Notes under the pieces: generated by a model
The model's database searches: none
Told to the model about the DNA's origin: nothing
What the model saw: the letters and a program-made list of their open reading frames with translations, nothing else
Part shown: piece after piece, positions 1 to 64,000 of the stretch
Layout of the letters: the number at the start of each line of letters is the position of its first letter
Numbering within the stretch: position 1 is the stretch's first letter
Assembly: GCA_902556355.1 (NCBI GenBank)
Contig: CACDVW010000001.1
Span: 5,164-69,163, forward strand
Reading direction: 5' to 3'
Origin: an uncultured SAR86 cluster bacterium
GTDB taxonomy: Bacteria > Pseudomonadota > Gammaproteobacteria > Magnimaribacterales > D2472
Length of the DNA: 64,000 nt
Translations under genes and position numbers: made by a program

Positions 1-782
1 TTTTCACATAATTCATTTAGCTCAGTTAAATACATTCTTGGCCATAAATAGATAATTTTTTTATCTAAAAAATAATTTTTTGAAAGATATAGCTCACCTA
101 GAGCAACATGGCCTCCCCTTCTTGATCCATCAGTAAAATCACGAGCCATTCTTGATGAATACTTTACAACATAATCTTTATCATCATAGGTAACGGTACT
201 TCTTTGTTTGCCAAATTCTTTCCATGAGCCTTTATATCTTGTTTTAAACTTTTTCATGAATTTCTCGTAGCTCGATTCGAGATAATTATTTATATATTCA
301 TGCATTTTAGACATGTCAGAGCTCATATACATCAAAATATTTTTTATCACATCTAGTTCATCAGTAACCAAATAAGGGGTCTTTAAATTTTTAGACATTT
401 TATATGTTATACCGTACAAGTCTTCTTGAATTTTATGCTTGCCCTTTTTGAGATAATACACACCGACGACTCCATTTAAAACAGCCCCATATGCATGATG
501 CAATCGTTGCATTTGAGCATTCCCGGAAGAACCTCTGTTCAACGCATCTGTTCCTTCAATGGCTAGAACTGGTATATCTTTATTTCCTTCTTTCTTTACA
601 TATACACAATCATTAGATCCATAGGACTTACCATTATGACTAAAGGTAAGCCCTCCATCTTCAAATAGTTTTTGATCGTCATTAGACCCCTCAAAGAATA
701 CCCTGGCCTCATACCCAAATGGTGCAATACCAACATGATCAATGATTTCTCTTTTGATGGTTTCGTCGCTTGATAGGGCCAT
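1..782 (-). CDS. Hypothetical protein, C-terminus cut by the window edge. Candidate nuclease or partner subunit of the adjacent R-M operon.
   Basis: My own minus-strand translation from the ATG at 782..780 stays open to position 1 (MALSSDETIKREIIDHVGIAPFGYEARVFFEGSNDD...DCVYVKKEGNKDIPVLAIEGTDALNRGSSGNAQMQRLHH...). It is absent from the track because it has no stop in the window. It lies 45 nt downstream of 828..1913. No family recognised. Confidence 0.55.
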   Translation of the reverse strand, partial: MALSSDETIKREIIDHVGIAPFGYEARVFFEGSNDDQKLFEDGGLTFSHNGKSYGSNDCVYVKKEGNKDIPVLAIEGTDALNRGSSGNAQMQRLHHAYGAVLNGVVGVYYLKKGKHKIQEDLYGITYKMSKNLKTPYLVTDELDVIKNILMYMSSDMSKMHEYINNYLESSYEKFMKKFKTRYKGSWKEFGKQRSTVTYDDKDYVVKYSSRMARDFTDGSRRGGHVALGELYLSKNYFLDKKIIYLWPRMYLTELNELCE

Positions 783-827
783 ATGTTCATTTGAGCATAT
801 GATTTTTTTCTTTGCAAAGTTTTGGAA

Positions 828-1913
828 TCAGAATTCTTTTTTTAAAACTAATTTTATTAGTTTGTTGATATCAATTTCACTAATTATATTAATAAGATCT
901 TTTTCTGATGAAACATCATTTCCAAATAAATTTTTGTTAATTTGATTGATCTCATCGAATGTAAAATTTGATAAAAGATATAACTTGCAATATCCACTAA
1001 ACCATTTTGAGAATTCAGTCTGTTTAGTTTTATTTACCACATTTTTGTATGAGGATTTTTTAAAAAACACATTATTTTCTTTGACTGAAAGTAAAGATGA
1101 GGTTTCTACCTCAGGAATTTGGTTGTTATTATGTATTTCGATTACATTTTCAAAAACCTCATAGTTGGCGTATTTTTGTATTTGTTTTTCTAAAGTTGCA
1201 GATTCTGTTTTGGCCTCTCCAATTAAAAATTCATCTTTATCAATAACTTCAGTATTATTATTTTCTTCTTGCGAAGGAAACATTCTTATCATTGATAGCT
1301 CAATTATATTAAATCCTGATGGAAGAATTGTTCTAAGGCAATTCTCATTTTGTATTTGGCTCTGCTTTATAGCCATAAAATCAGGACTTCCCGATTTATA
1401 ATCTAATGGAACTTGAGTTTCTGTAATATATCCATTTTTTGAAAAATAAAAAGAAGATATCATTTCAAGGTAGGGCTCCATCCCATAACCCTTTTTAGAT
1501 TTATCAATTTTCAAAACTAAAATATTTTCATTCTCTGATCTATTAAGGTTTTTTTTAATTATTTTTCTAAAATGATTTTCATTCTCGATTTCAACTGGAA
1601 CAAAAATTTTATTTCCTTTAAATAAATATTCTCTTTTTTTAGACAATAATATGGGTGAATATTTTGGTTTATATCCATCATATATGCCTGTGATAAATCT
1701 ATATTCCAATGCAGATGAAACAATTTTAAGAAGTCCTCTTGTAGAAAAAGGATAAATAGAATTTTCTAAATATGCGCTACCAGATAAACTGCTAACCAAA
1801 AAAGCTGTTCTGGGATCAAGTATTAACCCTTGACCTATAGGTGTGTCTGTAATTTTTACATTTAATAACTTTTGTAAAGTATATAAAACACTTTTACTTT
1901 CAAGATTAGACAT
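828..1913 (-). CDS. Hypothetical protein; candidate restriction endonuclease (possible PD...ExK motif)
   Basis: 361-aa ORF with an ATG start that overlaps the upstream methyltransferase stop by 8 nt (ATGTCTAA). It contains SGSPDFMAIK ... FLIGEAKTES, which could be a PD-(D/E)xK motif with long spacing. The context is two MTases. Confidence 0.6.
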   Translation of the reverse strand: MSNLESKSVLYTLQKLLNVKITDTPIGQGLILDPRTAFLVSSLSGSAYLENSIYPFSTRGLLKIVSSALEYRFITGIYDGYKPKYSPILLSKKREYLFKGNKIFVPVEIENENHFRKIIKKNLNRSENENILVLKIDKSKKGYGMEPYLEMISSFYFSKNGYITETQVPLDYKSGSPDFMAIKQSQIQNENCLRTILPSGFNIIELSMIRMFPSQEENNNTEVIDKDEFLIGEAKTESATLEKQIQKYANYEVFENVIEIHNNNQIPEVETSSLLSVKENNVFFKKSSYKNVVNKTKQTEFSKWFSGYCKLYLLSNFTFDEINQINKNLFGNDVSSEKDLINIISEIDINKLIKLVLKKEF

Positions 1914-3036
1914 TTCTCATAATCAAAACTCTATCGAGTTTCTCTTTTTTCTTTTGAATTGAATTAGTTCCACCATATTTCACAATTGTTGTTTTTGATG
2001 CTGGTATTTGATCATTAATAATATCAACCTTTTTAAAACCAATTTTTTCATAAAGATCAGCAATGTCTTCAGCTGTGTTTAGTGACTTGCTTGGAGAAAG
2101 ATGAACATCTCCTAAAATAAATACAAGTAAACCGTCTTTTTTTAATACTCGTTTCATTTCCCTTCCAACCAAATACATTTGATCAAGGTAGGTAGATCTT
2201 TGTTGGATTAAATTAGTAGTTAATTCCTCTTGTTGGTGATCATTTTGATCACATAACCACAACCTAAGCCTATTGGAGTGAACATAGTCTAGGGTGTGGT
2301 AATAAGGTGGGGATGAAATAACATTGTTTACTGAATTAGTTTTTAGAGATAGCTTTCTTGAGTCTTCTTGAAGAATTTTTCCTTGAACATCTAAACTAAC
2401 TTCATCCTTATACATCCTTGATGCTTTGCTAATCATTCTTGGGATTACTTCTCTATATTCTTTTTTAGGTTTTGGATTTGGAATATATGGAATTATATAT
2501 CCGGTTCTAATAGATAGATGTTGAGGTCTGTGACCATGTAAAATCCCCAAAAGACATCCGTATAAAAAATTTCTTTCATTTTTAATTAAAATCTCTTTAA
2601 GCTGTAGTATTTCTACAAGTGTTTTTTTATGGAAATATTCTTTTACCCACATAGGTACAGATTCTAAGTCTGGTATTGGTTCTTTTTTCAAATTGATTTG
2701 ATTTAAAAAATTAATTTCTTCATCAACCCCCCTTCTATCAAATTTTGATTTTGAAATTAACACAGCGTAGGGATTTAAATCATTTCCTATAAATTTACGA
2801 TTTAATTGATCTAACTCTAAGGGAATTGTTCCAATACCACAAAAAGGATCCAAAACTACCTGACCTTCAGTTGTTAATTCTTTTATTAAAAAATGAGCAA
2901 ATGCTGGTTTAATTCTTCCAACATACGATGAAATAGAATGCATCCAAATTCCCCAATTTTGTTTTGAAAATGGCTGCTCTTTCCATGGACACTTTTTAAG
3001 TCGCCTTATCCTTTTTTTTAAATCACTATCATTCAT
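1906..3036 (-). CDS. SAM-dependent DNA methyltransferase with an SPPY motif (N4-cytosine or N6-adenine type)
   Basis: AdoMet motif VLDPFCGIGT (aa 61-70) and catalytic motif SSPPYY (aa 241-246) are separated by about 170 aa (order I, insert, IV). There is an 8-nt ATGAATGA overlap with the upstream MTase. Confidence 0.85.
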   Translation of the reverse strand: MNDSDLKKRIRRLKKCPWKEQPFSKQNWGIWMHSISSYVGRIKPAFAHFLIKELTTEGQVVLDPFCGIGTIPLELDQLNRKFIGNDLNPYAVLISKSKFDRRGVDEEINFLNQINLKKEPIPDLESVPMWVKEYFHKKTLVEILQLKEILIKNERNFLYGCLLGILHGHRPQHLSIRTGYIIPYIPNPKPKKEYREVIPRMISKASRMYKDEVSLDVQGKILQEDSRKLSLKTNSVNNVISSPPYYHTLDYVHSNRLRLWLCDQNDHQQEELTTNLIQQRSTYLDQMYLVGREMKRVLKKDGLLVFILGDVHLSPSKSLNTAEDIADLYEKIGFKKVDIINDQIPASKTTIVKYGGTNSIQKKKEKLDRVLIMRNV

Positions 3037-4084
3037 CTTTTTTGAAAATCAAACAATAATGGTGAACAATGTTGGAGGTCCATCCAAAAGGATATCCAAA
3101 TGGCGCTAATCCAACTTTATCTTGACACCATATTTTTTCATCTTTTAATGAATACTTTGTTTCTAAGTTTTTAGCTAAATCCCATGCGAGTGGATAATGC
3201 TTACCTGATTTTTTTAAATTCTTTACAATAACAACCAAATATCCACCTGGTTTAATAAAACTAAATATATCTAAATATATATTTGAAAGAATTGATAAAA
3301 ATTCCTTGTAATCACTTATATTTCCAATGTCTTCTTCAAATGAAGAATAATTAATATCTAGATTTTTTGAACTTCTTATTTTAGAAAATTTACCTGTACT
3401 TCTGTTAAGAATGTCCCAATAAGGAGGTGAACTTATACAAAAATCAATTTTATCTACTTTATGTTTTTTTAATAATTTTTTGACATTTTTAGAATCTCCA
3501 TGAATCACTTTCGATTTGGTTCTAAGTTTAATTATTTGACAATACTTTTTATTTATCTCAATACCAATACCCGTTCTATTAGTTCTGTCACATGCAACTA
3601 AAGTAGACCCAATTCCAGAAAAGGGATCAAAAACTATCTCATTTTCTTTTGTAAAAAATTTAATAAAATCTTCCATCATAGATGGTGAATATGTTGCAGG
3701 ATGTTCTTCAGCATTTAACCCAGCCTTTGTTGTAATTTCTTTTTCTTCTTTTAAGTCTTTACTGAGAGCGTCAAACACAAACCAGCTTTTAGTAAATTTG
3801 GTCCAGCTTTTTCCTTCTAAGTGATTTAATTTATTTCTTAATGAGTAAGATCCTCTTTCTGGATCTAATATAATGGAATCTGCTTTTTCAATTTCACCTT
3901 TGGTATGAAAAAGAGATACATTCTTCCAGTCATCTTGATATTCTTTTGGAATAGTTTTAAAAATCTTTTTCCTTCTTATTGATCTTAATATATCCCTGGC
4001 TTGTATATGCAACTCCTCAGATGCAACTGGTACTATTTTTCTTTTATCTGAATAATAAAAATATGGTCTTTTAAGTGATTTCAC
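3029..4084 (-). CDS. SAM-dependent DNA methyltransferase with an SPPY motif (N6_N4_Mtase-like)
   Basis: Motifs HPATYSPSMMEDFIKFF...VFDPFSGIGST (aa 128-161), IGIEINKKY, then ISSPPYWD (aa 217-224), only about 60 aa after motif I. The start is GTG. Confidence 0.85.
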   Translation of the reverse strand: MKSLKRPYFYYSDKRKIVPVASEELHIQARDILRSIRRKKIFKTIPKEYQDDWKNVSLFHTKGEIEKADSIILDPERGSYSLRNKLNHLEGKSWTKFTKSWFVFDALSKDLKEEKEITTKAGLNAEEHPATYSPSMMEDFIKFFTKENEIVFDPFSGIGSTLVACDRTNRTGIGIEINKKYCQIIKLRTKSKVIHGDSKNVKKLLKKHKVDKIDFCISSPPYWDILNRSTGKFSKIRSSKNLDINYSSFEEDIGNISDYKEFLSILSNIYLDIFSFIKPGGYLVVIVKNLKKSGKHYPLAWDLAKNLETKYSLKDEKIWCQDKVGLAPFGYPFGWTSNIVHHYCLIFKKDE

Positions 4085-4127
4085 GTATCGAATTATATAT
4101 TATTTTAGTATGTTAAATATTTGTTAT

Positions 4128-4574
4128 TCATGCGTTTTTCCAATAACTTAATGTTTTTTGATTAATTTGTGTTTGATCACAAATATCGGTAATTGATGTA
4201 TAAAATTTATCTGCAGACTCGTCATCAATTAGTAGTCTCAAGCATTCAATGATTCTTGTTATCCTGAGTTGATTATGGTTATATCCTCTTTTCCAATACT
4301 TATGTCTTTTTAAGAAAGATAAAAACCAATCAGAAGATTTAATGATATTTTGTCTTACCAGATTATCATTTTTTAATATCTGGACTAATTCATCTGTATC
4401 CAAATAGTATCCATGAAATGAGGACTGGCTTTTTTTGTTTAATGGAAAAAGTATTTGAATAAAGTCATGATTAATTTCTATTTCGTTGTCTGAGTAATTC
4501 CATATGTCCTGAATCATTCTATTTTTAAAGTCTGAATCTTTACCCAATAAAAAATTATGGAAATTCATCTCCAT
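4128..4574 (-). CDS. OGFr_N-like protein (homologue of the opioid growth factor receptor conserved region)
   Basis: NHDFIQILFPL and YNHNQLRITRIIECLRLL match the two signature blocks of the OGFr N-terminal domain (human HNHTYIQWLFPL / QHNYLRITRILKSLGELG). The track start at 4577 is TTG; the ATG at 4574 is preferred. Confidence 0.75.
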   Translation of the reverse strand: MEMNFHNFLLGKDSDFKNRMIQDIWNYSDNEIEINHDFIQILFPLNKKSQSSFHGYYLDTDELVQILKNDNLVRQNIIKSSDWFLSFLKRHKYWKRGYNHNQLRITRIIECLRLLIDDESADKFYTSITDICDQTQINQKTLSYWKNA

Positions 4575-4628
4575 CAAAAAAGAGTCTCTGATTTATTTGT
4601 TTGATTTAAGAATATGATTTTAAAAAAT

Positions 4629-5021
4629 TTACTTATTCTTTCTTGAGAAGTCATTAATATCTCCATAAAATGATTCAAAAATCAAAGCTCCGTTGGTGAT
4701 TTTTATAAACTTCTTAACGTGTTCAGATGTTGGTACCCGATAACCATACGCGTATGATTTCATGGTTGATCTTTTTTCATCAAAAATTTCAGAAGACGCT
4801 CTAATACCAATATGTAAAATTAAATTTTGAAATGTATAAATATTGTTATTTTTAACTAAGTCAATTTTTTTTCTCTTATAAGAATTGATAATTTTTTTAT
4901 TTTTATTTAAAAATAGATCTAATGGATCATCGTAGGACTCTTCATTATTTTTAAATAAAATAGTTTTTGATTTTGCGTATTTCTCTATGTTTTTATAGTA
5001 ATTTAATTGATACTCATCCAT
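4629..5021 (-). CDS. Hypothetical protein (130 aa)
   Basis: The ATG start overlaps the upstream protease stop by 8 nt (ATGGATGA), which suggests translational coupling. No motif recognised. Confidence 0.6.
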   Translation of the reverse strand: MDEYQLNYYKNIEKYAKSKTILFKNNEESYDDPLDLFLNKNKKIINSYKRKKIDLVKNNNIYTFQNLILHIGIRASSEIFDEKRSTMKSYAYGYRVPTSEHVKKFIKITNGALIFESFYGDINDFSRKNK

Positions 5022-5727
5022 TTATTGTCCCTATAAAAATTTTTTCAGATTTATAATGAAATGTTAATGCGAAGTGATGAAAGATGTCTGCCCCCAAGAT
5101 TGCTTTAGTGTTTGAAGATAACATTGCTGATTCAAGTTGATCTGGCAAAACCCCAAAATTAAAAGGTATTTCAATTCCGTTAAACGTAATTGGAAGTGAG
5201 TATATTGGAACATCAAATTCACCAAAACTAGGAAAGAAGTCTTTCTTTTGATCTATTGCAATTAAATCTTTTACATATTGACTATTAATATACGAAATCT
5301 TTGCCCCAGTATCTAACCAAGATATGATTGGGTAGTCTTTGTTCACTATGACATACATTGAGGGTATGCTTCTAAAATCTGCATCGACGTATATTTCTTG
5401 ATTAATTTCATTCTCCGGAAATGAGTCCCATACAGAAAATAATTTATTCTTAAAATCAATTTGAAAAACATAATTTGCTAGAACATTGTTGCCAATTAAT
5501 GCATCAAGATGGCATCCAACAAATTCACTTAACTGTTCTATGTCTGCTCCGTGATATTTGTCCTTTGTTGCAAAAGTTCTATCAAAGATTTCGAATACAT
5601 CTTCTCCAGATATTGAAACAGGTGCCCCGGTGTCAATCAGAATTCTTCTATCTTTGTCTAATACAATGACATGATTATCAAAGATATCTATTTCATATCT
5701 TTTGCAATTATTAACATCATTATTCAT
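5014..5727 (-). CDS. Single-chain, two-lobed retropepsin-like aspartic peptidase
   Basis: Two DTGA catalytic motifs (ILIDTGAPVS aa 29-38; WLDTGAKIS aa 137-145). Each is followed about 45-70 aa later by a retropepsin-type ILG-like block (LIGNNVL aa 77-83; ILGADIF aa 210-216). Confidence 0.7.
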   Translation of the reverse strand: MNNDVNNCKRYEIDIFDNHVIVLDKDRRILIDTGAPVSISGEDVFEIFDRTFATKDKYHGADIEQLSEFVGCHLDALIGNNVLANYVFQIDFKNKLFSVWDSFPENEINQEIYVDADFRSIPSMYVIVNKDYPIISWLDTGAKISYINSQYVKDLIAIDQKKDFFPSFGEFDVPIYSLPITFNGIEIPFNFGVLPDQLESAMLSSNTKAILGADIFHHFALTFHYKSEKIFIGTING

Positions 5728-6123
5728 CTATGTCTCAAGTCCTATAATTCTTTTTTGGCACTCATGAAAATCAATCAAGTATTCGTAGGGTTTTATTGTC
5801 TCTATATTATGTTCGACTACTCTTCTAAACATAGACTCAATGTTTTTTATGGCTGATGTATGTCCATACTTAATTTTGTAATCTTCAATGGTTTCTTCGA
5901 TTACTTCTTGATGAATGATTAACATTGTCATTCCACTAACAAAAAGATCCTTTGATGAGTACCATCTAACATTGTTTCTATTTCTATCGTCTTCGATTAT
6001 TAAGTAATCTGTAAACTCTTTTGATTCTTTTATGAAGTCTTTGCATGACTCTACAAGTTCATGATCATCATTAGTTAACTCAACTTCATTAAAATTACCG
6101 AAAATACTCTGAACGTTAGACAT
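5728..6123 (-). CDS. Hypothetical protein (131 aa), first gene downstream of the SOS-box-like site
   Basis: ATG start. Its TAG stop abuts the protease ATG (TAGATG). No motif recognised. Confidence 0.6.
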   Translation of the reverse strand: MSNVQSIFGNFNEVELTNDDHELVESCKDFIKESKEFTDYLIIEDDRNRNNVRWYSSKDLFVSGMTMLIIHQEVIEETIEDYKIKYGHTSAIKNIESMFRRVVEHNIETIKPYEYLIDFHECQKRIIGLET

Positions 6124-6149
6124 CTATCAATACTATCGAAAATAATTAC

Positions 6150-6169
6150 TACTGTATATACATATAGTT
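6150..6169 (-). promoter_or_regulatory. LexA (SOS) box-like operator TACTGTATATACATATAGTT
   Basis: CTGT-N8-ATAG, the same half-sites and spacing as the box in front of the window's own lexA (36617..36636, TACTGTATAAATATATAGTA). It lies 27 nt upstream of the 5728..6123 start codon, in a 48-nt intergenic gap. Confidence 0.5.
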
Positions 6170-6171
6170 AA

Positions 6172-6375
6172 TTAATCGTACTTATTTTTTAAAGTCTTGG
6201 TTATCTCTCTCATAAAAGAAAGTTGAGAAAATAAATTTGCACTTTCATCATTTAAATCTTCCCACGTTAACCAATCAAAATTATTGGATCCAATTTTTCC
6301 AAGTTTCTTTATTTTTTTATCAATTGACTTAATTCTAAACCAAAGTCTAATATCGTTATCATTTTTGATTTCCAT
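6172..6375 (-). CDS. Hypothetical small protein (about 67 aa)
   Basis: An internal ATG (MEIKNDNDIRLWF...) sits 1 nt after the stop of the upstream ORF. The longer track start (6420) would overlap that ORF by 44 nt. Confidence 0.5.
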   Translation of the reverse strand: MEIKNDNDIRLWFRIKSIDKKIKKLGKIGSNNFDWLTWEDLNDESANLFSQLSFMREITKTLKNKYD

Positions 6376-6376
6376 A

Positions 6377-6670
6377 TTAGACCCAAGTATTAGTTGAATA
6401 CTTGATTCCCTTATCATCACAAATATCTTTTAAGTCATGAAGAGTGAATTTCTCTTCGGAATTAAATCCCATGATAAGAATCTCTATTGCGAACTTGGGT
6501 AAATAGTCTTTCTCAATAATTAGATAATACTCATACTCATCATTACCCCAGAATTCTTCAACATCTGAACCGTAGTGAAAAGAACTGAGAATAAGGTCTC
6601 CATTAACACCATATTCACCATAAACAGAATAACTGCCATGGGGAAACTCTTCTCTATAGATTTGTTCCAT
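6377..6670 (-). CDS. Hypothetical acidic small protein (about 97 aa)
   Basis: The ATG at 6670 (MEQIYREEF...) is preceded by GGAG with a 6-nt spacer. Alternative starts are the ATG at 6682 and the GTG at 6691. The protein is rich in E/D/Y. Confidence 0.55.
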   Translation of the reverse strand: MEQIYREEFPHGSYSVYGEYGVNGDLILSSFHYGSDVEEFWGNDEYEYYLIIEKDYLPKFAIEILIMGFNSEEKFTLHDLKDICDDKGIKYSTNTWV

Positions 6671-6810
6671 ATTTTTCTCCATAAAAATCACACTCGAAAT
6701 TGAGTGAAATGACGTGGGTAATGAAATTCGAAATAGAAAAAATATTTCTTTGATTACACTTATATATATGGGGTTTAGATTAGGTTTTTAAAGGTCGGTT
6801 AGATAGTTTA

Positions 6811-7245
6811 TTAAAAAGAAATTGATTCGCTGTCTTCATTAAAAAAATACTTTTCCATTTCTTTATACTTGGTTGTTGATGAGTACCATCCTTTTTCATT
6901 CCATGAAGTTGTATTTTTATATCTATCAATAAACAACTCTAAAGCTTCATCGTGATTATAGATATAAAAACCATTATCGCTTGGATAGGCCATATAAATA
7001 TTTTTATTCATATATTTTTTTTCGAATGTTAATCGACTTTTGAGTTGTATTTTGTATACATCCCCCTCGGTTGATAACGCTAATAGGTCAGCGCCATGAA
7101 CATCGTCATTTAACCATATACAGTTAAACCCATAAGTGCTGAGCAAGGATGCAAGTTTATGAAAATTATAGTTTTCTTTTTGTTTATTATTTAGAGATAC
7201 GTAAGATGCTTTTTTGAAAGTCTTATTTAAGTCTTTGTTTATCAC
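6811..7245 (-). CDS. Small PD-(D/E)xK-fold nuclease-like protein (Hjc/DUF4365-like pattern)
   Basis: The pattern is E24 ... YGFNCIWL ... GAD53LLAL ... VYKIQ67LK69S. This resembles the Hjc-type E / D / (E/Q)xK arrangement with the GF-containing helix. The start is GTG. Confidence 0.55.
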   Translation of the reverse strand: MINKDLNKTFKKASYVSLNNKQKENYNFHKLASLLSTYGFNCIWLNDDVHGADLLALSTEGDVYKIQLKSRLTFEKKYMNKNIYMAYPSDNGFYIYNHDEALELFIDRYKNTTSWNEKGWYSSTTKYKEMEKYFFNEDSESISF

Positions 7246-7305
7246 GTTTGATTTGGTTATTAATAATTTAGTTTAATTTTAATGATATTTTTTTTAAAAG
7301 TTGAT

Positions 7306-8679
7306 TTAATTAAGTTTTTTATCAATTCCTTGAATCCTGTTTAGATATTCATGAGTTTCTTGGGAATTAAGTATTATAGTTTCTCGGTCTCTTCTTAAAT
7401 AAAAAATAGGCTCTTTGTCTGGATATTTTTTAATCTTGTTAAAATGTGTATCTACACAAAAAACTCCCCCGTTTACTCTTTCAACTGAAATTTCACAAAC
7501 TCTTTTATTCTGAATTGTTTCATATACAAAAGATATTTTGTTTGAAACTTCTTTTCCCAGACAGTCCATTACATATCTGTTAATAAGACGTGTGTACTCA
7601 TCTTCATTTTCAACAAGAACTTTAGGAATTTTATTGCTGATTTTATCTTTTTCTAAACCTATGATTTCCAAGTCATCTCTAACACCAATTATTAAAGTTC
7701 CTCCTTTAGAATTCATAAACCCAGCTATTGCTTTAAGACATTCGTGTCTTATCTCTTTTAAGACATTGTTTGTTTTCTGACATTTAAAAAAAGAAGATTT
7801 TAGTTCAACAGTGGTAGTTTCGTGATTAATTATTTTTGACATAATTCTGTCTACTGATTCTGATTCAAAAAACTTTAAATAGTCTTCTACTGTTGTTGAT
7901 GCAAGGGTTAAGCTTTGTCTAGTCATTTGCTGAGTTTCATTTAAATTTATTAAACCTTTTTCATTTGGTATAGGGTCTGTTAAATCTTCTCGTAGACTCA
8001 TCATGCTGCTAACAAATTCCTCTTTTCTGATTATTTGGGTTACTAAAAAAAGGGGTATTATTATTGAAGACATTCCGAATGATTTATAGGTCGCATGAAG
8101 AGTTATAAGGCAAGCTCTCTGTTCTTCAGTTAAAGTTTTTATATCATTGATAATGCTTTTTACAATTTTTAGTTCTTGATATTTTTTAATATCAATAAAA
8201 TCAAAAGGATTTTCATCCTTGTCTAAATTTCCTCTTAAGGGGTTGTTATGATAAATTCTTGCCATTCCGTATTGAAATAGTTTATGTACTTCTTCTTCTC
8301 CATATTTGCTTATTAGCGCTTTGGTCACAGAGTTGCTTCTTCGATGTTTAATATTTTCAGAATCAGGGTCCATTAACTCGGAAACCCACAAACCATCTTC
8401 ATAAATTGCGTGTGGGTAATAATTGTGATAATCACTGTTTTCAGTTCCATGAATTTGTGTGCTAAAGATTCTATATGCACAAAATTCTTGTGTATTAATA
8501 TAACCATCTTTTAATTCTGTATTTGAACAATTTTCAAGATCAGCAATAATAAAATCCAAGAATGATTTATTTGTATGGCATATTTCAGATTTTCCACGAA
8601 AATTAAGAATGTTTTTTTGTGTTGATTCATCAATTATGAAATATTTGTTATTTTTTTTTAATATGGAGAAAAAATTCAT
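7306..8679 (-). CDS. AlbA_2 (Schlafen-like, 'divergent AAA') domain protein with an unknown N-terminal domain of about 280 aa
   Basis: The C-terminal block TVELKSSFF...EIRHECLKAIAGFMNSKGGTLIIGVRDDLEIIGLE matches the AlbA_2 signature (E.K ... ia AfaNt.GG.l.iGv.d.g.i.G). The start lies 5 nt after the stop of 8685..8966. Confidence 0.7.
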   Translation of the reverse strand: MNFFSILKKNNKYFIIDESTQKNILNFRGKSEICHTNKSFLDFIIADLENCSNTELKDGYINTQEFCAYRIFSTQIHGTENSDYHNYYPHAIYEDGLWVSELMDPDSENIKHRRSNSVTKALISKYGEEEVHKLFQYGMARIYHNNPLRGNLDKDENPFDFIDIKKYQELKIVKSIINDIKTLTEEQRACLITLHATYKSFGMSSIIIPLFLVTQIIRKEEFVSSMMSLREDLTDPIPNEKGLINLNETQQMTRQSLTLASTTVEDYLKFFESESVDRIMSKIINHETTTVELKSSFFKCQKTNNVLKEIRHECLKAIAGFMNSKGGTLIIGVRDDLEIIGLEKDKISNKIPKVLVENEDEYTRLINRYVMDCLGKEVSNKISFVYETIQNKRVCEISVERVNGGVFCVDTHFNKIKKYPDKEPIFYLRRDRETIILNSQETHEYLNRIQGIDKKLN

Positions 8680-8684
8680 AATTT

Positions 8685-8966
8685 TTAGATCTCAAAAATT
8701 AGGGACATAGATAAATATACATATACCATTAAACTTAGAAAAAAAACAACCCAAGGAACTGGCTCTATTTCTGTTTCAATAAGAGATCCGAATCCAAATT
8801 TTATTATTGTAAATAACAAAATAACGAAAAAAATTAAAGAAAAAATAAAAAATATAGCGCCTACAAAAAATAAATATCTTATATCTCCGGTCATTAAATA
8901 GACTATTGTTAATATAAGAGATGCATAAGGAACAATTAAAATTTTAATTGAATTGAATATATTCAT
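8685..8966 (-). CDS. Small integral membrane protein (3 predicted TM helices)
   Basis: 93 aa with three long hydrophobic stretches and an ATG start. It is tightly coupled to the AlbA_2 gene. Confidence 0.6.
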   Translation of the reverse strand: MNIFNSIKILIVPYASLILTIVYLMTGDIRYLFFVGAIFFIFSLIFFVILLFTIIKFGFGSLIETEIEPVPWVVFFLSLMVYVYLSMSLIFEI

Positions 8967-9008
8967 TTGTCACTTAACATAAAAATTATTAATAAATTAA
9001 TATACATA

Positions 9009-9037
9009 ATCCTAAACAATGTGTTTTATTTTGACAA
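9009..9037 (-). repeat. Copy A of a perfect 29-bp repeat (plus strand ATCCTAAACAATGTGTTTTATTTTGACAA); promoter-like on the minus strand
   Basis: Identical to 12211..12239. On the minus strand it reads TTGTCA-N17-TAGGAT. It contains the palindrome AAACA-ATG-TGTTT. Confidence 0.85.
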
Positions 9038-9040
9038 ACT

Positions 9041-9736
9041 CTAAATATAGTTAGTGTCCTGTATGTCAGATTGATAAATATCATAGCTACTCATGCACAT
9101 TCTTTCAGAATGTTTAATAGCATGTGACAGTCCTTCGATAGTAAAGCGCATATCTTTTAGAGGTGATGAATTATCAAATTTAATTTCAAAAGATTTAGCA
9201 TCTCTCATGGATAGAATGTATTTTAGTTTAAAGACGTAGTCGATATTAGAACCTTCGCCAATGATATTGCCTACCTTCAAAACAATATCTTTCGGTTTGC
9301 CCCTATCAACAGTCATAGTTGCTTTAATTTCATCATCCTCTGAATAGTTAGTGTTTCCAACTGGTGCTGTAATTGTTGGCTCAGAGGTAACACAAAAAGG
9401 TCTAGCCATTTCTAGATAAAAATTAGTATTAGTATCATTACCTGTTTTATGGAGGATAAGATTTTCATTGGAGTAAGAATCTATACCCCAGCCATCAATA
9501 GTTCTTGTCCAGTCAGCTGAGAGAAATGAAGATGAGACTGTAAGGAGGAGGATAAACTTATGATGCTTGTACATAGGGTTCCCGGAGAAAGGACCGAGAT
9601 GTACCATCTTGTCGTCTAAGATAATCTCATCTTCATATTCAAACAAATCTTTCTTGGGCTTTAACCATCTCTTAACACCAAGACCAACTGTGAAAATTAT
9701 TAAACCAAGTAAACCAAACCCAAAAACTTCTTCCAT
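9041..9736 (-). CDS. Membrane-anchored hypothetical protein (231 aa); predicted target of the island ECF sigma factor
   Basis: N-terminal TM segment (FGFGLLGLIIFTVGLGV) and an AGGAG Shine-Dalgarno 6 nt before the ATG. It is preceded by the TGTAAC-N16-CGTTAAG motif. Confidence 0.65.
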   Translation of the reverse strand: MEEVFGFGLLGLIIFTVGLGVKRWLKPKKDLFEYEDEIILDDKMVHLGPFSGNPMYKHHKFILLLTVSSSFLSADWTRTIDGWGIDSYSNENLILHKTGNDTNTNFYLEMARPFCVTSEPTITAPVGNTNYSEDDEIKATMTVDRGKPKDIVLKVGNIIGEGSNIDYVFKLKYILSMRDAKSFEIKFDNSSPLKDMRFTIEGLSHAIKHSERMCMSSYDIYQSDIQDTNYI

Positions 9737-9773
9737 ATATAACTCCTAAATAAAAAAATTGTTTCGTTATTTT

Positions 9774-9807
9774 CTTAACGTGTCAGAAATGGATTTGTTA
9801 CAAATTA
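9774..9807 (-). promoter_or_regulatory. ECF-type promoter motif TAATTTGTAACA-N13-ACGTTAAG (copy 2)
   Basis: Minus strand: ATTAATTTGTAACAAATCCATTTCTGACACGTTAAG. The AAC (-35) and CGT (-10) elements are spaced as in TGTAAC-N16-CGT ECF consensus promoters. Both conserved blocks are identical to those at 11071..11104. Confidence 0.6.
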
Positions 9808-9809
9808 AT

Positions 9810-10469
9810 TTAACAATGACAAAAGATATGACGTTTTACTTCACTGGCTGCGAAGGAAACATCGACAGTTTCAATAATAGATAAATCAACAAAGTAATCT
9901 CTATCTGCTCTTGGAGCATTGATATCATTGTTTACAAAGAAATCTTTATTAGCTTCATAGATTGCGTACATAACTTGATACTTATCTACTCCCAGATCGT
10001 TAGCTATCTGTGATGCAGTGCTCCATAGAGTTTCCATCTCAGAGCCAGATACAAATATTGGCTCGGGCTCTTCAATGACTTCTCTAATCATTGGTTCGGT
10101 CTCTTCATATGCTATCTGTACCGAAGAGACTGGTTCTACTATCTCAGAAGAGGACTTCACAATCGTAAAAGCTATAACTCCAAGACTTGCTGCAATTGCA
10201 AAACCAATTAAAGGTTTGAAATTAATTGTTGAAACATTCGAAAGCTTCTCAAGTTGCTCACTGATAAAAGCTTCTGCCTTAGCATTGAGCTCATCTCTTC
10301 TTTCCCCGCCAAAGAAGCCCTCAAGCATGGACTCTGAGACAAGCAAGCTTTCATAAAATTCTTTGGCTTCTTTTGAGGCATCAATAAGTGCTTTTAGCTC
10401 AGGAGAGTTTTCGAGCGTAGCTCCATCATCCATTAGTTCAATTATTTGTATTTGCTTTTCTTCGTTCAT
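9810..10469 (-). CDS. Anti-sigma factor-like single-pass membrane protein with a FimV/LysM-like C-terminal domain
   Basis: Its ATG overlaps the sigma-factor TGA (ATGA). It has a central TM segment (LIGFAIAASLGVIAFTIV). The C-terminal TLWSTASQIANDLGVDKYQVMYAIYEANKDFFVNNDIN resembles the FimV N-terminal motif. Confidence 0.65.
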   Translation of the reverse strand: MNEEKQIQIIELMDDGATLENSPELKALIDASKEAKEFYESLLVSESMLEGFFGGERRDELNAKAEAFISEQLEKLSNVSTINFKPLIGFAIAASLGVIAFTIVKSSSEIVEPVSSVQIAYEETEPMIREVIEEPEPIFVSGSEMETLWSTASQIANDLGVDKYQVMYAIYEANKDFFVNNDINAPRADRDYFVDLSIIETVDVSFAASEVKRHIFCHC

Positions 10470-11044
10470 AATTTTCTGTCCATACATTTAGCAAGTTTTA
10501 TTCTTGCTCTATTAGCTTTCACCCTCAAATTTGCCATACTGTTATCACTCACAACTTCTTGAATCTCTTCATAGCTATGACCAGCACCCAGCATTGATAA
10601 AATAATTTGATCTGTTTCATCAAAAGACTCTAAGCATGTGAGCATTTGCTGAAACTCAAAATTCTGTTGGTGAAATCCATCATTGGTTACTGGTATATCA
10701 TTACCTTCAATTGAGACCATTCTTTTTTGTTTGCGTAAATTATCTACATGGTTATTCTTGAGAATTTTTTTGGCGTAAGCCATGGGTTTTGCATGCTCTA
10801 AGAATTTATCTTTGTTGTTGATTAGTTTTATTATGGTGTTATGAACCAAGTCTGATGAATCTGCCTTATTCTTATAAGTTAAAAACATGGCATAAGGCAT
10901 TAGCTTTTTGCTCATATCTTCAAGTAATTCTTTAAATGTCATCTCTATTTCATTCTTACACGATTTATTATCTTCGTGTCTAAGCGCAAGAAGTTTTTCC
11001 TGCTTATTTACAGTCCTAGATTCTATGTTCACAAGTGCTTCCAT
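10466..11044 (-). CDS. ECF-family (sigma-70 group 4) RNA polymerase sigma factor
   Basis: Region 2-like DLVHNTIIKLINNKDKF...AKKILKNNHVDNLRKQKR and a region 4 HTH, DQIILSMLGAGHSYEEIQEVV...NLRVKANRARIKLAKCM. Confidence 0.8.
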   Translation of the reverse strand: MEALVNIESRTVNKQEKLLALRHEDNKSCKNEIEMTFKELLEDMSKKLMPYAMFLTYKNKADSSDLVHNTIIKLINNKDKFLEHAKPMAYAKKILKNNHVDNLRKQKRMVSIEGNDIPVTNDGFHQQNFEFQQMLTCLESFDETDQIILSMLGAGHSYEEIQEVVSDNSMANLRVKANRARIKLAKCMDRKL

Positions 11045-11070
11045 GTTTGAGTAAATATATCTATCTACTC

Positions 11071-11104
11071 CTTAACGTACCAGGATCAAAAATGTTACAA
11101 ATTA
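11071..11104 (-). promoter_or_regulatory. ECF-type promoter motif TAATTTGTAACA-N13-ACGTTAAG (copy 1, upstream of the sigma gene)
   Basis: Minus strand: AATAATTTGTAACATTTTTGATCCTGGTACGTTAAG. It ends 26 nt before the sigma ATG, and its -35 element overlaps the stop of the HTH gene. Confidence 0.6.
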
Positions 11105-11355
11105 TTTTTAATTAATTTTTTAATTGATTTTGAGACAACCATTTTTTTATAGCCAACCCTAAAAGATTCAAGCATATTATATTTAATGTATTGCCTAACC
11201 TTGTGAGGGGTGCAGCCTAAAATAATAGCTGTATCTTTAATAGTATATGAGGGTTGCATATCGTCGTAGATGGTCTTTTTATAAATACCAAGATGCTTTT
11301 CAATGTTTTCCAATTTCTCAAGAATTAAATCTAACTTATCTTCTTTTTCTTTCAT
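11095..11355 (-). CDS. Excisionase-family (HTH_17/MerR-like) DNA-binding protein
   Basis: YTIKDTAIILGCTPHKVRQYIKYNMLESFRVGYKKMVVSKSIKKLI fits the Xis-type HTH pattern (EaA.lLgvs..tv...i..g.l....G....i....l..). Confidence 0.7.
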   Translation of the reverse strand: MKEKEDKLDLILEKLENIEKHLGIYKKTIYDDMQPSYTIKDTAIILGCTPHKVRQYIKYNMLESFRVGYKKMVVSKSIKKLIKNNL

Positions 11356-11486
11356 TCCGACTTAATTATGTTTTCAAACACTTCATAGCAAACCTCAGTC
11401 TGTCCTTTTCTATCAATGACCAGAAATATTAGTGGTACTGCTAGAGCTATTATTATTCCAATATATAAATAATCTTTTTTATTCAT
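11352..11486 (-). CDS. Small TM protein (44 aa) missing from the ORF track
   Basis: Own translation: MNKKDYLYIGIIIALAVPLIFLVIDRKGQTEVCYEVFENIIKSE. Its TGA overlaps the ATG of the HTH gene (ATGA). Confidence 0.45.
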   Translation of the reverse strand: MNKKDYLYIGIIIALAVPLIFLVIDRKGQTEVCYEVFENIIKSE

Positions 11487-11499
11487 TTATTTATCACTT

Positions 11500-11886
11500 T
11501 CATTTATTAAATTCATCTATGCATCGTTGTTGATCTTCATAAATTGCATGCTTTTCCCAACAAAACTCTTCTGGTGTTTGGGTTTTGATACCGGTACATT
11601 CCAAGATATCTGGATTATCTAAAACCGATCCATCATGCCAGTCTGAACATGCATTGAGTCTACCTTCAAAAATACTTTGCATCTCAGGATGTTTGGCAGC
11701 ACATACCTCATAAACCCCAAAGGTACACTCATCTCCCTTATTTTCATCTTTACAAATTTTGAGTTCTTTCTCCCAACAGCTTGAGAGAACTCTTGAAGCT
11801 CTGATTTCATCATCTGAGGGAAACATATAAACAAAAACCACAAGCCCAACCAAAATAACTCCCATCACTATCATTAATTTACTCAT
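11500..11886 (-). CDS. Cys-rich exported or membrane-anchored hypothetical protein
   Basis: An N-terminal hydrophobic anchor (LMIVMGVILVGLVVFVYMF) is followed by a soluble part containing 8 Cys. Confidence 0.6.
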   Translation of the reverse strand: MSKLMIVMGVILVGLVVFVYMFPSDDEIRASRVLSSCWEKELKICKDENKGDECTFGVYEVCAAKHPEMQSIFEGRLNACSDWHDGSVLDNPDILECTGIKTQTPEEFCWEKHAIYEDQQRCIDEFNK

Positions 11887-11892
11887 CTCTTA

Positions 11893-12204
11893 TCATTCCT
11901 TTGATGATCCATATTCAATCTCATATTCACTTATATAATCTTCTATGTCAGGTATTAAATCATTAAGTCGATTTACTCTTTTTTGGTAGTAATCTAATAC
12001 CTCTTTAATATCTTTTTTAATTTGCGCATGCTTTATTTCGGTAATGTAGCCCTCACTGAAGAATCTAGAGAACTCATCTGCATGACTTTGCATCCTAATG
12101 AGCATGTCATGAGCATCTTCAAGTTCTTTATTTTTAACTTGTAACTGCTCTTTCATTTTGAAATAAAATGCTTGGAGGTCATTAATTGCAATTACATCGG
12201 ACAC
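11893..12204 (-). CDS. Hypothetical coiled-coil-like protein (103 aa)
   Basis: GTG start 6 nt downstream of copy B of the 29-bp repeat. The sequence is charged and heptad-like. Confidence 0.5.
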   Translation of the reverse strand: MSDVIAINDLQAFYFKMKEQLQVKNKELEDAHDMLIRMQSHADEFSRFFSEGYITEIKHAQIKKDIKEVLDYYQKRVNRLNDLIPDIEDYISEYEIEYGSSKE

Positions 12205-12210
12205 TACTCC

Positions 12211-12239
12211 ATCCTAAACAATGTGTTTTATTTTGACAA
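12211..12239 (-). repeat. Copy B of the perfect 29-bp repeat; promoter-like on the minus strand
   Basis: Identical to 9009..9037. It lies between the stop of 12254..12553 and the start of 11893..12204. Confidence 0.85.
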
Positions 12240-12253
12240 TTCTTATCTAAGAA

Positions 12254-12553
12254 TTAGGCAGTTATTTTTCTATTTTTGAGCAAATATTTTTTTAGCACTA
12301 TTGGGTCGCCACCATTTTCTATTTGATACTCCTCTGATGTTTTCAATTTTCCTCCCTCACACCACGCAAAAACTCCCTCAGAGTATTTACTTGGATTCTT
12401 TGTTGATTCTGTGCCATCAATAATTATGTAGTTATATCCATCTTCAAAAATTGAAGGTTTAAATAGTTTGTATATAAGTTTTATCCATTGAAATATAGTT
12501 ATAACGACTATAACTAACCAAGCTGTAAAAATTATAAGAACAATGCTTGTCAT
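12254..12553 (-). CDS. N-terminally membrane-anchored hypothetical protein (99 aa)
   Basis: ATG start and TM segment IVLIIFTAWLVIVVITIF. Confidence 0.55.
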   Translation of the reverse strand: MTSIVLIIFTAWLVIVVITIFQWIKLIYKLFKPSIFEDGYNYIIIDGTESTKNPSKYSEGVFAWCEGGKLKTSEEYQIENGGDPIVLKKYLLKNRKITA

Positions 12554-12589
12554 TAACTACATGCTAAATAATGAATTATATTTAATCAA

Positions 12590-12787
12590 TTAATCATTAA
12601 TAAAATAAGTCCCCCATTCTTCATATACGTATTTCCAATGCTCTTGTTCACAAATGGGACAGTGATAATGCCAACTCATTGGAAATGATTTGGTTTTTGG
12701 GTAATTAAGACTATTCATAAAACCAGTAACATTTACTATGCAAGGTATATATTCGCAGTTGTGAAGTTCACAAATTTGTTTATTCAT
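12590..12787 (-). CDS. Small Cys-rich (zinc-ribbon-like) protein (65 aa)
   Basis: CELHNCEYIPC ... HYHCPICEQEH. An AGGAG Shine-Dalgarno sits 6 nt before the ATG. Confidence 0.55.
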   Translation of the reverse strand: MNKQICELHNCEYIPCIVNVTGFMNSLNYPKTKSFPMSWHYHCPICEQEHWKYVYEEWGTYFIND

Positions 12788-12945
12788 TTTTAACTCCTAT
12801 GTTTGTTAGTTAACCGCATCTTTTTTCCACCTTGCCGGAGTTGGCAGGTTGGAGAGGAACTTAATCCTGCTCGTAATGCATATCAATATTATAACAAATG
12901 AATTGGCACAGGTATTGCAATACAAAGGGTATTTAGGAGGTATTT

Positions 12946-13056
12946 ATGACAGATTACTGGCTAAGAGTATTTGAATTTTGTAAAGAGGAGCCTGGTTGGG
13001 CTATTGCATTTTTCTTTTGTGGTTTTGTTATAGGTGAAACTTACTTCATTCTATAA
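12946..13056 (+). CDS. Small hydrophobic ORF (36 aa) missing from the ORF track
   Basis: AGGAGG lies 5 nt upstream of the ATG. Sequence: MTDYWLRVFEFCKEEPGWAIAFFFCGFVIGETYFIL. It ends 3 nt from the convergent DUF2237 gene. Confidence 0.4.
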   Translation: MTDYWLRVFEFCKEEPGWAIAFFFCGFVIGETYFIL

Positions 13057-13059
13057 ATA

Positions 13060-13434
13060 TTAGTTCATATCTATAGCGAACTCTTTCAATATTTCTATAT
13101 CGATAATAGAAGTAGTTTTTTTATTAGTTTTTTTAAGGTAAATCTTAGGAGCAAAACCATGCTCATAAGCTTCCTTCCATCGTTCAGCACAAACACACCA
13201 GGAGTCCCCTGCTTTTAATCCTGGAAAATCAAATTCAGGCCTTGGAGTAGAAAGATCATTACCTCGAGATTTTGAGAAACTTAAAAACTCATCGTTCATC
13301 AAAGAGCAAACAATATGCAAACCTCTATCGAGTTGATCGGTATGACAGAACCCATCTCGAAAAAATCCTGTAATAGGATTTGAGCAACACTCCTCAATTG
13401 GTTCATCAAAAATATTAACTTGCTGCATATCCAT
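13060..13434 (-). CDS. DUF2237 family protein
   Basis: NPITGFFRDGFCHT...GLHIVC...GNDLSTP...FPGLKAGDSWCVCAERW is the typical DUF2237 pattern. Confidence 0.8.
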   Translation of the reverse strand: MDMQQVNIFDEPIEECCSNPITGFFRDGFCHTDQLDRGLHIVCSLMNDEFLSFSKSRGNDLSTPRPEFDFPGLKAGDSWCVCAERWKEAYEHGFAPKIYLKKTNKKTTSIIDIEILKEFAIDMN

Positions 13435-13496
13435 TGAGTAGAATCTTATTATTTAAAATAAAAGATATCTAGTATCAATCTTGATAAAATAATTTT

Positions 13497-13823
13497 ATGA
13501 ATAATGATGGAAAAGTTCTCTTCAACGAAAAGTGTTCGATCTGTAATTTTGAAATTAAGCATTACAAAAAAAGATCAGAATTAGACTTCACTGATTGCAG
13601 TCACATGGAAGATAAATACCTAAAAAAACTTCATGTAACTTTTGATGATGGAAAAGAATTAGTAGGTGTTGATGCATTTATTTATGTCTGGAACAGAACC
13701 AAAGGTTATCGTTGGCTTGGTACATTCGTTGCACTTCCGGTTGTAAAACAACTAGCTGTTTTTGCTTATTCTATTCTTGCTTTTTTACTCTTCTGGCGCT
13801 TTAAAATATTTAATAAAAGTTAA
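13497..13823 (+). CDS. DCC-family thiol-disulfide oxidoreductase-like protein (DUF393)
   Basis: An N-terminal CSIC motif in the position of the DUF393 CxxC, and a C-terminal hydrophobic helix. Confidence 0.6.
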   Translation: MNNDGKVLFNEKCSICNFEIKHYKKRSELDFTDCSHMEDKYLKKLHVTFDDGKELVGVDAFIYVWNRTKGYRWLGTFVALPVVKQLAVFAYSILAFLLFWRFKIFNKS

Positions 13824-13842
13824 AAAAAATAATACCTAGATG

Positions 13843-13865
13843 CGAATGATTATCATAATGATTCG
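13843..13865 (+). promoter_or_regulatory. Fur-box-like imperfect palindrome
   Basis: CGAATGATTATCATAATGATTCG. The core TGATTAT-C-ATAATGA matches the 7-1-7 Fur consensus TGATAAT-n-ATTATCA at about 12 of 15 positions. It lies about 100 nt upstream of the ferritin-like gene. Confidence 0.45.
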
Positions 13866-13963
13866 TATTAAAAAAATACCTTATATCAGTAGTTTACATC
13901 ATATATAAATTCTTTTATAGTTATCTTAATTAATTAACTTTTTAATGCTTAAGGAGCAATAAT

Positions 13964-14404
13964 ATGGGATTAAAACCACTTGATACAAATAAAGCTTGCG
14001 CCATATTAAATGAGATAATGGAATACGAATTAGCAGGAGTTGTTCGCTATACTCACTCAGCTATGATGATAACTGGCCCTTATAGAATTCCAATTGTTGC
14101 TTTCTTAAAAGAGCAAGCAAGTGAATCATTGTTACACGCTCAAGGAGCTGGTGAATTAATTGCGGGACTTGATGGACACCCTAGCCAAAGAATAGCAAAA
14201 ATTGAAGAGACCGGGCAGCATACTATCAAAGATATTTTAGAAGAAAGTTTAGAACATGAACTTCATGCTGTTGGCCTTTATAAAAAACTTTTGGAAGAAG
14301 TTGAGGACAGGTCTATTTATTTAGAAGAGTATGCAAGAGGCATGATCGGTGAAGAGGAGCAACATTCCTTAGAACTCAAAAGAATGTTAAAAGATTACGG
14401 GTAA
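13964..14404 (+). CDS. Bacterioferritin/ferritin-like di-iron protein
   Basis: 146 aa with a four-helix ferritin-like pattern and E...ExxH-type ligands (EYELAG, ESLLHA, LEHELHA, EEQHSLE). Confidence 0.75.
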   Translation: MGLKPLDTNKACAILNEIMEYELAGVVRYTHSAMMITGPYRIPIVAFLKEQASESLLHAQGAGELIAGLDGHPSQRIAKIEETGQHTIKDILEESLEHELHAVGLYKKLLEEVEDRSIYLEEYARGMIGEEEQHSLELKRMLKDYG

Positions 14405-14410
14405 ACTTAA

Positions 14411-14848
14411 TTAAGCTTTTTTAAAATACCTTTGATGATGAGCTTCTGATAAATCCAAAAACTCTTTATTAATCTCGTCACGTATTTTCATAGGATCATA
14501 ATTTTTAAGACTAGTAATCCCAAATTGTTCTAAATCTAAATTTTGTGATCCTGCTGCTCTAAGCAAATCAAAAATCCAAGTTAAAGGATCCATAGAGTTG
14601 TTGTAGTTAATTGCATTCTCTTTTAATTTTATTTGAAGCAAATCTGAATCATGAACTTTAAATCTATCTTGAAGAATTAAGACTTTAAATTTTTCAAGGC
14701 GATCATTTACAAGTGCCCTTTCGTCTTGTGAATATTTTGGCCAACTAATAATCTCGTGAACAAATCTTTTACACCCTTTGCAGACGTCATCTCCATAAGT
14801 TGTAGAGCAAATACCTAAACAAGGGGTTGTAGATCGAGTTTTTTGCAT
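14411..14848 (-). CDS. DUF1289 (YdhL-like) domain protein
   Basis: TPCLGICSTTYGDDVCKGCKRFVHEIISW matches the DUF1289 Cys motif. Confidence 0.65.
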   Translation of the reverse strand: MQKTRSTTPCLGICSTTYGDDVCKGCKRFVHEIISWPKYSQDERALVNDRLEKFKVLILQDRFKVHDSDLLQIKLKENAINYNNSMDPLTWIFDLLRAAGSQNLDLEQFGITSLKNYDPMKIRDEINKEFLDLSEAHHQRYFKKA

Positions 14849-14950
14849 AATTAAGCAAAATAATAACCCATTTTTAAATAAAATCTGCTATTTACTAGAA
14901 GCCTTTTGCTTATAAGAGTAAAATTACCACCGTTAACAAGGAGATAATCA

Positions 14951-17533
14951 ATGTTAAACGAATACAAAGCACACGTAGACGAAAGAGCGGCACAAAATAT
15001 CCCACCGCTTCCATTAGATGCAGACCAAACTGCACAATTAGCAGATCTTTTAAAATCTGAACACGAAGAATCTGAACTTTTATTACATTTACTTAAAGAA
15101 AGAGTGCCTGCTGGTGTAGATCAATCAGCATATGTAAAAGCAGCTTTTTTGGCTGATATTACAACCGGCGAAACTTCTAGTCCTTATATTACAAAATCTG
15201 ATGCAGTACATATTCTTGGCACAATGCTTGGTGGTTATAACATCCAACCTTTGATTGAATGCCTAAAAATAGATGAATTGGGCGATGAAGCTGCTGAAGC
15301 TTTAGGAAAAACATTACTAATTTTTGATGCCTTTAATGAGATCTTTGAATTATCAAAGACTAATGAGTATGCAAAAAAGGTAGTAGATGCATGGGCTGAA
15401 GGAAAATGGTTTACTGAAAAAGCTAAACTTCCAGAACAGATTAAACTAACTGTCTATAAAGTACCTGGTGAAATTAATACTGATGATCTTTCGCCAGCAA
15501 CAGATGCTTGGTCACGCCCTGATATCCCTCTTCATGCATTAGCTATGTTCAAAATGCCAAGAGAAGGTCTGGATAGACCATTAGAAACTATTGAAGAGTT
15601 AAAAGAAAAAGGTAATCCGCTTGTATTTGTTGGTGATGTTGTTGGTACCGGTTCATCAAGAAAGTCTGCTACAAACTCAGTGTTATGGCATATGGGAGAT
15701 GAGATACCTTATATACCCAATAAAAAAGAAGGCGGTTTTTGTTTTGGTGGAAAAATAGCTCCTATCTTTTTTAATACGTTAGAAGATTCAGGCGCTTTTC
15801 CAATTGAATTAGATGTTTCTAAAATGGAAATGGGTCAAGAGATTATCCTTGAGCCTTATAACGGAAAAGTTCTTGATGCTTCAAGTAATGATGTTATCTC
15901 TACTTTTGAACTTAAAACTGATGTGCTTCTTGATGAGGTAAGAGCTAATGGAAGAATACCGTTAATCATTGGAAGACAATTAACAGATAAAACTAGAGAA
16001 GCTTTAGATTTAGAACCTACAGATATATTTACAAGACCTGATGCCGCTGATGCCTCAGATAAAGGTTATACGCTGGCACAAAAAATGGTTGGTAAAGCTT
16101 GTGGAGTTGAGGGTATTAGACCAGGTACTTATTGCGAGCCAAGAATGACAACTGTTGGCTCTCAAGATACTACTGGGCCAATGACAAGAGATGAATTAAA
16201 AGAGTTAGCTTGCTTAGGTTTTTCTGCTGATTTGGTTATGCAATCATTTTGTCATACTGCAGCTTATCCAAAACCTGTAGACATTGAGACACAACATAAC
16301 CTACCTGATTTCATTATGAATCGTGGCGGTGTTTCATTAAGACCGGGTGATGGAATAATTCATTCGTGGCTTAACAGAATGTTATTACCTGATGGAGTTG
16401 GAACAGGTGGCGATAGCCATACTAGATTCCCAATAGGTATCAGCTTTCCTGCTGGATCAGGACTTGTGGCATTTGCTGCAACATTAGGTGTAATGCCGTT
16501 AGATATGCCTGAATCAGTTTTGGTTAGATTCAAGGGTGAGATGCAGCCAGGAATAACTTTAAGAGATCTTGTTAATGCTATTCCATATGCTGCTATTCAA
16601 AAAGGTCTTTTGACTGTTGCAAAAGAAGGTAAGAAAAATATTTTCTCAGGAAGATGTTTGGAAATCGAAGGTCTTCCAAATATGAAAGTTGAACAAGCGT
16701 TTGAATTATCAGATGCCTCTGCAGAAAGATCAGCTTCAGGTTGTACTGTTAGATTAAATAAAGAACCAATCATTGAATATCTTCAATCAAACATTGTTAT
16801 GTTGAGATGGATGATTGCAAGCGGCTATGGCGATGCTAAAACTTTAGAAAGAAGAGCTCAAGCTATGGAAGAATGGATTAAAAATCCTGAACTTCTAGAG
16901 CCAGATGAAAATGCTGAATATGCAGAAATTATCGAGATTGATTTAAACGAAATCACTGAGCCATTACTTGCATGCCCTAACGATCCTGATGACATCAAAC
17001 CATTATCAGAGGTAGCTAATACTGAAATCCAAGAAGTGTTTATTGGGTCTTGTATGACTAATATTGGTCACTTCAGAGCTGCCGGTACTTTGTTACAAAA
17101 ATATAACGGAACAAAAGCTAGATTATGGGTTGTTCCTCCAACAAAAATGGATGAAAAGCAGCTGATGGAAGAAGGTATCTATAATGTGTTTGGTGTATCT
17201 GGAGCTAGAACTGAGCTCCCGGGATGTTCTCTGTGTATGGGTAACCAGGCAAGAGTGCTAGCTAATTCTACTGTGGTATCAACATCTACTAGAAACTTCC
17301 CAAATAGATTGGGTGATGGTGCTGATGTATTTTTAGCATCTGCAGAACTTTCAGCCATAGCATCAGTATTAGGTAGACTGCCAAGTGTTGAGGAATATCA
17401 CAAATATATGGATGATATTAATCCTTTGGCAGATGACATATACAGATATCTAAATTTCAATGAGATTGATACATATGTGGAGAGTGCAAACTCAGCAAGC
17501 ATACCTGCTGTGAATATTGTTAATCCTAGTTAG
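14951..17533 (+). CDS. acnB: Aconitate hydratase B / 2-methylisocitrate dehydratase
   Basis: 860 aa. The N-terminus [26 protein letters not shown] parallels E. coli AcnB, and the Fe-S Cys motifs are present ([14 protein letters not shown]). Confidence 0.95.
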
Positions 17534-19014
17534 GCTTTAGCTTTTTCTCTTTGTGCTTTGACTTCGTCTTGTCTGGATATCTCTAGGTCTTTAAGATAAT
17601 TTTCACCAAGCGGAGTTATATATTCACCGGTGAATATTGAGGTTTCAAATTCTTTGATTTCAGGATTACCAGTTTTACATGTATCAATTAAGTCCTCTAA
17701 CGTTTGATAGACAAGCCAGTCTGCACCTATTTCTGTAGCAACCTCTTCATCTGTTCTATTTGAAGCTATTAATTCGCTGGTAGCAGGCATGTCTATACCG
17801 TATAGATTTTGATATTTAATGGCAGGTGCTGCAGAGGCAAAATAAACTTTTTTTGCTCCAGCCTCTTTAGCCATTTCAATAATTTTCTTACTAGTAGTCC
17901 CTCTTACAATCGAATCATCAACTAGCATTACATTTTTACCTTCAAATTCTAAATCAAGAATATTTAACTTCCTTCTCACGGACTTTCTTCTCTCTTCTTG
18001 GTAAGGCATGATGAACGTTCGCCCAATATATCTATTTTTAACAAAGCCCTCTCTGTATGGAACATTTAAGTCAACTGCAAGTTGCAATGCTGCAGTGGTG
18101 GAACTATCAGGTATTGGGATTACAACATCAATGTCGTGATCAGGATTTTTCTTCTTTATTAATTCAGCAAGCTTAGACCCCATTCTCATTCGAGCTTTAT
18201 AAACTGAAATTTCATCAATGTTTGAATCGGGTCTTGAGAAATATACATACTCAAATATACAAGGTCTTTTTTGAGGAACTTCTGCACATTGTTGTGAAAA
18301 AAAGTTACCTTTCTTATCAATATATATAGCCTCTCCTGGCTCTACATCTCTTAGTTTTTTAAAGCCCTGTGATTCGAAAAGTGCGTCCTCAGAAGCAATA
18401 ATGTACTCATCTCTAGTCTTACCTTCTCTTATACCAATAGATAAAGGTCTAATGCCATTGTTATCTCTAAAAGCAAGAATTCCATGACCTGTAATGAGTG
18501 CTAGGACAGCATAAGCTCCATCACATCTTCTATGAGTTTTGGCAACAGCTTTAAAAATATGTTCGGCTGAAGGATAGATTTCTCTCTGCTTACCTAACTC
18601 ATGAGCAAAAATATTTAGCAAGACTTCTGAATCAGAGTCTGTATTGAGATGTCTCATTTCTGCATGAAACAATTGAGTCGCAAGTTCTTTAGAATTAGTT
18701 AGGTTACCGTTATGAGCTATGCTGATTCCATAAGGTGAGTTTACGTACATTGGCTGAGCAAACTCTTTACCTGTACCTCCAGCAGTTGGATATCTGACAT
18801 GCCCAATGCCGTAATTACCAATAAGCTTACTCATATGTCTTTGTTGAAAGACATCTCTTACATAACCCATTGATTTTCTACTGTGGAGTCTGTCTTGTGA
18901 GTCACATACCACCATACCAGCAGCATCTTGACCTCTATGCTGAAGCATTAAAAGGGAGTCATATATTTCTGCTGCTATGTTAGTCTCAGCAGAAATTCCA
19001 ACTATTCCACACAT
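17530..19014 (-). CDS. purF: Amidophosphoribosyltransferase
   Basis: MCGIVGI N-terminal nucleophile and a PRPP-binding [13 protein letters not shown] motif. Confidence 0.95.
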
Positions 19015-19598
19015 TAGGAGTCCTCTTTAGTAGGATTAATATCTTCTTCATCTGGGGCCACCTCTTCTCTTATTGGTTCAATGACTTCCAGCGCTTCTTC
19101 GACTAAGCTTCTATTATCTATTAATTCTCTAAAATAAGCTTCAATTTGTGGAGCATATTTTTCAATTATCGGTGTTATTTTTGATTTGTTAATTAAGTCT
19201 GTTGATTTGACGCTTGAGGGTAAGAGTAAAAAGATTACAAATAAAACAATTAAGCCTCTCGTTAGACCAAATAATACTCCTAAAAATCTATCAAATCCTG
19301 AAGCACCAGACCATTTGATAAGAGTGCCAATGAATTTGATTACCATTCCGCCAAGAATGATACAGACCATAAAGACAACTATGTAGGATAAGATCTTTGA
19401 AATCTCTTCATTGCCAACGAATTCATTAATCTTTGGAGTTGCTAAATATTCCAGACTAACTGCAGCGATAAAAGCTACAACCCATAAAAATAAAGATAAA
19501 AATTCTTTTGTAAAACCTCTAGCGAGAGAAATAAGGCCTGAAGCAGTTAATACAACTAATATAAACCAGTCAGTTACATTTAGTCCTAGAGCTTCCAT
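19014..19598 (-). CDS. cvpA: CvpA family membrane protein
   Basis: Multi-TM protein immediately upstream of purF, as in other gammaproteobacteria. Confidence 0.8.
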   Translation of the reverse strand: MEALGLNVTDWFILVVLTASGLISLARGFTKEFLSLFLWVVAFIAAVSLEYLATPKINEFVGNEEISKILSYIVVFMVCIILGGMVIKFIGTLIKWSGASGFDRFLGVLFGLTRGLIVLFVIFLLLPSSVKSTDLINKSKITPIIEKYAPQIEAYFRELIDNRSLVEEALEVIEPIREEVAPDEEDINPTKEDS

Positions 19599-20068
19599 CT
19601 AGATATCTCTCCATTTTGTGACTCTGAAACCTTTTGAATTAATTCTATATTTTGATTTATGTCACTCTCTTCAATAAAAGGTCCCACATAAACCGCATGA
19701 AGGTTTTTCTTAGAACCAAAAACTTCGGTAAATGCTGGAAAGCCTCCTTCGTTAATCTTTGTGACCATTTTTTTTGCATTGTCCTCAGACGAAAGAACAT
19801 GAACTCTTAAAACAAATAAATCAAAATCTGATCTATCAATATTTGCAACATCTGCGACTATTTCTTTGTTGGGTTTTAAAGGTTCTTCTTTGGCTATTTC
19901 TTTGGACTCTTCTTCAAATTCTATTTTAGCTATTTCTTCAATTTCTGGAGCTGCATCTGCGATTTTAAAATCTTGTTGATAATCAACTTGAGGAGTTAAA
20001 ACAACAAAAAGAAGAATTAGTAATGCGCTAATGCTGAAAACAAGACCTACAATTCTCTCAATATTCAT
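19586..20068 (-). CDS. SPOR-domain cell-division protein (DedD-like)
   Basis: An N-terminal TM segment and a C-terminal SPOR-like block (FVLRVHVLSSEDNAKKMVTKINEGGFPAF...AVYVGPF). The position between accD and cvpA fits. Confidence 0.7.
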   Translation of the reverse strand: MNIERIVGLVFSISALLILLFVVLTPQVDYQQDFKIADAAPEIEEIAKIEFEEESKEIAKEEPLKPNKEIVADVANIDRSDFDLFVLRVHVLSSEDNAKKMVTKINEGGFPAFTEVFGSKKNLHAVYVGPFIEESDINQNIELIQKVSESQNGEISRWKL

Positions 20069-20913
20069 TAAGCTTTATATATTTTTTTTAGTAGTCCGTG
20101 AACTTTAGTTCTAATATTTCTTCTGTGAACAATCATATCAATTGCTCCATGTTTTAACAAAAACTCTGATTTTTGGAAGTCGTCAGGTAAGTCTACTCTA
20201 ACAGTTTGTTCAATAACTCTTCTACCCGCAAAACCAACTAAGGCATCAGGTTCAGCAATATTTATATCACCAAGCATCGCCAAACTAGCGGAAACACCTC
20301 CATAGATAGGATCAACCATTACAGAAATATAAGGTAATTTTTCTGCCTTAAGTTTTTGTAAAGCTGCCGAAGTTTTTGCCATCTGCATCAAAGAAATCAT
20401 TGATTCTTGCATTCTTGCTCCACCACTTGTGGAAAAGCAGACAAACGGACAACGAGACTTTATAGCCTCATTTACTCCTTGTACAAATTTTTCTCCTACG
20501 ACTCCTCCCATAGAGCCACCCATAAATCTAAACTCAAATGCAGCTACAACCACATCCATTGAATCGAGCGCACCTTTACCAATAATAATAGCTTCATTCT
20601 CTCCTGTATTTGAAACAGCATCTTTAATTCTTGAGGAATAATTTTTTGTATCTTTAAATTTTAGGGAATCTTTAGTTTTTATATCAGCTGCTATTTCTTC
20701 AAAATAACCATTATCTAAAAATATTTCTAATCTTTTTCTAGCTCCAATTCGAAGATGATGGTCGCATTTAGGACAAACAAAAAGTGATTTTTCTAGATCA
20801 GGAGCATACAAAACAGATTCACAAGAAGGGCAAGAGCTCCAAAGTCCATCAGGCACCTTACTTTTAGACTTGGATGTCATTATTGAAGGTATGAGCCTTG
20901 TTAGCCAGTTCAT
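20068..20913 (-). CDS. accD: Acetyl-CoA carboxylase carboxyltransferase beta subunit
   Basis: Zn-ribbon CPSC...CPKC followed by the carboxyltransferase domain (FEFRFMGGSMG). Confidence 0.95.
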   Translation of the reverse strand: MNWLTRLIPSIMTSKSKSKVPDGLWSSCPSCESVLYAPDLEKSLFVCPKCDHHLRIGARKRLEIFLDNGYFEEIAADIKTKDSLKFKDTKNYSSRIKDAVSNTGENEAIIIGKGALDSMDVVVAAFEFRFMGGSMGGVVGEKFVQGVNEAIKSRCPFVCFSTSGGARMQESMISLMQMAKTSAALQKLKAEKLPYISVMVDPIYGGVSASLAMLGDINIAEPDALVGFAGRRVIEQTVRVDLPDDFQKSEFLLKHGAIDMIVHRRNIRTKVHGLLKKIYKA

Positions 20914-21695
20914 GATATAGCGGTTTTCATCTCCCTAAGATATTCACCTATTCTACCAAATTCTTTTGACTTAGACTCATCTGCAATCATTTCAACAATT
21001 GATGAACCAATCACAATACCATCAGAACATGCTGCTAGAGTTGAAGCATCCTCGACTGATTTAATTCCAAACCCTGCCATAGTTGGAGCATCTGAATATT
21101 GTTGAATTTTTTGAATATTATTTTTAATTTCTTCAATATTTAAATTAGATGAGCCTGTAACACCTCTGAGGGTGACGTAATAAATAAACCCAGTACTATT
21201 TTTTGCTATAGATTCAACTCTATCGTCTTTAGTGGTCGGTGATATTAGTGAAATAGTATTAATATTTGGGTTTGTGATTCCATAAGTCTGCAGATTAAGT
21301 TCGCCTGGAACATCTACAACTAAAATTGAATCCGCACTATTCTCTCCAATTGATTGCACTAGATCAATATGCGATATAAAGGTATTTAAATAACCCATTA
21401 AAACTATAGGCGTTTCGGTATTTGTTTCCCTAAACTTATCAACTAATTCAAGTATCATCTTCAGTGATATATTATTTTTAAGAGCTCGGTCATGAGCTTT
21501 TTGTATAGTTGGTCCCTCAGCGATTGGATCAGTAAAGGGAACGCCAATTTCAATAACATCAACTCCTGAATCAACAAATAAATGCATCAGATCTAGTGTT
21601 GTATCCAAATCAGGATCACCTGCTACAAGATATGCTACTAAAGCCTTTTTATTGTTTTCTTTAAGATTTTGTAATTTTGATGTCAGTCTATTCAA
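20910..21695 (-). CDS. trpA: Tryptophan synthase alpha chain
   Basis: [27 protein letters not shown] and GFGI motifs. Confidence 0.95.
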
Positions 21696-22897
21696 AACTC
21701 TATCCCGTCGATTTCAGCAACAGTATTAATGTCTTTATCTCCCCTACCAGAAACATTCACAACTACATTTGCTGATGAATCTAATTCCTTCATAAGAGGT
21801 TCTAGATATGCGAAAGCATGTGCTGTCTCAAGAGCAGGCATAATACCTTCAAGTTCAGTTACTTCGTGAAAAGCTTTTAAGGCATCATCATCGCTAACTG
21901 CCACATACTCAGCTCTACCAATATCTTTTAGCCATGAGTGTTCAGGACCAACTCCAGGATAATCTAAACCAGCTGAAACAGACTTGGTGTCTTTTACCTG
22001 ACCTGATTCATCTTGCATTAAATAACTGCGAGCACCGTGAAGAACTCCAGGTGTGCCATCATTTAATGGAGCTGCATGCTCACCTGTTGAAACACCCTCT
22101 CCACCAGCTTCGACACCAATAAGTCTAGTTTCTTGAATATCGATAAATGGGTGAAATATGCCCATTGCATTTGAGCCACCGCCAACACAGGCAACAACAG
22201 CATCAGGCATTTTGCCAAATAAATCTTTAGATTGCTCAATCACCTCTTTACCAACAACAGAGTTGAAATCTCTGACTATCATCGGATATGGATGAGGGCC
22301 AGTAACACTTCCAATAATGTAATAGGTATCATCAACATTAGTTACCCAATCTCTTAAAGCTTCATTTAAAGCATCTTTTAATGTTGCTGAACCAGAATCA
22401 ACAGGATGCACATGAGCCCCAAGTAATTTTATTCTATAAACATTTAAAGATTGTCTTCTAACGTCTTCAGCGCCCATATAAATATGACATTCTAGCCCTA
22501 ACCTTGCTGCAACAGTTGCTGTGGCAACACCATGCTGACCGGCACCGGTTTCTGCAATGATTCTTTTTTTGCCCATATATTTAGCAAGAAGTATCTGACC
22601 AACAGTATTATTTATTTTATGTGCGCCAGTATGATTAAGGTCTTCACGTTTAAGCCAGATAGAGCCAGATTTGTAATGGTCTGTTAATCTTTGTGCAAAA
22701 TATAGTGGCGAAGGTCTTCCAACAAAATGGGAAAGATCTTTATAGAACTCATCTATAAAGTCTTTATTATCTTTTAGTTTGTTATAAGTATTTTCTAGCT
22801 CTTCAAGAGCATACATCAGAGTTTCTGGTACAAATTTACCGCCATACTCGCCATAAAATCCTTCTTTATCAGGAAAGTTAGAATTACTAAATGTCAT
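21692..22897 (-). CDS. trpB: Tryptophan synthase beta chain
   Basis: [23 protein letters not shown] and GGGSNAMG motifs. Confidence 0.95.
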
Positions 22898-23513
22898 AGT
22901 TTCTGATTATTTTTAAAATATCTTTTATTAAATGGATGTCTTTGATTCCAGCCTGAGATTCAACCCCAGAGTTTAAGTCTAAACACCACGAATTAGTCTT
23001 TAATGCATTATCGACATTTTGAGAATTAATTCCACCTGAAAGGACAAAATTATGAGAATCATTATCAATATTTTTTAATAACTCCCAATTAAAAGACTCG
23101 CCCGTTCCGCCATATAATCCATCCTTGTGATTTTCAAGAAGAATAGCTGAAGCAGAGCTGTATTGAGAAATCATTTCTATATCGCTAGCATTTTTTACTC
23201 TAATTGCCTTCCAGTAATCTAATCCAAAAGTTTCACAAAAATTTTGATCTTCATCTCCATGGAATTGTAGAATCGGATTATTAAAAAATGATGAAGTTTT
23301 GTAAATAAAATCTTCGTCAGCATTAACATAAACGCATACAGGTCTAGTTTCTTTAAAATCTATATTTTGTATTTTTTCTAGAAAGACTTCATCTACAAAT
23401 CTTGGGCTTTTGGAATAAAAAATAAAACCTACGTAATCCAGATTAAGCTTTATAAGCTGTTTTAGTATCTCAATATCTGAGATACCACAGATTTTTATCT
23501 TTGGATTAATCAT
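22887..23513 (-). CDS. trpF: Phosphoribosylanthranilate isomerase (monofunctional)
   Basis: The KICGI N-terminus, the LSGGI motif and the position upstream of trpBA. Confidence 0.85.
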
Positions 23514-24295
23514 CTCTTAAACCTATCTAATAAATGCTCAGTTGGACTTTGGATATTAAATTTTAAATCATATTTAGGTCCAAGAAAAAATAATCCTTTT
23601 GCTGAAACAGTTTTGCCAGCATAACTTCTATCGTGTTTTGACAAAATTTCTTCTACAGAAAGATTTATTTCTCCCTTAGCAATATCTAATAAGGTACCAA
23701 CCATAATTCTTACCATATTATGCAAAAAGGCATTTGCATGGATGGATATAAAAATAAATTTATCGTGGTGTTCAATTTCGATATCTCTTATTGATTTAAT
23801 AGGATTTTTTGAGCTGCAGCTTGAACTTCTAAAGGATGTAAAATCATGTTTTCCAATAAACATTTTTGCCTGTTGATTTAGAACATCTATATCTAAATTA
23901 TTATTATCCCAGTGAGAGCAATTATCAAAAAATAACGGTTTACTTCTGGAGTTATAAATAACATAGGTATAGCTTCTCTCAATAGCAGAAAACCTAGAAT
24001 GAAAATCATCAGACACTTCAAACATTTTAGTTACAGCGATAGCGTCTGGAAGGTTTGAATTTATTCCGTCAATCCAATTTTTTTCTTCTCTTTTGATGTC
24101 GGTAGTAAAATCAAAGACTTGGGAAAGTGCGTGAACGCCAGCATCCGTTCTTCCAGCATAATTTATAACTTTTTTTTCTTGAGTAATCTTTTCAATAACT
24201 TCCTCAAGGTTTTGTTGAATTGAGATGGCATTCTTTTGTCTCTGGAAACCTGAAAACCCAGAACCATCATACTCAGTTGTAAAAGCTAGTCTCAC
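23510..24295 (-). CDS. truA: tRNA pseudouridine(38-40) synthase
   Basis: YDGSGFSGFQRQ and AGRTDAGVHA motifs. Confidence 0.9.
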   Translation of the reverse strand: MRLAFTTEYDGSGFSGFQRQKNAISIQQNLEEVIEKITQEKKVINYAGRTDAGVHALSQVFDFTTDIKREEKNWIDGINSNLPDAIAVTKMFEVSDDFHSRFSAIERSYTYVIYNSRSKPLFFDNCSHWDNNNLDIDVLNQQAKMFIGKHDFTSFRSSSCSSKNPIKSIRDIEIEHHDKFIFISIHANAFLHNMVRIMVGTLLDIAKGEINLSVEEILSKHDRSYAGKTVSAKGLFFLGPKYDLKFNIQSPTEHLLDRFKR

Positions 24296-25605
24296 TTTTC
24301 AGAAAATTTATCAAGCAAAGCTTTAGCATTATTTTTTATTTTATCGCTCTGAGATGATTTCATTAGTTCATCTAAAATAGATTTTGAGTTTTCTAAGTCA
24401 CCCATCTCAAAATATGTCACTGCAAGATCTAATTGCTGCTCTTCTTCATTATTTGTAATACTAAGGCCTTTTGGTAAACCCGCAACAGATGATGAAGTAT
24501 CAGGAGCTTCATCAAAATCATAATCTATTTTCTTTGTCTGTCTTGATTTGAGCTGAATATAAATCAGTGCTATTAAAATTCCAGAAAGAATTGATACAAA
24601 GGCAACAAAAAGGAGGTCCATTAATCCAAATTCTTGAACATCAGCAGGCTTTATATCCTCTGTCTCTTTAATTAATTCCTCAGCAACTTTGCTTTCAAAG
24701 GCCATTTCAAGTGTTTTAGTATTATTTTTAATAATGTCTGCTGGATCATTTAATTCTTCGTTATTAATATCTAACTGTTTAGCCTCATCTTCGTCAACAA
24801 TCTCTTTAACTTTCTGTTCAGGTGCTTCTATTATTTTTGGAGCAGTTAAAACTAATAAAGATTTTACTGCTGGTGCTATAGATAAAGAATATGATTCATT
24901 CATAGCAAGAATTGAAGCTTTTGCCTCGGTGTGCGAAGTCTCATATATACTTGAATATGAAGGAATTATTAAATCTTTATCATTTCGAACTAAATTAATA
25001 TTTCCATCTATAAACGCATTTTTGTTTCCAAGATAAATTGACCACATTATTTGATATATTGATGCATCAGACATATCTGTCTTAATGTTAGAAGCTAAAC
25101 TCCACATTGTTGTAATTTCATTAGCTTTAATAACTCTTAGCTCTTTTTTAATCTCTTTAGCAGCAGGAAGAATCTCCATTGGAGGTACATCATTTGATTT
25201 TTCAATAATAGCTGGTTTATATACTTGAGTGGGTTTAGGTTTTTTTGAAGAGGATTTTAGTTTTGAGGGTAAAAAAATAAATATATCTTTTGATATTTGA
25301 TCCTCTATAACCAACTTAAAATTAAAATAATTTCCATCGTAAGAGTTATTTAAAACTATTGAATAGGTCTTATAAGAAGAAAAGTCCTCTAATAAGGTAT
25401 AGGAAATATTTTCTTGATTTAATAATTCGTTAGACTTGTACTCTTTTAAGATAATATCTTCATCAGAAATCCTAGCGCTTTGGATCTTAAATTCAATTAC
25501 TCTTTCCCCTTGAGAATTAAGCGATAACTTGGGAGAAGATAAAAAAGCGTCGGCAACTATATTTAGAGGAAGAAGGATTAAAGATAATACAAAAACTCTT
25601 AACAC
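24292..25605 (-). CDS. FimV-like protein (LysM-like motif, TM segment, C-terminal TPR-like FimV motif)
   Basis: Signal peptide, TTMWSLASNIKTDMSDASIYQIMWSIYLGNKNAFIDGNIN, TM segment, C-terminal LDLAVTYFEMGDLENSKSILDEL. Its position between asd and truA matches Pseudomonas-type synteny. Confidence 0.7.
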   Translation of the reverse strand: MLRVFVLSLILLPLNIVADAFLSSPKLSLNSQGERVIEFKIQSARISDEDIILKEYKSNELLNQENISYTLLEDFSSYKTYSIVLNNSYDGNYFNFKLVIEDQISKDIFIFLPSKLKSSSKKPKPTQVYKPAIIEKSNDVPPMEILPAAKEIKKELRVIKANEITTMWSLASNIKTDMSDASIYQIMWSIYLGNKNAFIDGNINLVRNDKDLIIPSYSSIYETSHTEAKASILAMNESYSLSIAPAVKSLLVLTAPKIIEAPEQKVKEIVDEDEAKQLDINNEELNDPADIIKNNTKTLEMAFESKVAEELIKETEDIKPADVQEFGLMDLLFVAFVSILSGILIALIYIQLKSRQTKKIDYDFDEAPDTSSSVAGLPKGLSITNNEEEQQLDLAVTYFEMGDLENSKSILDELMKSSQSDKIKNNAKALLDKFSEK

Positions 25606-26618
25606 AATTTATTATTTGTAATTAACTTTTGAAGTATCTGCACAGCATTAAGAGCAGCGCCTTTTCCGTATACGTTATCTGCAACAACCCAAAGTGAAAC
25701 CCATGAATCTCCTTGAATTTGTTGTGAACGTATTCTTCCAACATAAACATCCTCAGAGTCATTAGCTTGTTCATAAGGTGTTGGATACTCTAAAGTATCA
25801 GGATTATCCATAACACATACCCCCTCATTACCTTCAACAGAATTAATAACCTCTTCTCTTGAAGCTGAGTTTGAAAGCTTTAAAAAAACTGCTTCTGAAT
25901 GTCCATTAAAAACAGGAACTCTGGCACAAGTTGCCTGTACCTCAATATTTGGGTCTAATATTTTTTTAGTTTCCCAGACTAATTTCATCTCTTCTTTTGT
26001 AAAAGCATTATCTAGAAAGATATCACATTGAGGTATTACGTTAAATGCGATTGGTTTTGGATAAACTTTTGATTCTGCAGTATCACTCTCATAAGTTTGG
26101 GATCTCAACTCTTCTACAGCCTCTTTACCAGTTCCAGAGACCGCTTGATATGTTGCAATGTTTAAAAATTCAATTCCAAACTGCTCATGAATTGGTTTTA
26201 AAACCATTAAAAGCTGTGAGGTTGAACAATTTGGATTAGCAATTAATGTTGGTTCATCAAGATTCTCAACAATATTGCCATTAATCTCAGGGATAATTAG
26301 CGGCACATCATCTTCATACCTGAACTCAGAAGATAAATCTATTACATAATTACCGGCCTCTACAAATTTTCTAGCATACTGCTTTGCAACAGAGCCACCT
26401 GCTGAAAATATAGTTATATTTACATCTGTTGGGTCAAAATCATCAAGACTTCCAATAACGTAATCTTGATTTTGAAAATGTACAGTTTGGCCAACTGTTG
26501 AACTACCCAATGGAAACAACTTGTCTACTTGAATACCTTTTTTTTCAAGCAATTGAAGAATTTTTTTACCCACTACACCAGAAGCGCCAACAAGCGCCAT
26601 ATTTAATGTTTTATCCAT
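25599..26618 (-). CDS. asd: Aspartate-semialdehyde dehydrogenase (short type)
   Basis: VGASGVVG Rossmann motif and active-site NPNCST. The start could instead be the internal Met at 26600. Confidence 0.85.
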   Translation of the reverse strand: MDKTLNMALVGASGVVGKKILQLLEKKGIQVDKLFPLGSSTVGQTVHFQNQDYVIGSLDDFDPTDVNITIFSAGGSVAKQYARKFVEAGNYVIDLSSEFRYEDDVPLIIPEINGNIVENLDEPTLIANPNCSTSQLLMVLKPIHEQFGIEFLNIATYQAVSGTGKEAVEELRSQTYESDTAESKVYPKPIAFNVIPQCDIFLDNAFTKEEMKLVWETKKILDPNIEVQATCARVPVFNGHSEAVFLKLSNSASREEVINSVEGNEGVCVMDNPDTLEYPTPYEQANDSEDVYVGRIRSQQIQGDSWVSLWVVADNVYGKGAALNAVQILQKLITNNKLC

Positions 26619-27687
26619 TTTTTAATATTCCTATTAATATTGATGCTACTTCAGAGGTTTTTACATACTCATCGTTAGTGCTTATATCTTTTGTTCTATA
26701 ACCTTTGGCAATAAATTCTTTGATAGCACGGTCAATGCTATCGGATAGCTCTTTTTGATCTAATGAATATTTTAGTGCCATACCAAGTGAAGCGATCATT
26801 GCAATTGGATTAGCTATATCCATTCCAGCAATATCTGGGGCGCTACCATGACAAGGTTCATACATGCCCTGAGATGAGCTATTTAATGAAGCAGATGGAA
26901 GCATACCAATTGATCCAGATAGTGTTGCAGCTATATCAGACAAGATATCTCCAAATAGATTGCTTGATACAATCACATCATACTGATTTGGGTTAAGAAC
27001 TAGCTGCATTGCAGTATTGTCAGCAAGTTGATGAGAAAGCTCTACGTCTGGATAATCTTTTGCCATATCTGAAACTATAGATCTCCAAAACTTAGAAACC
27101 TCAAGAACATTTGCCTTTTCAACTGAGCAAAGCTTTCCACCTCTTTTTTGTGCTGATTCGAAAGCCACCTTCGCAATACGTTTAATCTCATTTTCGTTAT
27201 AAACCATCGTATTAAATGCATAAGGGGGATCTTCATTCTCAACGATTGCCCTAGGCTCACCAAAATATATTCCTCCTGTAAGCTCACGAACAATCAGAAT
27301 ATCTAAATTTTCAATAATATGATTTTTAATTGGGGACGCTGCTGCAAGCTCATTAAATAAAAATGCAGGTCTTAAGTTGGCAAATAACTCTAATTCTTTT
27401 CTTAATGATAAAAGCGCTTGCTCTGGTCTGTTATCCCAATCTAGCTCATCCCATTTTGGTCCACCAACGGCACCAAATAATATTGCATCACTTTCTTTTG
27501 CCTTTGCTAAAACTTTTTCTGGCAAGGGCGATCCAAACTTATCATAAGCTGTTCCACCTGCATCCATTTCTTCAATACTAAAATCAAGATTATGTTTTGC
27601 AATTAAAAAGTCTAAAACTTCTTTTGCAGAAGCAGTAACTTCTTGACCAATACCGTCTCCAGGCAAAATTAAAATCTTTTTAGTCAT
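26611..27687 (-). CDS. leuB: 3-isopropylmalate dehydrogenase
   Basis: ILPGDGIGQEV, LFGDILSD and GSAPDIAG motifs. Confidence 0.95.
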   Translation of the reverse strand: MTKKILILPGDGIGQEVTASAKEVLDFLIAKHNLDFSIEEMDAGGTAYDKFGSPLPEKVLAKAKESDAILFGAVGGPKWDELDWDNRPEQALLSLRKELELFANLRPAFLFNELAAASPIKNHIIENLDILIVRELTGGIYFGEPRAIVENEDPPYAFNTMVYNENEIKRIAKVAFESAQKRGGKLCSVEKANVLEVSKFWRSIVSDMAKDYPDVELSHQLADNTAMQLVLNPNQYDVIVSSNLFGDILSDIAATLSGSIGMLPSASLNSSSQGMYEPCHGSAPDIAGMDIANPIAMIASLGMALKYSLDQKELSDSIDRAIKEFIAKGYRTKDISTNDEYVKTSEVASILIGILKNG

Positions 27688-28330
27688 TTGAAAATATCCA
27701 TGGTGTATTTTTCATTCGTGTCTGCTCAAAAGCTAGTATTTTATCTTTATGTTTTAAAGTCATGTCAACATCATCTAAGCCATAAATTATTCTTTCAAGA
27801 AGGTTGTCTTCAACATCAAAACTATACAGTTCATTTTCATTTTGGAATATTTTTTTTGAATCAAGGCTTACTGATAGATCAGCTGAGCTGTCACTCATTT
27901 TTTGAAACAAGTCTTCAATTTTATTTTTATCAAGTTTTATTGGTAAAACTCCATTTTTAAAGCAATTGTTATAAAAAATATCTCCAAAAGATGAAGCTAT
28001 GACTATCTTTATCCCAAAATCTCTTAAAGCCCATACTGCATGCTCTCTTGAAGAGCCACAACCAAAATTATCTCTAGTTAATAAAATGGTGGCTTTGTCA
28101 TAAGGGGCTTGATTTAAAATAAAATCTGGATTCTGCTCCCTATCATTTTTAGAAACTCCTAGTTTACCTTCATCAAGATATCTCCACCCATCAAATAGAT
28201 AATCTTCAAAACCAAACTTTTTAATTGATTTTAAGTATTCAGTAGGGATGATTTGGTCAGTATCAATATTATCTCTATCAATACTAGCTACAACACCACC
28301 TATTATTAATTCGTTTCCTTCAATCTTCAT
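27680..28330 (-). CDS. leuD: 3-isopropylmalate dehydratase small subunit
   Basis: NIDTDQIIP and [11 protein letters not shown] motifs. Confidence 0.9.
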
Positions 28331-29727
28331 GACGGGTCAACAACTCTCCCATTAACAGCTGTGAGAGCTGCCATTAAAGGACTCATTAGATGAGTTCTTC
28401 CAAGATTGCCCTGCCTGCCTTCAAAATTTCTATTAGATGTTGAAGCACATCTTTCATAGGGCTTTAATTGATCTGGATTCATTCCTAAACACATTGAACA
28501 ACCTGGATCTCTCCACATAAATCCTGCTTCTTCAAAAATTATATGCAAACCTTCAGATTCAGCCTGTTCTTTAACTAGGCCAGAGCCTGGTACAACAATA
28601 GCTTCAATAATATCTTCTGAAACTTTTTTTCCATCGACAACTTTTGCTGCATCTCTAAGATCTTCGATTCTTGAATTTGTACACGAACCTATAAAAACTC
28701 TGTCAAATTTTAAATCTGTAACTTTCTGATTTTCTTCTATGCCCATATATTTTTTTGCTAATTCAAAATTTCTCTTATTTTCACCATCAACAAAATCTAA
28801 ATTTGGAATTTCTTGATCAAAATCAACGACCATTTCTGGTGATGTCCCCCATGTAACCTGAGGTTTAATTAAAGAAACATCTATTGCTATCTCTTTATCA
28901 AAAGAAGCATCATTATCAGAAACAAGTGATGTCCAATGAGACATGGCATCTTCAAACTCCTCTTCTGATAATTGGCTATGATCTTTAACGTAATTAAAGG
29001 TTGTTGCATCTGGAGCAATTAACCCAACCTTTGCCCCAGCTTCGATAGACATATTACATATTGTCATTCTAGCTTCCATAGATATGCTCTCAATATATGA
29101 TCCGGCAAACTCTATTGCATGACCGTTACCTCCAGCAGTTCCTATTGTTCTTATTAAAAATAGAACAATATCTTTTGAAGTCACTCCTTCTTGCGGCTCG
29201 CCACTAAATTTAACTCTCATATTCTTAAGTTTTGAAACTTTTAATGTTTGTGTTGCAAGAACATGTTCTACCTCAGAAGTTCCTATGCCCATAGCCAAAC
29301 ATCCAAATGCACCATGTGTTGATGTATGCGAATCTCCACAAACTATTGTCATGCCAGGTAGTGTATAACCAAGCTCAGGACCAATAACATGAACTATTCC
29401 TTGATTGATTGACGTTATATCAAATTGCTTAATACCAAACTTATTACAATTTTTATCAAGCTCTGTTACTTGTATTTTTGATATCTCATCTTTTATATTT
29501 TCTGTTTTAAAAGACTCTCCTCTTTCAGTAGGAACATTATGATCAGGTGTAGCAATATTCGCATTCAATCTCCATGGAGATAACCCTTTTTTAGATAGCC
29601 CCTCAAAAGCCTGAGGAGATGTAACCTCATGAAGATACTGTCTATCTATGTACAATAAAGATTCCGATGAATCTAAAGTGGTTATATGATGCTCTTCCCA
29701 AAGCTTGTCGTATAAAGTCTTTGGCAT
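28327..29727 (-). CDS. leuC: 3-isopropylmalate dehydratase large subunit
   Basis: [14 protein letters not shown]-terminus, with VCGDSHT and GSCTNSR Fe-S motifs. The track start at 29775 would overlap aroC by 47 nt. The ATG at 29727 sits 1 nt after the aroC stop. Confidence 0.95.
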
Positions 29728-29728
29728 C

Positions 29729-30814
29729 TTACTTGGTAAAAGGTAATTGTTGATTAACCTCACCGCATTGAGCACGGTTTCTCAAAACATGGTCCATGAT
29801 TACAAGATTCACCATTGCCTCTGCGATAGGAACTGCTCTTATGCCAACGCATGGGTCATGCCTTCCAGTAACTTCAATATCTACTTCGTTGCCATCTTTG
29901 TCGACAGTTTTTCCTTTTTTCTTAATACTTGAAGTTGGCTTGATTAAAAAGTCTAAATCTATATTGTCCCCGTTTGAAATACCTCCAAGTATTCCACCAG
30001 CATTATTAGACGCAAATCCATCAGATCTAATTTCATCGCGTATCTCAGAACCTTTTAGATTGAGAATGTTTTCTGCATTTCCAATAGAAACAGATTTAAC
30101 AGCATTAATACTCATGATTGCTTTAGCAAGATCTGCATTCAGTTTATCGAAAACAGGCTCTCCTAAGCCAACCGGGCAATTCTCAACGCAAACTCCAAGT
30201 TTTGCTCCAACAGAATTACCTTCAGCAATTAGTTCTTCAAACATCTTATTTAAATCATCAAGTTTAGATAAATCTGCAAAGAAGTATTTGTTTTCATTTG
30301 CAGAGCTTGGATTAATTGAATCAGCTGAAACATGGCCTATTTGTGATACATATCCTGTCGTTTTAACTCCATATCTAGCTAGGTATTTCTTTGCAATAGC
30401 ACCTGCAGCAACCCTCATAGCAGTCTCTCTAGCGCTTGATCTTCCTCCGCCTCTATAGTCTCTATGACCATATTTTGCTTGATAAGTTATATCTGCGTGA
30501 TTAGGCCTGAAAGAATCTTTAATATTTGAGTAATCTTTAGACTGTTGATCCTTATTAAAAATCAATAAGCTTATTGGTGTTCCGAGTGTTTTTCCTTCAA
30601 AAACTCCAGATAATATTTGCACCGCATCATCTTCTTTTCGCTGAGTTGTAACATCTGATTGACCAGGCTTTCTTCTATCTAATTCGAACTGTATATCAGC
30701 TTCACTTAACTCAAGATTTGGCGGGCATCCATCAATAATGCAGCCCAAAGCATGCCCATGACTCTCACCAAAGGTCGTAATTTTAAATAATTTTCCAAAC
30801 GTATTGCCTGACAT
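29729..30814 (-). CDS. aroC: Chorismate synthase
   Basis: [18 protein letters not shown] and [10 protein letters not shown] motifs. Confidence 0.95.
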
Positions 30815-30883
30815 GGCAGTGATTATAGTCCAAAATTGATAAAACGCCTTATTTTAGGGGTTATTTAGGCCATTATCAAATAA

Positions 30884-32344
30884 TTAAAAATTATTCTGTT
30901 TTTTTGATAATAATTCTTGAAATTCAATAACCGAAGTATTTTCAAGCTTTTTTTGATCCGTGCAAAGTGCATAAATTTCTTTACACTTTTCTGAATCATA
31001 TGAAATTTCTAAGTTTTTTAAAAACTTTTGTTCTAGCACAGGGATTCCCTCTTCTCTTCTTCTTTTGTGACCAATTGGGTACTCTACCTCAACTTCATCT
31101 GTTGAACTTCCATCAGTAAAATGTATTTTAATCCTATTAGCTATGGATCTTTTATCTGCCTCATGATATTCCTCAGAGTATCTTTTATCTTCATTAATCA
31201 CCATTTTTTCTCTTAGTGCATCAACTCTTGGATCAGAAGCAACGTCATCCTCATAATCCTCTGCAACTAAATCACCTTTAAGTAATCCTATTGCAACCAT
31301 GTATTGAAGACAGTGATCTCTGTCTGCTGGATTATTAAGCTCACCAACTTTAGAGATAATTCTAATAGCAGATTCATGTGTTGTAATCTCAATAGTTTTT
31401 ATGTCATCAAGCTTATCTTTTATCTTAGAATGAAGTGCAACAGCTGCCTCAACTGCAGTTTGAGCATGGAATTCAGCTGGAAAACTGATTTTAAAAAGAA
31501 TATTTTCCATCACATAAGAGCCAAAAGCTTGAGGAAGGGAAAGCTGTTCACCTTTAAATAGCACGTCTTCAAAACCCCAAACAGGTGCAGATAAAACTCC
31601 TGGATAACCCATCTCACCTGAGAGAGTAATCATAGCCAATCTTACAGCCCTACTAGTAGCATCACCCGCTGCCCAACTTTTTCTTGAGCCAGCATTTGGT
31701 GCATGCCTATATGTTCTTAAGCTTTGTCCATCTACCCAAGCCTGACTAATTGCATCCTTAATTTGCTCATTGGTGCCCCCCATTAATTTTGTTACTACAG
31801 CTGTTGATGCAACTTTTACAAGAACAACATGATCTAGACCAACTTTATTAAAGCTGTTCTTAAGCGCTAAAACTCCTTGAATTTCATGAGCCATGATCAT
31901 GGCTTCTAAAACATCTTTCATGGTAAGAGACTCTTTACCCTCTTCAACATTTTTTTGTGAAATAAAATCTGTTACAGCTAAAATGCCGCCAAGGTTATCT
32001 GAAGGATGCCCCCATTCAGCAGCCAACCAGGTATCGTTATAATCGAGCCATCTTATAATACAACCAATGTCAAAAGCACCTTTAATGGGGTCAAGTTTAA
32101 AATTTGTTCCTGGTACTCGAACTCCATATGGTACTGATGTTCCATCAACAACAGGTCCAAGCATTTTTGTGCAAGCTGGAAATTTTAAGGCAAGAAGACC
32201 ACATCCTATTGTGTCTATGAGGCAATTTCTTGCAGTATCTAGTGCAAGTTCAGAATCAATTTGATAATTTGATACATAGTCAGCGATTTCAGAAATTACT
32301 GAGTCATATCCGGGCCTAACATTTAAATCAACATTAGAAGACAT
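30884..32344 (-). CDS. prpD: 2-methylcitrate dehydratase
   Basis: 486-aa MmgE/PrpD family protein downstream of prpB and prpC. Confidence 0.9.
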
Positions 32345-32347
32345 GAA

Positions 32348-33469
32348 TTAGTCCCTATCTTCTATATCAACCCACTCAGAACTTTCAACACCAATGTATT
32401 CAGCACTTGGTCTAATAATTCTATTATTTGCCCTTTGCTCCATGCAATGAGCCGTCCATCCTGAAACTCGAGACATTACAAAGATTGGCGTGAATAATTT
32501 TGTTGGTATGCCCATGTAAAAATATGCTGGTGCATGAAAAAAGTCAGCATTGGCAAACATTTTTTTCTCATCTGCCATTACCTTTTCAACTTCTTCTGCA
32601 ACTTGATATAAGGTATCGTTATCGTGAAGTAAAGAAAGTTCCTTTGCATACTCTTTAATGACAGCATTTCTGGGATCACGAATAGAATAGACTGCATGCC
32701 CAAAACCCATAATTTTTTCTTTGTTAGCAAGCATAGCTAAGATATTCTCTTTTGCTTCTTCTCTTGAAGTCCAGTTTTCAATTAGTTCCATTGCCTTTTC
32801 ATTGGCTCCTCCGTGAAGAGGACCTCTTAATGAACCAATAGCAGCCACAACACAAGAATGAATATCAGACATGGTTGATGCACAAACTCTGCCAGTAAAA
32901 GTTGAAGCATTAAATTCATGCTCAGCATAAAGCACTAAAGATACATCCATTACTTTTCTATGAAGATCACTGGGAGTTTTTCCGTGAAGTATATGCAAGA
33001 AGTGACCTGCCATTGAATCTTCGTCATTTACTAAACTGATATCTTCTCCCTCATGAGAATACTTGTACCAATAGGTAACTATAGAAGCCATAGTAGCTAT
33101 CATTCTATTTATTGAATTTAATTGATTGCTGAAATCACCTTCAGGCTCAAGATTTCCCAACATTGATGTTCCGGTTCTCATAACATCCATTGGGTGAGCC
33201 GATGCTGGTATTTTTTGAAGTACTTCTTTTAGAGCTTGAGGAAGGTCTCTTTGACTTTTAAGAAGTGCTTTATATTCTGAAAGTTCGCTCTTGTTAGGAA
33301 GTTTATTGTAAAGAAGTAGGTATGCTACCTCTTCGAATGATGCTTTGTCAGCCAAGGTTTCAACCTTATGACCCCTATATGCAAGGCCTTCAATCTGACC
33401 AACTGTTGATAATGAAGTTTCTCCTGCCACCTGGCCTCTTAGACCAGCACCTTCTAACTTTTTAACCAT
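32348..33469 (-). CDS. prpC: 2-methylcitrate synthase
   Basis: Citrate-synthase family motifs (GPLHGGANE, GFGHAVY) in a prp context. Confidence 0.9.
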   Translation of the reverse strand: MVKKLEGAGLRGQVAGETSLSTVGQIEGLAYRGHKVETLADKASFEEVAYLLLYNKLPNKSELSEYKALLKSQRDLPQALKEVLQKIPASAHPMDVMRTGTSMLGNLEPEGDFSNQLNSINRMIATMASIVTYWYKYSHEGEDISLVNDEDSMAGHFLHILHGKTPSDLHRKVMDVSLVLYAEHEFNASTFTGRVCASTMSDIHSCVVAAIGSLRGPLHGGANEKAMELIENWTSREEAKENILAMLANKEKIMGFGHAVYSIRDPRNAVIKEYAKELSLLHDNDTLYQVAEEVEKVMADEKKMFANADFFHAPAYFYMGIPTKLFTPIFVMSRVSGWTAHCMEQRANNRIIRPSAEYIGVESSEWVDIEDRD

Positions 33470-33487
33470 AATATTTAGTAATCCTCT

Positions 33488-34357
33488 TTATTCTTCTTTA
33501 TATAGTTCATCCAATTTTTGTTCAAAACTGTGATAATTTAATCGATCGTATAATTCTTCCCGGGTCTGCATTATATCTAACAGATCTTTCTGTGTCCCCT
33601 CTTTAGCAATCGAAATGTAAACTTTTTCCGCAATCTTGCTCATTGCCCTAAATGCACTTAATGGAAAGAGAATCATATCAACCCCAACTTTATGAAGTTC
33701 ATCTTTTGTAAATAATGGAGTTTTTCCAAACTCAGTAATGTTTGCAAGAATTGGAATATTAAATGCTTTTTTTACAGCAGCATATTCCTCAAGAGTTGTT
33801 GCTGCCTCAAGAAATATACCATCAGCTCCTTCGGTAATATATGAACCGATTCGATCAATGGCACCTTCAATACCCTCTGATGCAATTGCATCAGTTCTAG
33901 CCATAATAAAAAATTCTTCATCATGTCTTCCATCCACAGCTGCTTTTATTCTGTCTTGCATTTCATTTTTCGAAACTAATGATTTGTTAGGTCTGTGACC
34001 ACATCTTTTTTGTGATATTTGATCTTCCATATGAACTGCAGCACAGCCAGCATCAATCATATTTTTTATTGTTTTAGCTATGTTAAAAGCTCCTCCCCAA
34101 CCAGTATCAATATCAACAAGGAGTGGCAAAGAAGAAGCGCTTGTAATTCTTTTAACATCTATAAGAACATCTTCCATAGATGTAATCCCTAAATCCGGAA
34201 TTCCATATGAAGCAGCAGCAACTCCACCGCCTGATAAGTACACTGCTTTATGACCTGATTTTTCGGCTAATATTGCTGAGTAGGCATTGATAGCGCCTGG
34301 AATAATAAGTGGAGTATTATCTTTAAGTGCTTTTCTGAATTTTGTGCCTGCTGACAT
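33488..34357 (-). CDS. prpB: Methylisocitrate lyase
   Basis: ICL/PEP-mutase family with the KRCGH motif (QKRCGHRPNK). Confidence 0.9.
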   Translation of the reverse strand: MSAGTKFRKALKDNTPLIIPGAINAYSAILAEKSGHKAVYLSGGGVAAASYGIPDLGITSMEDVLIDVKRITSASSLPLLVDIDTGWGGAFNIAKTIKNMIDAGCAAVHMEDQISQKRCGHRPNKSLVSKNEMQDRIKAAVDGRHDEEFFIMARTDAIASEGIEGAIDRIGSYITEGADGIFLEAATTLEEYAAVKKAFNIPILANITEFGKTPLFTKDELHKVGVDMILFPLSAFRAMSKIAEKVYISIAKEGTQKDLLDIMQTREELYDRLNYHSFEQKLDELYKEE

Positions 34358-34401
34358 GGTTGGAGATTATAGAACACAAATATACCAATTCCCAAATCTG
34401 A

Positions 34402-35064
34402 CTAACTGTAGAATTTTACTCCTCTGATAATTCTGTCTTTGTTATTCTTTCTTCTCCATCGATTAGTATCTCTTAAGCTATATACACAACCACAATATTC
34501 TTGCTGATAAAATTCTTCTCTTTTAGAAATCTCAATCATCCTTGAAGATCCACCCTGTTTTCTCCAATTGAAGTCCCAATAAACAACATCTTCGTATCTA
34601 TCAGCAGCTCTATGCCCTGCTGAATTAATTTGATTCATGTCTTTCCATCTGGATATACCAAGTGTCGTTGCATAAACAGAAAAATTGTTTTCTTTTGCAT
34701 AAAGAGCGGACCTCTCAAACCTCATATCAAAGCACTTTGTACACCTTTCACCTCTTTCAGGTTCATCTTCAAGACCTTTAATTCTCTCAAACCAATTATC
34801 TTTATCATAATCAGCATCGATGCATTCAAATCCTAGCTTCTCACAAAATCTTCTATTTTCATTTTTTCTAATTTCGTATTCTTCCTTCGGATGAATATTC
34901 GGATTATAAAAATAAACTGTTGTTTTAATATCAGACGCAGCCAAGGCCTCCATTATTTCTCCAGCACATGGAGCACAACAACTATGAAGTAATAAATCAG
35001 TGCCTTCTTTAGGCATCTGAAGTTTTGGTCTTTCGTAATTATCTAATTTTAAATGGTCACTCAT
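34402..35064 (-). CDS. queH: Epoxyqueuosine reductase QueH (DUF208)
   Basis: [16 protein letters not shown] and C-terminal EYCGCVYS motifs. Confidence 0.8.
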
Positions 35065-35669
35065 TTTACAAAAATAGAACTTTTTAGTATGGCATCTTCT
35101 AAATGATCATAATTATGGAATGATGGAATGTCAGGATGACTTGCGGCAATCTTTTCTGGCGCATTCATAAAAAAACCTTTTTCAGCAACTTCGAACATCT
35201 GTATATCATTATAAGAGTCTCCTGCAGCAATACATCTATATCCAATTGATTGAAAAGCCATAATTGCTTGTTTTTTAGCTTGTTTGTGCCTTAGCTTATA
35301 AGAAATGACTTCATCATTTTCAACCTCTAAGTTATGACATAGTAAAAGTGGGTGACCCATCTTTTCCATTAAAGGTTTAGCTATTTCATGGAATGTATCT
35401 GAAAGAATAACAACTTGGAAATTAGATCTAATACTATTTAAGAAATCTTCTGCACCATCTAGAAGATTCAACTCTCCTGATGCTTTTTGGATATCAGATA
35501 ATTTAAGATTATGCTTTTTCATGACTTCAAGTCTAAAGTCCATAAGATCTGAATAATCAGGTATGTCTCTAGTAGTTTTATTGAATTCTTCAACTCCAGT
35601 ATTTAAAGCTATTTGCTCCCATATTTCAGGTGTTAAAGTTCCTTCCATATCAAAACATACTATTTCCAT
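35061..35669 (-). CDS. thrH: ThrH-like HAD phosphoserine phosphatase / homoserine phosphotransferase
   Basis: [17 protein letters not shown]...[12 protein letters not shown] closely parallels the Pseudomonas ThrH N-terminus. Confidence 0.75.
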
Positions 35670-35681
35670 TCGTAATCCTTA

Positions 35682-36581
35682 TTATTTATTTTTTATGCCA
35701 TACGGAACATGTCCAGAGGCGGTTGTTTCAATAGCGTCCATGATATGTTTTTTTTGGTCATCAAAAAAGATGTCTGCTTGAAAAGATTTAAGAAAATGTT
35801 GTTTAGACATCCCCCCAAGGAATAATGATTCGTCAATCCTGACACCCCATTCTCTCAATGTTTTTATTACACGCTTATCAGATGGAGCCGATCTAGCAGT
35901 TACAAGCGCTGTTCTGATTGGACATTCATTGATATCAAAATCATTTTGAATTTTATTTAGTTCTACTAAAAATGATTTAAATGGTCCCTCTTTTAATGTC
36001 GTGGTTGCTTTAACTTCATTTTCAATAAATGCATCTAAGCCTTCTTCATGAAAAACTTTTTCAGAATCATCTGAAAAAATCACTGCATCTCCATCAAATG
36101 CTATTTTCAATTGATCATTCTCAGAATGCATGTTGCATTCTCCATCTCTTGAAATTATTGTTGCGGCTGCAACATTGCTTTCAATGGCCAGCTTTACATC
36201 TTCAAAGCTGCTTGATAAAAATAAATGAACTCCAAAATCTTTTACATACCTGTGAGGGCTTTCACCTCCACAAAATGCTGCTCTGCTTATATCTAAACCA
36301 TGAGCTTCTATAGAGTTTCTTATTCTTAAGCCAGTATCTGATGTATTTCTTGATAATAGAATTACTTCTATTCTATTTTCATCTTTGTATAAGGAATTAA
36401 TGCCTAGAATTTTTTTAACCAAACCAAAAGCTTCACCTGGTTCAAGTGTTTTATCTTCATTTGCTATTTGATAATCTCTGTATGATTCTAAGCCTTCTTT
36501 TTCATATATCTCATGGCTTTTATCAAGATTAAATAAAGCTCTGGAAGATATGCCTATAATTAATTTTGATTTATTACTCAT
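35682..36581 (-). CDS. 5'-nucleotidase family protein (pfam06189-like)
   Basis: The LIIGISSRALFNLDKSHEIYEKEGLESYRDYQ pattern is typical of this family. Confidence 0.6.
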   Translation of the reverse strand: MSNKSKLIIGISSRALFNLDKSHEIYEKEGLESYRDYQIANEDKTLEPGEAFGLVKKILGINSLYKDENRIEVILLSRNTSDTGLRIRNSIEAHGLDISRAAFCGGESPHRYVKDFGVHLFLSSSFEDVKLAIESNVAAATIISRDGECNMHSENDQLKIAFDGDAVIFSDDSEKVFHEEGLDAFIENEVKATTTLKEGPFKSFLVELNKIQNDFDINECPIRTALVTARSAPSDKRVIKTLREWGVRIDESLFLGGMSKQHFLKSFQADIFFDDQKKHIMDAIETTASGHVPYGIKNK

Positions 36582-36616
36582 AATTTTATATTGATTTTAA
36601 AAGCTAAATGGCATTA

Positions 36617-36636
36617 TACTGTATAAATATATAGTA
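36617..36636 (+). promoter_or_regulatory. LexA autoregulatory SOS box TACTGTATAAATATATAGTA
   Basis: CTGT-N8-ATAG, 13 nt upstream of the lexA ATG. It differs from the gammaproteobacterial consensus TACTGTATATATATACAGTA mainly at C to T in the right half-site. Confidence 0.7.
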
Positions 36637-36649
36637 TATTTAAAACATT

Positions 36650-37264
36650 ATGAAAGATATTACACCACAACAACAAAAAGTGCTTGATTGTATTCAAGTA
36701 TACATAAATAAAACAGGCTTTCCTCCTACAAGAGCAGATATTTGTAGAGAGCTAGGATTTAAATCACCTAATTCGGCTGAAACTCACCTAAGAGCTCTTG
36801 AAAAGAAAGACTTTATTTCAATAGAAAGCGGTGCCTCAAGAGGTATATCAATAAATAATCCAGAAATTAAGCATGAGGGTAACGATTATCCCATAGTTGG
36901 ATTAGTTGCTGCTGGGTCACCAACTTTAGCAAGTGAAAATGTCGAAAAAGTACTAAATTGTCCAAAAGGTTTCTTTGGATCTGATTTTGATTATTTCTTA
37001 AGGGTTAGAGGTCTTAGCATGAAAGATGCTGGAATTATGGAAGATGATTTGATTGCTGTTAAAAAAACTCAAGAAATTAAAAATGGTGATATTGTTATTG
37101 CAAGAATAGAAGATGAAGTAACAGTCAAATATTTTCAAAGAAGTGCTCCAAATATAGTTCACCTAAAACCAGCAAATGAAGAATTTAATGATATAGAAGT
37201 TAATCTTGAAGAGACTGAATTATATATAGAAGGAAAAAGTGTCGGGCTAATTAGAGAGAATTAG
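36650..37264 (+). CDS. lexA: LexA repressor
   Basis: N-terminal winged HTH, AG cleavage site (VAAGSP), and S/K peptidase motifs (GLSMKDAGI, VKYF). Confidence 0.95.
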   Translation: MKDITPQQQKVLDCIQVYINKTGFPPTRADICRELGFKSPNSAETHLRALEKKDFISIESGASRGISINNPEIKHEGNDYPIVGLVAAGSPTLASENVEKVLNCPKGFFGSDFDYFLRVRGLSMKDAGIMEDDLIAVKKTQEIKNGDIVIARIEDEVTVKYFQRSAPNIVHLKPANEEFNDIEVNLEETELYIEGKSVGLIREN

Positions 37265-37518
37265 TGCAATATAACTGTCTTCTTTGAAAGTCTCTCTTTT
37301 TGATTATCAAAAAACTCGTCAAAATCACTTACATTACCACTCACACTTTCTATACCGGCCCTGATCATCTCCTTGGCAACAGAAAGTTCTTGTCCTTGAA
37401 GAAATTCCTTAGACTCATTTGAAAACTCAATTTTAACTATTGGGTTGTCTTGATCATCTGATCTTCTTAAGACAATAGTTCCGTCTGGTAGTTGAGCTAG
37501 TTCTAAGTAATTTGACAT
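37261..37518 (-). CDS. Hypothetical small acidic protein
   Basis: 85-aa ORF convergent with lexA; the two overlap by 4 nt. No family recognised. Confidence 0.5.
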   Translation of the reverse strand: MSNYLELAQLPDGTIVLRRSDDQDNPIVKIEFSNESKEFLQGQELSVAKEMIRAGIESVSGNVSDFDEFFDNQKERLSKKTVILH

Positions 37519-37540
37519 AATTTCTCCGTATTAATGAAGC

Positions 37541-37987
37541 TTAACACTCCTCAAGGGTTTTGCGAAGCAACAATATAAAGCTTTTATATTTATCTAATAT
37601 CGAATTTAGTTTTTTCAAGTTAATAGGATCATTTGAAGCAATTATTGATGTATCAATTGGTATTAAAAGTTTATCTTTTGCTATCAATATATCTGATAAA
37701 AATCCATCATCACCCATCTCTCTTTTTATAATGTTTGCAAGAGACGCTTCATTGGATAGCAGCTTCCACTTAGAATAGTAATTAAGATCGTGAAAGTTTG
37801 AAATATTTAAATTTAATTCTGTATGCAAATTAATTGCAAACTGATCAATGCTTTGCTCAAGAGAGGAAAAAAATAAATATTTATTATTTTGATTTAAATT
37901 ATTGTCAACTAAGATTTGGTCACAGATATCTATATATAGATTAACTAATTCTTTTGCGCTCACTAACTTTTGAGGTTTTGAACCCAC
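37541..37987 (-). CDS. Hypothetical protein
   Basis: 148-aa ORF downstream of topA (25-nt overlap, start uncertain). No family recognised. Confidence 0.45.
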   Translation of the reverse strand: MGSKPQKLVSAKELVNLYIDICDQILVDNNLNQNNKYLFFSSLEQSIDQFAINLHTELNLNISNFHDLNYYSKWKLLSNEASLANIIKREMGDDGFLSDILIAKDKLLIPIDTSIIASNDPINLKKLNSILDKYKSFILLLRKTLEEC

Positions 37988-40578
37988 TCTCCATTAGTAT
38001 AAACAGCAGTCCATTTTGTTTTTTTGCCATCTTTTTCAGATGCTAAGTAGTGAACATCTTCAGATTTGTTATATCTTATGACATAAGGATTGCCATCTCT
38101 GTCTTTTTCTGGAGCACTCATAAGATAAGAATGCTTATCGGTATTTGGAAGAAATCTGCAGGCTTCTAAAATTTCATTTGATAAATTATTAATTTCTGAA
38201 ACCTTTGGAGCTCTAGTCTCTCTATTTTTGGGGTACTTGCTTGCGGCTAAGAACAAACCCTTCATGCTGTCTCTAAGAAGATAATGATCCTCACACTTTA
38301 AACATGACAAATCAGGCAAAGAAATAGGTTCCATCATTAATGGTTTTGGCTCACCATTTCTTTGCAATGCCCTAGTGGCACCGCAATTATCATTAAGGCA
38401 ACCAAAGTACTTACCAAATCTTCCAGTTTTTAATTGCATTTCTGAGCCGCATTTATGACATTCCAGTGTTGGGCCGTCATAACCTTTGATTTTGAATTGC
38501 CCCTCTTCAACAAGGTAGCCGTTACAATCCGGATTTTTGCCGCAAACATGAAGTTTTCTATTTTCATCAATAAGGTAGTTGTCCATACTGGTGTCGCACT
38601 TAGGACATCTTTTTTTGATTAATAAATTTTCAGCTTCTTCAGTATCATCAACACTGACTGCTTCATCACCAGAAACAAGATTTAAAGTTTCCTTACATTT
38701 ATCATCGCCAGTATTTTGATATCCAGAGCAACCAAGAAAAACACCATTTGAAGAATTTCTTATAACCATGTTGGTTTTACCGCATGGACATATAATGTCT
38801 GTTGAAGTTGGTCTATTACCTCTCATTCCAGTATCTTCATCTGATGCTGAAGCTAAATCAGTTTTAAATGATGCATAAAAATCATCTAATACGTTTCTCC
38901 AATCGATTTCACCTTGCGCTACTCTATCTAAGTTATTTTCTAAATTAGCAGTAAACTCATAATCCATAATGTCATCAAAACTTTCTAACAATCTTTCAGT
39001 TACTATGTGTCCGATTTTTTTAACAAAAAATCTCCTGTTTTGAATCTCGACATACCCTCGATCTTGGATAGTAGAAATAATATTTGCATAAGTTGAAGGT
39101 CTGCCTATTCCTTTCTTTTCCAATTCTTTAACCAGGGCTGCTTCAGAGAATCTTGCAGGTGGTTTAGTAAATTTTTGTTCTAAATTAACTTCGTTTAATG
39201 TCAATACTTCTCCTTCATTCAATGGGGGCAAAATATCTTCACCATCTGATTTGGCAGGTTGAGAAACTTTTGTATAACCATCAAAGACCACCTCTCTGCC
39301 TTTAGCAGAAAAAGTGTATTCATCAATCATTATTTTTGCTGAAGTAGATAAATACTCTGCGTCAGGCATTTGACAGGCTATGTATTGCTGCCATATTAAT
39401 TGATAGAGTCTTTTTTCTTCTTCTGTTTGATTCAGCAAATCATTAGGTGTCAAAAAAGCATTAGTTGGTCTGATGGCTTCATGAGCTTCTTGAGCATTTT
39501 CTGATGTTGCATATATTCTGGGAGCATTAGTAAGATATTTATCACCAATTTTTTCATGAATATAATTTCTTGCATCTTGGATAGATTCTTTACTAAGACT
39601 TGGAGCATCTGTTCTCATATAAGTTATGTGGCCCGCTTCATATAACTTTTGTGCAACTCGCATGGTTCTTTTAACTGTAAAGCTTAACTTAGTGCTAGCA
39701 GCCTGTTGAAGAGTTGATGTAATGAATGGAGCTCTTGGCTTAGCCTTAACAGGCTTTTTTACTATCTCATTGATAGTTAATTCAGAATTATTAATTAAAT
39801 CTTGTATTTTTCTAGCTTCTTCTTCTTTTAATAATGGATCTGATTTTTTTCTATTTAGAGAAAAAGGTATAGATAGATCATTCTTGCCTAGGTTCAATGA
39901 AACTTCCCAAAACTCCTCAGGAATAAATTCTTGGATTAATCTTTCTCTTTCATCTAAAACTCTTAAGGCCACAGATTGCACTCTGCCTGCTGAAAGGCCT
40001 CTAGCAATTTTTTTCCATAGTAAGGGTGACAACTCAAAGCCAATTACCTTATCTAAGAATCTTCGAGCTCTATAGGCTTTTACTAAATCTAAATCAATTT
40101 CTTTTGGGTCAGCAAATGAATCAACAATTGCTGTTTTGGTAATCTGATTAAATCTAACTCTTGAGTATTCATATTTATCTGGCCCTAGAGCTTCTTTAAG
40201 GTGCCATGCAATTGCCTCACCCTCTCTATCTAAGTCAGTTGCTAAATAAATATGATCAACTTGTTTTGCTGCTTTTTTTAGATTTTTTATTACTTTCTCT
40301 TTTTCTGGAATAATTTGCCAATCAGCCGTCCATCCATTATCAGGATCAATACCCATTCTTCTTATTAATCTGTTTCTATCGTTGATAGCTTTTAATCTAA
40401 TTTTTTCTTCTGGACTCACATCCTTTGGGATGGATGCTCTTTTACTAGTTGGTGATGCTTTTTTTGGAAGATCTCTAATATGACCTACACTAGATTCAAC
40501 AATAAAATCATTACCCAAGTACTTAGATATTGTTTTAGCTTTTGCTGGAGATTCAACGATTACTAATGATTTTGCCAT
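37963..40578 (-). CDS. topA: DNA topoisomerase I
   Basis: TOPRIM N-terminus (LVIVESPAKAKTI), the active-site region, and C-terminal Cys4 Zn-ribbon repeats. Confidence 0.95.
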   Translation of the reverse strand: MAKSLVIVESPAKAKTISKYLGNDFIVESSVGHIRDLPKKASPTSKRASIPKDVSPEEKIRLKAINDRNRLIRRMGIDPDNGWTADWQIIPEKEKVIKNLKKAAKQVDHIYLATDLDREGEAIAWHLKEALGPDKYEYSRVRFNQITKTAIVDSFADPKEIDLDLVKAYRARRFLDKVIGFELSPLLWKKIARGLSAGRVQSVALRVLDERERLIQEFIPEEFWEVSLNLGKNDLSIPFSLNRKKSDPLLKEEEARKIQDLINNSELTINEIVKKPVKAKPRAPFITSTLQQAASTKLSFTVKRTMRVAQKLYEAGHITYMRTDAPSLSKESIQDARNYIHEKIGDKYLTNAPRIYATSENAQEAHEAIRPTNAFLTPNDLLNQTEEEKRLYQLIWQQYIACQMPDAEYLSTSAKIMIDEYTFSAKGREVVFDGYTKVSQPAKSDGEDILPPLNEGEVLTLNEVNLEQKFTKPPARFSEAALVKELEKKGIGRPSTYANIISTIQDRGYVEIQNRRFFVKKIGHIVTERLLESFDDIMDYEFTANLENNLDRVAQGEIDWRNVLDDFYASFKTDLASASDEDTGMRGNRPTSTDIICPCGKTNMVIRNSSNGVFLGCSGYQNTGDDKCKETLNLVSGDEAVSVDDTEEAENLLIKKRCPKCDTSMDNYLIDENRKLHVCGKNPDCNGYLVEEGQFKIKGYDGPTLECHKCGSEMQLKTGRFGKYFGCLNDNCGATRALQRNGEPKPLMMEPISLPDLSCLKCEDHYLLRDSMKGLFLAASKYPKNRETRAPKVSEINNLSNEILEACRFLPNTDKHSYLMSAPEKDRDGNPYVIRYNKSEDVHYLASEKDGKKTKWTAVYTNGEWVQNLKS

Positions 40579-40637
40579 AATAAATAATTTGTTCCTTTTT
40601 TAGAAATACCATTAATTAGTTTGGTTTGACAAGAGTT

Positions 40638-41072
40638 TTAGAAAACTTTTAATAAATTTAAAATCTTTTCAAGTTCAGTAATGCCTGCTTTTTCTCTCCA
40701 AATAAAAGCTACAACAGAGTTTGAAAATATTATCTCTAACACATTAGATGAAAGAGAACTTAGCTTACTTTTTATCTCGTCATACTCATCTGAGTACTTC
40801 AACTTGAGAGGAGAATACAAAATTAATTCATCTTTGTCTCTAATAAAATGAGCTTCTTTTAAATTTGTTTCATTTTTAAGAGAGTAAATCATTAAGTTTA
40901 CATCTTTATTTTTAAACGAATTTTTACCAATATTTGATGGTACGATTTTTAACCCCAGTCTCGATGCATTCAATCTTAATTCTGAAATTTTCTTTGAAGA
41001 CTTTGATGGTAATGCAAAACCAATAGTTCCAATTAGAAAAGATATAACAACAAAAATAATTAATAATTCCAT
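40638..41072 (-). CDS. Hypothetical membrane-anchored protein
   Basis: 144 aa with an N-terminal TM segment. No family recognised. Confidence 0.5.
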   Translation of the reverse strand: MELLIIFVVISFLIGTIGFALPSKSSKKISELRLNASRLGLKIVPSNIGKNSFKNKDVNLMIYSLKNETNLKEAHFIRDKDELILYSPLKLKYSDEYDEIKSKLSSLSSNVLEIIFSNSVVAFIWREKAGITELEKILNLLKVF

Positions 41073-41079
41073 TAACTTA

Positions 41080-42063
41080 TTAATTTAATATGTCGCTAAC
41101 GATTTGAGGCCCATTGATTATAAAACCTGTATAAATTTGAACCAGTGATGCGCCTGATGCAAGCTTATTATCAAAATCTAGCTTATTCATAACTCCGCCA
41201 ACACCAATAATTGGAAGTTCAGGAAATTCTTCATTTATCTTTTTCAATAAAGATGTAGATCTTTCCATCAAAGGGCTGCCTGATAAGCCACCTTGGAAGT
41301 CTTTATATTTTGAATTCTTAAGCATCTCTCGATTTGTTGTTGTGTTTGATATTATCAAACCAGTTAAACTTGAATTTTTTATATATTCAGCAGTGCTTTT
41401 AATTACTTCATATGGTTCGTCAGGAGATATTTTAATAAAGATGGGTTTAATGAAATTTAGTTCTATAACTCTTTGCTCTAAGGAATCTATAAGGTTTTTA
41501 ATATGCTTATCTTCATGAAGATTTCTTAACCCTGGAGTATTAGGAGAGGAAATATTTATAGTTATATAGTCAGAGTATTCTGCAACTTTATCAAAACAAA
41601 TCAGATAATCATTGGTTCTTTGTTGAGCTTCAGATGTTTTATTTGCTCCAATATTTACCCCAACAACACCATTGTATTTTCTTTTTTTTAGATTCTTTAC
41701 AAGATAATCCACACCTTTATTGTTAAAGCCAAGTCTATTAATTACTGCTTGTTCATCAAATAGCCTAAATACTCTAGGCTTGGGATTACCCTTTTGGGGT
41801 AGTGGTGTTACCGTACCCACTTCAAGAAATCCAAAACCCAAGGCACCAAGTGAGTCTATATAATCACCATTTTTATCTAGTCCTGCTGCAGTTCCAAGCC
41901 TATTTTTAAAACTAAGATTCAAATATTCGAAGTTATTTTTTTTATCGATAGGGAATAGAAAATTTAAGATTTTTAATTTATGTAAAACCTTTAATAAAAA
42001 AAGAGCGATCTTATGAGAGGCCTCAGGTGGAAAAATTTTAATTATCTTTAGAATTAACTTCAT
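41080..42063 (-). CDS. pyrD: Dihydroorotate dehydrogenase (quinone)
   Basis: Class 2 DHODH motifs (GLDKNG, GFLEVGTVTP, NISSPNTPGLR). The start was chosen at MKLILKIIKIFPPEASH and is uncertain; the track start is 42105. Confidence 0.9.
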   Translation of the reverse strand: MKLILKIIKIFPPEASHKIALFLLKVLHKLKILNFLFPIDKKNNFEYLNLSFKNRLGTAAGLDKNGDYIDSLGALGFGFLEVGTVTPLPQKGNPKPRVFRLFDEQAVINRLGFNNKGVDYLVKNLKKRKYNGVVGVNIGANKTSEAQQRTNDYLICFDKVAEYSDYITINISSPNTPGLRNLHEDKHIKNLIDSLEQRVIELNFIKPIFIKISPDEPYEVIKSTAEYIKNSSLTGLIISNTTTNREMLKNSKYKDFQGGLSGSPLMERSTSLLKKINEEFPELPIIGVGGVMNKLDFDNKLASGASLVQIYTGFIINGPQIVSDILN

Positions 42064-42925
42064 TAATGTTTTGGATGTAGCTTTTAATATCATCCTTGAG
42101 ATCATTATCTCTCAAAGAAATAGCAATAGTGGCCTCTACAAAACCTTTTTTGCTCCCACAATCAAATTTCTCACCATGATACATAGCAGCTAAAATTTTC
42201 TCTTTGGATAACATGGATTTTATTGCATCAGTTAATTGGATTTCATCTGAGCCATCAGCATGAGTTTTTTCTAAAAATTCAAAAATAGTACTATTTAATA
42301 TATATCTTCCGCATACAGCAATATCGGAAGGAGCCTCAACTCTAGATGGTTTCTCTATAATATTATTAATTTCCATGTAGTTACCTTCTACTTTACCTGG
42401 ATCAATAACTCCATATTTGTGAATATTATGAGGATCTATCTTGTTAACAGCAATAACTGAATTGCCAGTTTCTTTATAGATTGAAGTGAGTTGAGAAAGG
42501 CAACTTATATCTGAAAAAAATAAATCATCGGGAAGAAGAATCGCAAATGGCTCATCTTGAATATAATCTTTAGCAAGCAAAATTGCATGCCCCAAACCTT
42601 TTTGTTCATCTTGATTTATATACTTAAAATCTATTTCACCAAAAATATTGGGGTTTGCTAATTCAGCAAGCATATCTTTACCAGAATTCCTTAATTTATT
42701 GTCGATGACCTGGTTGAAATCAAAATGTTTTTTTATTGAATATTTTGATGGACTTGTAATAAAAATAATTTCTTCAATACCAATTTCTATTGCTTCTTCA
42801 ACAGCATATTGAACCAACGGCTTGTCAATAATTGGCAGCATCTCTTTAGGTGTTGCCTTTGAAGCGGGTAGAAACCTAGTACCAAGACCAGCAACTGGCA
42901 ATACTGCTTTTTTTATTTTATTCAT
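42038..42925 (-). CDS. galU: UTP--glucose-1-phosphate uridylyltransferase
   Basis: KAVLPVAGLGTRFLPASKATPKEMLP motif. Confidence 0.9.
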   Translation of the reverse strand: MNKIKKAVLPVAGLGTRFLPASKATPKEMLPIIDKPLVQYAVEEAIEIGIEEIIFITSPSKYSIKKHFDFNQVIDNKLRNSGKDMLAELANPNIFGEIDFKYINQDEQKGLGHAILLAKDYIQDEPFAILLPDDLFFSDISCLSQLTSIYKETGNSVIAVNKIDPHNIHKYGVIDPGKVEGNYMEINNIIEKPSRVEAPSDIAVCGRYILNSTIFEFLEKTHADGSDEIQLTDAIKSMLSKEKILAAMYHGEKFDCGSKKGFVEATIAISLRDNDLKDDIKSYIQNINEVNSKDN

Positions 42926-43553
42926 TTATGTCTCTAATAAAAACATATCTGGTTATCATGGCAAAAATTATACCTGATATCAGTCCACCAAGATGAGCAT
43001 AATTTGCTACATTACCAAAACCAAATAAATTCAGTATTCCAAGAAAACCAAGAATCAACCAAATCAACATAAATAAATAAAGTGCTGGAGGTAGATCATA
43101 TCTTTCTTGTTTAGTATCAATCTCTATTATCATGCAATATCCAAGCAAACCATAAATAACTCCTGAAAGTCCACCAAACAGAGCAGATCCACCAAAAAAA
43201 TGTTGTCCTAAATTTGAAATAATAGATGAAAAAATTACTAAATTTATAAATGTTATATGTCCATCAATCTGCTCAATTTTTGAACCAAGCACATAAATCC
43301 ACAAACAGTTAAAAATTAAATGAGTTAATGAAAAATGAATAAACATAGGAGTTATTAGTCTCCACCATTCATTATTTTGTATATACGTGGTTTCAAGAGA
43401 GTTAAAGCTCACATAACCATTTTGATAGGAACCTAGATCAATTTTAACAAAGGTAAAAGGCTCTACAATGGCTATGATTGATCCATAATTGGATAAAAAG
43501 GCAATTAACATTGATATCAATATTATTGGCATATGGAAATTTCTAATATTCAC
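42918..43553 (-). CDS. Rhomboid-family intramembrane serine protease
   Basis: Multi-TM protein with GGLSGVIYGL (GxSG) and a downstream AHLGG His motif. The GTG start lies inside the 8-bp tandem repeat. Confidence 0.8.
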   Translation of the reverse strand: MNIRNFHMPIILISMLIAFLSNYGSIIAIVEPFTFVKIDLGSYQNGYVSFNSLETTYIQNNEWWRLITPMFIHFSLTHLIFNCLWIYVLGSKIEQIDGHITFINLVIFSSIISNLGQHFFGGSALFGGLSGVIYGLLGYCMIIEIDTKQERYDLPPALYLFMLIWLILGFLGILNLFGFGNVANYAHLGGLISGIIFAMITRYVFIRDINE

Positions 43554-43582
43554 TTATTCACTTATTCACTTATTCACTTATT
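43551..43582. repeat. Perfect octanucleotide tandem repeat (CACTTATT)x4
   Basis: Read directly from the sequence. On the minus strand it is (AATAAGTG)x4. It spans the nadK stop codon and the rhomboid GTG start. Confidence 0.9.
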
Positions 43583-44444
43583 ATTTTTTAGAAATATCTA
43601 AACTCCAACCCAGCTTTTCTCTGCAGGCTTCAAAAAAATCATTATTAAGTGGGTGAACTAATCTAAGCTTATTATCCATTTTAGAAATAACTATATCTTT
43701 AGCATATGGTGCATTCTCATCCTCTTGACCATCTGCACATATCTTGGCTTCTTTCATAGGCCCACTTATTAAATTGATTGTTACATTTTCATCTGAAGAT
43801 ATTACAAAGGGTCTTGATGAAATACTTTGGGGAAGCATTGGTAATATTGTCCAAACATCAAGTGCAGGATGAATAATTGGCCCACCAGCAGATAGAGCAT
43901 ATGCAGTTGATCCAGTTGGTGTTGCAATAATTAGACCATCAGACCTTTGTTCATAAACAATTTTATTATTTACTGATAACCTATATCTCATCAATTGTGT
44001 GTAGCCACCAGAATGAATTACTATCTCATTTAAACCATAAACTGTTTTATTGGCAAAAGTTGCGCTAACAAGATTTCTTTCTTCTACCTGGCAATTACCA
44101 TTTAAAACATCTTGAATTATTGATTCGAAATCTTGAGTTTTAACATCAGTTAAAAATCCAACGGTTCCCATATTAATACCAAGAATTGGTATATCGTATT
44201 CTAAATACTTTCTAGCTGATCTTAGAAGAGTTCCATCGCCACCAAAGACAATTATCAAGTCAACTGTAGATGCAAATTCGTTATGTTTAAGAACTGTTAA
44301 AGAATTATTTTTATATTTTGATGTTTCTTCAATAAAAATATTTGAAGTATGTTTGATTAAGGATGAAATTAAAACATCAAGACCATGAGAGTCTATACCC
44401 TCATCTGTTTTTTCTTTTACGTAGATGCCAATATTTTTAAACAT
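43581..44444 (-). CDS. nadK: NAD kinase
   Basis: GGDGTLL motif and a C-terminal NAD kinase fold pattern (ATPTGSTAYALSAGGPI). Confidence 0.9.
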   Translation of the reverse strand: MFKNIGIYVKEKTDEGIDSHGLDVLISSLIKHTSNIFIEETSKYKNNSLTVLKHNEFASTVDLIIVFGGDGTLLRSARKYLEYDIPILGINMGTVGFLTDVKTQDFESIIQDVLNGNCQVEERNLVSATFANKTVYGLNEIVIHSGGYTQLMRYRLSVNNKIVYEQRSDGLIIATPTGSTAYALSAGGPIIHPALDVWTILPMLPQSISSRPFVISSDENVTINLISGPMKEAKICADGQEDENAPYAKDIVISKMDNKLRLVHPLNNDFFEACREKLGWSLDISKK

Positions 44445-44581
44445 GCGCTTATTATACTATTTCAATCAATTCATAAGGAAAGAATATAGATATCGTTGAT
44501 AAATTTTGAACATTTTAAACCTTTTGAACTAAATCAAGTTTGCTATAGAATGATTTACTCTACAAAAATATATATAAAAAT

Positions 44582-45772
44582 ATGCAAAATTTAGAAGAAT
44601 TCAGAAACGAAGTTAAAGAATGGCTAGATAAAAATTGCCCACCATCAATGAGAAGTGGTGCAGATCCATCTATTCCAGTTGATGAGGTTTGGGGAGGAAG
44701 AAAAGCAGAATATAAAAATCCTGAATCTAAAATTTGGCTTGATAGGATGGGTGCTAAAGGATGGACAATGCCAACGGTTCCCAAAGAATATGGTGGTGGT
44801 GGACTAAATGCCGAACAAGTAACAATTCTGAATCAAGAAATGTTTGCAATTGGTGCTAAACAGCCTTTACTAAGTTTTGGTATTTGGATGCTTGCTCCAG
44901 TTTTACTTGAATACGGCTCAGAAGAGCAAAAAAAAGAACATCTACCAAAAATTATTAAAGGTGAAATTAGGTGGTGTCAGGGTTACTCAGAGCCTGGATC
45001 AGGATCTGATTTGGCCAGTCTTGCAACAAAAGCCGAAGATATTGGAGATCATTTTTTAGTAAATGGGCAAAAAGTATGGACATCATATGCAGATAAAGCT
45101 GATTGGATATTTGCGTTAGTTAGAACAGGCCCTAAAGAACCAAAGCATGATGGAATTAGTTTCCTCCTAATTGATATGGAAACGGCTGGGGTTAGTACAA
45201 AACCAATCACCTTGATATCGGGTAAATCACCTTTCTGTGAAACATTTTTTGATGATGTAAAAGTACCAAAAGAAAATCTTATTGGCCAGCTAAACGCCGG
45301 TTGGGCCATTGCTAAAGCATTACTTCAACATGAAAGAGCCTTCATATCTAGCTTTGGTCTTGGATCAGGTATGGGAAGTGGTAGAGATCTTGTTTCAATT
45401 GCTAAAAAGCATGTTGGTGAAGAAGATGGAAAGATAAGCAACGGGTTTTATAGGTCTCAAATAGCTTCTCATAAAATAAAAGAGCATGCTTTTGGATTAA
45501 CATTTAAAAGAGCAAAAGACGAAGGTGGAAAAGCTAGTGCAACTGCTTCAATGTTTAAACTCTACGGAACAGAACATAATAAAAAGCGCCATGAACTTAT
45601 GATTGCAGCCACTGGAATCAATGGAGTTGCCTGGGATGGAGATGAGTTTGATAAAGAAGATAAAAACCTTACTAGGGCGTGGTTAAGAACTAAAGGAAAT
45701 TCAATTGAAGGTGGTACTTCTGAAGTGCAATTAAATGTTATTTCTAAAAGAGTTTTAGGACTTCCAAGCTAG
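44582..45772 (+). CDS. Acyl-CoA dehydrogenase (FadE-type, first of a tandem pair)
   Basis: IRWCQGYSEPGSGSDLASL, and a C-terminal IEGGTSEVQ. Confidence 0.85.
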   Translation: MQNLEEFRNEVKEWLDKNCPPSMRSGADPSIPVDEVWGGRKAEYKNPESKIWLDRMGAKGWTMPTVPKEYGGGGLNAEQVTILNQEMFAIGAKQPLLSFGIWMLAPVLLEYGSEEQKKEHLPKIIKGEIRWCQGYSEPGSGSDLASLATKAEDIGDHFLVNGQKVWTSYADKADWIFALVRTGPKEPKHDGISFLLIDMETAGVSTKPITLISGKSPFCETFFDDVKVPKENLIGQLNAGWAIAKALLQHERAFISSFGLGSGMGSGRDLVSIAKKHVGEEDGKISNGFYRSQIASHKIKEHAFGLTFKRAKDEGGKASATASMFKLYGTEHNKKRHELMIAATGINGVAWDGDEFDKEDKNLTRAWLRTKGNSIEGGTSEVQLNVISKRVLGLPS

Positions 45773-45780
45773 AGTTTAAG

Positions 45781-46920
45781 ATGAAATTAGTACTAACAGA
45801 AGAACAAGAATTTCTAAGGGATACTGCAAAAGATTTTGCTCAAGAGAGAACACCAGTAACTCATTTTAGAGCTCTTAGAGATAATAAAGATAAAAACCTT
45901 TGGGATAGGGATATTTGGCAAGAAATGGTCAATTTAGGTTGGTCTGGAATACTAATACCTGAAGAATTTGGTGGTTCAAATTTTGGTGTTGCAGGCATAA
46001 GTGTAATTTTGCAAGAATGTGGTAAAACACTTACCCCTTCCCCTCTTTTTTCTACAGGTGTTTTAGGAGCTTATGCTATTTCAAACTTTGGAACTCAAGA
46101 GCAAAAAGAAAAATACCTCCCAAAAATAGTGAGTGGTGAAATTACTACAGCTCTGGCGGTTGACGAATCTAGCCATCATGACCCATTAAAAACATCATTT
46201 GAGGCAAAAAAAAATAACGAAGAGTATCTTCTAAATGGCAAGAAAACCTTTGTTATAGATGGTGCTAGTGCTGATATTTTGATTGTACTTGCAAGAACAT
46301 CTGGCAACTCTGGTGAATTAGCTGGATTGACTTTGTTTATTGTTGACGCAAATGCTGATGGTCTAAATATAATTAAGCTTGATATGGCTGATTCAAGAAA
46401 TTATGCAAATATTGAGTTCAATGACGTTAAATGCTCTAACCAAGAAATTTTAGGAACAGTAGAGACTGGTGGTGAAACAGTTGAAAGAATTCTTGATATT
46501 GGAAGAATAGCCATGTCAGCTGAAATGCTAGGCAATGCTGAGTCAGCTTTTGAAACAACAATTGAGTATCTTAAACAGAGAAAACAGTTTGGTGTGCTAA
46601 TTGGAACATTTCAGGCACTACAACATAGAGCAGCTGAAATGTTTTGTGAGATTGAGCTTACTAAGTCAGCAGTAATGGCAGCTGTTCAGGGCGCCGATGA
46701 AAACTCTAATGAACTCCAAAGATTGTCCAGTCTTGCTAAAACAATAGCTGGAGAAACTCTCCACCTAGTTTCTAATGAAGCAATTCAAATGCATGGTGGT
46801 ATTGGTGTGACAGATGAATATGATCTGGGGTTCTTTATAAAAAGGTCGAGAGTTGCTGAGCAAATATTTGGAAGTTCTACATATCATACTGAAAGATATG
46901 CTAATCTAAGCGGGTTTTAA
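45781..46920 (+). CDS. Acyl-CoA dehydrogenase family protein (second of a tandem pair)
   Basis: ACAD fold pattern (FQALQHRAAEM, HGGIGVTDEY). It starts 8 nt after the previous ACAD. Confidence 0.85.
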   Translation: MKLVLTEEQEFLRDTAKDFAQERTPVTHFRALRDNKDKNLWDRDIWQEMVNLGWSGILIPEEFGGSNFGVAGISVILQECGKTLTPSPLFSTGVLGAYAISNFGTQEQKEKYLPKIVSGEITTALAVDESSHHDPLKTSFEAKKNNEEYLLNGKKTFVIDGASADILIVLARTSGNSGELAGLTLFIVDANADGLNIIKLDMADSRNYANIEFNDVKCSNQEILGTVETGGETVERILDIGRIAMSAEMLGNAESAFETTIEYLKQRKQFGVLIGTFQALQHRAAEMFCEIELTKSAVMAAVQGADENSNELQRLSSLAKTIAGETLHLVSNEAIQMHGGIGVTDEYDLGFFIKRSRVAEQIFGSSTYHTERYANLSGF

Positions 46921-46935
46921 ATTTGAAAATTTGAT

Positions 46936-47820
46936 ATGTACTTCATAAAGTCCAACCTAGTAGGATTTTTTACATTTATTTTTGTTATTGTTGAATTAAC
47001 AATTGGCTTTGGTACGCTGGCAATTGTAAATATTCCTAGAGCAATATTTCCATTTAAATCTCTTAAAATTAGATTAAGTAAAATCTCAAATTCTATTGGT
47101 GAATACACCGTCTATGGATTAAAAGTTATTATGAAAATAATGCATAAAGATTCTATGCAGGTATTTGACGATAATGAATTTGATAAAAATGCATGGTATA
47201 TGGCCGTTTCTAACCATCAGTCATGGGCAGACATTTTTATACTTTTAGTAGCAGCACATAAAAGAATCCCTCTGCTTAAATTTTTTATGAAAAAAGAGTT
47301 AGCCTGGATACCTTTTATATTTCTAGCTAATAAAACTTTAAATATGCCTTTTGTAAATAGGCACTCAAAAAAAGAATTAGAAAAAAATCCTGATCTAAGG
47401 TTCAAAGATTATGAAAATACATTAAAGGCTTGTAAAAGATTCCAAAGATCGCCATCAACAATTTTTAGTTACGCAGAGGGTACAAGAAATAATCCTACAA
47501 AACATTTAGCTCAAAACTCACCATATAAAAATCTTCTAAAGCCAAGAATTGGTGGAATTGCTACTGCCCTTTCGGCTATGCCTAATATTGATGTTTTGGT
47601 AGATTATTCGGTAGTCTATAAATCAAATAAAAGAGGATCATGGGCCTTTTTAAAAGGTGATATGCGTGATGTTAAAGTTTTCGTAAGAAAATATACGATA
47701 CCTGAAAATCTTAAAAATAAAAATTATTCAACTGATAATGAATACAGAGAAAATTTTAAGAAATGGATTGAAGAGATTTGGGAAGAAAAAGATAAAGAAA
47801 TAGAAAGATTAAAGTTCTAA
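46936..47820 (+). CDS. Acyltransferase (PlsC/YihG-like)
   Basis: HX4D motif (NHQSWAD) and an EGTR motif, with an N-terminal TM segment. Confidence 0.7.
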   Translation: MYFIKSNLVGFFTFIFVIVELTIGFGTLAIVNIPRAIFPFKSLKIRLSKISNSIGEYTVYGLKVIMKIMHKDSMQVFDDNEFDKNAWYMAVSNHQSWADIFILLVAAHKRIPLLKFFMKKELAWIPFIFLANKTLNMPFVNRHSKKELEKNPDLRFKDYENTLKACKRFQRSPSTIFSYAEGTRNNPTKHLAQNSPYKNLLKPRIGGIATALSAMPNIDVLVDYSVVYKSNKRGSWAFLKGDMRDVKVFVRKYTIPENLKNKNYSTDNEYRENFKKWIEEIWEEKDKEIERLKF

Positions 47821-48303
47821 TTTTTTGCTACTTACAACCCATCCATTAGTATCAACATAAATCCAATTTCCAGAGCTCATTTCAACAGATCCAATATTAA
47901 TTTTTTTATCTTTTGTTCCAATGCCAACAGCTTTATCTGTTTTCATTGGGTATGTATTTTTTGCATAAACACCAATTGAGATATTTTCAATTACCTCTAT
48001 GTCTCTAATGAAACCATTCACAAAAATGCCTCTCCATTTGTTTTCATAAGCTTTTCGAGCAATTTGATCACCAACCATTGAGCAAAATTTTTCTCCAGTA
48101 TGGTTTATAACTAAAACCTTACCATCACCATTTTCCTGAACCATTTCCTTAACAATACTATTACTATGCGGACAATTTGCTGTTCTAATTTCTCCACAAA
48201 ACTTATCAATACCTCCATATGAATTTAAAAAAATGTCGCCTATCAGTACCTCATGAGGAAAGGCGTCGCATATATCTGGAACTGTGAAATTATATGTTTG
48301 CAT
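47809..48303 (-). CDS. rraA: RraA-family protein (RNase E regulator / HMG aldolase family)
   Basis: DGKVLVINHTGEKFCSMVGDQIARKA...GIFVNGFIRD pattern. Confidence 0.75.
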   Translation of the reverse strand: MQTYNFTVPDICDAFPHEVLIGDIFLNSYGGIDKFCGEIRTANCPHSNSIVKEMVQENGDGKVLVINHTGEKFCSMVGDQIARKAYENKWRGIFVNGFIRDIEVIENISIGVYAKNTYPMKTDKAVGIGTKDKKINIGSVEMSSGNWIYVDTNGWVVSSKKLEL

Positions 48304-48376
48304 TAAGTGGAAAATTTTAAATTTATCTGATAATTATAATAGAATTAAAAATATATATAAAAAAGTAGAGTAAATT

Positions 48377-49534
48377 ATGAAATCACCAATATGTGAAATG
48401 TTTGAAATTGAATTTCCGCTTGTTGCATTTAGTCATTGTAGAGATGTTGTTGTAGCAGTTTCCAAGGCTGGTGGTATGGGCGTATTGGGAGCAGTTGGCC
48501 ATACACCAGAAATGTTAGAACAAGATCTTAAATGGATAGATGAACATATTGACGGCAAGCCCTATGGTGTCGATATCTTGGTACCAACCACCTTCGAGGG
48601 TAAAGGATCATCAGTTTCATCAGAAGACCTTATTAACATGATTCCACAAGAGTACCGAGATTTTAGAGCTGATGTTCTGAAGCAGCATGATGTTGATGGA
48701 GAATCATTAAGAAATCCTTCGGACTCAAAAAAAATTGAAATGGATTCAGATTCTAGATTTGGAAAAAATCTTAAAGAAAAAGGAGCTAAAAAATTGCTAG
48801 AAGTTGCTTTTTCTCATCCAATTAAACTAATCGCAAATGCATTAGGAGTCCCCCCTCATTGGATGTTAGAAATGGGAAAAGCAAATAATGTAAAAGTAGC
48901 TGCACTTTTGGGAGCAAAAGAGCATGCAATTAAACAGGTTCAAGCTGGCGTAGATGTATTAGTTGTATCAGGAACTGAAGGTGGTGGACACTGCGGGAGC
49001 GTTTCAACTATGGTGCTTATACCAGAAGTAAAAAGAGCAATAAAAGACTTAGGCGATGTTCCTATCCTAGCAGCTGGTGGAATTGCCACAGGTGAGCAAA
49101 TGGCTGGAATTATGACAATGGGTGCAGACGGTGTTTGGTGCGCCTCGGTATTTCTTCCAACTACTGAAGCTGAAACCTCTGAAAACATTAAAGAAAAAAT
49201 GATTCAAGCTACTTCAAGCCAAACTGTAAGATCAAAAAGTAGAACAGGTAAGCACTCTAGACAACTTCAATCAGCATGGACTGATGCATGGGAATCAAAA
49301 GATGCACCTGAACCACTGCCAATGCCTTTGCAAACAATTGTTGGAGAGCCAGCATTAGCAATAGTCTCAAAACAGGCAACTCTCGGACATGAAGGAGCAA
49401 AAAAACTTGATACGTATTGGGTTGGTCAAGGCATAGGATTAGTGAATGAAACTATTTCAGCTGGACAGACCGTTCAAAAATTCAAAGAAGAATTCATTGA
49501 GGCCTATGAACGAATAGCAAACTTGGTGGAGTAG
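48377..49534 (+). CDS. Nitronate monooxygenase (NMO/2-nitropropane dioxygenase family)
   Basis: FMN TIM-barrel pattern (GGMGVLGA, GTEGGGHCG, LAAGGIATG). Confidence 0.8.
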   Translation: MKSPICEMFEIEFPLVAFSHCRDVVVAVSKAGGMGVLGAVGHTPEMLEQDLKWIDEHIDGKPYGVDILVPTTFEGKGSSVSSEDLINMIPQEYRDFRADVLKQHDVDGESLRNPSDSKKIEMDSDSRFGKNLKEKGAKKLLEVAFSHPIKLIANALGVPPHWMLEMGKANNVKVAALLGAKEHAIKQVQAGVDVLVVSGTEGGGHCGSVSTMVLIPEVKRAIKDLGDVPILAAGGIATGEQMAGIMTMGADGVWCASVFLPTTEAETSENIKEKMIQATSSQTVRSKSRTGKHSRQLQSAWTDAWESKDAPEPLPMPLQTIVGEPALAIVSKQATLGHEGAKKLDTYWVGQGIGLVNETISAGQTVQKFKEEFIEAYERIANLVE

Positions 49535-49539
49535 GATTA

Positions 49540-50799
49540 TTAAGAGTTTTTAATATCTTCTCTGGCAATAAATTCAAGAACTGTTGCATTAATACAATAT
49601 CTTGGCATGCCATTGGGGCCATCATCAAAAACATGACCTAAATGAATGTTACTTGATTTTGATTTAACCTCTGTTCTTTTCATGCCATATGAATTATCAG
49701 GTAGTTCATAGGTTGAGTTAGGCACCGGGGCTGTAAATGATAACCAGCCACTTCGTGAAACGAATCTATCTCTAGTATCAAACAAAGGTGCTCCACTTAA
49801 TTTATCTACAAAAATTCCGTCAGGAGTATTTTTGAAAATCTGATATTCTTTACAGAATCTTGCATCAGTTCCTTGATTAAAAGCAACGTCATAAGCTTCT
49901 GTGTCACCTAATTTAAATTTTCCAAGAGCTTTATAAAATAATTCAGGTTCCATGTATCCTTGGTATGAGAATAATTCACTACCATTCTCTAAGAAAACAA
50001 TTGTAGGTGTTGCCCATGTGGGTGTTTGAATATCTAAACCACTCAATTCAATTGCTGTTCTGTATACCATTGGGATACTTCCCTGATAATCATTTGCCAC
50101 ATCTTTTTTGAAATTTTCACAATAAGGACAATAATCTTGTGAATCAATTACAAGAACATACTTACCTGATAAAAGAAATGAATTATCAATGGCTGGTGTT
50201 TCAATTTTGTTAAAGGCAACACCTGTGGAATGATCAGGACAATATCCATTTGGATTTTTTTTAATATAGTCTTGATGATATTCTTCAGCATCGTGAAACT
50301 TATCAAGAGATTTAATTAAAGTCTTAATTTCTCCATATCCTTCATCACTTAGTAGTTTTTGAAATTCTTTAGTTGTTTCGTCTATTACTTTTTTTTGTGA
50401 TGGTTTTGTATACAAAATAGTTGACCTGTATTGAGTACCAATATCATTACCTTGTCTATTAAGTTGGGTTGGATCATGTGATTCATAGAAATGTTCAAGA
50501 AGAGACCTTAAGCTTATTACCTCTTTGTTAAAAGTTACTTTAACAACTTCAGCAAAATTATTTCTTTTATATTTGTTTGTATATTTTGTTATCTCTCTGT
50601 AAGTTGGTTTTATTCCATATCCATCAGCATATCCTGATACTGCATCCTCAACTCCTTCAAGAGCTTCATAACCCTTTTCAGCACCCCAGAAACATCCAGA
50701 CCCTAAAACTATAGTCTCTAAATGCGATGTATGATTTTCATTAGAATGGATACTTAAGCAAAAAGCCATGATTGGCAGAAATGTAAAAAATCTTTTCAT
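49540..50799 (-). CDS. msrAB: Secreted MsrA - CPYC thioredoxin-fold - MsrB fusion protein
   Basis: Signal peptide; MsrA GSGCFWG; a central CPYC domain; MsrB GWLSF...HLGHVFDDGP...RYCIN. Confidence 0.85.
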   Translation of the reverse strand: MKRFFTFLPIMAFCLSIHSNENHTSHLETIVLGSGCFWGAEKGYEALEGVEDAVSGYADGYGIKPTYREITKYTNKYKRNNFAEVVKVTFNKEVISLRSLLEHFYESHDPTQLNRQGNDIGTQYRSTILYTKPSQKKVIDETTKEFQKLLSDEGYGEIKTLIKSLDKFHDAEEYHQDYIKKNPNGYCPDHSTGVAFNKIETPAIDNSFLLSGKYVLVIDSQDYCPYCENFKKDVANDYQGSIPMVYRTAIELSGLDIQTPTWATPTIVFLENGSELFSYQGYMEPELFYKALGKFKLGDTEAYDVAFNQGTDARFCKEYQIFKNTPDGIFVDKLSGAPLFDTRDRFVSRSGWLSFTAPVPNSTYELPDNSYGMKRTEVKSKSSNIHLGHVFDDGPNGMPRYCINATVLEFIAREDIKNS

Positions 50800-51419
50800 T
50801 ATATCTTTTCTTCGTATTTATAATTTTTACTTTTTATAAAGGCTTCTCTCTCAAAAAGCATGGATGTCCATCTAGTTATATTTGGTTTAAATGCTTCTTT
50901 AATACCAAGAGCCCCTGCTAGGTTAATTGCATAACTTACACATATATCAGCAATCGTAAATCTATTTGAGCAAAGATAAGTTTTATTTTCTAACTCAGAT
51001 TCAAGTAATTTTAAACGAGAAACAAACCATCTGCTATATCCTTCTATTGCTGCATCAGCAACGCCCGGTTCTTGAAATTTATATCTTAATACAACCGTCT
51101 GAGGAAAAGTTAATGTAGCATCTGCATGATGGAGCCAATTTAAATAATTTGGATAATCTACTTCATCGGACATTACTCTCAAATCTGTTGGACCGTATTT
51201 TTCAACTAGATACTGAGTCATTCCAACAGACTCTGTCATTTTTACATCTCCATCTACTAAATAAGGAACAGTTCCAAGCATGTTTATATTTAAATATTCT
51301 TTATGAAAAACTCTTGGTGGAAAAGGCATCATTACAAGCTCGTATTCAAGACCCATCTCTTCAGCGGTCCAAATCGGTCTCATAGCTCTAGAATTTTGTG
51401 TTCCGTATATTTTTAACAT
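50799..51419 (-). CDS. Glutathione S-transferase
   Basis: GST N- and C-domain pattern. The ATG at 51419 (MLKIYGT...) is preferred over the TTG track start at 51440. Confidence 0.8.
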   Translation of the reverse strand: MLKIYGTQNSRAMRPIWTAEEMGLEYELVMMPFPPRVFHKEYLNINMLGTVPYLVDGDVKMTESVGMTQYLVEKYGPTDLRVMSDEVDYPNYLNWLHHADATLTFPQTVVLRYKFQEPGVADAAIEGYSRWFVSRLKLLESELENKTYLCSNRFTIADICVSYAINLAGALGIKEAFKPNITRWTSMLFEREAFIKSKNYKYEEKI

Positions 51420-51505
51420 AATAGTTATTTTTTTTAACAATCATACATCTTAATATTGGTAATATTAATGCTATTATATTACCATAACAAAATTATTAAC
51501 TTTTA

Positions 51506-53173
51506 ATGCCTATGAAGACAGAAAATATTGCTCCTATATTTAAATCAAATTTAGATACTAAGTCTGAACAATATCTACAAAATAAAAAGATGATGCTCGA
51601 GAAATTAGTATTTCTTGATGAGTTATTAGATCTAGCTGAATTAGGTGGTGGGCAAAGACATCATGAAAGACTGGCTAAAAGAGGAAAAATGCCTGTTCGT
51701 GAAAGAATTATGAATGTTTTAGATCCAGATAGTCCATTTTTAGAAATACAACCTTATGCTGGCTATGGAACAAATAATTATAACGTGGGAGGTGGATGTG
51801 TTTCTGGAATAGGAATTATTTCCGGTGTTGAATGCGTAATATTTGCAAATGATCCTACTGTTAAGGCTGGTGCAATGACAGTATACGTAGGTGAAAAATG
51901 GAACAGGGCTATGGAAATAGCTCGTGATAATCACATACCTTTCATAAGTTTTGTTGAATCAGCAGGAGGAGATTTGAGTGTTTCTGGCTCAGGTGGTGGT
52001 GAAAACCCTCCAGAGGCTCCCTCACTTCATCAAAATCATTTTGCCTCAACTGGAAGATTCTTTTATGACATGACTGAGCTTTCAAAATTAAGAATACCTG
52101 TAATTTCAGTTGTGTTTGGTTCCTCAACAGCAGGAGGTGCATATCAACCAGGGATGTCTGATTACAATATTTTTATTAAAGGACAATCAAAAGCTTTTCT
52201 AGCTGGGCCACCTTTAGTAAAAATGGCAACTGGCGAAGAATCTGATGATGAAACTTTGGGAGGTGCTAAAATGCATTCTGAGCAATCTGGATTATCTGAT
52301 TATTTAGCTGAAGATGAAATGGATGCATTAAGAATATGTAGAGAGGTTGTTTCTCATTTAAATTGGAATAAAAAAGGTTTAGGTCCACAAAAAATTAGTA
52401 CTGACCCAATATATAACTCAGAAGAACTCCTAGGAATAATAAGTGAAGATCTAAAGTCTGCTGTTGATATCAGGGAAATAATTGCAAGATTTTCTGACGG
52501 CTCAAAGTTTGAAGAGTTTAAACCTTTATATGGTCCAACAATGGTATGTGGATGGACCTCAGTTCATGGTTACCAAGTTGGTATCTTAGGTAATAACGGT
52601 CCAATCTATCCTGAAAGTGCAGAAAAAGCAGCTACCTTCATTCAGCTATGTAATAAAAGAAATATCCCATTGATATTTCTTCATAATGTCACTGGTTTTT
52701 TAGTAGGTAAAGATTTTGAAAGTCAGGGCATTATTAAAAAAGGGTCTCAATTAATAAATGCCGTATCAAACTCTACCGTACCTCATATAACATTTATAGT
52801 TGGTGCTTCTTATGGTGCTGGAACTTATGCCATGTCTGGAAAAGCTTTTAACAATAGGTTTACGTTCTTATGGCCAACAGCAAAAATTGCTGTCATGGGA
52901 CCCGAACAAATGGCTGGTGTAATGTCAATTGTAAGAAAAGCCAAAGCATTAAGAGATGGAAAGGATTTTGATGAAAAAGCTGACGATGAATTAAAGAAGA
53001 TGGTAATTATTTATTTAGAAAAATTATCTAGGGGATTGGTTGCAAGCAGTATGGTTACTGACGATGGAATTATAGACCCGAGAGATACAAGAGATGTCAT
53101 TGGTTTTTGTTTATCGATAATTAATAACATCCCAATTGAAGGGGCACGAGAATATGGGGTATTTAGATTATGA
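51506..53173 (+). CDS. Acyl-CoA carboxylase carboxyltransferase (beta) subunit, methylcrotonyl-/geranyl-CoA type
   Basis: 555 aa with two carboxyltransferase halves. The 4-nt overlap with the biotin carboxylase gene fits a LiuB/AtuC-like role. Confidence 0.9.
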   Translation: MPMKTENIAPIFKSNLDTKSEQYLQNKKMMLEKLVFLDELLDLAELGGGQRHHERLAKRGKMPVRERIMNVLDPDSPFLEIQPYAGYGTNNYNVGGGCVSGIGIISGVECVIFANDPTVKAGAMTVYVGEKWNRAMEIARDNHIPFISFVESAGGDLSVSGSGGGENPPEAPSLHQNHFASTGRFFYDMTELSKLRIPVISVVFGSSTAGGAYQPGMSDYNIFIKGQSKAFLAGPPLVKMATGEESDDETLGGAKMHSEQSGLSDYLAEDEMDALRICREVVSHLNWNKKGLGPQKISTDPIYNSEELLGIISEDLKSAVDIREIIARFSDGSKFEEFKPLYGPTMVCGWTSVHGYQVGILGNNGPIYPESAEKAATFIQLCNKRNIPLIFLHNVTGFLVGKDFESQGIIKKGSQLINAVSNSTVPHITFIVGASYGAGTYAMSGKAFNNRFTFLWPTAKIAVMGPEQMAGVMSIVRKAKALRDGKDFDEKADDELKKMVIIYLEKLSRGLVASSMVTDDGIIDPRDTRDVIGFCLSIINNIPIEGAREYGVFRL

Positions 53174-55098
53174 TTTATGACTCCATACTAATTGCCAACA
53201 GAGGTGAAATAGCGTCTAGGATTATTGAAACTGCTCATGAAATGGGTATCAGATGCATTGCAATATATGTTGATGCTGACAAAAATGAACCTTTCGTACA
53301 CATGTCTGATCAATCAATCAGATTACCTGATAGAGGCTATCTCGATAGCAAAGAGATTATAAAAGCTGCTAAAGAATCAGGCGCTCAAGCAATTCATCCA
53401 GGATATGGCTTCTTATCTGAGAATGCCTCTTTTGCAAGAAAAGTAATCAAAGAAGGTTTGATATGGGTTGGTCCATCGCCACACGTAATTTCTGTTATGG
53501 GAGACAAATTAAAAGCAAAGGAGCTTGCTGAAAAAGCTGGAGTCCCGACACTTCCGATGACATCAAACATTAAAAATGCAAAAAAAATTGGGTTCCCTCT
53601 CCTTATAAAAGCTGCTGCAGGTGGCGGTGGAAAAGGCATGAGAATAGTTCATAAAGAAAAAGATTTAAAAGAGTCCATTAAAAGCGCACAAAGAGAAGCT
53701 CAGTCAGGATTTGGAGATGACAGAGTTTTTATAGAAAGATATGTACAAAAATCTAGACATATAGAAATCCAAATACTTGGTGATGCTCATGGAAATGTTG
53801 TTCATCTAGGTGAGAGAGAATGCTCTATTCAAAGAAGGCATCAAAAAATTATTGAAGAATCACCCTCCTCTAGAATCTCCGAAGATGTTAGGGCCGCAAT
53901 GGGTAATGCGGCAATCAAACTTGCAAAGAAAATTAAATATAAGTCAGCTGGAACCGTTGAATTTTTATTTGATGACAAAACAGAAGAATTCTGGTTTTTA
54001 GAAGTTAATACAAGATTGCAAGTTGAGCACCCTGTTACAGAAGAAGTAACTGGAATAGATCTAGTTTCAGAGCAATTAAGAATTGCTAGAGATGAGGAAT
54101 TAGGCTACACCCAAGACGATATCACCTTTATAGGTCATTCTATTGAAGCAAGACTTTATGCTGAAAATCCCGATAATGATTTTCTGCCTGAAACTGGACA
54201 AATAATTGCCTTTGAAAGTGACCCTGAAAATGAAGCGAGATGGGATTCAGGCATCAGCATTGGCTCAAATATAGGAACTAATTTCGATCCTATGCTAGCA
54301 AAAATAATTTCTTATGCAGATACTAGAAATGATGCAATTTTAAAATTAATTCGCACACTAGAATCTGCTCATATTGGAGGCGTAATCACTAATCGAGAAT
54401 TTTTAATTGAGTGTCTCAAAGCAAAAGAATTTTTTGATGGGAATACTACTACAGATTTTATTAACCAAGTTCAGCCTAATAAAAAACGCAAACTTACTCC
54501 AGCTGAAATAGAGCATGCTGCTTCTATAGCGGCGCTTTGGGTTCAAAGAAACAATAGAATAAAGACAGGCATTGCTGGTTTTATGCCATCGGGATGGACT
54601 AATGGGAGACTGCCTAAACAAAAAATTGATTTTGTTGTTAATGATAATGAACATAGTGTTTCATATAGATATAAGAAAAATAAGGGGTTCGTATTTGACT
54701 GGGGGAAAACTGGAATAATTCATTCAGAAGATGACTTTGGTCTTGATGTTGAATTTAATGGAAAAAGACATTATTCCAGGATAACTCTAAAAAATGAAAA
54801 TATTCTCGTGCACATGCCTTTTGGTGATGTAATGCTAAAGATAAAACCAAGATTTGTTTTGCCAGGAATTGAAATTCAAGCTGGAAGTTTAACAGCGCCT
54901 ATGCCTGGAAAAGTTATTGCATTGAATGTTAAAAAAGGTTCAAAAGTAAAAACTGGAGATGTTCTGGTGATACTAGAGGCAATGAAAATGGAGCATTCAA
55001 TAAAGGCCTCTCACAACGGAATAGTAACTAAAGTACTTATTACTAAAGATGATCAGGTAGAAAATGGAGCTCCACTTATGATTGTAGATTCAAAATAA
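53170..55098 (+). CDS. Acyl-CoA carboxylase biotin carboxylase/BCCP (alpha) subunit
   Basis: ATP-grasp motifs (GGGGKGMR, EVNTRLQVEHPVTE) and a C-terminal biotinyl EAMKME motif. Confidence 0.9.
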   Translation: MIYDSILIANRGEIASRIIETAHEMGIRCIAIYVDADKNEPFVHMSDQSIRLPDRGYLDSKEIIKAAKESGAQAIHPGYGFLSENASFARKVIKEGLIWVGPSPHVISVMGDKLKAKELAEKAGVPTLPMTSNIKNAKKIGFPLLIKAAAGGGGKGMRIVHKEKDLKESIKSAQREAQSGFGDDRVFIERYVQKSRHIEIQILGDAHGNVVHLGERECSIQRRHQKIIEESPSSRISEDVRAAMGNAAIKLAKKIKYKSAGTVEFLFDDKTEEFWFLEVNTRLQVEHPVTEEVTGIDLVSEQLRIARDEELGYTQDDITFIGHSIEARLYAENPDNDFLPETGQIIAFESDPENEARWDSGISIGSNIGTNFDPMLAKIISYADTRNDAILKLIRTLESAHIGGVITNREFLIECLKAKEFFDGNTTTDFINQVQPNKKRKLTPAEIEHAASIAALWVQRNNRIKTGIAGFMPSGWTNGRLPKQKIDFVVNDNEHSVSYRYKKNKGFVFDWGKTGIIHSEDDFGLDVEFNGKRHYSRITLKNENILVHMPFGDVMLKIKPRFVLPGIEIQAGSLTAPMPGKVIALNVKKGSKVKTGDVLVILEAMKMEHSIKASHNGIVTKVLITKDDQVENGAPLMIVDSK

Positions 55099-55709
55099 TG
55101 CAGTATTCAGAAAATATTCATAACTCAACACTAGAACCACTAAAGCCTTTAACTAAAAAACATAAAGAGATAATTGGCACTCTTGAGAAAATGCTAGAGA
55201 AAGGCATTCCAGAATTAACTATGTCTGAGCTTGCATCTAAGTTGAAAATATCTCTAAGAACTTTATATGAAATTGCTCCAAGTAAAGATCAATTAATCAC
55301 AATGACCGTGGATAATATCTTAAAGAAATTAGGTAAAAGTGCACTAGAGCAAGTATCTAAAATTGAATCGCCTATAGACAAACTTGATACATATTTAAGT
55401 ATTGTCAATCAGGCTGTTGGTCCAAAGTTTGATGCATATATCAAAGGCTTGGGAAAGATAAATGGCTCGTCTGAGATGATTGATTATCATGAAGCTTTTA
55501 TTACAAAGTATACTGAAAAACTCTTGGTTGAGGCCATAAGTGCTAATGAAATACAAAAAATAGATCCTAATGCATTTGCAATTTTACTTGGAGGCATTGG
55601 CAGAGAGTTTGCAAAAAGTAAAAACAGATCATCAATAAATGAATCTCCTGAAAAGTCTGCTAATTCAGTAACAAAAGTTATTTTAAAAGGAATAAGGTTG
55701 GAGAATTAA
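55098..55709 (+). CDS. TetR-family transcriptional regulator
   Basis: N-terminal HTH (TMSELASKLKISLRTLYEIAPSKDQL). The gene is embedded in the carboxylase/AtuA cluster. Confidence 0.7.
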   Translation: MQYSENIHNSTLEPLKPLTKKHKEIIGTLEKMLEKGIPELTMSELASKLKISLRTLYEIAPSKDQLITMTVDNILKKLGKSALEQVSKIESPIDKLDTYLSIVNQAVGPKFDAYIKGLGKINGSSEMIDYHEAFITKYTEKLLVEAISANEIQKIDPNAFAILLGGIGREFAKSKNRSSINESPEKSANSVTKVILKGIRLEN

Positions 55710-55710
55710 T

Positions 55711-57495
55711 TTGGGTAATAATGTTATAAAAATAGCCAACTGTAGTGGATACTACGGCGATAAGCTTTCTGCAGCAAAAGAAATGGTGGACGGCGGTCCT
55801 ATTGATGTTCTTACAGGTGATTATCTGGCTGAACTTACTATGACTATTCTTTATAGTCAAAAACTATCAAGAGGTGAGGACAAAGGATATGTTGGGACCT
55901 TTCTTAAGCAAATAAAAGAAATCGCTGAAGATTGTAAAACTAAAAATATAAAAATTGTCACTAATGCTGGTGGTTTAAACCCAAAATCAATGGCAAATGA
56001 AATTGAAAAAATTTTAAAAGAAATTTCTGTCGACTTAAAAGTTGCTTATATAGATGGTGATGATTTGATACCTAGAATTGATGAACTATCTCAACAAGGT
56101 GAGAATTTTGTCAATATGGATAAAGACAAAGCTTTAAAAGATTCTGGATTTGAGCCCTTAACTGCAAATGTCTATTTTGGGGCTTGGGGTATAAAGGAGG
56201 CTCTTGATAATGATGCAGATATTGTTGTTTGTCCAAGAGTTACTGATGCTGCGGTTGTAATTGGTCCAGCAGCATGGAAATTCAATTGGGATAGAAATAA
56301 CTATGATGCTTTAGCTGGAGCATTAGCAGCAGGACATATTATTGAATGTGGGTGTCAGGCGACTGGTGGAAATTATGCTTTTTTTAAGGAAGTTCCAAGC
56401 TTTAATAATGTAGGTTATCCAATAGCAGAAATCGAAGAAAATGGTAATTTTACAATTACCAAGCACCCCAATACCGGAGGATTAGTATCTGTTGGAACGG
56501 TAACTGCTCAACTTTTATATGAAATTAGTTCTCCTTCATATATCAACCCTGATGTAATTGCTCATTTTGATACTTTAAAAATTGAAGAAATTGCAAATGA
56601 TAGAGTTTATGTATCCGGATGCAGAGGTAGCTCACCTCCTCCATCACATAAGGTTTGCATTAATCTTGCTGGTGGATATAGGAACGGGATGGAAATTATA
56701 CTCACCGGACTTGATATTGAAGAAAAGGCTAAAGTATTTACAGATACTTTGTTTAATTCTATTGGAGGCATGGATCAATTTGATGAAGTGTCTATTGATT
56801 TACACCAAACTCAAAAAAATAATCCCAAAACAAATGAAGAAGCGATGGCTTCCCTTAATATATCTGTAAAATCAATGAATCCTGACTTAGTCGGAAGGCT
56901 TTTCACTGCGAAAATTGTTGAATTATCTTTATCAAATTTTCCTGGTTTCTTCGCACGAGGTGCTGCTAAACCTAATGGTCCAGTAATAGTCTATTGGCCT
57001 GCTTTAGTAGACAGCAAATATATTAAGGAAACCGTTAATATCAATGGAAAGAAAATTGAAATTCTTCCAACTAGTCAACTTGATTTTGAAGAAATTTACT
57101 ATCAAAAGAAACCAATTAAAATTCCTGAGATTAAAGAAAAAGAAGAAGTATCAAAAGTTTATTTTGGAGAAATATACGGAACAAGATCAGGAGATAAAGG
57201 TGGATGTGCAAATTTAGGTGTTTGGGCTAAAGATTTATCTTCCTATGCATTTCTATATAAATTTTTAACAGTTAAAAAACTAAAAGAACTTTTGCCTGAT
57301 TTAAAAAATTACAAAATAGATAGATATGAACTAGCAAATATTCATTCTCTAAACTTTTATGTGCATGATATTCTTCAAGATGGTGTTTCTTCAAATAATA
57401 AATTAGATAGCCAAGCCAAATCTCTTGGTGAGTATCTAAGGGCTAAGATGATAGAAGTGCCCTCTTCAATATTAAAAGGAAAAAACTATGAGTGA
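55711..57495 (+). CDS. AtuA-like protein (DUF1446, acyclic terpene utilisation family)
   Basis: IANCSGYYGDKLSAAKEMVDGGPIDVLTGDYLAELTM is the typical DUF1446 N-terminus. TTG start with GGAG upstream. Confidence 0.8.
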   Translation: MGNNVIKIANCSGYYGDKLSAAKEMVDGGPIDVLTGDYLAELTMTILYSQKLSRGEDKGYVGTFLKQIKEIAEDCKTKNIKIVTNAGGLNPKSMANEIEKILKEISVDLKVAYIDGDDLIPRIDELSQQGENFVNMDKDKALKDSGFEPLTANVYFGAWGIKEALDNDADIVVCPRVTDAAVVIGPAAWKFNWDRNNYDALAGALAAGHIIECGCQATGGNYAFFKEVPSFNNVGYPIAEIEENGNFTITKHPNTGGLVSVGTVTAQLLYEISSPSYINPDVIAHFDTLKIEEIANDRVYVSGCRGSSPPPSHKVCINLAGGYRNGMEIILTGLDIEEKAKVFTDTLFNSIGGMDQFDEVSIDLHQTQKNNPKTNEEAMASLNISVKSMNPDLVGRLFTAKIVELSLSNFPGFFARGAAKPNGPVIVYWPALVDSKYIKETVNINGKKIEILPTSQLDFEEIYYQKKPIKIPEIKEKEEVSKVYFGEIYGTRSGDKGGCANLGVWAKDLSSYAFLYKFLTVKKLKELLPDLKNYKIDRYELANIHSLNFYVHDILQDGVSSNNKLDSQAKSLGEYLRAKMIEVPSSILKGKNYE

Positions 57496-58279
57496 TAAGA
57501 AACTTTCTTTGGATGGTCTTATTTTTGAAGCAACCAAAGTTGTTATTAAAGATAATATTTTGACAATCACCCTAAATAGGCCTGATAAGAAGAATGCTAT
57601 CAATACTGTAATGATGAATGAAGTTAATTATGCTTTGGCGTATGCAAAACAAGAGAGAAAAATTAGAGTTGTTGTAATAGATGCTGAAGGGGATATTTTT
57701 TGTGCTGGTGCAGACTTAAGTAATTCAAAATCTGAATCCAATGTTCCAAAATTAGAAAATCACGATGATTTAAGCCTGTCGATTAGGCATTTGTATAAGC
57801 CTGTAATATGCAAAATTCAAGGATCTGTTCTAGCTGGAGCTCTTTTAATGGTCGCGAATGCTACTCATGCAGTTGCAGTGAAGGATGCAAAATTTTCAGC
57901 ACCTGAGATTAAGAGAGGATTATGGCCGTTTATGGTTATGGCTGGTTTATTTAGGGTTATGCCAAAAAGAGCTGGGTTAGATTTTATTATGAGGGGTAAT
58001 TATATAGATGCCTCTAAAGCTGAGGAATGGGGATTAATTAATAAATCAGTGGAGAGGGATCAACTTGATGAGTATGTTGATAATTTAGCTAAAGAACTTT
58101 CTAGACTTGCACCTGGCACTATGCAAATAGGACTAAAAGCATATGCATATCAGGATAATATGAGTTTTGATGAAGCTTTACCCTACCTTCAAACACAAAT
58201 TGCAGAATGTTTTAAAAGTGACGATGCTAAAGAAGGTATTTCTGCTTTTTTAGAAAAAAGAGATCCTAAATGGGACTAA
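57488..58279 (+). CDS. Enoyl-CoA hydratase/isomerase (crotonase) family protein
   Basis: Crotonase pattern (LNRPDKKNAI, FCAGADL, GSVLAGA). Confidence 0.85.
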   Translation: MSDKKLSLDGLIFEATKVVIKDNILTITLNRPDKKNAINTVMMNEVNYALAYAKQERKIRVVVIDAEGDIFCAGADLSNSKSESNVPKLENHDDLSLSIRHLYKPVICKIQGSVLAGALLMVANATHAVAVKDAKFSAPEIKRGLWPFMVMAGLFRVMPKRAGLDFIMRGNYIDASKAEEWGLINKSVERDQLDEYVDNLAKELSRLAPGTMQIGLKAYAYQDNMSFDEALPYLQTQIAECFKSDDAKEGISAFLEKRDPKWD

Positions 58280-58299
58280 ATAATCTATGAGAATAAAAC

Positions 58300-59523
58300 A
58301 TGAATCTTAATTACGGGCCTGAATATAAAAATTTTAAAAAAGAAGTTATAAGCTTTTGTAAAAAATGGGAAGGTGTTCACTTTGTTGATGAAGCAAAATC
58401 ACCATTGACTCCAATAACTAAAGTTGGTGGAAAAAAAATTACTAGAACTGAATGGCAATCAATTTTAATTAAAGAGGGTTACTTTGCGCGTTCTATACCT
58501 AAAGAATATGGTGGTTATGGTGGTGAAAGTGACGTTATTAAAAATAGAATTATTGCCACTGAATTTTCTAATCATGGAGTGCCCTCTCCTATGAGTGGTC
58601 AAGGCATAGATATGCTTGTTCCAACTCTTCTTGAACTGGGCACTGAACAACAAAAAAAACAATATATTGAAAAAACATTACTGGGAGAAATTATATGGTG
58701 TCAGGGATACTCTGAACCTAATGCTGGAAGTGACTTGGCCAGTCTTCAAACAAAAGGAGAATTAGTAGATGGTAATTGGGTTATAAATGGTCAAAAAATA
58801 TGGACTAGCACTGCTCAATATTCACAAATGATGTTCTGCCTGGTGAGAACGGAACCAGAGGCAAAAAAACATGCTGGTATAAGTTATTTATTAATTCCAA
58901 TGGAAACGCCTGGCATAGAAATTAGGCCCTTAGTGGACATGACCTTAAAAGCTGGCTTTAACGAAGTTTTTTTTACAAATGTGACGATACCTGAAGCAAA
59001 TATTGTTGGAAAAAGAGGTGAAGGCTGGGCAGTAGCTAATGCAACACTTACTCATGAAAGAGGTTCATTAACCAATCCTAATGCAACTATGAATAGGGTT
59101 AATTCTCTCATCAATATCATGAAAAAGGAGACCATTAATGGCAAGAAATTAATTGATATTCCTGTCTATAGAGATAAGTTAATGACTTTACAGGCAAAAG
59201 TCATGGCCTTTCAGTCAAACTCGTTGAGAGTATTGTCTGCAAAACTTAATCCTGGGCAAGATGTCAAAATGGCTGGAATGATTCAAAAGTATTATGGAAC
59301 TGAGCTCCGACATGAATTAGAAGGTTTTGCTGTTGACGTTATGGGTGAGATTGGAACTTTGTATGAAAGCAGTCCTCATCTGAGAGATAAAGGCTCGTGG
59401 CAATTCTTATATATGTACTATCTTGGTTTAATAATTGGAGGAGGTACAAGTCAAATTCAAAAAAATATAATTGCAGAGAGGGGTTTGGGTATGCCTCGTG
59501 AGCCAAAGGTTCAGGAGGCATAA
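58300..59523 (+). CDS. Acyl-CoA dehydrogenase (FadE-type, first of the second tandem pair)
   Basis: IIWCQGYSEPNAGSDLASL. The C-terminus reads IIGGGTSQIQ, where the paralogue at 44582 has IEGGTSEVQ. Confidence 0.85.
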   Translation: MNLNYGPEYKNFKKEVISFCKKWEGVHFVDEAKSPLTPITKVGGKKITRTEWQSILIKEGYFARSIPKEYGGYGGESDVIKNRIIATEFSNHGVPSPMSGQGIDMLVPTLLELGTEQQKKQYIEKTLLGEIIWCQGYSEPNAGSDLASLQTKGELVDGNWVINGQKIWTSTAQYSQMMFCLVRTEPEAKKHAGISYLLIPMETPGIEIRPLVDMTLKAGFNEVFFTNVTIPEANIVGKRGEGWAVANATLTHERGSLTNPNATMNRVNSLINIMKKETINGKKLIDIPVYRDKLMTLQAKVMAFQSNSLRVLSAKLNPGQDVKMAGMIQKYYGTELRHELEGFAVDVMGEIGTLYESSPHLRDKGSWQFLYMYYLGLIIGGGTSQIQKNIIAERGLGMPREPKVQEA

Positions 59524-59524
59524 A

Positions 59525-60613
59525 ATGTATTTTGGTTTATCAGAAGATCAAGAATTTTTTAAAGACAACGTAAGTAAATTTTTACAAGACCATGCTCCTT
59601 TAGATGTTATAAAAAAAATCATAGAAGATGATGAACACGACTTAAAAAATAATATTAAAAATGGATTAGTTAATCTTGGTATTAACTCTTTGTTGATTCC
59701 AGAAGAGTATGGAGGTCTTGGACTTGACTTACTTTTTGCCACAGCAGTATCTCAAAGCCTAGGTGAGAATATAGCACCATTTTCTTTCCTAAGTTCTTAC
59801 GTGATGGCTCCAATAGCTTTAATAAATGGTGGGAACACAGAACAAAAAGAGAAATATCTCAAGGGAATTTTAGAAAATAATTATAAGTTCGGAGTTGGTT
59901 TTTCAGAGTTTATTTCGGCTAGAAATGATTTTGGATTTATTTTTAAAGATAATAAAATCAATGGGAAATCAATCTTTGTTTTGGATGCTGATGATGTATC
60001 CCATCTCTTATTGGCAGATGAAAATGGAGTAATTGGTGTTGTAGACACAAGTGACAAAAATATTGAAATTATAAAACTTACAACAGTAGATAAAACTAGA
60101 AGCTACTCGGAGGTTATTTTTAAAAATGCTTCAATTGATGTTCTTGAAAATTCAATTACTGATATTGAGCCATTAAAAAAATCTATCGATGCTGGAAGAA
60201 TTATATTAGCTGCTGATTCGTTGGGAGCATCTGAAGCGCTAATTAGAAAAGCTGTTGCATATTCAAAGGAAAGAAAACAGTTTGGTCGTGCTATAGGTTC
60301 TTTTCAAGCAGTAAAACATATGTGTGCAGAAATGGCATCTGATTTAGAGCCTTGTTACTCATTGGTATGGCATGCTGCTCATTGTTTTGATAATATTCCT
60401 GATGAATCAAGACTGATGGCTTGTCATGCAAAATCACATGTTTCGGAAGTCTCTAAAGTTATAAGCAAAAAAGCTACAGAAGTTCATGGTGGCATGGGTT
60501 TTACTGATTTGATGGGTATTCATTATTGGTTCAAAAGGATTGGAGTAAATAGACAAAACCTAGGTTCTCCAGAAACTATTAGAGAAGAAGCTGCAAAAAT
60601 ACAAAATTTATAA
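59525..60613 (+). CDS. Acyl-CoA dehydrogenase family protein (second of the second pair)
   Basis: The ATG at 59525 (MYFGLSEDQEFF) is 1 nt after the preceding stop; the track start at 59471 overlaps. ACAD pattern FQAVKHMCAEM, HGGMGFTD. Confidence 0.8.
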   Translation: MYFGLSEDQEFFKDNVSKFLQDHAPLDVIKKIIEDDEHDLKNNIKNGLVNLGINSLLIPEEYGGLGLDLLFATAVSQSLGENIAPFSFLSSYVMAPIALINGGNTEQKEKYLKGILENNYKFGVGFSEFISARNDFGFIFKDNKINGKSIFVLDADDVSHLLLADENGVIGVVDTSDKNIEIIKLTTVDKTRSYSEVIFKNASIDVLENSITDIEPLKKSIDAGRIILAADSLGASEALIRKAVAYSKERKQFGRAIGSFQAVKHMCAEMASDLEPCYSLVWHAAHCFDNIPDESRLMACHAKSHVSEVSKVISKKATEVHGGMGFTDLMGIHYWFKRIGVNRQNLGSPETIREEAAKIQNL

Positions 60614-60616
60614 CTT

Positions 60617-62686
60617 GTGATTAAAAATAAACTCATTTGGTCTTTCGTTTGTGTTGTCCTGATTTCATGTGGCAACTCAACTTATGAACCGCAAGAATAT
60701 ATATCTACCAATCTTACTGATGAAAAAATCAATCTCAGCAAAGAGGTTTTTAAGAAGTTAAAAAAAGAACACTATATAAAGAATTTTGTTAAAAATGACT
60801 TTAACAATAAATACATAGATGCATTAATTGAAAGGCTTGATGAAAATAAATTATATTTTCTTGAATCAGAAATAAAAAACTTCAAAGAAGAATCAAGCCA
60901 ATATTCAGGAAAATTTTTTGATATTGATTTAGCATACCTAATAATTAATTTATATTTTGAAAGGCTCGTAGACTTTTCTGAATTTCAAATAAAACTCATT
61001 GAAAAAGATTCATTTGATTTTACAAAAGATGAATTTATAGACATTTATTATGAAGACAACCAATGGTCTTCATCTGAAGATCTTCTAAAAAATGTATGGA
61101 GAAATGAGACAAAAAATGATTTGCTTGTGGCATTGATGTCAGAAACATTGTCTGATGATCCAAATAAAGTTTTATTAAAAAGATATAAAAATAGAATTAG
61201 AAGAATTCAGCAACAAAAAGAAGAAGATATTTTTTCAATAGCTATAAATACCCTTAGCAATCAATTTGACCCACATTCATCATATTTATCTCCAAGATCA
61301 GCAGAAGATTTTGATATGAATATGAGTCTTAAGTTAGAGGGTATTGGTGCTCTATTAGGGGCCGATGATGACTACACAAAAATTGTCAGCCTAGTGCCTG
61401 GTGGTCCAGCTGAAAAGTCTGGAGAAATATTACCAGAGGATAAAATAACAAGAATAAGACAGATAGATACAGAAGATAAAGAATATGTTGATGTTGTAGG
61501 TTGGAGGATTGATGAAGTTGTAGATTTAATAAGAGGTAAGTCAGGAACTCAAGTTGAGATAGAGTTCATATCCTCTGATTCTGCAGATAGCACTAGAAAA
61601 TTAGTGACTTTAACAAGAGAAGAGATAAAGCTTGAAGACAGAGCTGCTAAATCTAAAATCATAGAAACTAAAGAAGGAAATAAGATTGGAATAATAGATT
61701 TACCCTCTTTCTATATTGATTTTAATGCCTATCAAAATAGAGATTCAGACTATAGAAGTAGTAGTAATGACGTAGAGAATATTCTTAAAGATTTTAAAAT
61801 CGAAGGTGTCGATGCTGTTATTTTAGATCTTAGAAATAACGGTGGAGGTGCATTAATCGAAGCTAATAAAATAGTTGGCTTATTTGTTTCCTCTGGCCCA
61901 ACAGTTCAAGTTAAACATAAGGCTGGCTATATTCAACCTTATGGTTCAAGCAAGGCTAAACAAGCATGGCATAAACCAATGGCAGTTCTGGTTAATCGTT
62001 ATTCAGCATCAGCCTCTGAGATAGTTGCTGGTGCAATCCAGGATTATCAAAGGGGTATCGTGCTTGGTCAAAGAACATTTGGCAAAGGAACAGTTCAAAG
62101 CTTAGAAAGTATTTCAAAGGGTCAGATTAAGATTACAGAATCGAAGTATTATCGTATTGATGGTTCTAGCACACAAAATAAAGGCGTGATACCTGATATT
62201 GAACTCCTTTCTACTTGGGATATTGAAACTGTTGGTGAAAGCTCATACCCAACCGCATTGGAATGGGATACTGTTAGACCTTATAGGCATAAGAAATTTA
62301 GCTTTGATACTGACAAAGTTCTTGAAATAAAAGATCTGTATTCTCAAAGATTAACTACCAGTCCAAACTTAAAATATCTTGTAGAGGTAAGAGATAGATA
62401 TTACTTAAATAAAGATAAAAAACTTCTTAGTCTAAACTTAGAAACTAGAAAATCTGAAAAAGAAGCCAGAAAGGATTGGCTTTTGCAAATAGAAAATAAA
62501 AGAAGAGAAGGTCTTGGTCTAGAAATTTTTTCAACCTATGAAGATCTGGATGAAAATAATAAAGAAAATGAAAACACAAATAACGATATTGATTTTAAAC
62601 GAGATTATTTATTAATAGAGTCTACTAATATCATTAATGATTATTTAAACTTAGATAAGAAATTTCTTGCCTCTAAAGTAGGATAA
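60617..62686 (+). CDS. prc: Tail-specific (C-terminal processing) protease, S41 family; probable lipoprotein
   Basis: PDZ block (LEGIGALLG...VSLVPGGPAEKSG), S41 motifs (RNNGGGAL, SASASEIVAGA, GKGTVQ), a lipobox-like LISC, and a GTG start. Confidence 0.85.
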   Translation: MIKNKLIWSFVCVVLISCGNSTYEPQEYISTNLTDEKINLSKEVFKKLKKEHYIKNFVKNDFNNKYIDALIERLDENKLYFLESEIKNFKEESSQYSGKFFDIDLAYLIINLYFERLVDFSEFQIKLIEKDSFDFTKDEFIDIYYEDNQWSSSEDLLKNVWRNETKNDLLVALMSETLSDDPNKVLLKRYKNRIRRIQQQKEEDIFSIAINTLSNQFDPHSSYLSPRSAEDFDMNMSLKLEGIGALLGADDDYTKIVSLVPGGPAEKSGEILPEDKITRIRQIDTEDKEYVDVVGWRIDEVVDLIRGKSGTQVEIEFISSDSADSTRKLVTLTREEIKLEDRAAKSKIIETKEGNKIGIIDLPSFYIDFNAYQNRDSDYRSSSNDVENILKDFKIEGVDAVILDLRNNGGGALIEANKIVGLFVSSGPTVQVKHKAGYIQPYGSSKAKQAWHKPMAVLVNRYSASASEIVAGAIQDYQRGIVLGQRTFGKGTVQSLESISKGQIKITESKYYRIDGSSTQNKGVIPDIELLSTWDIETVGESSYPTALEWDTVRPYRHKKFSFDTDKVLEIKDLYSQRLTTSPNLKYLVEVRDRYYLNKDKKLLSLNLETRKSEKEARKDWLLQIENKRREGLGLEIFSTYEDLDENNKENENTNNDIDFKRDYLLIESTNIINDYLNLDKKFLASKVG

Positions 62687-62689
62687 ATT

Positions 62690-63502
62690 ATGAGAATTAT
62701 ATCTTTCAATATCAATAGTATTAGAGCTCGCCCACATCAACTTATTCATTTAAGAGACACTCTTGACCCTGATGTCATTGGGCTGCAAGAAACTAAAGTA
62801 AATGATCCTGATTTTCCTTTAGATGTGATTGAAGAAATTGGTTATCATCCAGAATATTGGGGTCAAAAAGGTCATTATGGCGTTGCTATTCTCAGCAAAG
62901 AAAAACCTATCAAAACGGTAAAAGGTTTTAAAAAAGATACTCTAGAAGATCAAAAAAGGTTTATAGAGTGTACGTTTGCAACAAAGGATTCTGAAATAAC
63001 AATTATGAATGGTTATTTCCCTCAAGGAGAAAATATCAATCATGAAACAAAATTTCCAAAGAAAATTAAATATTATGATGACTTAAAAAAGCACATCAAA
63101 GAACTGCAAAAAACAAAAGAAAATTTAATTGTTATGGGTGATTTTAATGTAGCCCCCGAGGATACCGATATTGGAATTGGTGCGGAAAATGTAAAAAGAT
63201 GGCTTCGCGATGGTAAGACGTCTTTTCAACCTCAAGAGCGAGAAATGTGGAATAGCATCAAGAACCTAGGCTTCACAGATTCATGGAGAAAAGAAAACCC
63301 TGATGAATCATCTATTTTTTCATGGTTTGACTACAGATCAAGAATGTTTGATGACAATCCAAAAAGAGGTCTAAGAATTGATCATATTATGGTTTCAAAT
63401 AACTTAACGAATGCGATATCTGGAACTGGAATCGATTATGATGCTAGAGCTATGGAAAAACCATCAGACCACTGCCCTGTCTGGGTTGATATAGATATTT
63501 AA
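62690..63502 (+). CDS. xthA: Exodeoxyribonuclease III
   Basis: MRIISFNINSIRAR, LQETK, GDFNVAP and SDHCPV motifs. Confidence 0.9.
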   Translation: MRIISFNINSIRARPHQLIHLRDTLDPDVIGLQETKVNDPDFPLDVIEEIGYHPEYWGQKGHYGVAILSKEKPIKTVKGFKKDTLEDQKRFIECTFATKDSEITIMNGYFPQGENINHETKFPKKIKYYDDLKKHIKELQKTKENLIVMGDFNVAPEDTDIGIGAENVKRWLRDGKTSFQPQEREMWNSIKNLGFTDSWRKENPDESSIFSWFDYRSRMFDDNPKRGLRIDHIMVSNNLTNAISGTGIDYDARAMEKPSDHCPVWVDIDI

Positions 63503-63510
63503 TCATCTTT

Positions 63511-63954
63511 ATGATGGATCAAATTGAAATCAGATCCCCAAAAACTGAAGCAGAATGGAAAAAATATGATGATTTTAGATGGGAAATTTTACGAAAGCCT
63601 CTCAATATACCTCACATCCCCCTAAAAGATGATCTTGAAGATAAAAGCTATCATTTTATGGCAATAACATCATCAAATAAGATTGTGGCCTGTGGAAGAT
63701 TGCATATGAATAATGATAAAGAAGCTCAAATAAGATACATGGGTGTATCTGAAAATAGAAGAAGAATGGGTTTGGGGTCATTAATTGTTGATCGATTAGA
63801 AAATCAAGCCAAGGCCCTTGGAGCGAGCAGTATTACATTAAATGCTAGAAACGTTGCCTTAAATTTCTATAAATCACAAGGATATGAAGCGATTGAACCA
63901 TATCAATCTGATACAAATATCCCTCATACCAGAATGGAGAAATTTTTAACCTAA
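63511..63954 (+). CDS. GNAT-family N-acetyltransferase
   Basis: Acetyl-CoA binding motif RRRMGLGSLIV and a YKSQGY tail. Confidence 0.8.
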   Translation: MMDQIEIRSPKTEAEWKKYDDFRWEILRKPLNIPHIPLKDDLEDKSYHFMAITSSNKIVACGRLHMNNDKEAQIRYMGVSENRRRMGLGSLIVDRLENQAKALGASSITLNARNVALNFYKSQGYEAIEPYQSDTNIPHTRMEKFLT

Positions 63955-64000
63955 CTATCTTTTAGTTTTGAAAAATTTCTTTAATAAGTTTGAGCTTTCA

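Follow-up and report, generated by a model that had tools for sequence, protein, structure and literature searches.

The block of co-directional genes that opens the window (the whole analysed stretch of 64,000 nucleotides) belongs to a strain-specific accessory island at a chromosomal hot spot, which supports the island reading of an earlier note on this DNA. We establish the borders of the island and its variable presence among relatives, assign families and folds to part of its cargo, and define the structure of a riboswitch at the head of its gene array. Taken together, the observations are probably best explained by a 16.8 kb mosaic, seated between umuDC and a DUF2237 gene, that has no mobility genes of its own and combines a restriction-modification (R-M) system, an ECF sigma module and a riboswitch.

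Borders, variable presence and composition

The contig reaches 5,163 bp further left than the window. The earlier note had placed the left end of the block beyond the window and proposed a leftward extension, which sets the left border at the umuC stop codon; the integrase, tRNA and direct repeat that the note had suggested looking for were not found there. On the contig the island occupies C1:1259-18060, corresponding to window -3905 to 12897 (16,802 bp); the window begins within it and holds its right three quarters (1-12897). The left flank comprises only 1,258 bp before the contig ends, and the genome carrying the island (G000) is 75% complete in 47 contigs. On the right, the island is followed by a conserved ORF of 36 codons and then by the DUF2237 gene; the DNA of this ORF is 90-96% identical in relatives (Table 1). 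From 13060 onward, where familiar conserved genes had been reported, the genes are DUF2237 and DCC1-like, and their DNA is present in 41 of 41 related genomes searched.

The island has about 25 genes, about half of them without a family. The 22 minus-strand ORFs counted previously between 1 and 12787 are recovered as 21 non-nested ORFs of at least 60 aa (window 3-12787) and a 44-aa ORF between 11355 and 11500. Some of the joins described for them are present as 8-nt overlaps (1906/1913, 3029/3036 and 5014/5021), whereas no 4-nt ATGA overlap appears in the coordinates, which contain in addition overlaps of 22 nt (10466-10487) and 44 nt (6377-6420) and one abutting pair (5727/5728).

Table 1 Features of the island within the window and of its right border, in window positions.
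Feature	Position	Strand	Basis
BsmI/BtsI-B-like restriction endonuclease large subunit (predicted), N-terminal 260 of 343 codons	1..782	-	Fold and conserved residues
361-aa PD-(D/E)xK nuclease, candidate second (canonical-site) restriction subunit	828..1913	-	Predicted fold
DNA amino-methyltransferase, 376 aa	1906..3036	-	PF01555 E 1.9e-18; PADLOC MTase_II 1.1e-22
DNA amino-methyltransferase, 351 aa	3029..4084	-	PF01555 E 3.9e-24; PADLOC MTase_II 5.9e-34
OGFr_N-domain protein, 149 aa	4128..4577	-	PF04664 E 1.1e-8, 35.3 bits vs cut-off 22
Six small family-less genes (130, 237, 131, 82, 104, 144 aa)	4629..7245	-	ORFs
457-aa protein, C-terminal Schlafen/AlbA_2 domain	7306..8679	-	PF04326 E 3.1e-12, residues 287-433
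93-aa hydrophobic protein	8685..8966	-	ORF list; no family
Exact 29-nt repeat, copy 1, promoter-like (TTGTCA, 17 nt, TAGGAT)	9008..9036	-	Repeat search
ECF sigma module	9041..11044	-	Sigma 10466-11044; membrane protein 9810-10487; 231-aa protein 9041-9736
Four small genes (86 aa with weak HTH_17, 44 aa, 128 aa, 103 aa)	11095..12204	-	ORFs
Exact 29-nt promoter-like repeat, copy 2	12210..12238	-	Repeat search
99-aa membrane protein	12254..12553	-	ORF list; 77% homologue in G012
65-aa Cys-rich protein, directly behind riboswitch	12590..12787	-	ORF list; family of 9 clusters
SAM-I/IV riboswitch aptamer	12789..12884	-	RF01725 77.4 bits vs gathering score 41.1, model positions 1-99 of 99
Right island junction	12885..12897		Empty-site homology of relatives starts at 12898
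Conserved 36-codon ORF, strong ribosome-binding site (first core element of right flank, outside island)	12946..13056	+	

Several observations on relatives and metagenomes show that presence of the island is variable: (i) the right flank adjoins umuC, at a distance of 2-5 bp, in 7 of 25 genus genomes, and the gap between the matched flank pieces is 2 bp in G016, G017 and G023. (ii) Inserts of different sizes sit at the identical point, namely 0.4 kb in G021, 5.5 kb in G012, 8.5 kb in G001 (where the cargo includes a TerB/Hsp70/peptidase cluster) and 16.8 kb in G000; the assemblies of G019 and G020 break at the locus. (iii) The flanks are 91-98% identical among relatives, and most of the island DNA has no match in 40 relatives. 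(iv) In four metagenomic runs from four studies, the summed contig depth, which consists of contig means added over relatives at ≥90% likeness rather than read counts, is 109-4483 in the flank bins and 0-204 in the 19 bins over C1:1335-14007. (v) The empty junction occurs in two of these runs (X1 and X4), in which contigs ending at C1:1258 run on into empty-site sequence. Pieces of the island are present in metagenome contigs from four studies. The comparison with close relatives and metagenomes suggested in the earlier note thus returns an empty site or other cargo, between flanks far deeper than the island.

The compositional comparison suggested alongside it shows a moderate deviation. The island has a GC content of 0.301 vs 0.331 for the genome (sd 0.014), a value as low in 4 of 145 equal-sized windows, and its tetranucleotide distance is 0.146 vs 0.097 (sd 0.027), with 9 of 145 windows as high. 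GC falls to 0.28 in the middle part, and the right third, which holds the ECF sigma module, does not deviate from the genome (33%).

Restriction-modification genes and other cargo

The left end of the window holds four genes that we infer, from their sequences and predicted structures, to encode a type IIS R-M system like BtsI and BsrDI, which are heterodimeric systems with BsmI as a fused relative (Xu et al. 2007, PMC1950550). The likeness to that description lies in two amino-methyltransferases, a subunit of about 330 aa in which an N-terminal D...E...QR site precedes a recognition region, and a candidate second subunit with a PD...ExK motif. Both methyltransferases, recognised as such in the earlier note, match the N6_N4 family PF01555, and their genes are joined by 8-nt overlaps. 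The gene of the large subunit has 343 codons in all (C1:4914-5945), the last 83 of them left of the window, and its product has 83 representative homologues. Its AF2 model (pLDDT 95.3) matches BsmI in Foldseek (E 7e-6 to 1.5e-5, probability 1.00), and residues 6-343 superpose on residues 9-445 of BsmI (structures 9ez5, 9ezd, 9f38 and 9ez7) with VIA Z 10.0-10.4; a profile search of solved structures detects no sequence similarity between the two. Residues D58, E76, Q90 and R93 show little or no variation among 32 homologues and fit the D-Xn-E-Xn-QR site as given for these enzymes (PMC1950550), with a spacing of E-X15-QR vs the X12 stated there.

The 361-aa protein, previously read as a PD-(D/E)xK protein, is recognised as such by its fold. 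Its gene overlaps that of the upstream methyltransferase by 8 nt, and it has only 9 homologue clusters. The AF2 model is of middling quality (pLDDT 74.6, pTM 0.80) and is the best of five, the others having pLDDT 47-58. Its residues 142-292 align to restriction-endonuclease-like folds, the best match being 3dnx (Z 9.1), a structure without known function, followed by Hjc (Z 5-5.6); the C-terminal domain of BsmI is not among the structure matches listed. A motif P177-D178 ... E232-A-K234 can be read in the sequence, with an unusually long spacing of 53 residues between PD and ExK. Compared with the second subunits of 165-220 aa reported for BtsI and BsrDI (PMC1950550), this candidate is about twice as long, with extra N- and C-terminal parts, and the gene order differs from the one given there. 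If the four products act together, the two amino-methyltransferases would protect both strands of an asymmetric site, site recognition and cleavage of one strand would fall to the 343-aa BsmI-like subunit, and cleavage of the other strand to the 361-aa subunit.

The island also encodes a TM0106 RecB-like nuclease fused to an SF1 helicase (TIGR03491, 198 bits vs a cut-off of 97; AAA_11/AAA_12 domains). Relatives occur in 266 plasmid records, one of them adjoining a BREX brxL gene, and homologues with 50% identity in G034 and G031 lie beside a WYL/WCX regulator, C5 methyltransferases and an AlbA_2 gene. Assignment to the Mokosh system (MkoA/MkoB in PADLOC) was considered and rejected: the MkoA model covers only residues 807-1083 of the 1104-aa protein, and the island has no match to MkoB or PLD. 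Beyond the methyltransferases and this partial MkoA helicase match, PADLOC recognised nothing in the island. The 457-aa protein with a Schlafen/AlbA_2 domain aligns to SLFN12 and SLFN14 chains (E 6e-4 to 0.02) and has a 444-aa homologue in the island of G034.

Among the remaining genes, the six small ones at 4629..7245 have no match in Pfam, PHROGs, PADLOC or NCBIfam; homologues of the 131-, 82- and 104-aa genes lie at other loci of G023, G018, G008 and G017. Profile searches uphold the AlbA_2/Schlafen-like protein and the OGFr_N homologue of the earlier note, the latter above its cut-off. Its retropepsin-like protease is not sustained, being a 237-aa ORF without a Pfam match in which two DTGA motifs are visible by eye only, nor is its excisionase-type HTH, for which HTH_17 reaches only E 0.0038 and 17.9 bits, below the cut-off of 27.

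In the ECF module, the sigma factor that had been read as half of a sigma/anti-sigma pair holds up (Sigma70_r2 E 1.5e-6; TIGR02937 45.1 bits vs a cut-off of 42.9). The other half, the membrane protein at 9810-10487, matches no anti-sigma family by HMM; its gene overlaps the sigma gene by 22 nt, the protein has, besides a hydrophobic segment, a FimV-like motif that scores below cut-off, and we call it a putative anti-sigma factor because of its position and membrane segment. Proteins of the module are 61-90% identical in G012, G001, G017 and G003, and the module is a genus-wide flexible one rather than a defence module. Near-copies of the 29-nt promoter-like repeat occur elsewhere in G000 and in many genus genomes.

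Only four genes make up a recognisable defence system, and two more are defence-associated by context. The label 'defence-type' given to the block suits the part of the cargo with the R-M, nuclease-helicase and Schlafen-like genes, but neither the right third with the ECF module nor the half or so of the genes without function. With this cargo the island may have a defence phenotype. It would be a three-part mosaic: (a) left and middle sections of low GC with the R-M system, the nuclease-helicase, the Schlafen/AlbA_2 protein and about ten genes without an assigned function, (b) the ECF module and (c) the riboswitch head.

The riboswitch at the head of the gene array

A full-length SAM-I/IV riboswitch, overlooked in the earlier note, lies at the head of the gene array. 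Weinberg et al. (2010, PMC2864571) described its family, RF01725, as one typical of marine and metagenomic DNA. Like other members, the copy here matches the full model above the gathering score and keeps P1-P4 and the pseudoknot, which covary. Across 27 copies, 88.5% of cells are paired vs 79.0 (sd 0.8) in shuffles, a level reached by 0 of 500 shuffles, and 20 of 29 pairs are changed on both sides; in the pseudoknot the count is 6 of 6. The GGAG that serves the 65-aa ORF as ribosome-binding site is also the 3' strand of the pseudoknot. Judged from this arrangement, plentiful SAM would cause the riboswitch to pair with the ribosome-binding site and shut off translation of the Cys-rich protein.

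Here and at 14 other loci of the order, in variable regions, the riboswitch stands ahead not of methionine or SAM genes but of tiny ORFs, which fall into at least five unrelated families, and our literature search found no paper on SAM-I/IV riboswitches ahead of such ORFs in such regions. On our reading, 7 of these 15 loci, which are few and related, have R-M or defence genes no more than about 8 kb away, and 8 of the 15 have no such neighbour; PADLOC R-M models match none of 10 riboswitch loci at methionine genes. In G003 the riboswitch is followed by same-strand small ORFs, a C5 methyltransferase and a MutH/Sau3AI-like endonuclease, and G018 has the same order with the methyltransferase decayed. 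A second OGFr_N gene adjoins a riboswitch cassette in G116:C5.

Riboswitch and tiny ORF might form a portable SAM-sensing cassette of the flexible gene pool that ties the SAM level to restriction or defence, a speculative proposal that we hold to be improbable. Under it, a fall in SAM, through sulphur starvation in a bacterium dependent on reduced sulphur or through a SAM-degrading phage enzyme, would open the switch and allow the small protein to be made, and this protein would hold back restriction enzymes whose partner methyltransferases lack their cofactor, or would activate a back-up defence.

Probable exchange of the island and comparison with known islands

The earlier note had seen no integrase, transposase, tRNA or flanking repeat, and dedicated searches likewise find none. 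No ORF of at least 60 aa in C1:1-18060 matches an integrase, recombinase, transposase or relaxase family (Pfam, NCBIfam, PHROGs), ARAGORN predicts 0 tRNA genes in the window and in the 5.2 kb to its left, no long flanking repeat was found, and the two junction sequences share none. The only PHROGs matches in the block are those of methyltransferases, a sigma factor and a helicase fragment. With no sign of a self-mobile element, the term 'mobile' applied to the block is not borne out. We conclude that it is probably a hot-spot island exchanged by homologous recombination, a route proposed on the sole basis that the other signs are absent and the junction is shared.

One alternative is a present or former self-mobile integrative element (ICE, IME, phage satellite or tycheposon-like element) with a recombinase that was lost or lies outside the contig. 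It would fit the low GC of the block, its co-directional and tightly packed genes, the R-M genes and the weak Xis-like HTH, as well as the similar modules that adjoin tRNA-like sequences in G018 and G014, at a different hot spot of the genus. We nevertheless think this alternative quite unlikely, given a visible left border abutting the umuC stop codon, an identical junction used by four different cargos, and the failure to find recombinase, transposase or relaxase families in any ORF, a tRNA, a direct repeat at the two junctions or PHROGs matches beyond the three kinds above. Likewise unlikely is a history in which the region was inherited from the ancestor and deleted at the 'empty' sites, so that the pattern would reflect differential loss in a streamlining genome rather than gain. 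The ECF module, with the genome's own GC and homologues elsewhere in the genus (four genomes, in three of which the module lies in or close to this or another variable locus), agrees with such a history, but the middle part, at 28% GC and with no DNA match in 40 relatives, does not; moreover, the identities of the module fall well below the 94-100% of the flanking proteins, and the same modules occupy differing loci in different genomes.

A chimera of assembly or binning, joining another organism's DNA to the contig, is suggested by the incompleteness and fragmentation of G000, the position of the island near a contig end and its low metagenomic depth. We consider this highly improbable, since the island and both flanks lie on one contig, the sigma module and the 99-aa gene have relatives in G001 and G012 exactly at the junction, and island pieces recur in the metagenome contigs. 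Under homologous recombination, the reading that we favour, island variants, the empty state included, would most likely be swapped between related cells through the conserved flanks, and modules would also be shuffled among several such hot spots.

The island resembles the core defence hotspots cDHS1 and cDHS2 of Pseudomonas aeruginosa, as characterised by Johnson et al. (2023, PMC10250203), in its constant core flanks, its size and content varying between isolates, a GC below that of the genome, mostly unknown genes and no single mobile-element family. It differs from that account in having only four occupied variants, of which just one (in this window) has a recognised defence system, and a common empty state; the host, unlike P. 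aeruginosa, is an uncultured marine bacterium of about 1.1-1.3 Mb. Low metagenomic coverage between well-covered core flanks, and assembly breaks such as those in G019 and G020, also mark a hypervariable region that Dupont et al. (2012, PMC3358033) inferred in SAR86A, a lineage to which the present genome may belong. According to that report the region could not be assembled, whereas both borders and the content are resolved here. Tycheposons, as outlined in a preprint (Hackl et al., 10.1101/2020.12.28.424599), are integrase-borne marine islands with recombinases and tRNA-type sites; they share with the present island a varying cargo and streamlined ocean hosts, but neither a recombinase nor a tRNA-type site was found in the island here. 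The island is of the ordinary strain-specific kind, and its R-M system and riboswitch are two unexpected parts.

A variable island behind umuC

The contig runs on for 5,163 bp to the left of the window, and the gene block that the earlier note had read as a partial accessory island does begin there, outside the window. This stretch completes the first window ORF (343 aa in all) with its final 83 codons and adds a gene for an 1104-aa protein, an 86-aa ORF on the opposite strand and, at the contig start, a Y-family polymerase gene, which is umuC-like because its product has IMS, IMS_C and DUF4113 domains. Neither a tRNA nor a recombinase was found in the 5,163 bp, and a tRNA search of the window returned none.

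When the 25 genomes of the genus were searched with the empty site of one of them (G017), umuC was joined directly to the right flank in seven (G017 itself, G023, G016, G009, G008, G007 and G011). Inserts contained in one contig occupy the identical point in four: 399 bp in G021, 5.5 kb in G012, 8.5 kb in G001 and 16,802 bp in the source genome, G000 (1.07 Mb, 47 contigs, 75% complete, ~33% GC). In the remaining genus genomes the locus is rearranged or broken across contigs. Every insert in the junction alignments starts directly after the umuC stop codon and stops just before the same conserved sequence, upstream of a 36-codon ORF, and the junctions show neither a direct repeat nor a target duplication. 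The gene umuC is present in 19 of the 24 other genus genomes, and the DNA from 13060 on, which the earlier note took to be conserved, is present in all 41 related genomes, at 91–98% identity in the eight closest. Most of window 1–12897 has no DNA match in 40 relatives; the exceptions are the ECF module (74–83% in G012, G001, G017 and G003), the 131/82/104-aa genes (in G023, G018, G008 and G017), the OGFr_N gene (a single match, in G001) and short repeats. Relatives thus have an empty site or other cargo at the same point, and these borders, together with the variable presence, place the right end of the island at window 12897, the block first noticed being its right three quarters.

Composition, a check proposed in the earlier note, also sets the island moderately apart from its genome. 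Its GC content is 0.301 versus 0.331 (sd 0.014) in 145 equal-sized genome windows, 4 of which are as low, and its tetranucleotide distance to the genome mean is 0.146 versus 0.097 (sd 0.027), with 9 windows as high. By part, GC is 0.28 in the middle (C1:5946-14200) and 0.333 in the right part. For a view of natural populations, metagenome contigs of four runs from four studies were aligned to C1:1-20000. The summed contig depths, which are rough because they add up the mean depths of contigs from relatives of ≥90% likeness, are 109–4483 in the flanks versus 0–204 in 19 bins of C1:1335-14007, with intermediate values for the ECF module. Contigs that end at C1:1258 lead in two runs to the empty-site sequence and in a third to other DNA. 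About half of the words of a half-island, half-flank stretch were found in twenty public runs of nine studies. The metagenome depths agree with the genome comparison.

The 36-codon ORF between the island and the DUF2237 gene, with DNA 90–96% identical in relatives, encodes a hydrophobic product with two Cys behind a strong ribosome-binding site and is probably an unannotated small membrane protein. In G012 a further point, 0.4 kb away from the main one, is also variable: an extra ~1.9 kb with ORFs of 294, 144 and 90 aa separates the DUF2237 gene from the DCC1-like gene. The gene umuC occurs twice in G003, both copies being 81–83% identical to the query; a C5 methyltransferase/MutH-like restriction-modification (R-M) operon headed by a riboswitch follows one of them, and an 8.4 kb insert the other.

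Positions of the features discussed (window coordinates unless a contig is named; C1 is the contig of the window, which covers C1:5164-69163)
Feature	Position	Strand
Island	C1:1259-18060 (window -3905 to 12897)	
ORF array	3-12787	minus
343-aa protein	1-782 and left of the window	minus
361-aa protein	828-1913	minus
237-aa ORF	5014-5727	minus
131/82/104-aa genes	5724-6776	
457-aa AlbA_2 protein	7306-8679	minus
ECF module	9041-11044	minus
DNA match with the ECF module	8981-11130	
29-nt repeat, exact copies	9008-9036; 12210-12238	minus (reading)
29-nt repeat, near-copies in G000	C2:51907-51935; C11:24205-24233	
SAM-I/IV riboswitch	12789-12884	minus
36-codon ORF	12946-13056	plus
Extra insert of G012	L026 (G012:C3), 1478-3250	
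Loci of the two umuC copies of G003	G003:C4:15689-17976; G003:C6:6347-9109	
Cargo of G001 at the umuC hot spot	L027 (G001:C2), 3858-8734	
OGFr_N gene of G116	L077 (G116:C5), 1000-1482	
Mza homologues of G137	L079 (G137:C24), 695-5818	
Second hot spot	L029 (G018:C1:388000-407999), ~6400-11000; L040 (G014:C76); L028 (G017:C5)	
Cassettes downstream of glmS-like genes	L073 (G071:C1); L076 (G132:C1)	

Gene content of the island

The 22 consecutive minus-strand ORFs counted earlier were recovered as 21 non-nested ORFs of at least 60 aa and one of 44 aa. By their coordinates, start and stop overlap by 8 nt in three pairs, by 22 nt in one and by 44 nt in another; the 4-nt (ATGA) overlaps also described were not seen. 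HMM searches confirmed the two DNA methyltransferases (N6_N4), the OGFr_N protein, the AlbA_2/Schlafen domain and the ECF sigma factor, but reduced the excisionase-type HTH to a sub-threshold HTH_17 match and gave no support to the anti-sigma and retropepsin-like calls. The 237-aa ORF behind the latter has two D-T-G-A motifs ~117 residues apart, no Pfam match at E 0.01 or better and weak PADLOC PDC-M08B matches only (E 0.0026). Within the window PADLOC detected methyltransferases only and PHROGs little, and the function of about half of the island genes is not recognised. A second OGFr_N-domain gene (E 4.3e-8) adjoins the riboswitch cassette of G116, as in the island.

For the 343-aa protein, which belongs to no Pfam family, 83 representative homologues were found. 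In Foldseek its confident model (pLDDT 95.3) matches BsmI, a type IIS enzyme, at E 7e-6 to 1.5e-5; in VIA alignments residues 6–343 lie on BsmI 9–445 with Z 10.0–10.4 and an rmsd of 3.7 Å over 260–268 aligned residues. A profile of the family found nothing below E 0.1 among PDB sequences, and no relative was found in a scan of genome contigs or by tblastn against plasmids. BsmI is the fused form of a family with two-subunit members, BtsI and BsrDI, for which passages of Xu et al. 2007 (PMC1950550) describe a large subunit with an N-terminal D-Xn-E-X12-QR site and a recognition region, a small subunit with a canonical PD-Xn-ExK site, and two accompanying amino-methyltransferases; the B subunit of BtsI is a 987-bp ORF with catalytic D58, E72 and Q85/R86. 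The corresponding sequence of the 343-aa protein is D58-X17-E76-X15-Q92-R93, so that the E-to-QR spacing is X15 rather than the X12 given there for the large subunits, and D58, E76, Q90 and R93 are invariant or nearly so in its family.

Homologues of the neighbouring 361-aa protein form only nine clusters, and its model is of middling confidence. Its residues 142–292 form a restriction-endonuclease-like fold (3dnx, Z 9.1; Hjc, EndoMS, PaqCI, BamHI and others, Z 4–5.6), which bears out the PD-(D/E)xK protein proposed from the sequence; this fold appears in the VIA searches only, as Foldseek retrieved nothing from the PDB at E ≤0.001. Its motifs are P177-D178 and E232-A-K234. A complex prediction for the two proteins, run without controls, scored 0.00 versus a mark of 0.32 and has no bearing on binding either way. 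Judged from sequence and models, the two proteins and the two overlapping methyltransferase genes have the four-gene layout of a BtsI/BsrDI-type system and putatively act together.

The 1104-aa protein combines a TM0106 RecB-like nuclease (TIGR03491, 198 bits versus a cut-off of 97) with RNase_H_2 and an SF1 helicase (AAA_11/AAA_12). On plasmids, 266 records contain a relative, with the annotation TM0106 RecB-like nuclease; coverage is ≥80% in 60 of them, and one relative lies directly behind a BREX brxL gene. The scan of genome contigs found none. An assignment to Mokosh was rejected, as the PADLOC MkoA model covers residues 807–1083 only and the island has no MkoB or PLD match. Homologues 50% identical reside in islands of G034 and G031, from another family of the order, together with a WYL/WCX regulator, a tRNA-like sequence, C5 methyltransferases and a relative of the 457-aa AlbA_2 protein. 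The core of Schlafen 12 and Schlafen 14 aligns with the AlbA_2 domain, and a search of viral contigs with the AlbA_2 protein found no relative.

The ECF sigma factor, an overlapping membrane protein and a 231-aa protein form a module that is 61–90% identical in G012, G001, G017 and G003; in G017 it lies at a different locus and its sigma gene is broken. At the umuC hot spot G012 has no recognised defence gene, and G001 carries a peptidase M48/M78, a TerB-domain protein, an Hsp70-like protein and a 363-aa protein without an assigned family, a cluster that could be an undescribed defence or stress system.

Two exact copies of a 29-nt repeat, reading TTGTCA, 17 nt, TAGGAT, lie in the array, and the right border of the island in G001 and G012 is directly adjoined by a copy, upstream of the first island gene. 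A private promoter of the island sigma factor was considered and rejected: near-copies occur on two other contigs of G000, and G020, G021, G008 and G023 have copies although a DNA search did not find the sigma module there. Given such copies elsewhere in G000 and in many genus genomes, the repeat is a genus-wide promoter-like element, and it probably divides the array into three or more transcription units. Promoter-like sites number 43, fewer than the 73 (sd 8.2) in shuffled sequence, and terminator-like sites 5 versus 4.2, the chance level. With neither above chance, the operon reading is limited to the two repeat copies.

The SAM-I/IV riboswitch and its neighbourhoods

At the head of the array, a complete SAM-I/IV riboswitch (77.4 bits versus a gathering score of 41.1, Rfam scan) ends 1 nt before the ATG of a 65-aa Cys-rich ORF, which has only 9 homologue clusters, all without a name. 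This cassette is the single element of the island that goes beyond expectation. The riboswitch occurs, as a single copy each, in only 5 of the 25 genus genomes, and in 22 of 151 genomes of the order. When 27 copies were aligned and base pairs counted, 88.5% of cells paired versus 79.0% in shuffles (0 of 500 as high), 20 of 29 pairs changed on both sides, and all six pairs of the pseudoknot covaried. Because the GGAG ribosome-binding site of the island-type copies is the 3' strand of this pseudoknot, SAM binding is predicted to block translation of the ORF behind the riboswitch. The 15 high-scoring copies lie in variable regions ahead of tiny ORFs (41–138 aa); these ORFs represent at least five unrelated kinds without a family, none with a Pfam match. 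Lower-scoring copies precede methionine and SAM genes, which are, by sequence, SAM synthetase-like, O-acetylhomoserine sulfhydrylase-like and homocysteine methyltransferase-like, and OmpW.

By our reading, 7 of the 15 tiny-ORF loci have R-M or defence genes within ~8 kb, a count that omits 7 of 89 ORFs (L074 copies of L070 genes). PADLOC R-M models match at none of 10 methionine-type loci, in a control scan that omits 14 of 116 ORFs (locus L090, near-identical to L089). The riboswitch in G003 is followed on one strand by small ORFs, a C5 methyltransferase and a MutH/Sau3AI-like endonuclease; G018 has the same order with a fragmented methyltransferase and an NgoBV-type endonuclease. A C5 methyltransferase lies immediately upstream in G001; the riboswitch of G162 directly adjoins a C5 methyltransferase and an HNH enzyme, and that of G132 has an SRA-HNH enzyme and an Nmad3 gene downstream of it. 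In G137, homologues of MzaB, MzaC and MzaD (PADLOC E 1e-13 to 3e-105; Pfam HATPase_c_3, Z1, DUF4420) precede it at a contig end. We found no paper linking a SAM riboswitch to restriction-modification. Since the loci are few and related, the association is a lead rather than a result.

The genus has a second hot spot, flanked by a MatE gene and a prolyl-oligopeptidase-like gene cluster. Two tRNA-like sequences, visible in translation as 'GGLEPPT' ORFs, lie in it, and its cargo comprises the riboswitch cassette, an NgoBV-type endonuclease, the 104-aa gene and a decayed C5 methyltransferase; the ECF module of G017 with the broken sigma gene also sits here. In two genomes of other genera (G071 and G132) the genes immediately upstream of the variable stretch with the cassette are glmS-like (SIS/GATase) and glmU-like. 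The region downstream of glmS is the classic landing site of Tn7-type elements.

A hot-spot island without mobility genes

Left extension, relatives and metagenomes, and composition all support the accessory island proposed in the earlier note, which is a hot-spot island without mobility genes. Its defence-type character holds for the recognisable cargo, by sequence and models a complete, split BsmI-family R-M system and defence-associated nucleases, but about half of the genes are unassigned. The closest analogues are the core defence hotspots described for Pseudomonas (in PMC10250203) and the hypervariable regions described for abundant marine bacteria (in PMC3358033).

The putative R-M system adds a split two-subunit relative, from an uncultured host, to the BsmI/BtsI nicking-enzyme family. 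Enzymes of this family have practical use as strand-specific nickases. The riboswitch belongs to a class known mainly from metagenomes and is itself part of the flexible gene pool; its position before tiny ORFs, often near SAM-consuming DNA methyltransferases, makes cofactor-sensing control of restriction a testable idea. At the umuDC/DUF2237 point the cargo differs between strains, and the island, with its limits fully defined, illustrates how a very small and abundant ocean bacterium maintains a variable repertoire of defence genes without mobile-element machinery.

What the first reader, a model, noticed from the sequence alone, without database searches (positions are those of the whole stretch)
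4128..6169. Candidate DNA-damage-inducible four-gene module: the island operator copies the host lexA box variant
The 48-nt gap upstream of 5728..6123 contains TACTGTATATACATATAGTT (6150..6169). The window's own lexA gene is preceded by TACTGTATAAATATATAGTA (36617..36636).

Both are CTGT-N8-ATAG. They share the same departure (ATAG rather than ACAG) from the gammaproteobacterial consensus, which argues for a genuine organism-specific LexA site rather than chance in AT-rich DNA.

The genes downstream of the box run without a large gap:
- 131 aa, unknown
- double-DTGA protease
- 130 aa, unknown
- 51-nt gap
- OGFr_N homologue
- 43-nt gap, then the R-M operon

I know of no described SOS-controlled module combining an aspartic protease with an OGFr-like protein. 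It could be an induction, abortive-infection or mobile-element function tied to DNA damage.
Basis: partly seen in the sequence, partly recalled or inferred. Interest (0 to 1): 0.75.

Follow-up and report, generated by a model that had tools for sequence, protein, structure and literature searches.

The report
SOS operator leading a SAR86 cargo operon
A real-looking DNA-damage (LexA) switch sits in front of a small SAR86-specific gene that heads a swappable string of cargo genes, here an unusual mini aspartic protease and a restriction system, so the switch is probably genuine but the "four-gene module" is a mosaic rather than a fixed unit.

Summary
TACTGTATATACATATAGTT (6150-6169) and the lexA box (36617-36636) are the only two sites in 64 kb within 5 mismatches of the LexA consensus. 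Simulations expect about 0.02, and 1.25 Mb of other SAR86 DNA holds none outside lexA.

The site sits 26 nt before the ATG of the 131-aa gene in seven of eight lineages of that gene, down to 36% protein identity. Its arms are invariant and its centre varies. I read it as a LexA operator over the -35 of a probably leaderless promoter.

- **The "ATAG variant" is not a new LexA specificity.** The recognition helix is identical in SAR86 clades whose lexA box is TCAG (58 of 73) or ATAG (13 of 73).
- **The four genes are not a coherent module.** The operator travels with the 131-aa gene alone, and the downstream cargo differs between loci, often including R-M systems.
- **A recombination junction lies at the 131-aa/protease border.** Identity to a related genome is 79% on the p131 side and 92-99% on the cargo side.
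- **The protease family mostly occurs without the box.**

The protease is a confident 237-aa bilobal pepsin-like enzyme. The functions of the 131-aa and 130-aa proteins remain unknown. This is a plausible SOS-controlled operon in a defence hotspot of an uncultured marine bacterium.

The parts
6150..6169 (.). LexA-type operator. Plus strand TACTGTATATACATATAGTT; gene strand AACTATATGTATATACAGTA.
   Evidence: It has 3 mismatches to the consensus, and only lexA's own box is as good in 64 kb. It keeps the same register, 26 nt before the ATG, in 7 of 8 lineages of the 131-aa gene. Arm identity is 94-100%, against 64% further upstream.
6153..6158 (-). Inferred -35 hexamer TATACA, inside the gene-proximal half of the operator.
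   Evidence: It lies 17 nt upstream of the conserved TAGTAT (read). This is an inference, not tested.
6130..6135 (-). Inferred -10 hexamer TAGTAT, 6 nt before the ATG. This would give a leaderless or near-leaderless mRNA.
   Evidence: It is 97% conserved across lineages and is also present in the box-less L027 lineage. No Shine-Dalgarno-like sequence appears in any lineage. This is an inference.
5728..6123 (-). p131: an acidic 131-aa soluble helical-bundle protein specific to SAR86. It is the constant gene behind the operator.
   Evidence: It has no Pfam, PHROG, NCBIfam or PADLOC hit. The AF2 model has pLDDT 84 and four long helices, with no informative PDB match. The family has only 24 representatives at E <= 0.001 among 1.84 billion. 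pI is 4.8 and there is no TM segment.
5014..5727 (-). 237-aa single-chain bilobal aspartic protease made of tandem retropepsin-like halves; cytoplasmic.
   Evidence: D32-T33-G34 and D139-T140-G141-A142 are invariant in 40 homologues of 24-90% identity. The family profile hits the Ddi1 retropepsin domain with both halves (2i1a, E 4.8e-8). AF2 gives pLDDT 93 and pTM 0.89. Foldseek matches 9iy9, plasmepsins and renin over the full length (E about 1e-6 to 6e-8, TMq 0.55-0.61). The start abuts the p131 stop as TAGATG.
4629..5021 (-). p130: a basic 130-aa protein of unknown function, overlapping the protease gene by 8 nt.
   Evidence: Only 3 homologue clusters were found, all next to the protease. 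It has no family or PDB match. pI is 9.5.
4128..4577 (-). OGFr_N-like protein: 149 aa from the TTG, or 146 aa from the ATG at 4568. Optional cargo.
   Evidence: Pfam PF04664 scores 35.3 bits against a cut-off of 22, covering profile positions 26-138 of 208. It is present after the trio in the window, L022 and L112-L119, and absent in L010.
828..4084 (-). R-M cassette: two N6/N4 DNA methyltransferases (3029-4084, 1906-3036) and a 361-aa putative endonuclease (828-1913).
   Evidence: PF01555 scores 86 and 68 bits. The 361-aa protein has no hit. The cassette is 96-99% identical to L022. A promoter-like ATAACA-17-AATAAT lies in the 43-nt gap before it, and no terminator-like hairpin is found in either gap.
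36617..36636 (.). The autoregulatory operator of lexA, TACTGTATAAATATATAGTA, 13 nt before the ATG.
   Evidence: It is the same sequence in the 13 closest SAR86 species. 58 others have a TACTGTATATATATTCAGTA-type box.
36650..37264 (+). lexA
   Evidence: TIGR00498 scores 209.6 bits. The protein is 100% identical to SAR86 genomes JAYQKD01 and AG-390-L11. The catalytic and cleavage residues are present.

Best explanation
**Shown**
- The 20-bp site is a conserved LexA-type palindrome at a fixed position in front of p131.
- p131 is a small acidic helical protein confined to SAR86-like genomes.
- The genome encodes an intact, autoregulated LexA.

**Inferred: the promoter and the switch**
- The operator covers the -35 (TATACA) of a promoter whose -10 (TAGTAT) lies 6 nt before the ATG, which would make the mRNA leaderless.
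- LexA represses this promoter. DNA damage (RecA-ssDNA, then LexA self-cleavage) switches it on.
- The one weakened arm (CTAT instead of CTGT) would make this a lower-affinity, easily induced operator. It does not reflect a new LexA specificity.

**Shown: the unit and its cargo**
- Operator plus p131 form the unit that persists.
- This unit heads co-oriented arrays of 2-7 cargo genes that differ between lineages. The arrays sit in variable, defence-rich regions: beside an ECF-sigma operon, beside tRNA-Ile, or ending at tRNA-Phe.

**Inferred: co-transcription in this window**
- The cargo here is a cytoplasmic bilobal aspartic protease with its 130-aa partner, an OGFr_N-like protein, and a two-methylase R-M cassette.
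- The protease and p130 are packed stop-to-start behind p131, so they are almost certainly co-transcribed.
- The OGFr-like gene is possibly co-transcribed.
- The R-M cassette probably has its own promoter.

**Most likely role, from neighbourhood only**
- Damage-boosted expression of defence or stress cargo in a defence hotspot, with the protease as the effector of the trio.
For: **The operator is not chance**
- Arm identity is 94-100%, the centre is variable, and spacing to the ATG is fixed in the window/L114, L010, L022, L025, L132, L131 and L241 lineages.

**LexA**
- LexA is present, intact and autoregulated by a near-identical box.

**Promoter model**
- TAGTAT is 97% conserved, including in the box-less L027 lineage, and sits 17 nt from TATACA.

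**Gene packing**
- The p131 stop and protease start abut as TAGATG, and the protease and p130 overlap by 8 nt.
- No terminator-like hairpins occur in the gaps.

**Mosaic structure**

**Protease**

**Defence-type neighbours**
- R-M systems follow p131 in 4 of 7 boxed configurations.
- A SLFN_AlbA_2 gene lies upstream.
- BREX, MrcB_N/HNH, WYL, M78/HTH and PARG genes lie near protease homologues.
Against: - No binding or expression data exist.
- One arm lacks the G of CTG. In E. coli this is among the most constrained operator positions (my own knowledge), so affinity may be low.
- One p131 lineage (L027-L031) has no box.
- The leaderless promoter is a sequence inference. The generic promoter scan did not pick it out.
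- No other SOS gene of this organism could be examined.
- The defence role rests on neighbourhood only. PADLOC gives only marginal hits (E 0.0026), and p131 and p130 have no recognisable fold or family.
Confidence: 0.62

Rival explanations
1. LexA controls only p131, which performs a lineage-specific SOS task of its own, such as a division inhibitor or a damage-tolerance factor. Many bacteria have such small, non-homologous SOS genes. On this reading the protease, p130, the OGFr-like gene and the R-M cassette are unrelated cargo that landed downstream. They run from their own promoters or gain nothing functional from read-through.
For: - The box travels with p131 whatever follows it.
- A recombination junction lies at the p131/protease border.
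- The protease family mostly lacks both the box and p131.
- A promoter-like element lies before the R-M cassette.
Against: - The first cargo gene abuts p131 stop-to-start in the window, L010, L022 and L241. That leaves no room for a promoter, so at least that gene must share the transcript.
- The arrays behind p131 are always co-oriented.
Confidence: 0.25
2. The four genes form one coherent SOS-controlled module of a mobile island. Its operator has been tuned to, or copied from, the host's peculiar ATAG lexA box, which reflects an organism-specific LexA preference.
For: - The four genes recur together in the window, L022 and L114-L119.
- The ATAG lexA box is fixed in the window's sub-clade.
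- p131 arrays lie next to tRNA genes in some lineages.
Against: - The LexA recognition helix is identical in the ATAG and TCAG clades.
- The CTAT arm is conserved with p131 homologues down to 36% identity, in different genomic settings and with different cargo.
- L010 has the trio without the OGFr-like gene.
- The variant arm has the opposite orientation relative to the gene at the two loci.
- No integrase or phage genes were seen, and there are no relatives in IMG/VR.
Confidence: 0.08
3. The site is not bound by LexA. It is either a chance AT-rich palindrome or the operator of another regulator, and the genes are not damage-inducible.
For: - The genome is about 30% G+C and rich in TATA-like runs.
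- One arm departs from CTGT.
- The loose pattern is not enriched.
Against: - About 0.02 such sites are expected per window, and none occur in 1.25 Mb of SAR86 DNA outside lexA operators.
- 17 of 20 bases match the host's own lexA operator.
- The arms are strictly conserved at a fixed distance across deep divergence.
Confidence: 0.05

Closest known systems
Gammaproteobacterial SOS (LexA) boxes, CTGT-N8-ACAG, in front of lineage-specific or accessory genes. Examples from my own knowledge: E. coli sulA, dinI, yebG, tisB, colicin operons and integron integrases.
   Same: - A 20-bp palindrome close to TACTGTATATATATACAGTA overlaps the promoter region just upstream of a small gene.
- The same genome has an autoregulated lexA with a near-identical box.
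   Different: - One arm is CTAT.
- The regulated genes have no relatives among described SOS genes.
- The operator-plus-leader gene heads interchangeable cargo arrays.
- No experimental SOS data exist for SAR86; a full-text search for SAR86 with LexA found nothing relevant.
DNA-damage-responsive control of defence systems and defence islands. Examples: CapH/CapP and WYL-type regulators (my own knowledge), and a WYL regulator linking the damage response and anti-phage networks in Moraxellaceae (PMC12392091, abstract seen).
   Same: A damage signal would raise expression of genes lying in a defence-rich variable region containing R-M and Schlafen/AlbA_2 genes.
   Different: - The sensor here would be the host LexA itself, acting at a classical operator, rather than a dedicated island-encoded repressor/protease pair.
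- A defence function of p131, the protease and p130 is not shown.
Retropepsin-like and pepsin-like aspartic proteases: the eukaryotic Ddi1 retropepsin domain (PDB 2i1a), Rickettsia APRc (PMC4140852), Shewanella shewasins (PMC4814920) and the Bacteroides fragilis putative endopeptidase 9iy9.
   Same: - Two invariant D-T-G motifs, each followed by the hydrophobic-hydrophobic-Gly motif.
- Profile matches to Ddi1 for both halves.
- A predicted bilobal fold that superposes on 9iy9, plasmepsins and renin.
   Different: - It is only 237 aa and a single chain, whereas retropepsins are homodimers of about 100-150 aa and pepsins are about 320 aa or more.
- It has no signal peptide or membrane segment.
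- The window protein itself is below Pfam reporting thresholds.
- The resemblance to the damage-inducible Ddi1 concerns the fold only.
Restriction alleviation by proteolysis: ClpXP degradation of the EcoKI HsdR subunit when unmodified host sites arise, including after DNA damage (PMC4231737, PMC11109961).
   Same: A protease gene that is plausibly damage-induced lies just upstream of an R-M cassette, and R-M systems recur behind p131.
   Different: - The known case uses a housekeeping AAA+ protease and a Type I enzyme.
- Here the R-M types vary and the protease is absent from several p131/R-M arrays.
- This is an analogy only and is untested.

Membership tests
LexA (SOS) operator, gammaproteobacterial type | 16-bp core palindrome CTGT-N8-ACAG with an AT-rich centre | tested here: inconclusive
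   One arm is canonical (ACAGTA / TACTGT). The other is CTAT (plus strand ATAG). Overall 17 of 20 bases match the consensus and 17 of 20 match the host lexA box.
LexA (SOS) operator, gammaproteobacterial type | The site occurs far more rarely than chance and lies in a promoter region just upstream of a gene | tested here: met
   0.017 sites are expected per 64 kb, and 0 other sites with 3 or fewer mismatches occur in 1.25 Mb of SAR86 DNA. The site is 26 nt before the ATG, in a 48-nt gap.
LexA (SOS) operator, gammaproteobacterial type | An intact LexA in the same genome, autoregulated through the same kind of box | tested here: met
   TIGR00498 scores 209.6 bits. The Ala-Gly site and the Ser/Lys dyad are present. 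A box lies 13 nt before lexA, and such a box is conserved in all 73 SAR86 genomes examined.
LexA (SOS) operator, gammaproteobacterial type | Conservation of the site in front of orthologues (phylogenetic footprint) | tested here: met
   7 of 8 lineages of p131 (36-97% identity) keep the arms and the spacing. Box identity is 95%, against 64% upstream and 76% in the spacer.
LexA (SOS) operator, gammaproteobacterial type | LexA binding in vitro, and induction by DNA damage | not testable with these tools
   The organism is uncultured and no expression or binding data are available here.
Aspartic proteases of the pepsin/retropepsin superfamily (clan AA) | Two catalytic Asp-Thr/Ser-Gly motifs, one per lobe or subunit, each followed downstream by hydrophobic-hydrophobic-Gly | tested here: met
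   D32-T33-G34 and D139-T140-G141 are invariant in 40 sequences. LIG.N/D.L and I(L/I)G.DIF motifs follow each half.
Aspartic proteases of the pepsin/retropepsin superfamily (clan AA) | Bilobal double-psi beta-barrel fold | tested here: met
   This is met by a model only. AF2 gives pLDDT 93.2 and pTM 0.89. Foldseek against the PDB gives 427 hits at E <= 0.001, led by 9iy9, plasmepsins and renins at TMq 0.55-0.61.
Aspartic proteases of the pepsin/retropepsin superfamily (clan AA) | Match to a curated family model (Pfam RVP, Asp_protease_2, gag-asp_proteas) | tested here: not met
   The window protein has no Pfam hit at E <= 0.01. Some homologues carry precomputed PF13975, PF00077 or PF13650 hits. 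The family profile hits the Ddi1 retropepsin domain at E 4.8e-8.
OGFr_N (PF04664) | Score above the Pfam gathering threshold | tested here: met
   35.3 bits against 22, E 1.1e-8. Only profile positions 26-138 of 208 are covered. The function of the domain in bacteria is undescribed in the searched literature.
LexA-controlled antirepressor modules of prophages and satellites (Tum of phage 186, Gifsy antirepressors; my own knowledge) | The module lies within a prophage or satellite that has integrase, repressor and structural or replication genes | tested here: not met
   No phage-type families were found among the neighbours. No relatives of p131 or the protease exist in IMG/VR or in GenBank phages. 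The left end of the region lies outside the window.
DNA-damage-sensing protease/repressor pairs (ImmA/ImmR, IrrE/DdrO, CapP/CapH; my own knowledge) | An M78-type zinc metalloprotease paired with an HTH repressor | tested here: not met
   The protease is an aspartic enzyme. p131 and p130 have no HTH or any Pfam hit.

The most novel reading that the evidence does not exclude
Operator plus p131 is the SOS-responsive leader of a family of exchangeable cargo arrays in SAR86 variable regions, so host DNA damage or phage attack switches on whatever cargo sits behind it. In this window the damage-induced mini aspartic protease, together with p130, would act on a specific target. One possibility is the neighbouring restriction enzyme, giving restriction alleviation that protects unmethylated repair DNA. 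Another is an essential host or phage protein, giving abortive infection. Either would be a bacterial counterpart of a damage-induced retropepsin-type protease.
Probability: 0.15. Interest if true: 0.75.

Novelty: new member of a known kind. Interest (0 to 1): 0.42.

Why it matters
- **SOS in an uncultured group.** SAR86 is one of the most abundant uncultured groups in the surface ocean, where UV damage is routine, and nothing is known of its SOS regulon. This locus gives a concrete, testable second LexA target besides lexA itself.
- **How accessory cargo gets regulated.** It suggests how streamlined genomes place accessory or defence cargo under a host stress signal, by inserting it behind a conserved operator-plus-leader gene.
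- **A tractable protease.** The 237-aa single-chain bilobal aspartic protease is a compact, confidently modelled representative of an unannotated family. It bears on how pepsin-like enzymes arose from duplicated retropepsin-like units, and it could be expressed and assayed directly.

Tried and rejected
- **Family searches.** Pfam, PHROGs, NCBIfam and PADLOC gave nothing for p131, the protease or p130, apart from marginal PADLOC PDC-M08B hits around the first DTG.
- **p131 fold and family.** Foldseek on the p131 model returned only generic helical bundles, best E 0.42. An exhaustive profile search for p131 found only 24 representatives and no link to a known family.
  - I considered a HEPN-like R-x4-H motif. 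The motif is not conserved and no HEPN structure was matched.
  - I considered a DinB/YfiT-like bundle. There is no His triad and no structural match.
- **PDB sequence searches.** The OGFr-like protein and p130 gave only noise.
- **Phage or satellite origin.**
  - Neither p131 nor the protease has relatives in IMG/VR.
  - GenBank phages have no hit for the protease.
  - The OGFr-like protein has one hit, in a 595-kb uncultured phage.
- **Metagenome pattern scan.** It could not show whether other SOS genes use ATAG arms, but it did yield two further boxed p131 homologues.
- **Altered LexA specificity.** Rejected because the recognition helices are identical.
- **Literature.** Searches for bacterial OGFr_N, SAR86 with LexA, and retropepsin with SOS found nothing relevant.
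- **RNA elements.** Rfam found no RNA element in the 48-nt gap. Folding found no terminators in the intergenic gaps.
Full report
**1. The observation**

The first lies in the 48-nt gap between an upstream ORF (stop at 6172) and the ATG at 6123 of the minus-strand gene 5728-6123. The second lies 13 nt before the gene at 36650-37264. That gene is lexA:
- It scores 209.6 bits on TIGR00498.
- It keeps the Ala-Gly cleavage site and the Ser/Lys dyad.

It has 3 matches against 1.7 expected. The full sites are another matter:
- They have 2 and 3 mismatches to TACTGTATATATATACAGTA, and no other position in 64 kb has 5 or fewer.
- Markov-1 simulations expect 0.017 sites with 3 or fewer mismatches per window.
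- In 1.25 Mb of real SAR86 DNA from 73 genomes, no site that good occurs outside the lexA operators.

**2. Organism and the lexA box**

LexA is 100% identical to two SAR86 genomes, and 73 SAR86 lexA loci were retrieved. Every one has an operator 5-15 nt before lexA:

| lexA operator type | Species genomes |
|---|---|
| CTGT-N8-TCAG | 58 |
| CTGT-N8-ATAG | 13 |
| CTGT-N8-CCAG | 2 |

The 13 ATAG genomes are exactly the sub-clade with LexA at least 92% identical to the window. The ATAG arm at lexA is therefore a derived, fixed, clade-specific change.

The recognition helix (FKSPNSAETHLRALEKKGF) is the same in both groups. The change lies in the site, not in the protein's reading of DNA.

**3. The operator belongs to the 131-aa gene**

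Homologues of the 131-aa protein (p131) exist only in marine metagenomes and SAR86-like MAGs:
- A word-indexed search found 32 hits.
- An exhaustive profile search found 24 representatives among 1.84 billion.

In seven of eight lineages the same palindrome lies 26 nt before the ATG. Those lineages are the window/L114, L010, L022, L025, L132, L131 and L241, at 36-97% protein identity.
- The arms (ACTATA ... TATACAGTA) never change. All substitutions fall in the three central bases.
- Mean column identity is 95% in the box, 76% in the spacer and 64% further upstream.
- One lineage (L027-L031) lacks the box.

A second conserved element, TAGTAT, lies 6 nt before the ATG in all lineages, including the box-less one. 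It sits 17 nt downstream of the TATACA inside the gene-proximal arm. No lineage has a Shine-Dalgarno-like sequence.

I infer a promoter with its -35 inside the operator, its -10 at TAGTAT, and a leaderless mRNA. This is inference from sequence. The generic promoter scan did not select it.

**4. The four genes are a mosaic, not a module**

Different genes follow p131 in different lineages:

| Lineage | Genes following p131 |
|---|---|
| Window, L022, L114 | Protease, p130, OGFr-like; then two N6/N4 methylases and a 361-aa protein in the window and L022 |
| L010 | Protease, p130, then a C5 methylase with a convergent 341-aa gene; no OGFr-like gene |
| L112 | (trio,) OGFr-like, then unrelated convergent genes |
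| L025 | A 107-aa protein and a C5 methylase system, ending at tRNA-Phe |
| L241 | 141-, 152- and 271-aa proteins, then a C5 methylase with an LlaMI-type endonuclease |
| L131 | A 68-aa membrane protein and a 162-aa protein |
| L027 | A 119-aa protein, zinc-ribbon proteins and a kinase |

Further points:
- The protease family has 55 homologues. It mostly occurs without p131 and without any box, often divergent from an ECF sigma gene.
- The 270-aa gene that follows the protease in L014 follows p131-141-152 in L241 (69% identity).
- The p131 arrays lie in at least three settings: beside the ECF-sigma/acnB region, just after tRNA-Ile, and ending at tRNA-Phe.

Nucleotide identity between the window and the syntenic MAG contig L022 shows where the blocks join:

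| Window region | Content | Identity to L022 |
|---|---|---|
| 1-5600 | R-M, OGFr-like, p130, protease | 92-99% |
| 5700-6200 | p131 and operator | about 79% |
| Flanks | ECF-sigma and core regions | 78-83% |

A recombination junction therefore lies at the p131/protease border.

**5. What is co-transcribed**
- The p131 stop and the protease start abut as TAGATG, and the protease and p130 overlap by 8 nt. Those two genes must share p131's transcript.
- The 51-nt and 43-nt gaps contain no terminator-like hairpin.
- The gap before the R-M genes has a promoter-like ATAACA-17-AATAAT.
- My estimates of SOS co-regulation are: protease and p130 likely, the OGFr-like gene possible, R-M doubtful.

**6. 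The proteins**

*Protease (5014-5727)*
- Two D-T-G motifs are invariant across 40 sequences of 24-90% identity.
- Both halves match the Ddi1 retropepsin domain (2i1a, E 4.8e-8).
- The AF2 model has pLDDT 93 and pTM 0.89.
- It superposes over its full length on bilobal aspartic proteases: 9iy9, plasmepsins and renin.
- It has no signal peptide or membrane segment.
- It is a compact cytoplasmic single-chain pepsin-like enzyme of an unannotated family.

*p131*
- It is acidic (pI 4.8).
- The model is a four-helix bundle with pLDDT 84 and no informative structural neighbour.
- The residues conserved among close homologues (H71, Q72) are lost in the 36%-identity homologue. This argues against an enzyme.

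*p130*
- It is basic and has three homologue clusters, always beside the protease.

*OGFr_N-like protein*
- It passes the Pfam threshold, but no literature on bacterial members was found.

**7. Mechanism**

Best-supported reading:
- LexA represses a promoter whose -35 lies inside the operator.
- DNA damage leads to LexA self-cleavage and derepression of p131 and the tightly coupled cargo.
- The weakened CTAT arm should lower affinity and ease induction.

The neighbourhood is defence-rich:
- R-M systems follow p131 in four of seven boxed configurations.
- A Schlafen/AlbA_2 gene lies at 7306-8679, a family reported as anti-phage (PMC12330615).
- BREX, McrB_N/HNH, WYL and M78/HTH genes lie near protease homologues.

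I therefore favour damage-boosted expression of defence or stress cargo, with the protease as effector. This last step is guilt by association only.

Rivals:
- p131 is the only true SOS gene, with unrelated cargo behind it.
- The site is not a LexA site at all.

**8. Comparison and novelty**

A LexA box before a lineage-specific or accessory gene is a well-known kind of arrangement. Damage-linked control of defence islands is also known, through other regulators (PMC12392091).

What is new here:
- The identity of the regulated genes.
- The operator-plus-leader arrangement in front of exchangeable cargo.
- The mini bilobal aspartic protease.

The likeness to the eukaryotic damage-inducible Ddi1 concerns the fold only. 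The proximity to R-M recalls proteolytic restriction alleviation (PMC4231737, PMC11109961), but only as an analogy.

I class this as a new member of a known kind, of moderate interest. There is a 15% chance that the more novel reading holds: an SOS-driven cargo leader with a damage-induced protease acting on restriction or as abortive infection.

Noticed in passing
window 12789-12884 (-): A SAM-I/IV riboswitch scores 77.4 bits against a gathering score of 41.1. It lies right at the edge (12887) of the block that aligns with the core genes of L022. The next minus-strand ORF is an unannotated 99-aa gene at 12254-12553.
   Followed up: no
window 36617-36636; loci L032-L104: SAR86 lexA operators fall into three types: 58 species have CTGT-N8-TCAG, 13 have CTGT-N8-ATAG (the window's sub-clade) and 2 have CCAG. 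The LexA recognition helix is identical in all groups. Why the sub-clade fixed a weaker-looking arm is unexplained.
   Followed up: partly
window about 5600-5800, compared with L022: Nucleotide identity to the related MAG contig steps sharply from 92-99% (R-M, OGFr-like, p130, protease) to about 79% (p131, operator and flanks). This marks a recombination junction.
   Followed up: yes
L241 139-216, L243 46-123, L131 47-124; L025 3138-3213: In other lineages the boxed 131-aa gene lies about 100 nt downstream of a tRNA-Ile(GAT) gene. In L025 the array ends at tRNA-Phe. This suggests island-type insertion sites, but no integrase was seen in the short contigs.
   Followed up: partly
window 7306-8679 (-): A 457-aa protein has a Schlafen/AlbA_2 domain (PF04326, 47.5 bits). 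A 2025 preprint reports this family as anti-phage (PMC12330615). The gene is absent from the syntenic L022, which has a 355-aa gene on the other strand at that position.
   Followed up: no
window 9041-11044 (-); L001, L015, L017, L028, L030: An ECF sigma gene (10466-11044), a 225-aa putative anti-sigma gene and a 231-aa gene form a conserved block. In other contigs either the protease gene or the 131-aa gene sits directly divergent from this sigma gene.
   Followed up: partly
L014 1123-1935 and L241 1666-2481: The same 270-aa gene (69% identity) follows the protease in one lineage and follows p131-141-152 in another. Cargo genes are shuffled among these arrays.
   Followed up: partly
GenBank LR756511.1 178653-179126: The only phage-record relative of the OGFr_N-like protein (27.7% identity, E 8e-9) lies in a 595-kb uncultured 'huge' phage genome.
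   Followed up: no
L215 9646-11710: An unrelated metagenome contig carries 16 copies of TAGTACTGTATGTATGTATAGTACTG at irregular spacing. This is a LexA-box-like palindrome used as a dispersed or tandem repeat.
   Followed up: no
window 6172-6691 (-): Two small genes (104 aa and about 67 aa) lie directly upstream of the operator here and in L114 and L132. They sit elsewhere in L022 (between DUF2237 and the sigma gene), and a 39%-identical copy follows p131 in L025.
   Followed up: partly

Follow-up and report, generated by a model that had tools for sequence, protein, structure and literature searches.

Two homologous retropepsin-like lobes in one chain: a probable cytoplasmic aspartic protease of clan AA and its large bacterial family

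Introduction

The textbook view is that aspartic proteases descend from a homodimer by gene duplication and fusion, a step reportedly postulated by Tang et al. in 1978. The two lobes of pepsin are so diverged that their kinship shows in structure only.

Homodimeric retropepsin-like proteases comprise the families A2 (retroviral proteases) and A28 (Ddi1) and the bacterial proteins APRc, RimB and RloA (PMC4140852, PMC11957791, PMC12239564). Each chain of such an enzyme provides one lobe and the catalytic dyad is formed by homodimerisation (PMC12239564). Bacterial homologues of the pepsin family A1 have been published as well, e.g. shewasin A and shewasin D (PMC2761423, PMC4814920), and Rawlings and Bateman raised the question ‘retropepsin first or pepsin first’ (PMC2761423). 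A further bacterial structure, PDB 9iy9, was released in 2025 as a ‘putative endopeptidase / exported protein’ of 420 aa from Bacteroides fragilis; no paper describing this entry was found. Two retropepsin units in one chain with one active site are also known from engineered tethered HIV-1 protease (203 aa; PDB 1g6l, 1hvc).

Here, a gene in a 64,000-nucleotide stretch of DNA from an uncultured SAR86 cluster bacterium is described; ‘the window’ denotes this whole stretch. The product of the gene is probably a soluble aspartic endopeptidase of clan AA, located in the cytoplasm and consisting of a single chain, which originated from an ancient tandem duplication and fusion of retropepsin-like halves.

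Results

The gene, its motifs and its neighbors

The ORF of the putative protease extends from 5014 to 5727 on the minus strand of the window, starts with ATG, ends with a stop codon at 5014-5016 and encodes 237 aa. The features of the locus are, in the direction of reading:

5728..6123, minus strand: upstream gene for an acidic helical-bundle protein of 131 aa, whose TAG directly abuts the protease ATG (TAGATG)
5413..5727, minus strand: N-terminal lobe, aa 1-105 (secondary structure from the AF2 model)
5623..5634, minus strand: catalytic motif 1, D32-T33-G34-A35, with the near-invariant P36 next to it (translation verified)
5479..5499, minus strand: LIGNNVL of the N-lobe (aa 77-83), second psi-loop motif of the hydrophobic-hydrophobic-Gly type (from the translation)
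5017..5412, minus strand: C-terminal lobe, aa 106-237, in which the topology of the N-lobe is repeated (AF2 model)
5302..5313, minus strand: catalytic motif 2, D139-T140-G141-A142 (translation verified)
5215..5241, minus strand: C-lobe segment D163-F-F-P-S-F-G-E-F171, conserved and family-specific
5080..5100, minus strand: ILGADIF of the C-lobe (aa 210-216), hydrophobic-hydrophobic-Gly block (from the translation)
4629..5021, minus strand: downstream gene for a basic protein of 130 aa (pI 9.5), whose start lies within the protease ORF, 8 nt from its end (ATGGATGA)

The active-site motif of clan AA (hydrophobic-hydrophobic-Asp-Thr/Ser-Gly-Ala/Ser/Thr) is present twice, as LIDTGA at aa 30-35 and as WLDTGA at aa 137-142, and a second psi-loop motif lies downstream of each DTG (L77-I78-G79 and I210-L211-G212). 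Thus, the translation bears out an earlier note on this DNA, in which DTGA had been read at aa 32-35 and 139-142, with LIGNNVL and ILGADIF, respectively, further downstream. The DTGA of motif 2 belongs to the family signature DTGAKISY (aa 139-146). The coupled junctions claimed for both sides of the gene are present, one as TAGATG and one as the 8-nt overlap. Hydropathy over the whole chain gave neither a signal peptide nor a transmembrane segment, in agreement with the same note; the highest mean of any 19-residue Kyte-Doolittle segment was 0.96 and the first 25 residues averaged -0.59.

Comparison with close relatives shows purifying selection on each of the three ORFs (dN/dS 0.13-0.23), with values of 0.14-0.18 for the protease, 0.13-0.18 for the 131-aa gene and 0.19-0.23 for the 130-aa gene. 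When positions 3900-7400 were scanned for promoters and terminators, sites were no commoner than in shuffled sequence.

Family size and motif conservation

A homologue search yielded 55 homologous clusters. At the level of representative clusters of 50% identity, the family amounts to 818 (E ≤ 1e-30), 1954 (E ≤ 1e-10) or 9485 (E ≤ 1e-3) clusters. Using DTGAKISY as the retrieval pattern, 27 genome loci from more than 10 phyla and 121 metagenome loci were obtained. Members are mostly stand-alone proteins of ~225 aa: 169 of 203 relatives have 200-260 aa and span both lobes, and 178 of 203 carry at most 10 residues ahead of the domain. The lack of a hydrophobic segment together with this short N-terminus indicates a cytoplasmic location.

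In 40 homologues with identities down to 24%, D32/T33/G34, D139/T140/G141/A142 and G212 do not vary, and L77 and G79 are near-invariant there as well as in a larger set of 205 sequences. Counting non-gap rows of the latter, motif 1 retains D in 197/199, T/S in 199/199 and G in 199/200 sequences, and motif 2 retains D in 202/202, T/S in 199/201, G in 198/201 and A in 198/201. The glycines of the hydrophobic-hydrophobic-Gly motifs are kept in 200/202 (G79) and 198/200 (G212) sequences, and D163, F164, P166, G169 and F171 each in at least 191 of ~201. Across many phyla, the Asp, the Thr/Ser and the Gly of both motifs are preserved in ~99% of the 205 sequences. The earlier note had named a lack of DTGA conservation among homologues as grounds for giving up its reading; the opposite was found.

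No Pfam or NCBIfam model exists for the family, and literature searches on 9iy9, tandem retropepsin domains, bacterial PF13650/PF13975 and Swiss-army-knife effector proteases gave no description of it. By its sequence, the window protein is a member of a large, unnamed, cytoplasmic bacterial family. An origin from phages or plasmids was considered and rejected, with no relatives found in IMG/VR contigs, INPHARED phages or PLSDB plasmids.

Homology to clan AA and predicted fold

In single-sequence searches against Pfam, NCBIfam, PHROGs, PADLOC and the PDB (phmmer), matches to retropepsins were sub-threshold only, so that a family alignment was needed. The window protein stays below every Pfam gathering threshold (best score 16.8 bits vs. 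a cut-off of 28.2; E 0.011-0.045). Among 40 members, PF13975 was matched by 32, RVP by 27 and Asp_protease_2 by 26 (E ≤ 0.01). PF00026, the model of A1, did not match the window protein and matched 3 of 40 relatives weakly (best E 1.5e-4). The family profile, searched against PDB sequences, detected Ddi1 (4.8e-8), FIV protease (2.4e-5) and 9iy9 (6.8e-5), the last reaching 3e-7 with a sub-profile, and LIGNNVL aligns with ‘LIGLDML’ of Ddi1.

An AF2 model of the monomer was obtained with a pLDDT of 93.2 and a pTM of 0.89. Searched with Foldseek, it gave 427 PDB matches at E ≤ 1e-3. The first match was 9iy9 (TMq 0.61, E 6e-8, 300 columns), followed, among the best 50 of the 427, mostly by pepsin-family structures such as plasmepsins, renin, cathepsin D and chymosin. 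The whole-chain alignments span 300-355 columns and the A1 matches reach a TMq of 0.5-0.6. In BFVD, single lobes match retropepsins. Hence the AlphaFold check proposed earlier turned out in favor of two retropepsin folds: the fold is confidently predicted to be pepsin-like for the whole chain and retropepsin-like for each lobe. Judged by its motifs, the similarity of the family profile and the predicted fold, the window protein belongs to clan AA. From the global fold matches, which have a high rmsd (6-8 Å), we infer an intramolecular Asp32/Asp139 dyad; proteolytic activity would be expected from the sequence.

Two homologous lobes, probably from one duplication

In the AF2 model, strands of the N-lobe lead to the DTG and are followed by a short hairpin at aa 44-53, equivalent in position to the flap; a helix, the hydrophobic-hydrophobic-Gly motif and closing strands complete the lobe. 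The distance from DTG to the hydrophobic-hydrophobic-Gly motif, read off the sequence, is 45 aa in the N-lobe vs. 71 aa in the C-lobe; the ~26 extra residues of the C-lobe form a long hairpin (aa 159-192). D163-F171 is placed by the model in the hairpin E159-165/E169-182, probably as the tip of a long hairpin that covers the active site and acts as a single flap. The linker between the lobes is short (~aa 100-112).

When aa 1-105 were aligned with aa 106-237 by hhalign, the probability of homology was 97% (E 1.2e-10). At sequence level, the two lobes are homologous to each other, which supports the earlier claim of two retropepsin-like lobes in one chain. Among 67 diverse members, all N-N and all C-C lobe pairs were significant in BLAST vs. 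63 of 8978 N-C pairs (best 1.8e-7), which points to a single duplication before the radiation of the family. Lobe homology and DTG conservation taken together place the occurrence of two motifs far beyond chance.

Comparison with described systems

The A1 pepsins share with the window protein a single chain of two similar lobes with one active site between them, and one D-T/S-G plus one hydrophobic-hydrophobic-Gly motif per lobe; the bacterial A1 homologues are also without a signal peptide. They differ in size, as the A1 structural matches have ~315-342 aa and the window protein 237 aa (lobes of 105 and 132 aa; family ~225-237 aa). Kinship of the lobes is evident from sequence in the window protein (E 1e-10) and for some family pairs by plain BLAST, whereas A1 lobes share motifs only (PMC2761423). 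Furthermore, the AF2 model suggests that it is the C-lobe that carries the longer flap-like hairpin, which in A1 belongs to the N-lobe. Of the characters of A1, the bilobal chain with one Asp per lobe is found, but a PF00026 match and the A1 size are not.

Each lobe resembles the retropepsin-like homodimers (A2, A28/Ddi1, APRc, RimB, RloA) in size (~105-130 aa), fold and motifs. In contrast to these, two diverged lobes are fused in one ORF with no intervening stop. Being covalently joined and diverged, the lobes would make an intrinsically asymmetric enzyme that should be active without dimerising. The window protein is cytoplasmic, in contrast to APRc and RloA, which are secreted or bound to membranes.

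The entry 9iy9 likewise has two DTG lobes per chain, with FIFDTGAGTSYMS, then VLGMDFIG, then HFDTGNSTAG. Its DTGAxxSY is similar to DTGAKISY of the family, but is situated in the first lobe instead of the second. It is named an exported protein and has ~160 additional N-terminal residues, while neither a signal peptide nor an extra domain is present in the window protein. Identity between the two is 14%, profile similarity is confined to the motif regions, and 9iy9 was not among the retrieved family members.

The reading as a pepsin-style pseudo-dimer, put forward in the earlier note, is upheld by lobe homology, motif conservation, the profile matches to Ddi1, FIV protease and 9iy9, and the match of the AF2 model to bilobal pepsins and, for single lobes, to retropepsins. 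The two-lobed form is, however, not unprecedented in bacteria: A1 homologues are published, 9iy9 has been solved and the family itself comprises hundreds of clusters at 50% identity.

Distribution of the flanking genes

The 131-aa protein has homologues in 32 clusters, every one marine and at least 60% identical. The gene adjoins the protease in the loci L012, L043-L046 and L123, and its family is found without the protease in L126-L129; one homologue that occurs without any protease is 71% identical. A 32%-identical homologue is on the opposite strand in L052. The AF2 model of the protein is all-helical (pLDDT 84) and had no Foldseek match in the PDB below E 0.5. Compared to L123, dS is 1.08 for the 131-aa gene and 0.25 for the protease. 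This ~4-fold step indicates separate histories of the two genes and recombination at the junction.

The 130-aa protein occurs in only 3 clusters of a database of 5.8 billion proteins. In relatives of 87-94% protease identity, the downstream slot is taken by unrelated ORFs of 101+112, 111 or 84-90 aa, which are also unrelated to each other in pairwise BLAST, except for the 101-aa and 111-aa ORFs. A small coupled ORF is located 3’ of the protease in most marine relatives, but differs from case to case.

L012-L014 and L123 retain the trio of genes, and in L012 it adjoins restriction-modification genes that differ from those of the window. The co-occurrence of both flanking genes with homologues, suggested earlier as a check, was assessed by tblastn of both proteins against all loci and proved restricted to the closest clade (≥ 87% protease identity); protease homologues at 50-60% identity and below mostly lack both genes. 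The 131-aa protein is therefore a lineage-specific neighbor rather than a family-wide partner, and the 130-aa protein is an orphan in a variable downstream slot. The proposal that the two might be substrates, inhibitors or partners of the protease is unsupported beyond the closest clade.

Genomic context and domain fusions

The island that surrounds the gene is mosaic and low in GC, and a restriction-modification system and a Schlafen/AlbA_2 (SLFN) gene are found beside the gene. For the neighbor search, 123 loci were grouped at 90% identity into 74 locus groups. No neighbor was conserved in more than 4 of these groups; accordingly, the genomic context points to no substrate.

Some family members are fused to other domains, namely vWA (5 representatives), Ank, Macro, PTP-SAK, WG repeats, DUF7663 and SAM methyltransferase; DSP-phosphatase is among the domains fused or adjacent to the module. 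In L024, L025 and L035, vWA and methyltransferase are encoded by genes of their own, which share 4 nt with the protease gene. In a termite-gut subclade, a TIGR04150 pseudo-rSAM gene is directly 5’ of the protease. PADLOC returned one marginal partial match, of the protease to PDC-M08B (E 0.0026), a single-lobe model of ~128 positions; the flanking genes gave no match and no defence-system model was satisfied. The fusions and the variable islands suggest a specific intracellular processing role or a role in conflict, the tie to defence or conflict systems being anecdotal. Least certain is the biological role; the context would fit a plug-in protease with a processing or effector function better than a housekeeping enzyme. 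The vWA, Macro, phosphatase and ankyrin fusions, along with the variable islands, point to a hitherto unexplored intracellular proteolysis in bacteria, regulatory or conflict-related.

Discussion

Proposed mechanism and alternative explanations

An ancient tandem duplication would have joined two retropepsin-like half-barrels into one chain of ~225 aa. Asp32 would be contributed by the N-lobe and Asp139 by the C-lobe, with the D-T-G loops meeting at the lobe interface and their Thr residues interlocking in the ‘fireman’s grip’ of pepsins and retropepsins. A single water molecule held by the loops would attack the peptide bond of a substrate bound in the cleft between the lobes. After the fusion, the lobes may have specialised, the C-lobe gaining the longer, highly conserved hairpin DFxPxxGxF as the probable single flap. 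The protease is probably co-transcribed with lineage-specific small ORFs in the window genome. As to its role, the least certain part, it might cleave specific protein or peptide targets inside the cell in a limited manner, as an accessory function that moves horizontally.

Some Ddi1-like proteins, the pregnancy-associated glycoproteins and the xylanase inhibitor TAXI are precedents for an inactive clan AA fold, and the window protein could, in principle, be an inactive binding or scaffold protein that keeps the retropepsin fold. We judge this highly improbable. Fusions to vWA, Ank and WG repeats would suit an adaptor too, and non-peptidase members do exist in clan AA; these, however, characteristically lose one or both catalytic Asp (PMC2761423), and the retention of both Asp, Thr/Ser and Gly in ~99% of the 205 sequences is hard to explain without catalysis. 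There is only the faintest chance that the protein is a domain-swapped homodimer with two active sites, each built from the N-lobe of one chain and the C-lobe of the other. Retropepsin-like domains are intrinsically prone to dimerise (PMC12239564) and an AF2 monomer prediction is blind to swapping, but the model places the two lobes relative to each other with confidence (pTM 0.89), fits monomeric pepsins and single-chain 9iy9 in global superposition, and has a short linker.

The 131-aa, protease and 130-aa genes might be a dedicated module, such as a protease-activated toxin or a defence cassette, in which the small proteins act as substrate, inhibitor or antitoxin-like partner. We regard this as unlikely. 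Translational coupling at both junctions, purifying selection on all three ORFs, persistence of the trio beside differing restriction-modification genes, the recurring if dissimilar small ORF 3’ of the protease in most marine relatives and the variable island with its SLFN/AlbA_2 gene are in line with a module. Against it are the replacement of the orphan 130-aa gene at 87-94% protease identity, the protease-free occurrences of the 131-aa family, the absence of both genes from most loci at 50-60% identity and below, the discordant dS values, the lack of a PADLOC model and the generic helical bundle without a structural match. Very unlikely, in our view, is a maturation protease for the leader peptide or pro-protein of a nearby ribosomal peptide (RiPP-type). 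This would agree with the variable small ORFs 3’ of the gene in marine relatives and with four termite-gut locus groups, in which the gene is 3-263 nt 3’ of the TIGR04150 pseudo-rSAM (304 bits, above the cut-off); moreover, the best NCBIfam match of the adjacent or fused methyltransferases is, below its cut-off, a daptide-type RiPP methyltransferase. Yet the context is limited to a small subclade with an N-terminal extension of ~100 aa, no RiPP maturase is found in the window island, and, at 84-130 aa, the downstream ORFs exceed the length expected of RiPP precursors.

Evolutionary implications

Read as a single-chain, two-lobed enzyme, the family resembles a miniature pepsin and illustrates how two-lobed proteases may arise from a dimer by gene duplication. 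At ~225 aa, with retropepsin-sized, sequence-homologous and already asymmetric lobes, it would be a tractable snapshot of the transition from dimer to bilobal chain. It seems quite unlikely that the family is a surviving minimal form of the duplication-fusion event, i.e. a prokaryotic lineage that gave rise to the bilobal pepsins (A1) or accompanied their origin. If this were true, bilobal aspartic proteases would be of bacterial origin, and the retropepsin-first or pepsin-first question could be put to a direct test by means of lobe-resolved phylogenies and ancestral reconstruction.

The family also offers a minimal monomeric scaffold of an aspartic protease for engineering. Entries of tethered HIV-1 protease were weakly matched by the family profile; those constructs are artificial and have identical halves, whereas the fusion in the window is natural and ancient, with asymmetrically diverged halves. 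The whole-chain match of the AF2 model in BFVD, an unnamed entry of 203 aa aligned over 241 columns, has the same length as the tethered HIV-1 protease dimers.

The two-lobed open reading frame

A 237-AA retropepsin-like protease of two lobes had been proposed at 5014-5727. Translation of the exact coordinates confirmed the ORF, its two DTGA motifs, the block following each of them and both gene junctions, and placed it on the minus strand; the hydropathy profile agreed with the reported lack of a signal peptide or TM segment (top 19-residue mean 0.96 over the whole protein).

Features of the protease cassette
5728-6123, minus strand: upstream 131-AA ORF, whose TAG stop abuts the protease ATG (TAGATG)
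5014-5727, minus strand: protease ORF, 237 AA
5623-5634, minus strand: catalytic motif DTGA, AA 32-35
AA 77-83, minus strand: LIGNNVL block
5302-5313, minus strand: catalytic motif DTGA, AA 139-142
AA 210-216, minus strand: ILGADIF block
4629-5021, minus strand: downstream 130-AA ORF, starting 8 nt before the protease ORF ends (ATGGATGA)

Family conservation and lobe duplication

On its own, the window protein gave sub-threshold Pfam matches (PF13975, PF13650 and PF00077, E 0.01-0.05) and matched Ddi1 in the PDB at an E of about 0.1. A database search yielded 55 homologous clusters, nearly all of 220-240 AA and many of marine-metagenomic origin. Conservation of the DTGA motifs among homologues, named as a check in the earlier note, was found in 40 of 40 aligned homologues, from near ones down to 24% identity: D32, T33, G34, D139, T140, G141, A142 and G212 never vary, and G79 hardly does. 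When 1.84 billion representatives were searched exhaustively with an HMM, 818 clusters passed E ≤ 1e-30, 1954 passed 1e-10 and 9485 passed 1e-3; all of the best 150 cover both lobes. In about 98-100% of 205 aligned members, both lobes keep their catalytic and psi-loop residues; a C-lobe signature (S145, Y146, D163, F164, P166, G169, F171, G192, P195) is retained too. No Pfam or NCBIfam model covering the two-lobed family was found.

The 40-homologue alignment was cut at residue 105 and the halves were compared profile-to-profile. The N-half matched the C-half with a probability of 97% (E 1.2e-10), DTG aligning on DTG and the hydrophobic-hydrophobic-Gly (hhG) psi-loop motif on hhG. Among 67 diverse members, all N-N and C-C lobe pairs were BLAST-significant, compared to 63 of 8978 N-C pairs (best 1.8e-7); this pattern indicates that the lobes were duplicated once, before the family diversified.

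Predicted fold and active site

The family profile matched solved proteins of clan AA (retropepsin/pepsin fold), namely Ddi1 (4.8e-8), FIV protease (2.4e-5) and 9iy9, a PDB entry from Bacteroides fragilis (6.8e-5; 3e-7 with a sub-profile). Retropepsin-type Pfam families were matched by 32, 27 and 26 of the 40 aligned members, the pepsin family PF00026 by 3. An AlphaFold2 model built with the family alignment reached a pLDDT of 93.2 and a pTM of 0.89. Its best Foldseek match in the PDB was again 9iy9 (E 6e-8, TMq 0.61), followed by hundreds of two-lobed structures from the pepsin family (plasmepsins, renin, cathepsin D, chymosin; TMq 0.5-0.6), which span both lobes since they align over 300-355 columns. 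Among viral models, Foldseek matched single-lobe retropepsins over about 100-140 columns and one unnamed entry of 203 AA, as long as the tethered HIV-1 protease dimers, across 241 columns.

Profile matches, model, Foldseek results and the two DTG motifs of 9iy9 together identify the protease, at the level of prediction, as a naturally occurring pseudo-dimer with two retropepsin-like lobes in one chain, and the pepsin-style reading of the earlier note is supported by structure prediction and conservation. An intramolecular Asp dyad is the likely arrangement, given that the fold matches are global, that pTM is high and that neither Thr varies; in known aspartic-protease structures, these two Thr make the inter-lobe 'fireman's grip'. 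The lobes are asymmetric, with 45 AA from DTG to hhG in the N-lobe (AA 1-105) versus 71 AA in the C-lobe (AA 106-237), and the conserved DFxPxxGxF segment sits on an extra C-lobe hairpin, which probably is the flap.

Comparison with known proteases

Like pepsin (family A1), the protease is predicted to combine two lobes and one dyad in one chain. Unlike A1 enzymes, the window protein has no PF00026 match, is 237 AA long versus chains of about 315-342 AA in the A1 structural matches, and has lobes still alike in sequence, whereas A1 lobes have only motifs in common (PMC2761423). By profile, size and lobe similarity, it is placed outside A1. Both lobes are retropepsin-like domains; the bacterial enzymes of this type that have been characterised carry one lobe per chain and homodimerise (PMC12239564, PMC4140852). 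Among solved structures, the closest relative is 9iy9, a PDB deposit of 420 AA named 'putative endopeptidase / exported protein'. It shares two DTG motifs in one chain according to the HMM alignment (FIFDTGAGTSYMS and HFDTGNSTAG), but it is larger, named as exported and just 14% identical to the protease. Secreted tandem-lobe retropepsin-like proteases therefore also occur in gut Bacteroides. No publication on 9iy9 or on the two-lobed family was found in the literature. The window protein is predicted to be a bilobal protease of clan AA, minimal, cytoplasmic and sequence-symmetric, and it defines a large uncharacterised family. Interest lies mainly in its evolution and enzymology, since it resembles a natural intermediate between dimeric retropepsins and pepsins.

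Distribution, fusions and possible function

Searches of IMG/VR viral contigs, phage genomes and plasmids found no member, and the family is cellular. Its distribution is patchy (Proteobacteria, Marinimicrobia, Acidobacteria, Bacteroidota, Ignavibacteria, Chloroflexi, Planctomycetes, Verrucomicrobia, Actinobacteria, CPR and others), as would be expected of an accessory gene that moves by horizontal transfer.

Of the best 150 representatives, about 16% are fusions. Partners are an N-terminal vWA domain (5 representatives), ankyrin repeats, Macro, a PTP-SAK dual-specificity phosphatase, WG repeats, DUF7663 and a C-terminal SAM methyltransferase. The vWA proteins (P0140, P0189, P0127, P0187, P0210) have about 640-660 AA (P0127, 489 AA) and consist of the N-terminal vWA, about 240 unassigned residues and the C-terminal two-lobed protease. 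Partners also occur as separate genes overlapping the protease gene by 4 nt: vWA in a Planctomycetia MAG (L024:3679-4959) and methyltransferases in loci L025 and L035. PARG/macro-type genes lie near the homologue in Bacteroidales loci. In a termite-gut subclade on Bacteroidales-type contigs (L085:2463-3671, L099, L100, L106), the homologue carries an N-terminal extension of about 100 AA and immediately follows a TIGR04150 pseudo-rSAM gene (GG-Bacteroidales RiPP system; 304 bits, cut-off 250). Judged from gene context, these associations suggest that proteins or peptides are specifically processed inside the cell, perhaps within conflict or stress modules.

Some distant homologues have candidate defence neighbours, all of them anecdotal cases (L028:5714-6376, L033:2088-3113, L019:5811-6539 and L088:4719-5399). 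They include a Csm6-like neighbour at 68 bits, under the cut-off; Cas1-like, NERD-like and SIR2-like neighbours are calls by eye.

The flanking 131- and 130-AA genes

For all three ORFs, dN/dS values of 0.13-0.23 indicate real genes. The trio is retained in relatives with 89-92% protease identity, in locus L012 beside a different R-M system. Where protease identity is 87-94%, unrelated ORFs (101 and 112 AA, or 111 AA) take the place of the 130-AA gene, and in SAR86-type relatives of about 61% identity the downstream ORFs have 84-90 AA. The 130-AA protein formed just three clusters among 5.8 billion proteins. The 131-AA family comprises 32 clusters with identities of 60% or more, and a 71%-identical member leads another small-gene set without the protease; the AlphaFold2 model of the 131-AA protein is a helical bundle (pLDDT 84) for which no structural match was found. 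Co-occurrence with homologues was checked at 123 loci (74 groups), and no neighbouring gene was shared by more than 4 groups. The proposal that the flanking genes encode substrates, inhibitors or partners did not hold at family level, where gene content does not support a dedicated three-gene system; a lineage-specific functional link, e.g. to whichever small protein is downstream, is conceivable.

The low-GC mosaic island

The host is a low-GC marine gammaproteobacterium. The nearest homologue in a named genome, in a SAR86 MAG, is 61% identical. MAG contig GCA_028352365.1 (L123) is syntenic with the window, with 93-95% identity in flanking housekeeping genes, e.g. those for aconitase B and ferritin. 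About the first 10-13 kb of the window form an island with a GC content of 28-30% versus 33-37% elsewhere. Compared to L123 it is a mosaic: identity is 97-99% for R-M genes, 92% for the protease, 76% for the 131-AA gene and 71% for the sigma factor, dS rises from 0.25 (protease) to 1.08 (131-AA gene), the SLFN gene is missing there and p104/p82 are relocated.

Further features of the island, which also holds several small ORFs of no assigned function
828-4084, minus strand: apparent R-M cluster, two N6_N4_Mtase genes and a 361-AA ORF
828-1913, minus strand: 361-AA ORF, no Pfam match, candidate endonuclease
1906-3036 and 3029-4084, minus strand: N6_N4_Mtase genes (Pfam), ends overlapping
4128-4577, minus strand: 149-AA OGFr_N (opioid growth factor receptor N-terminal) protein, E 1.1e-8
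6377-6691, minus strand: p104, 104 AA, overlapping p82 (6172-6420) by 44 nt
7306-8679, minus strand: 457-AA protein, C-terminal Schlafen/AlbA_2 domain, E 3e-12
9810-11044, minus strand: sigma factor region, ECF-like Sigma70_r2 gene at 10466-11044

The 361-AA ORF could be the endonuclease of the R-M cluster; in L012, whose cassette is 89% identical, a C5 DNA_methylase and a 341-AA gene take this position. The OGFr_N protein is also found with the protease cassettes of L043, L046 and L123. In L123, a 355-AA gene on the opposite strand replaces the Schlafen/AlbA_2 gene and p104 lies elsewhere within the island; p104 immediately adjoins protease homologues in a SAR86 MAG (L016:4538-4867) and in L053:3514-3828 (40-71% identity). 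Overlapping the sigma factor gene is an ORF of 225 AA that is hydrophobic in its central segment and may encode an anti-sigma factor, and a similar sigma gene lies beside a truncated protease homologue in L001.
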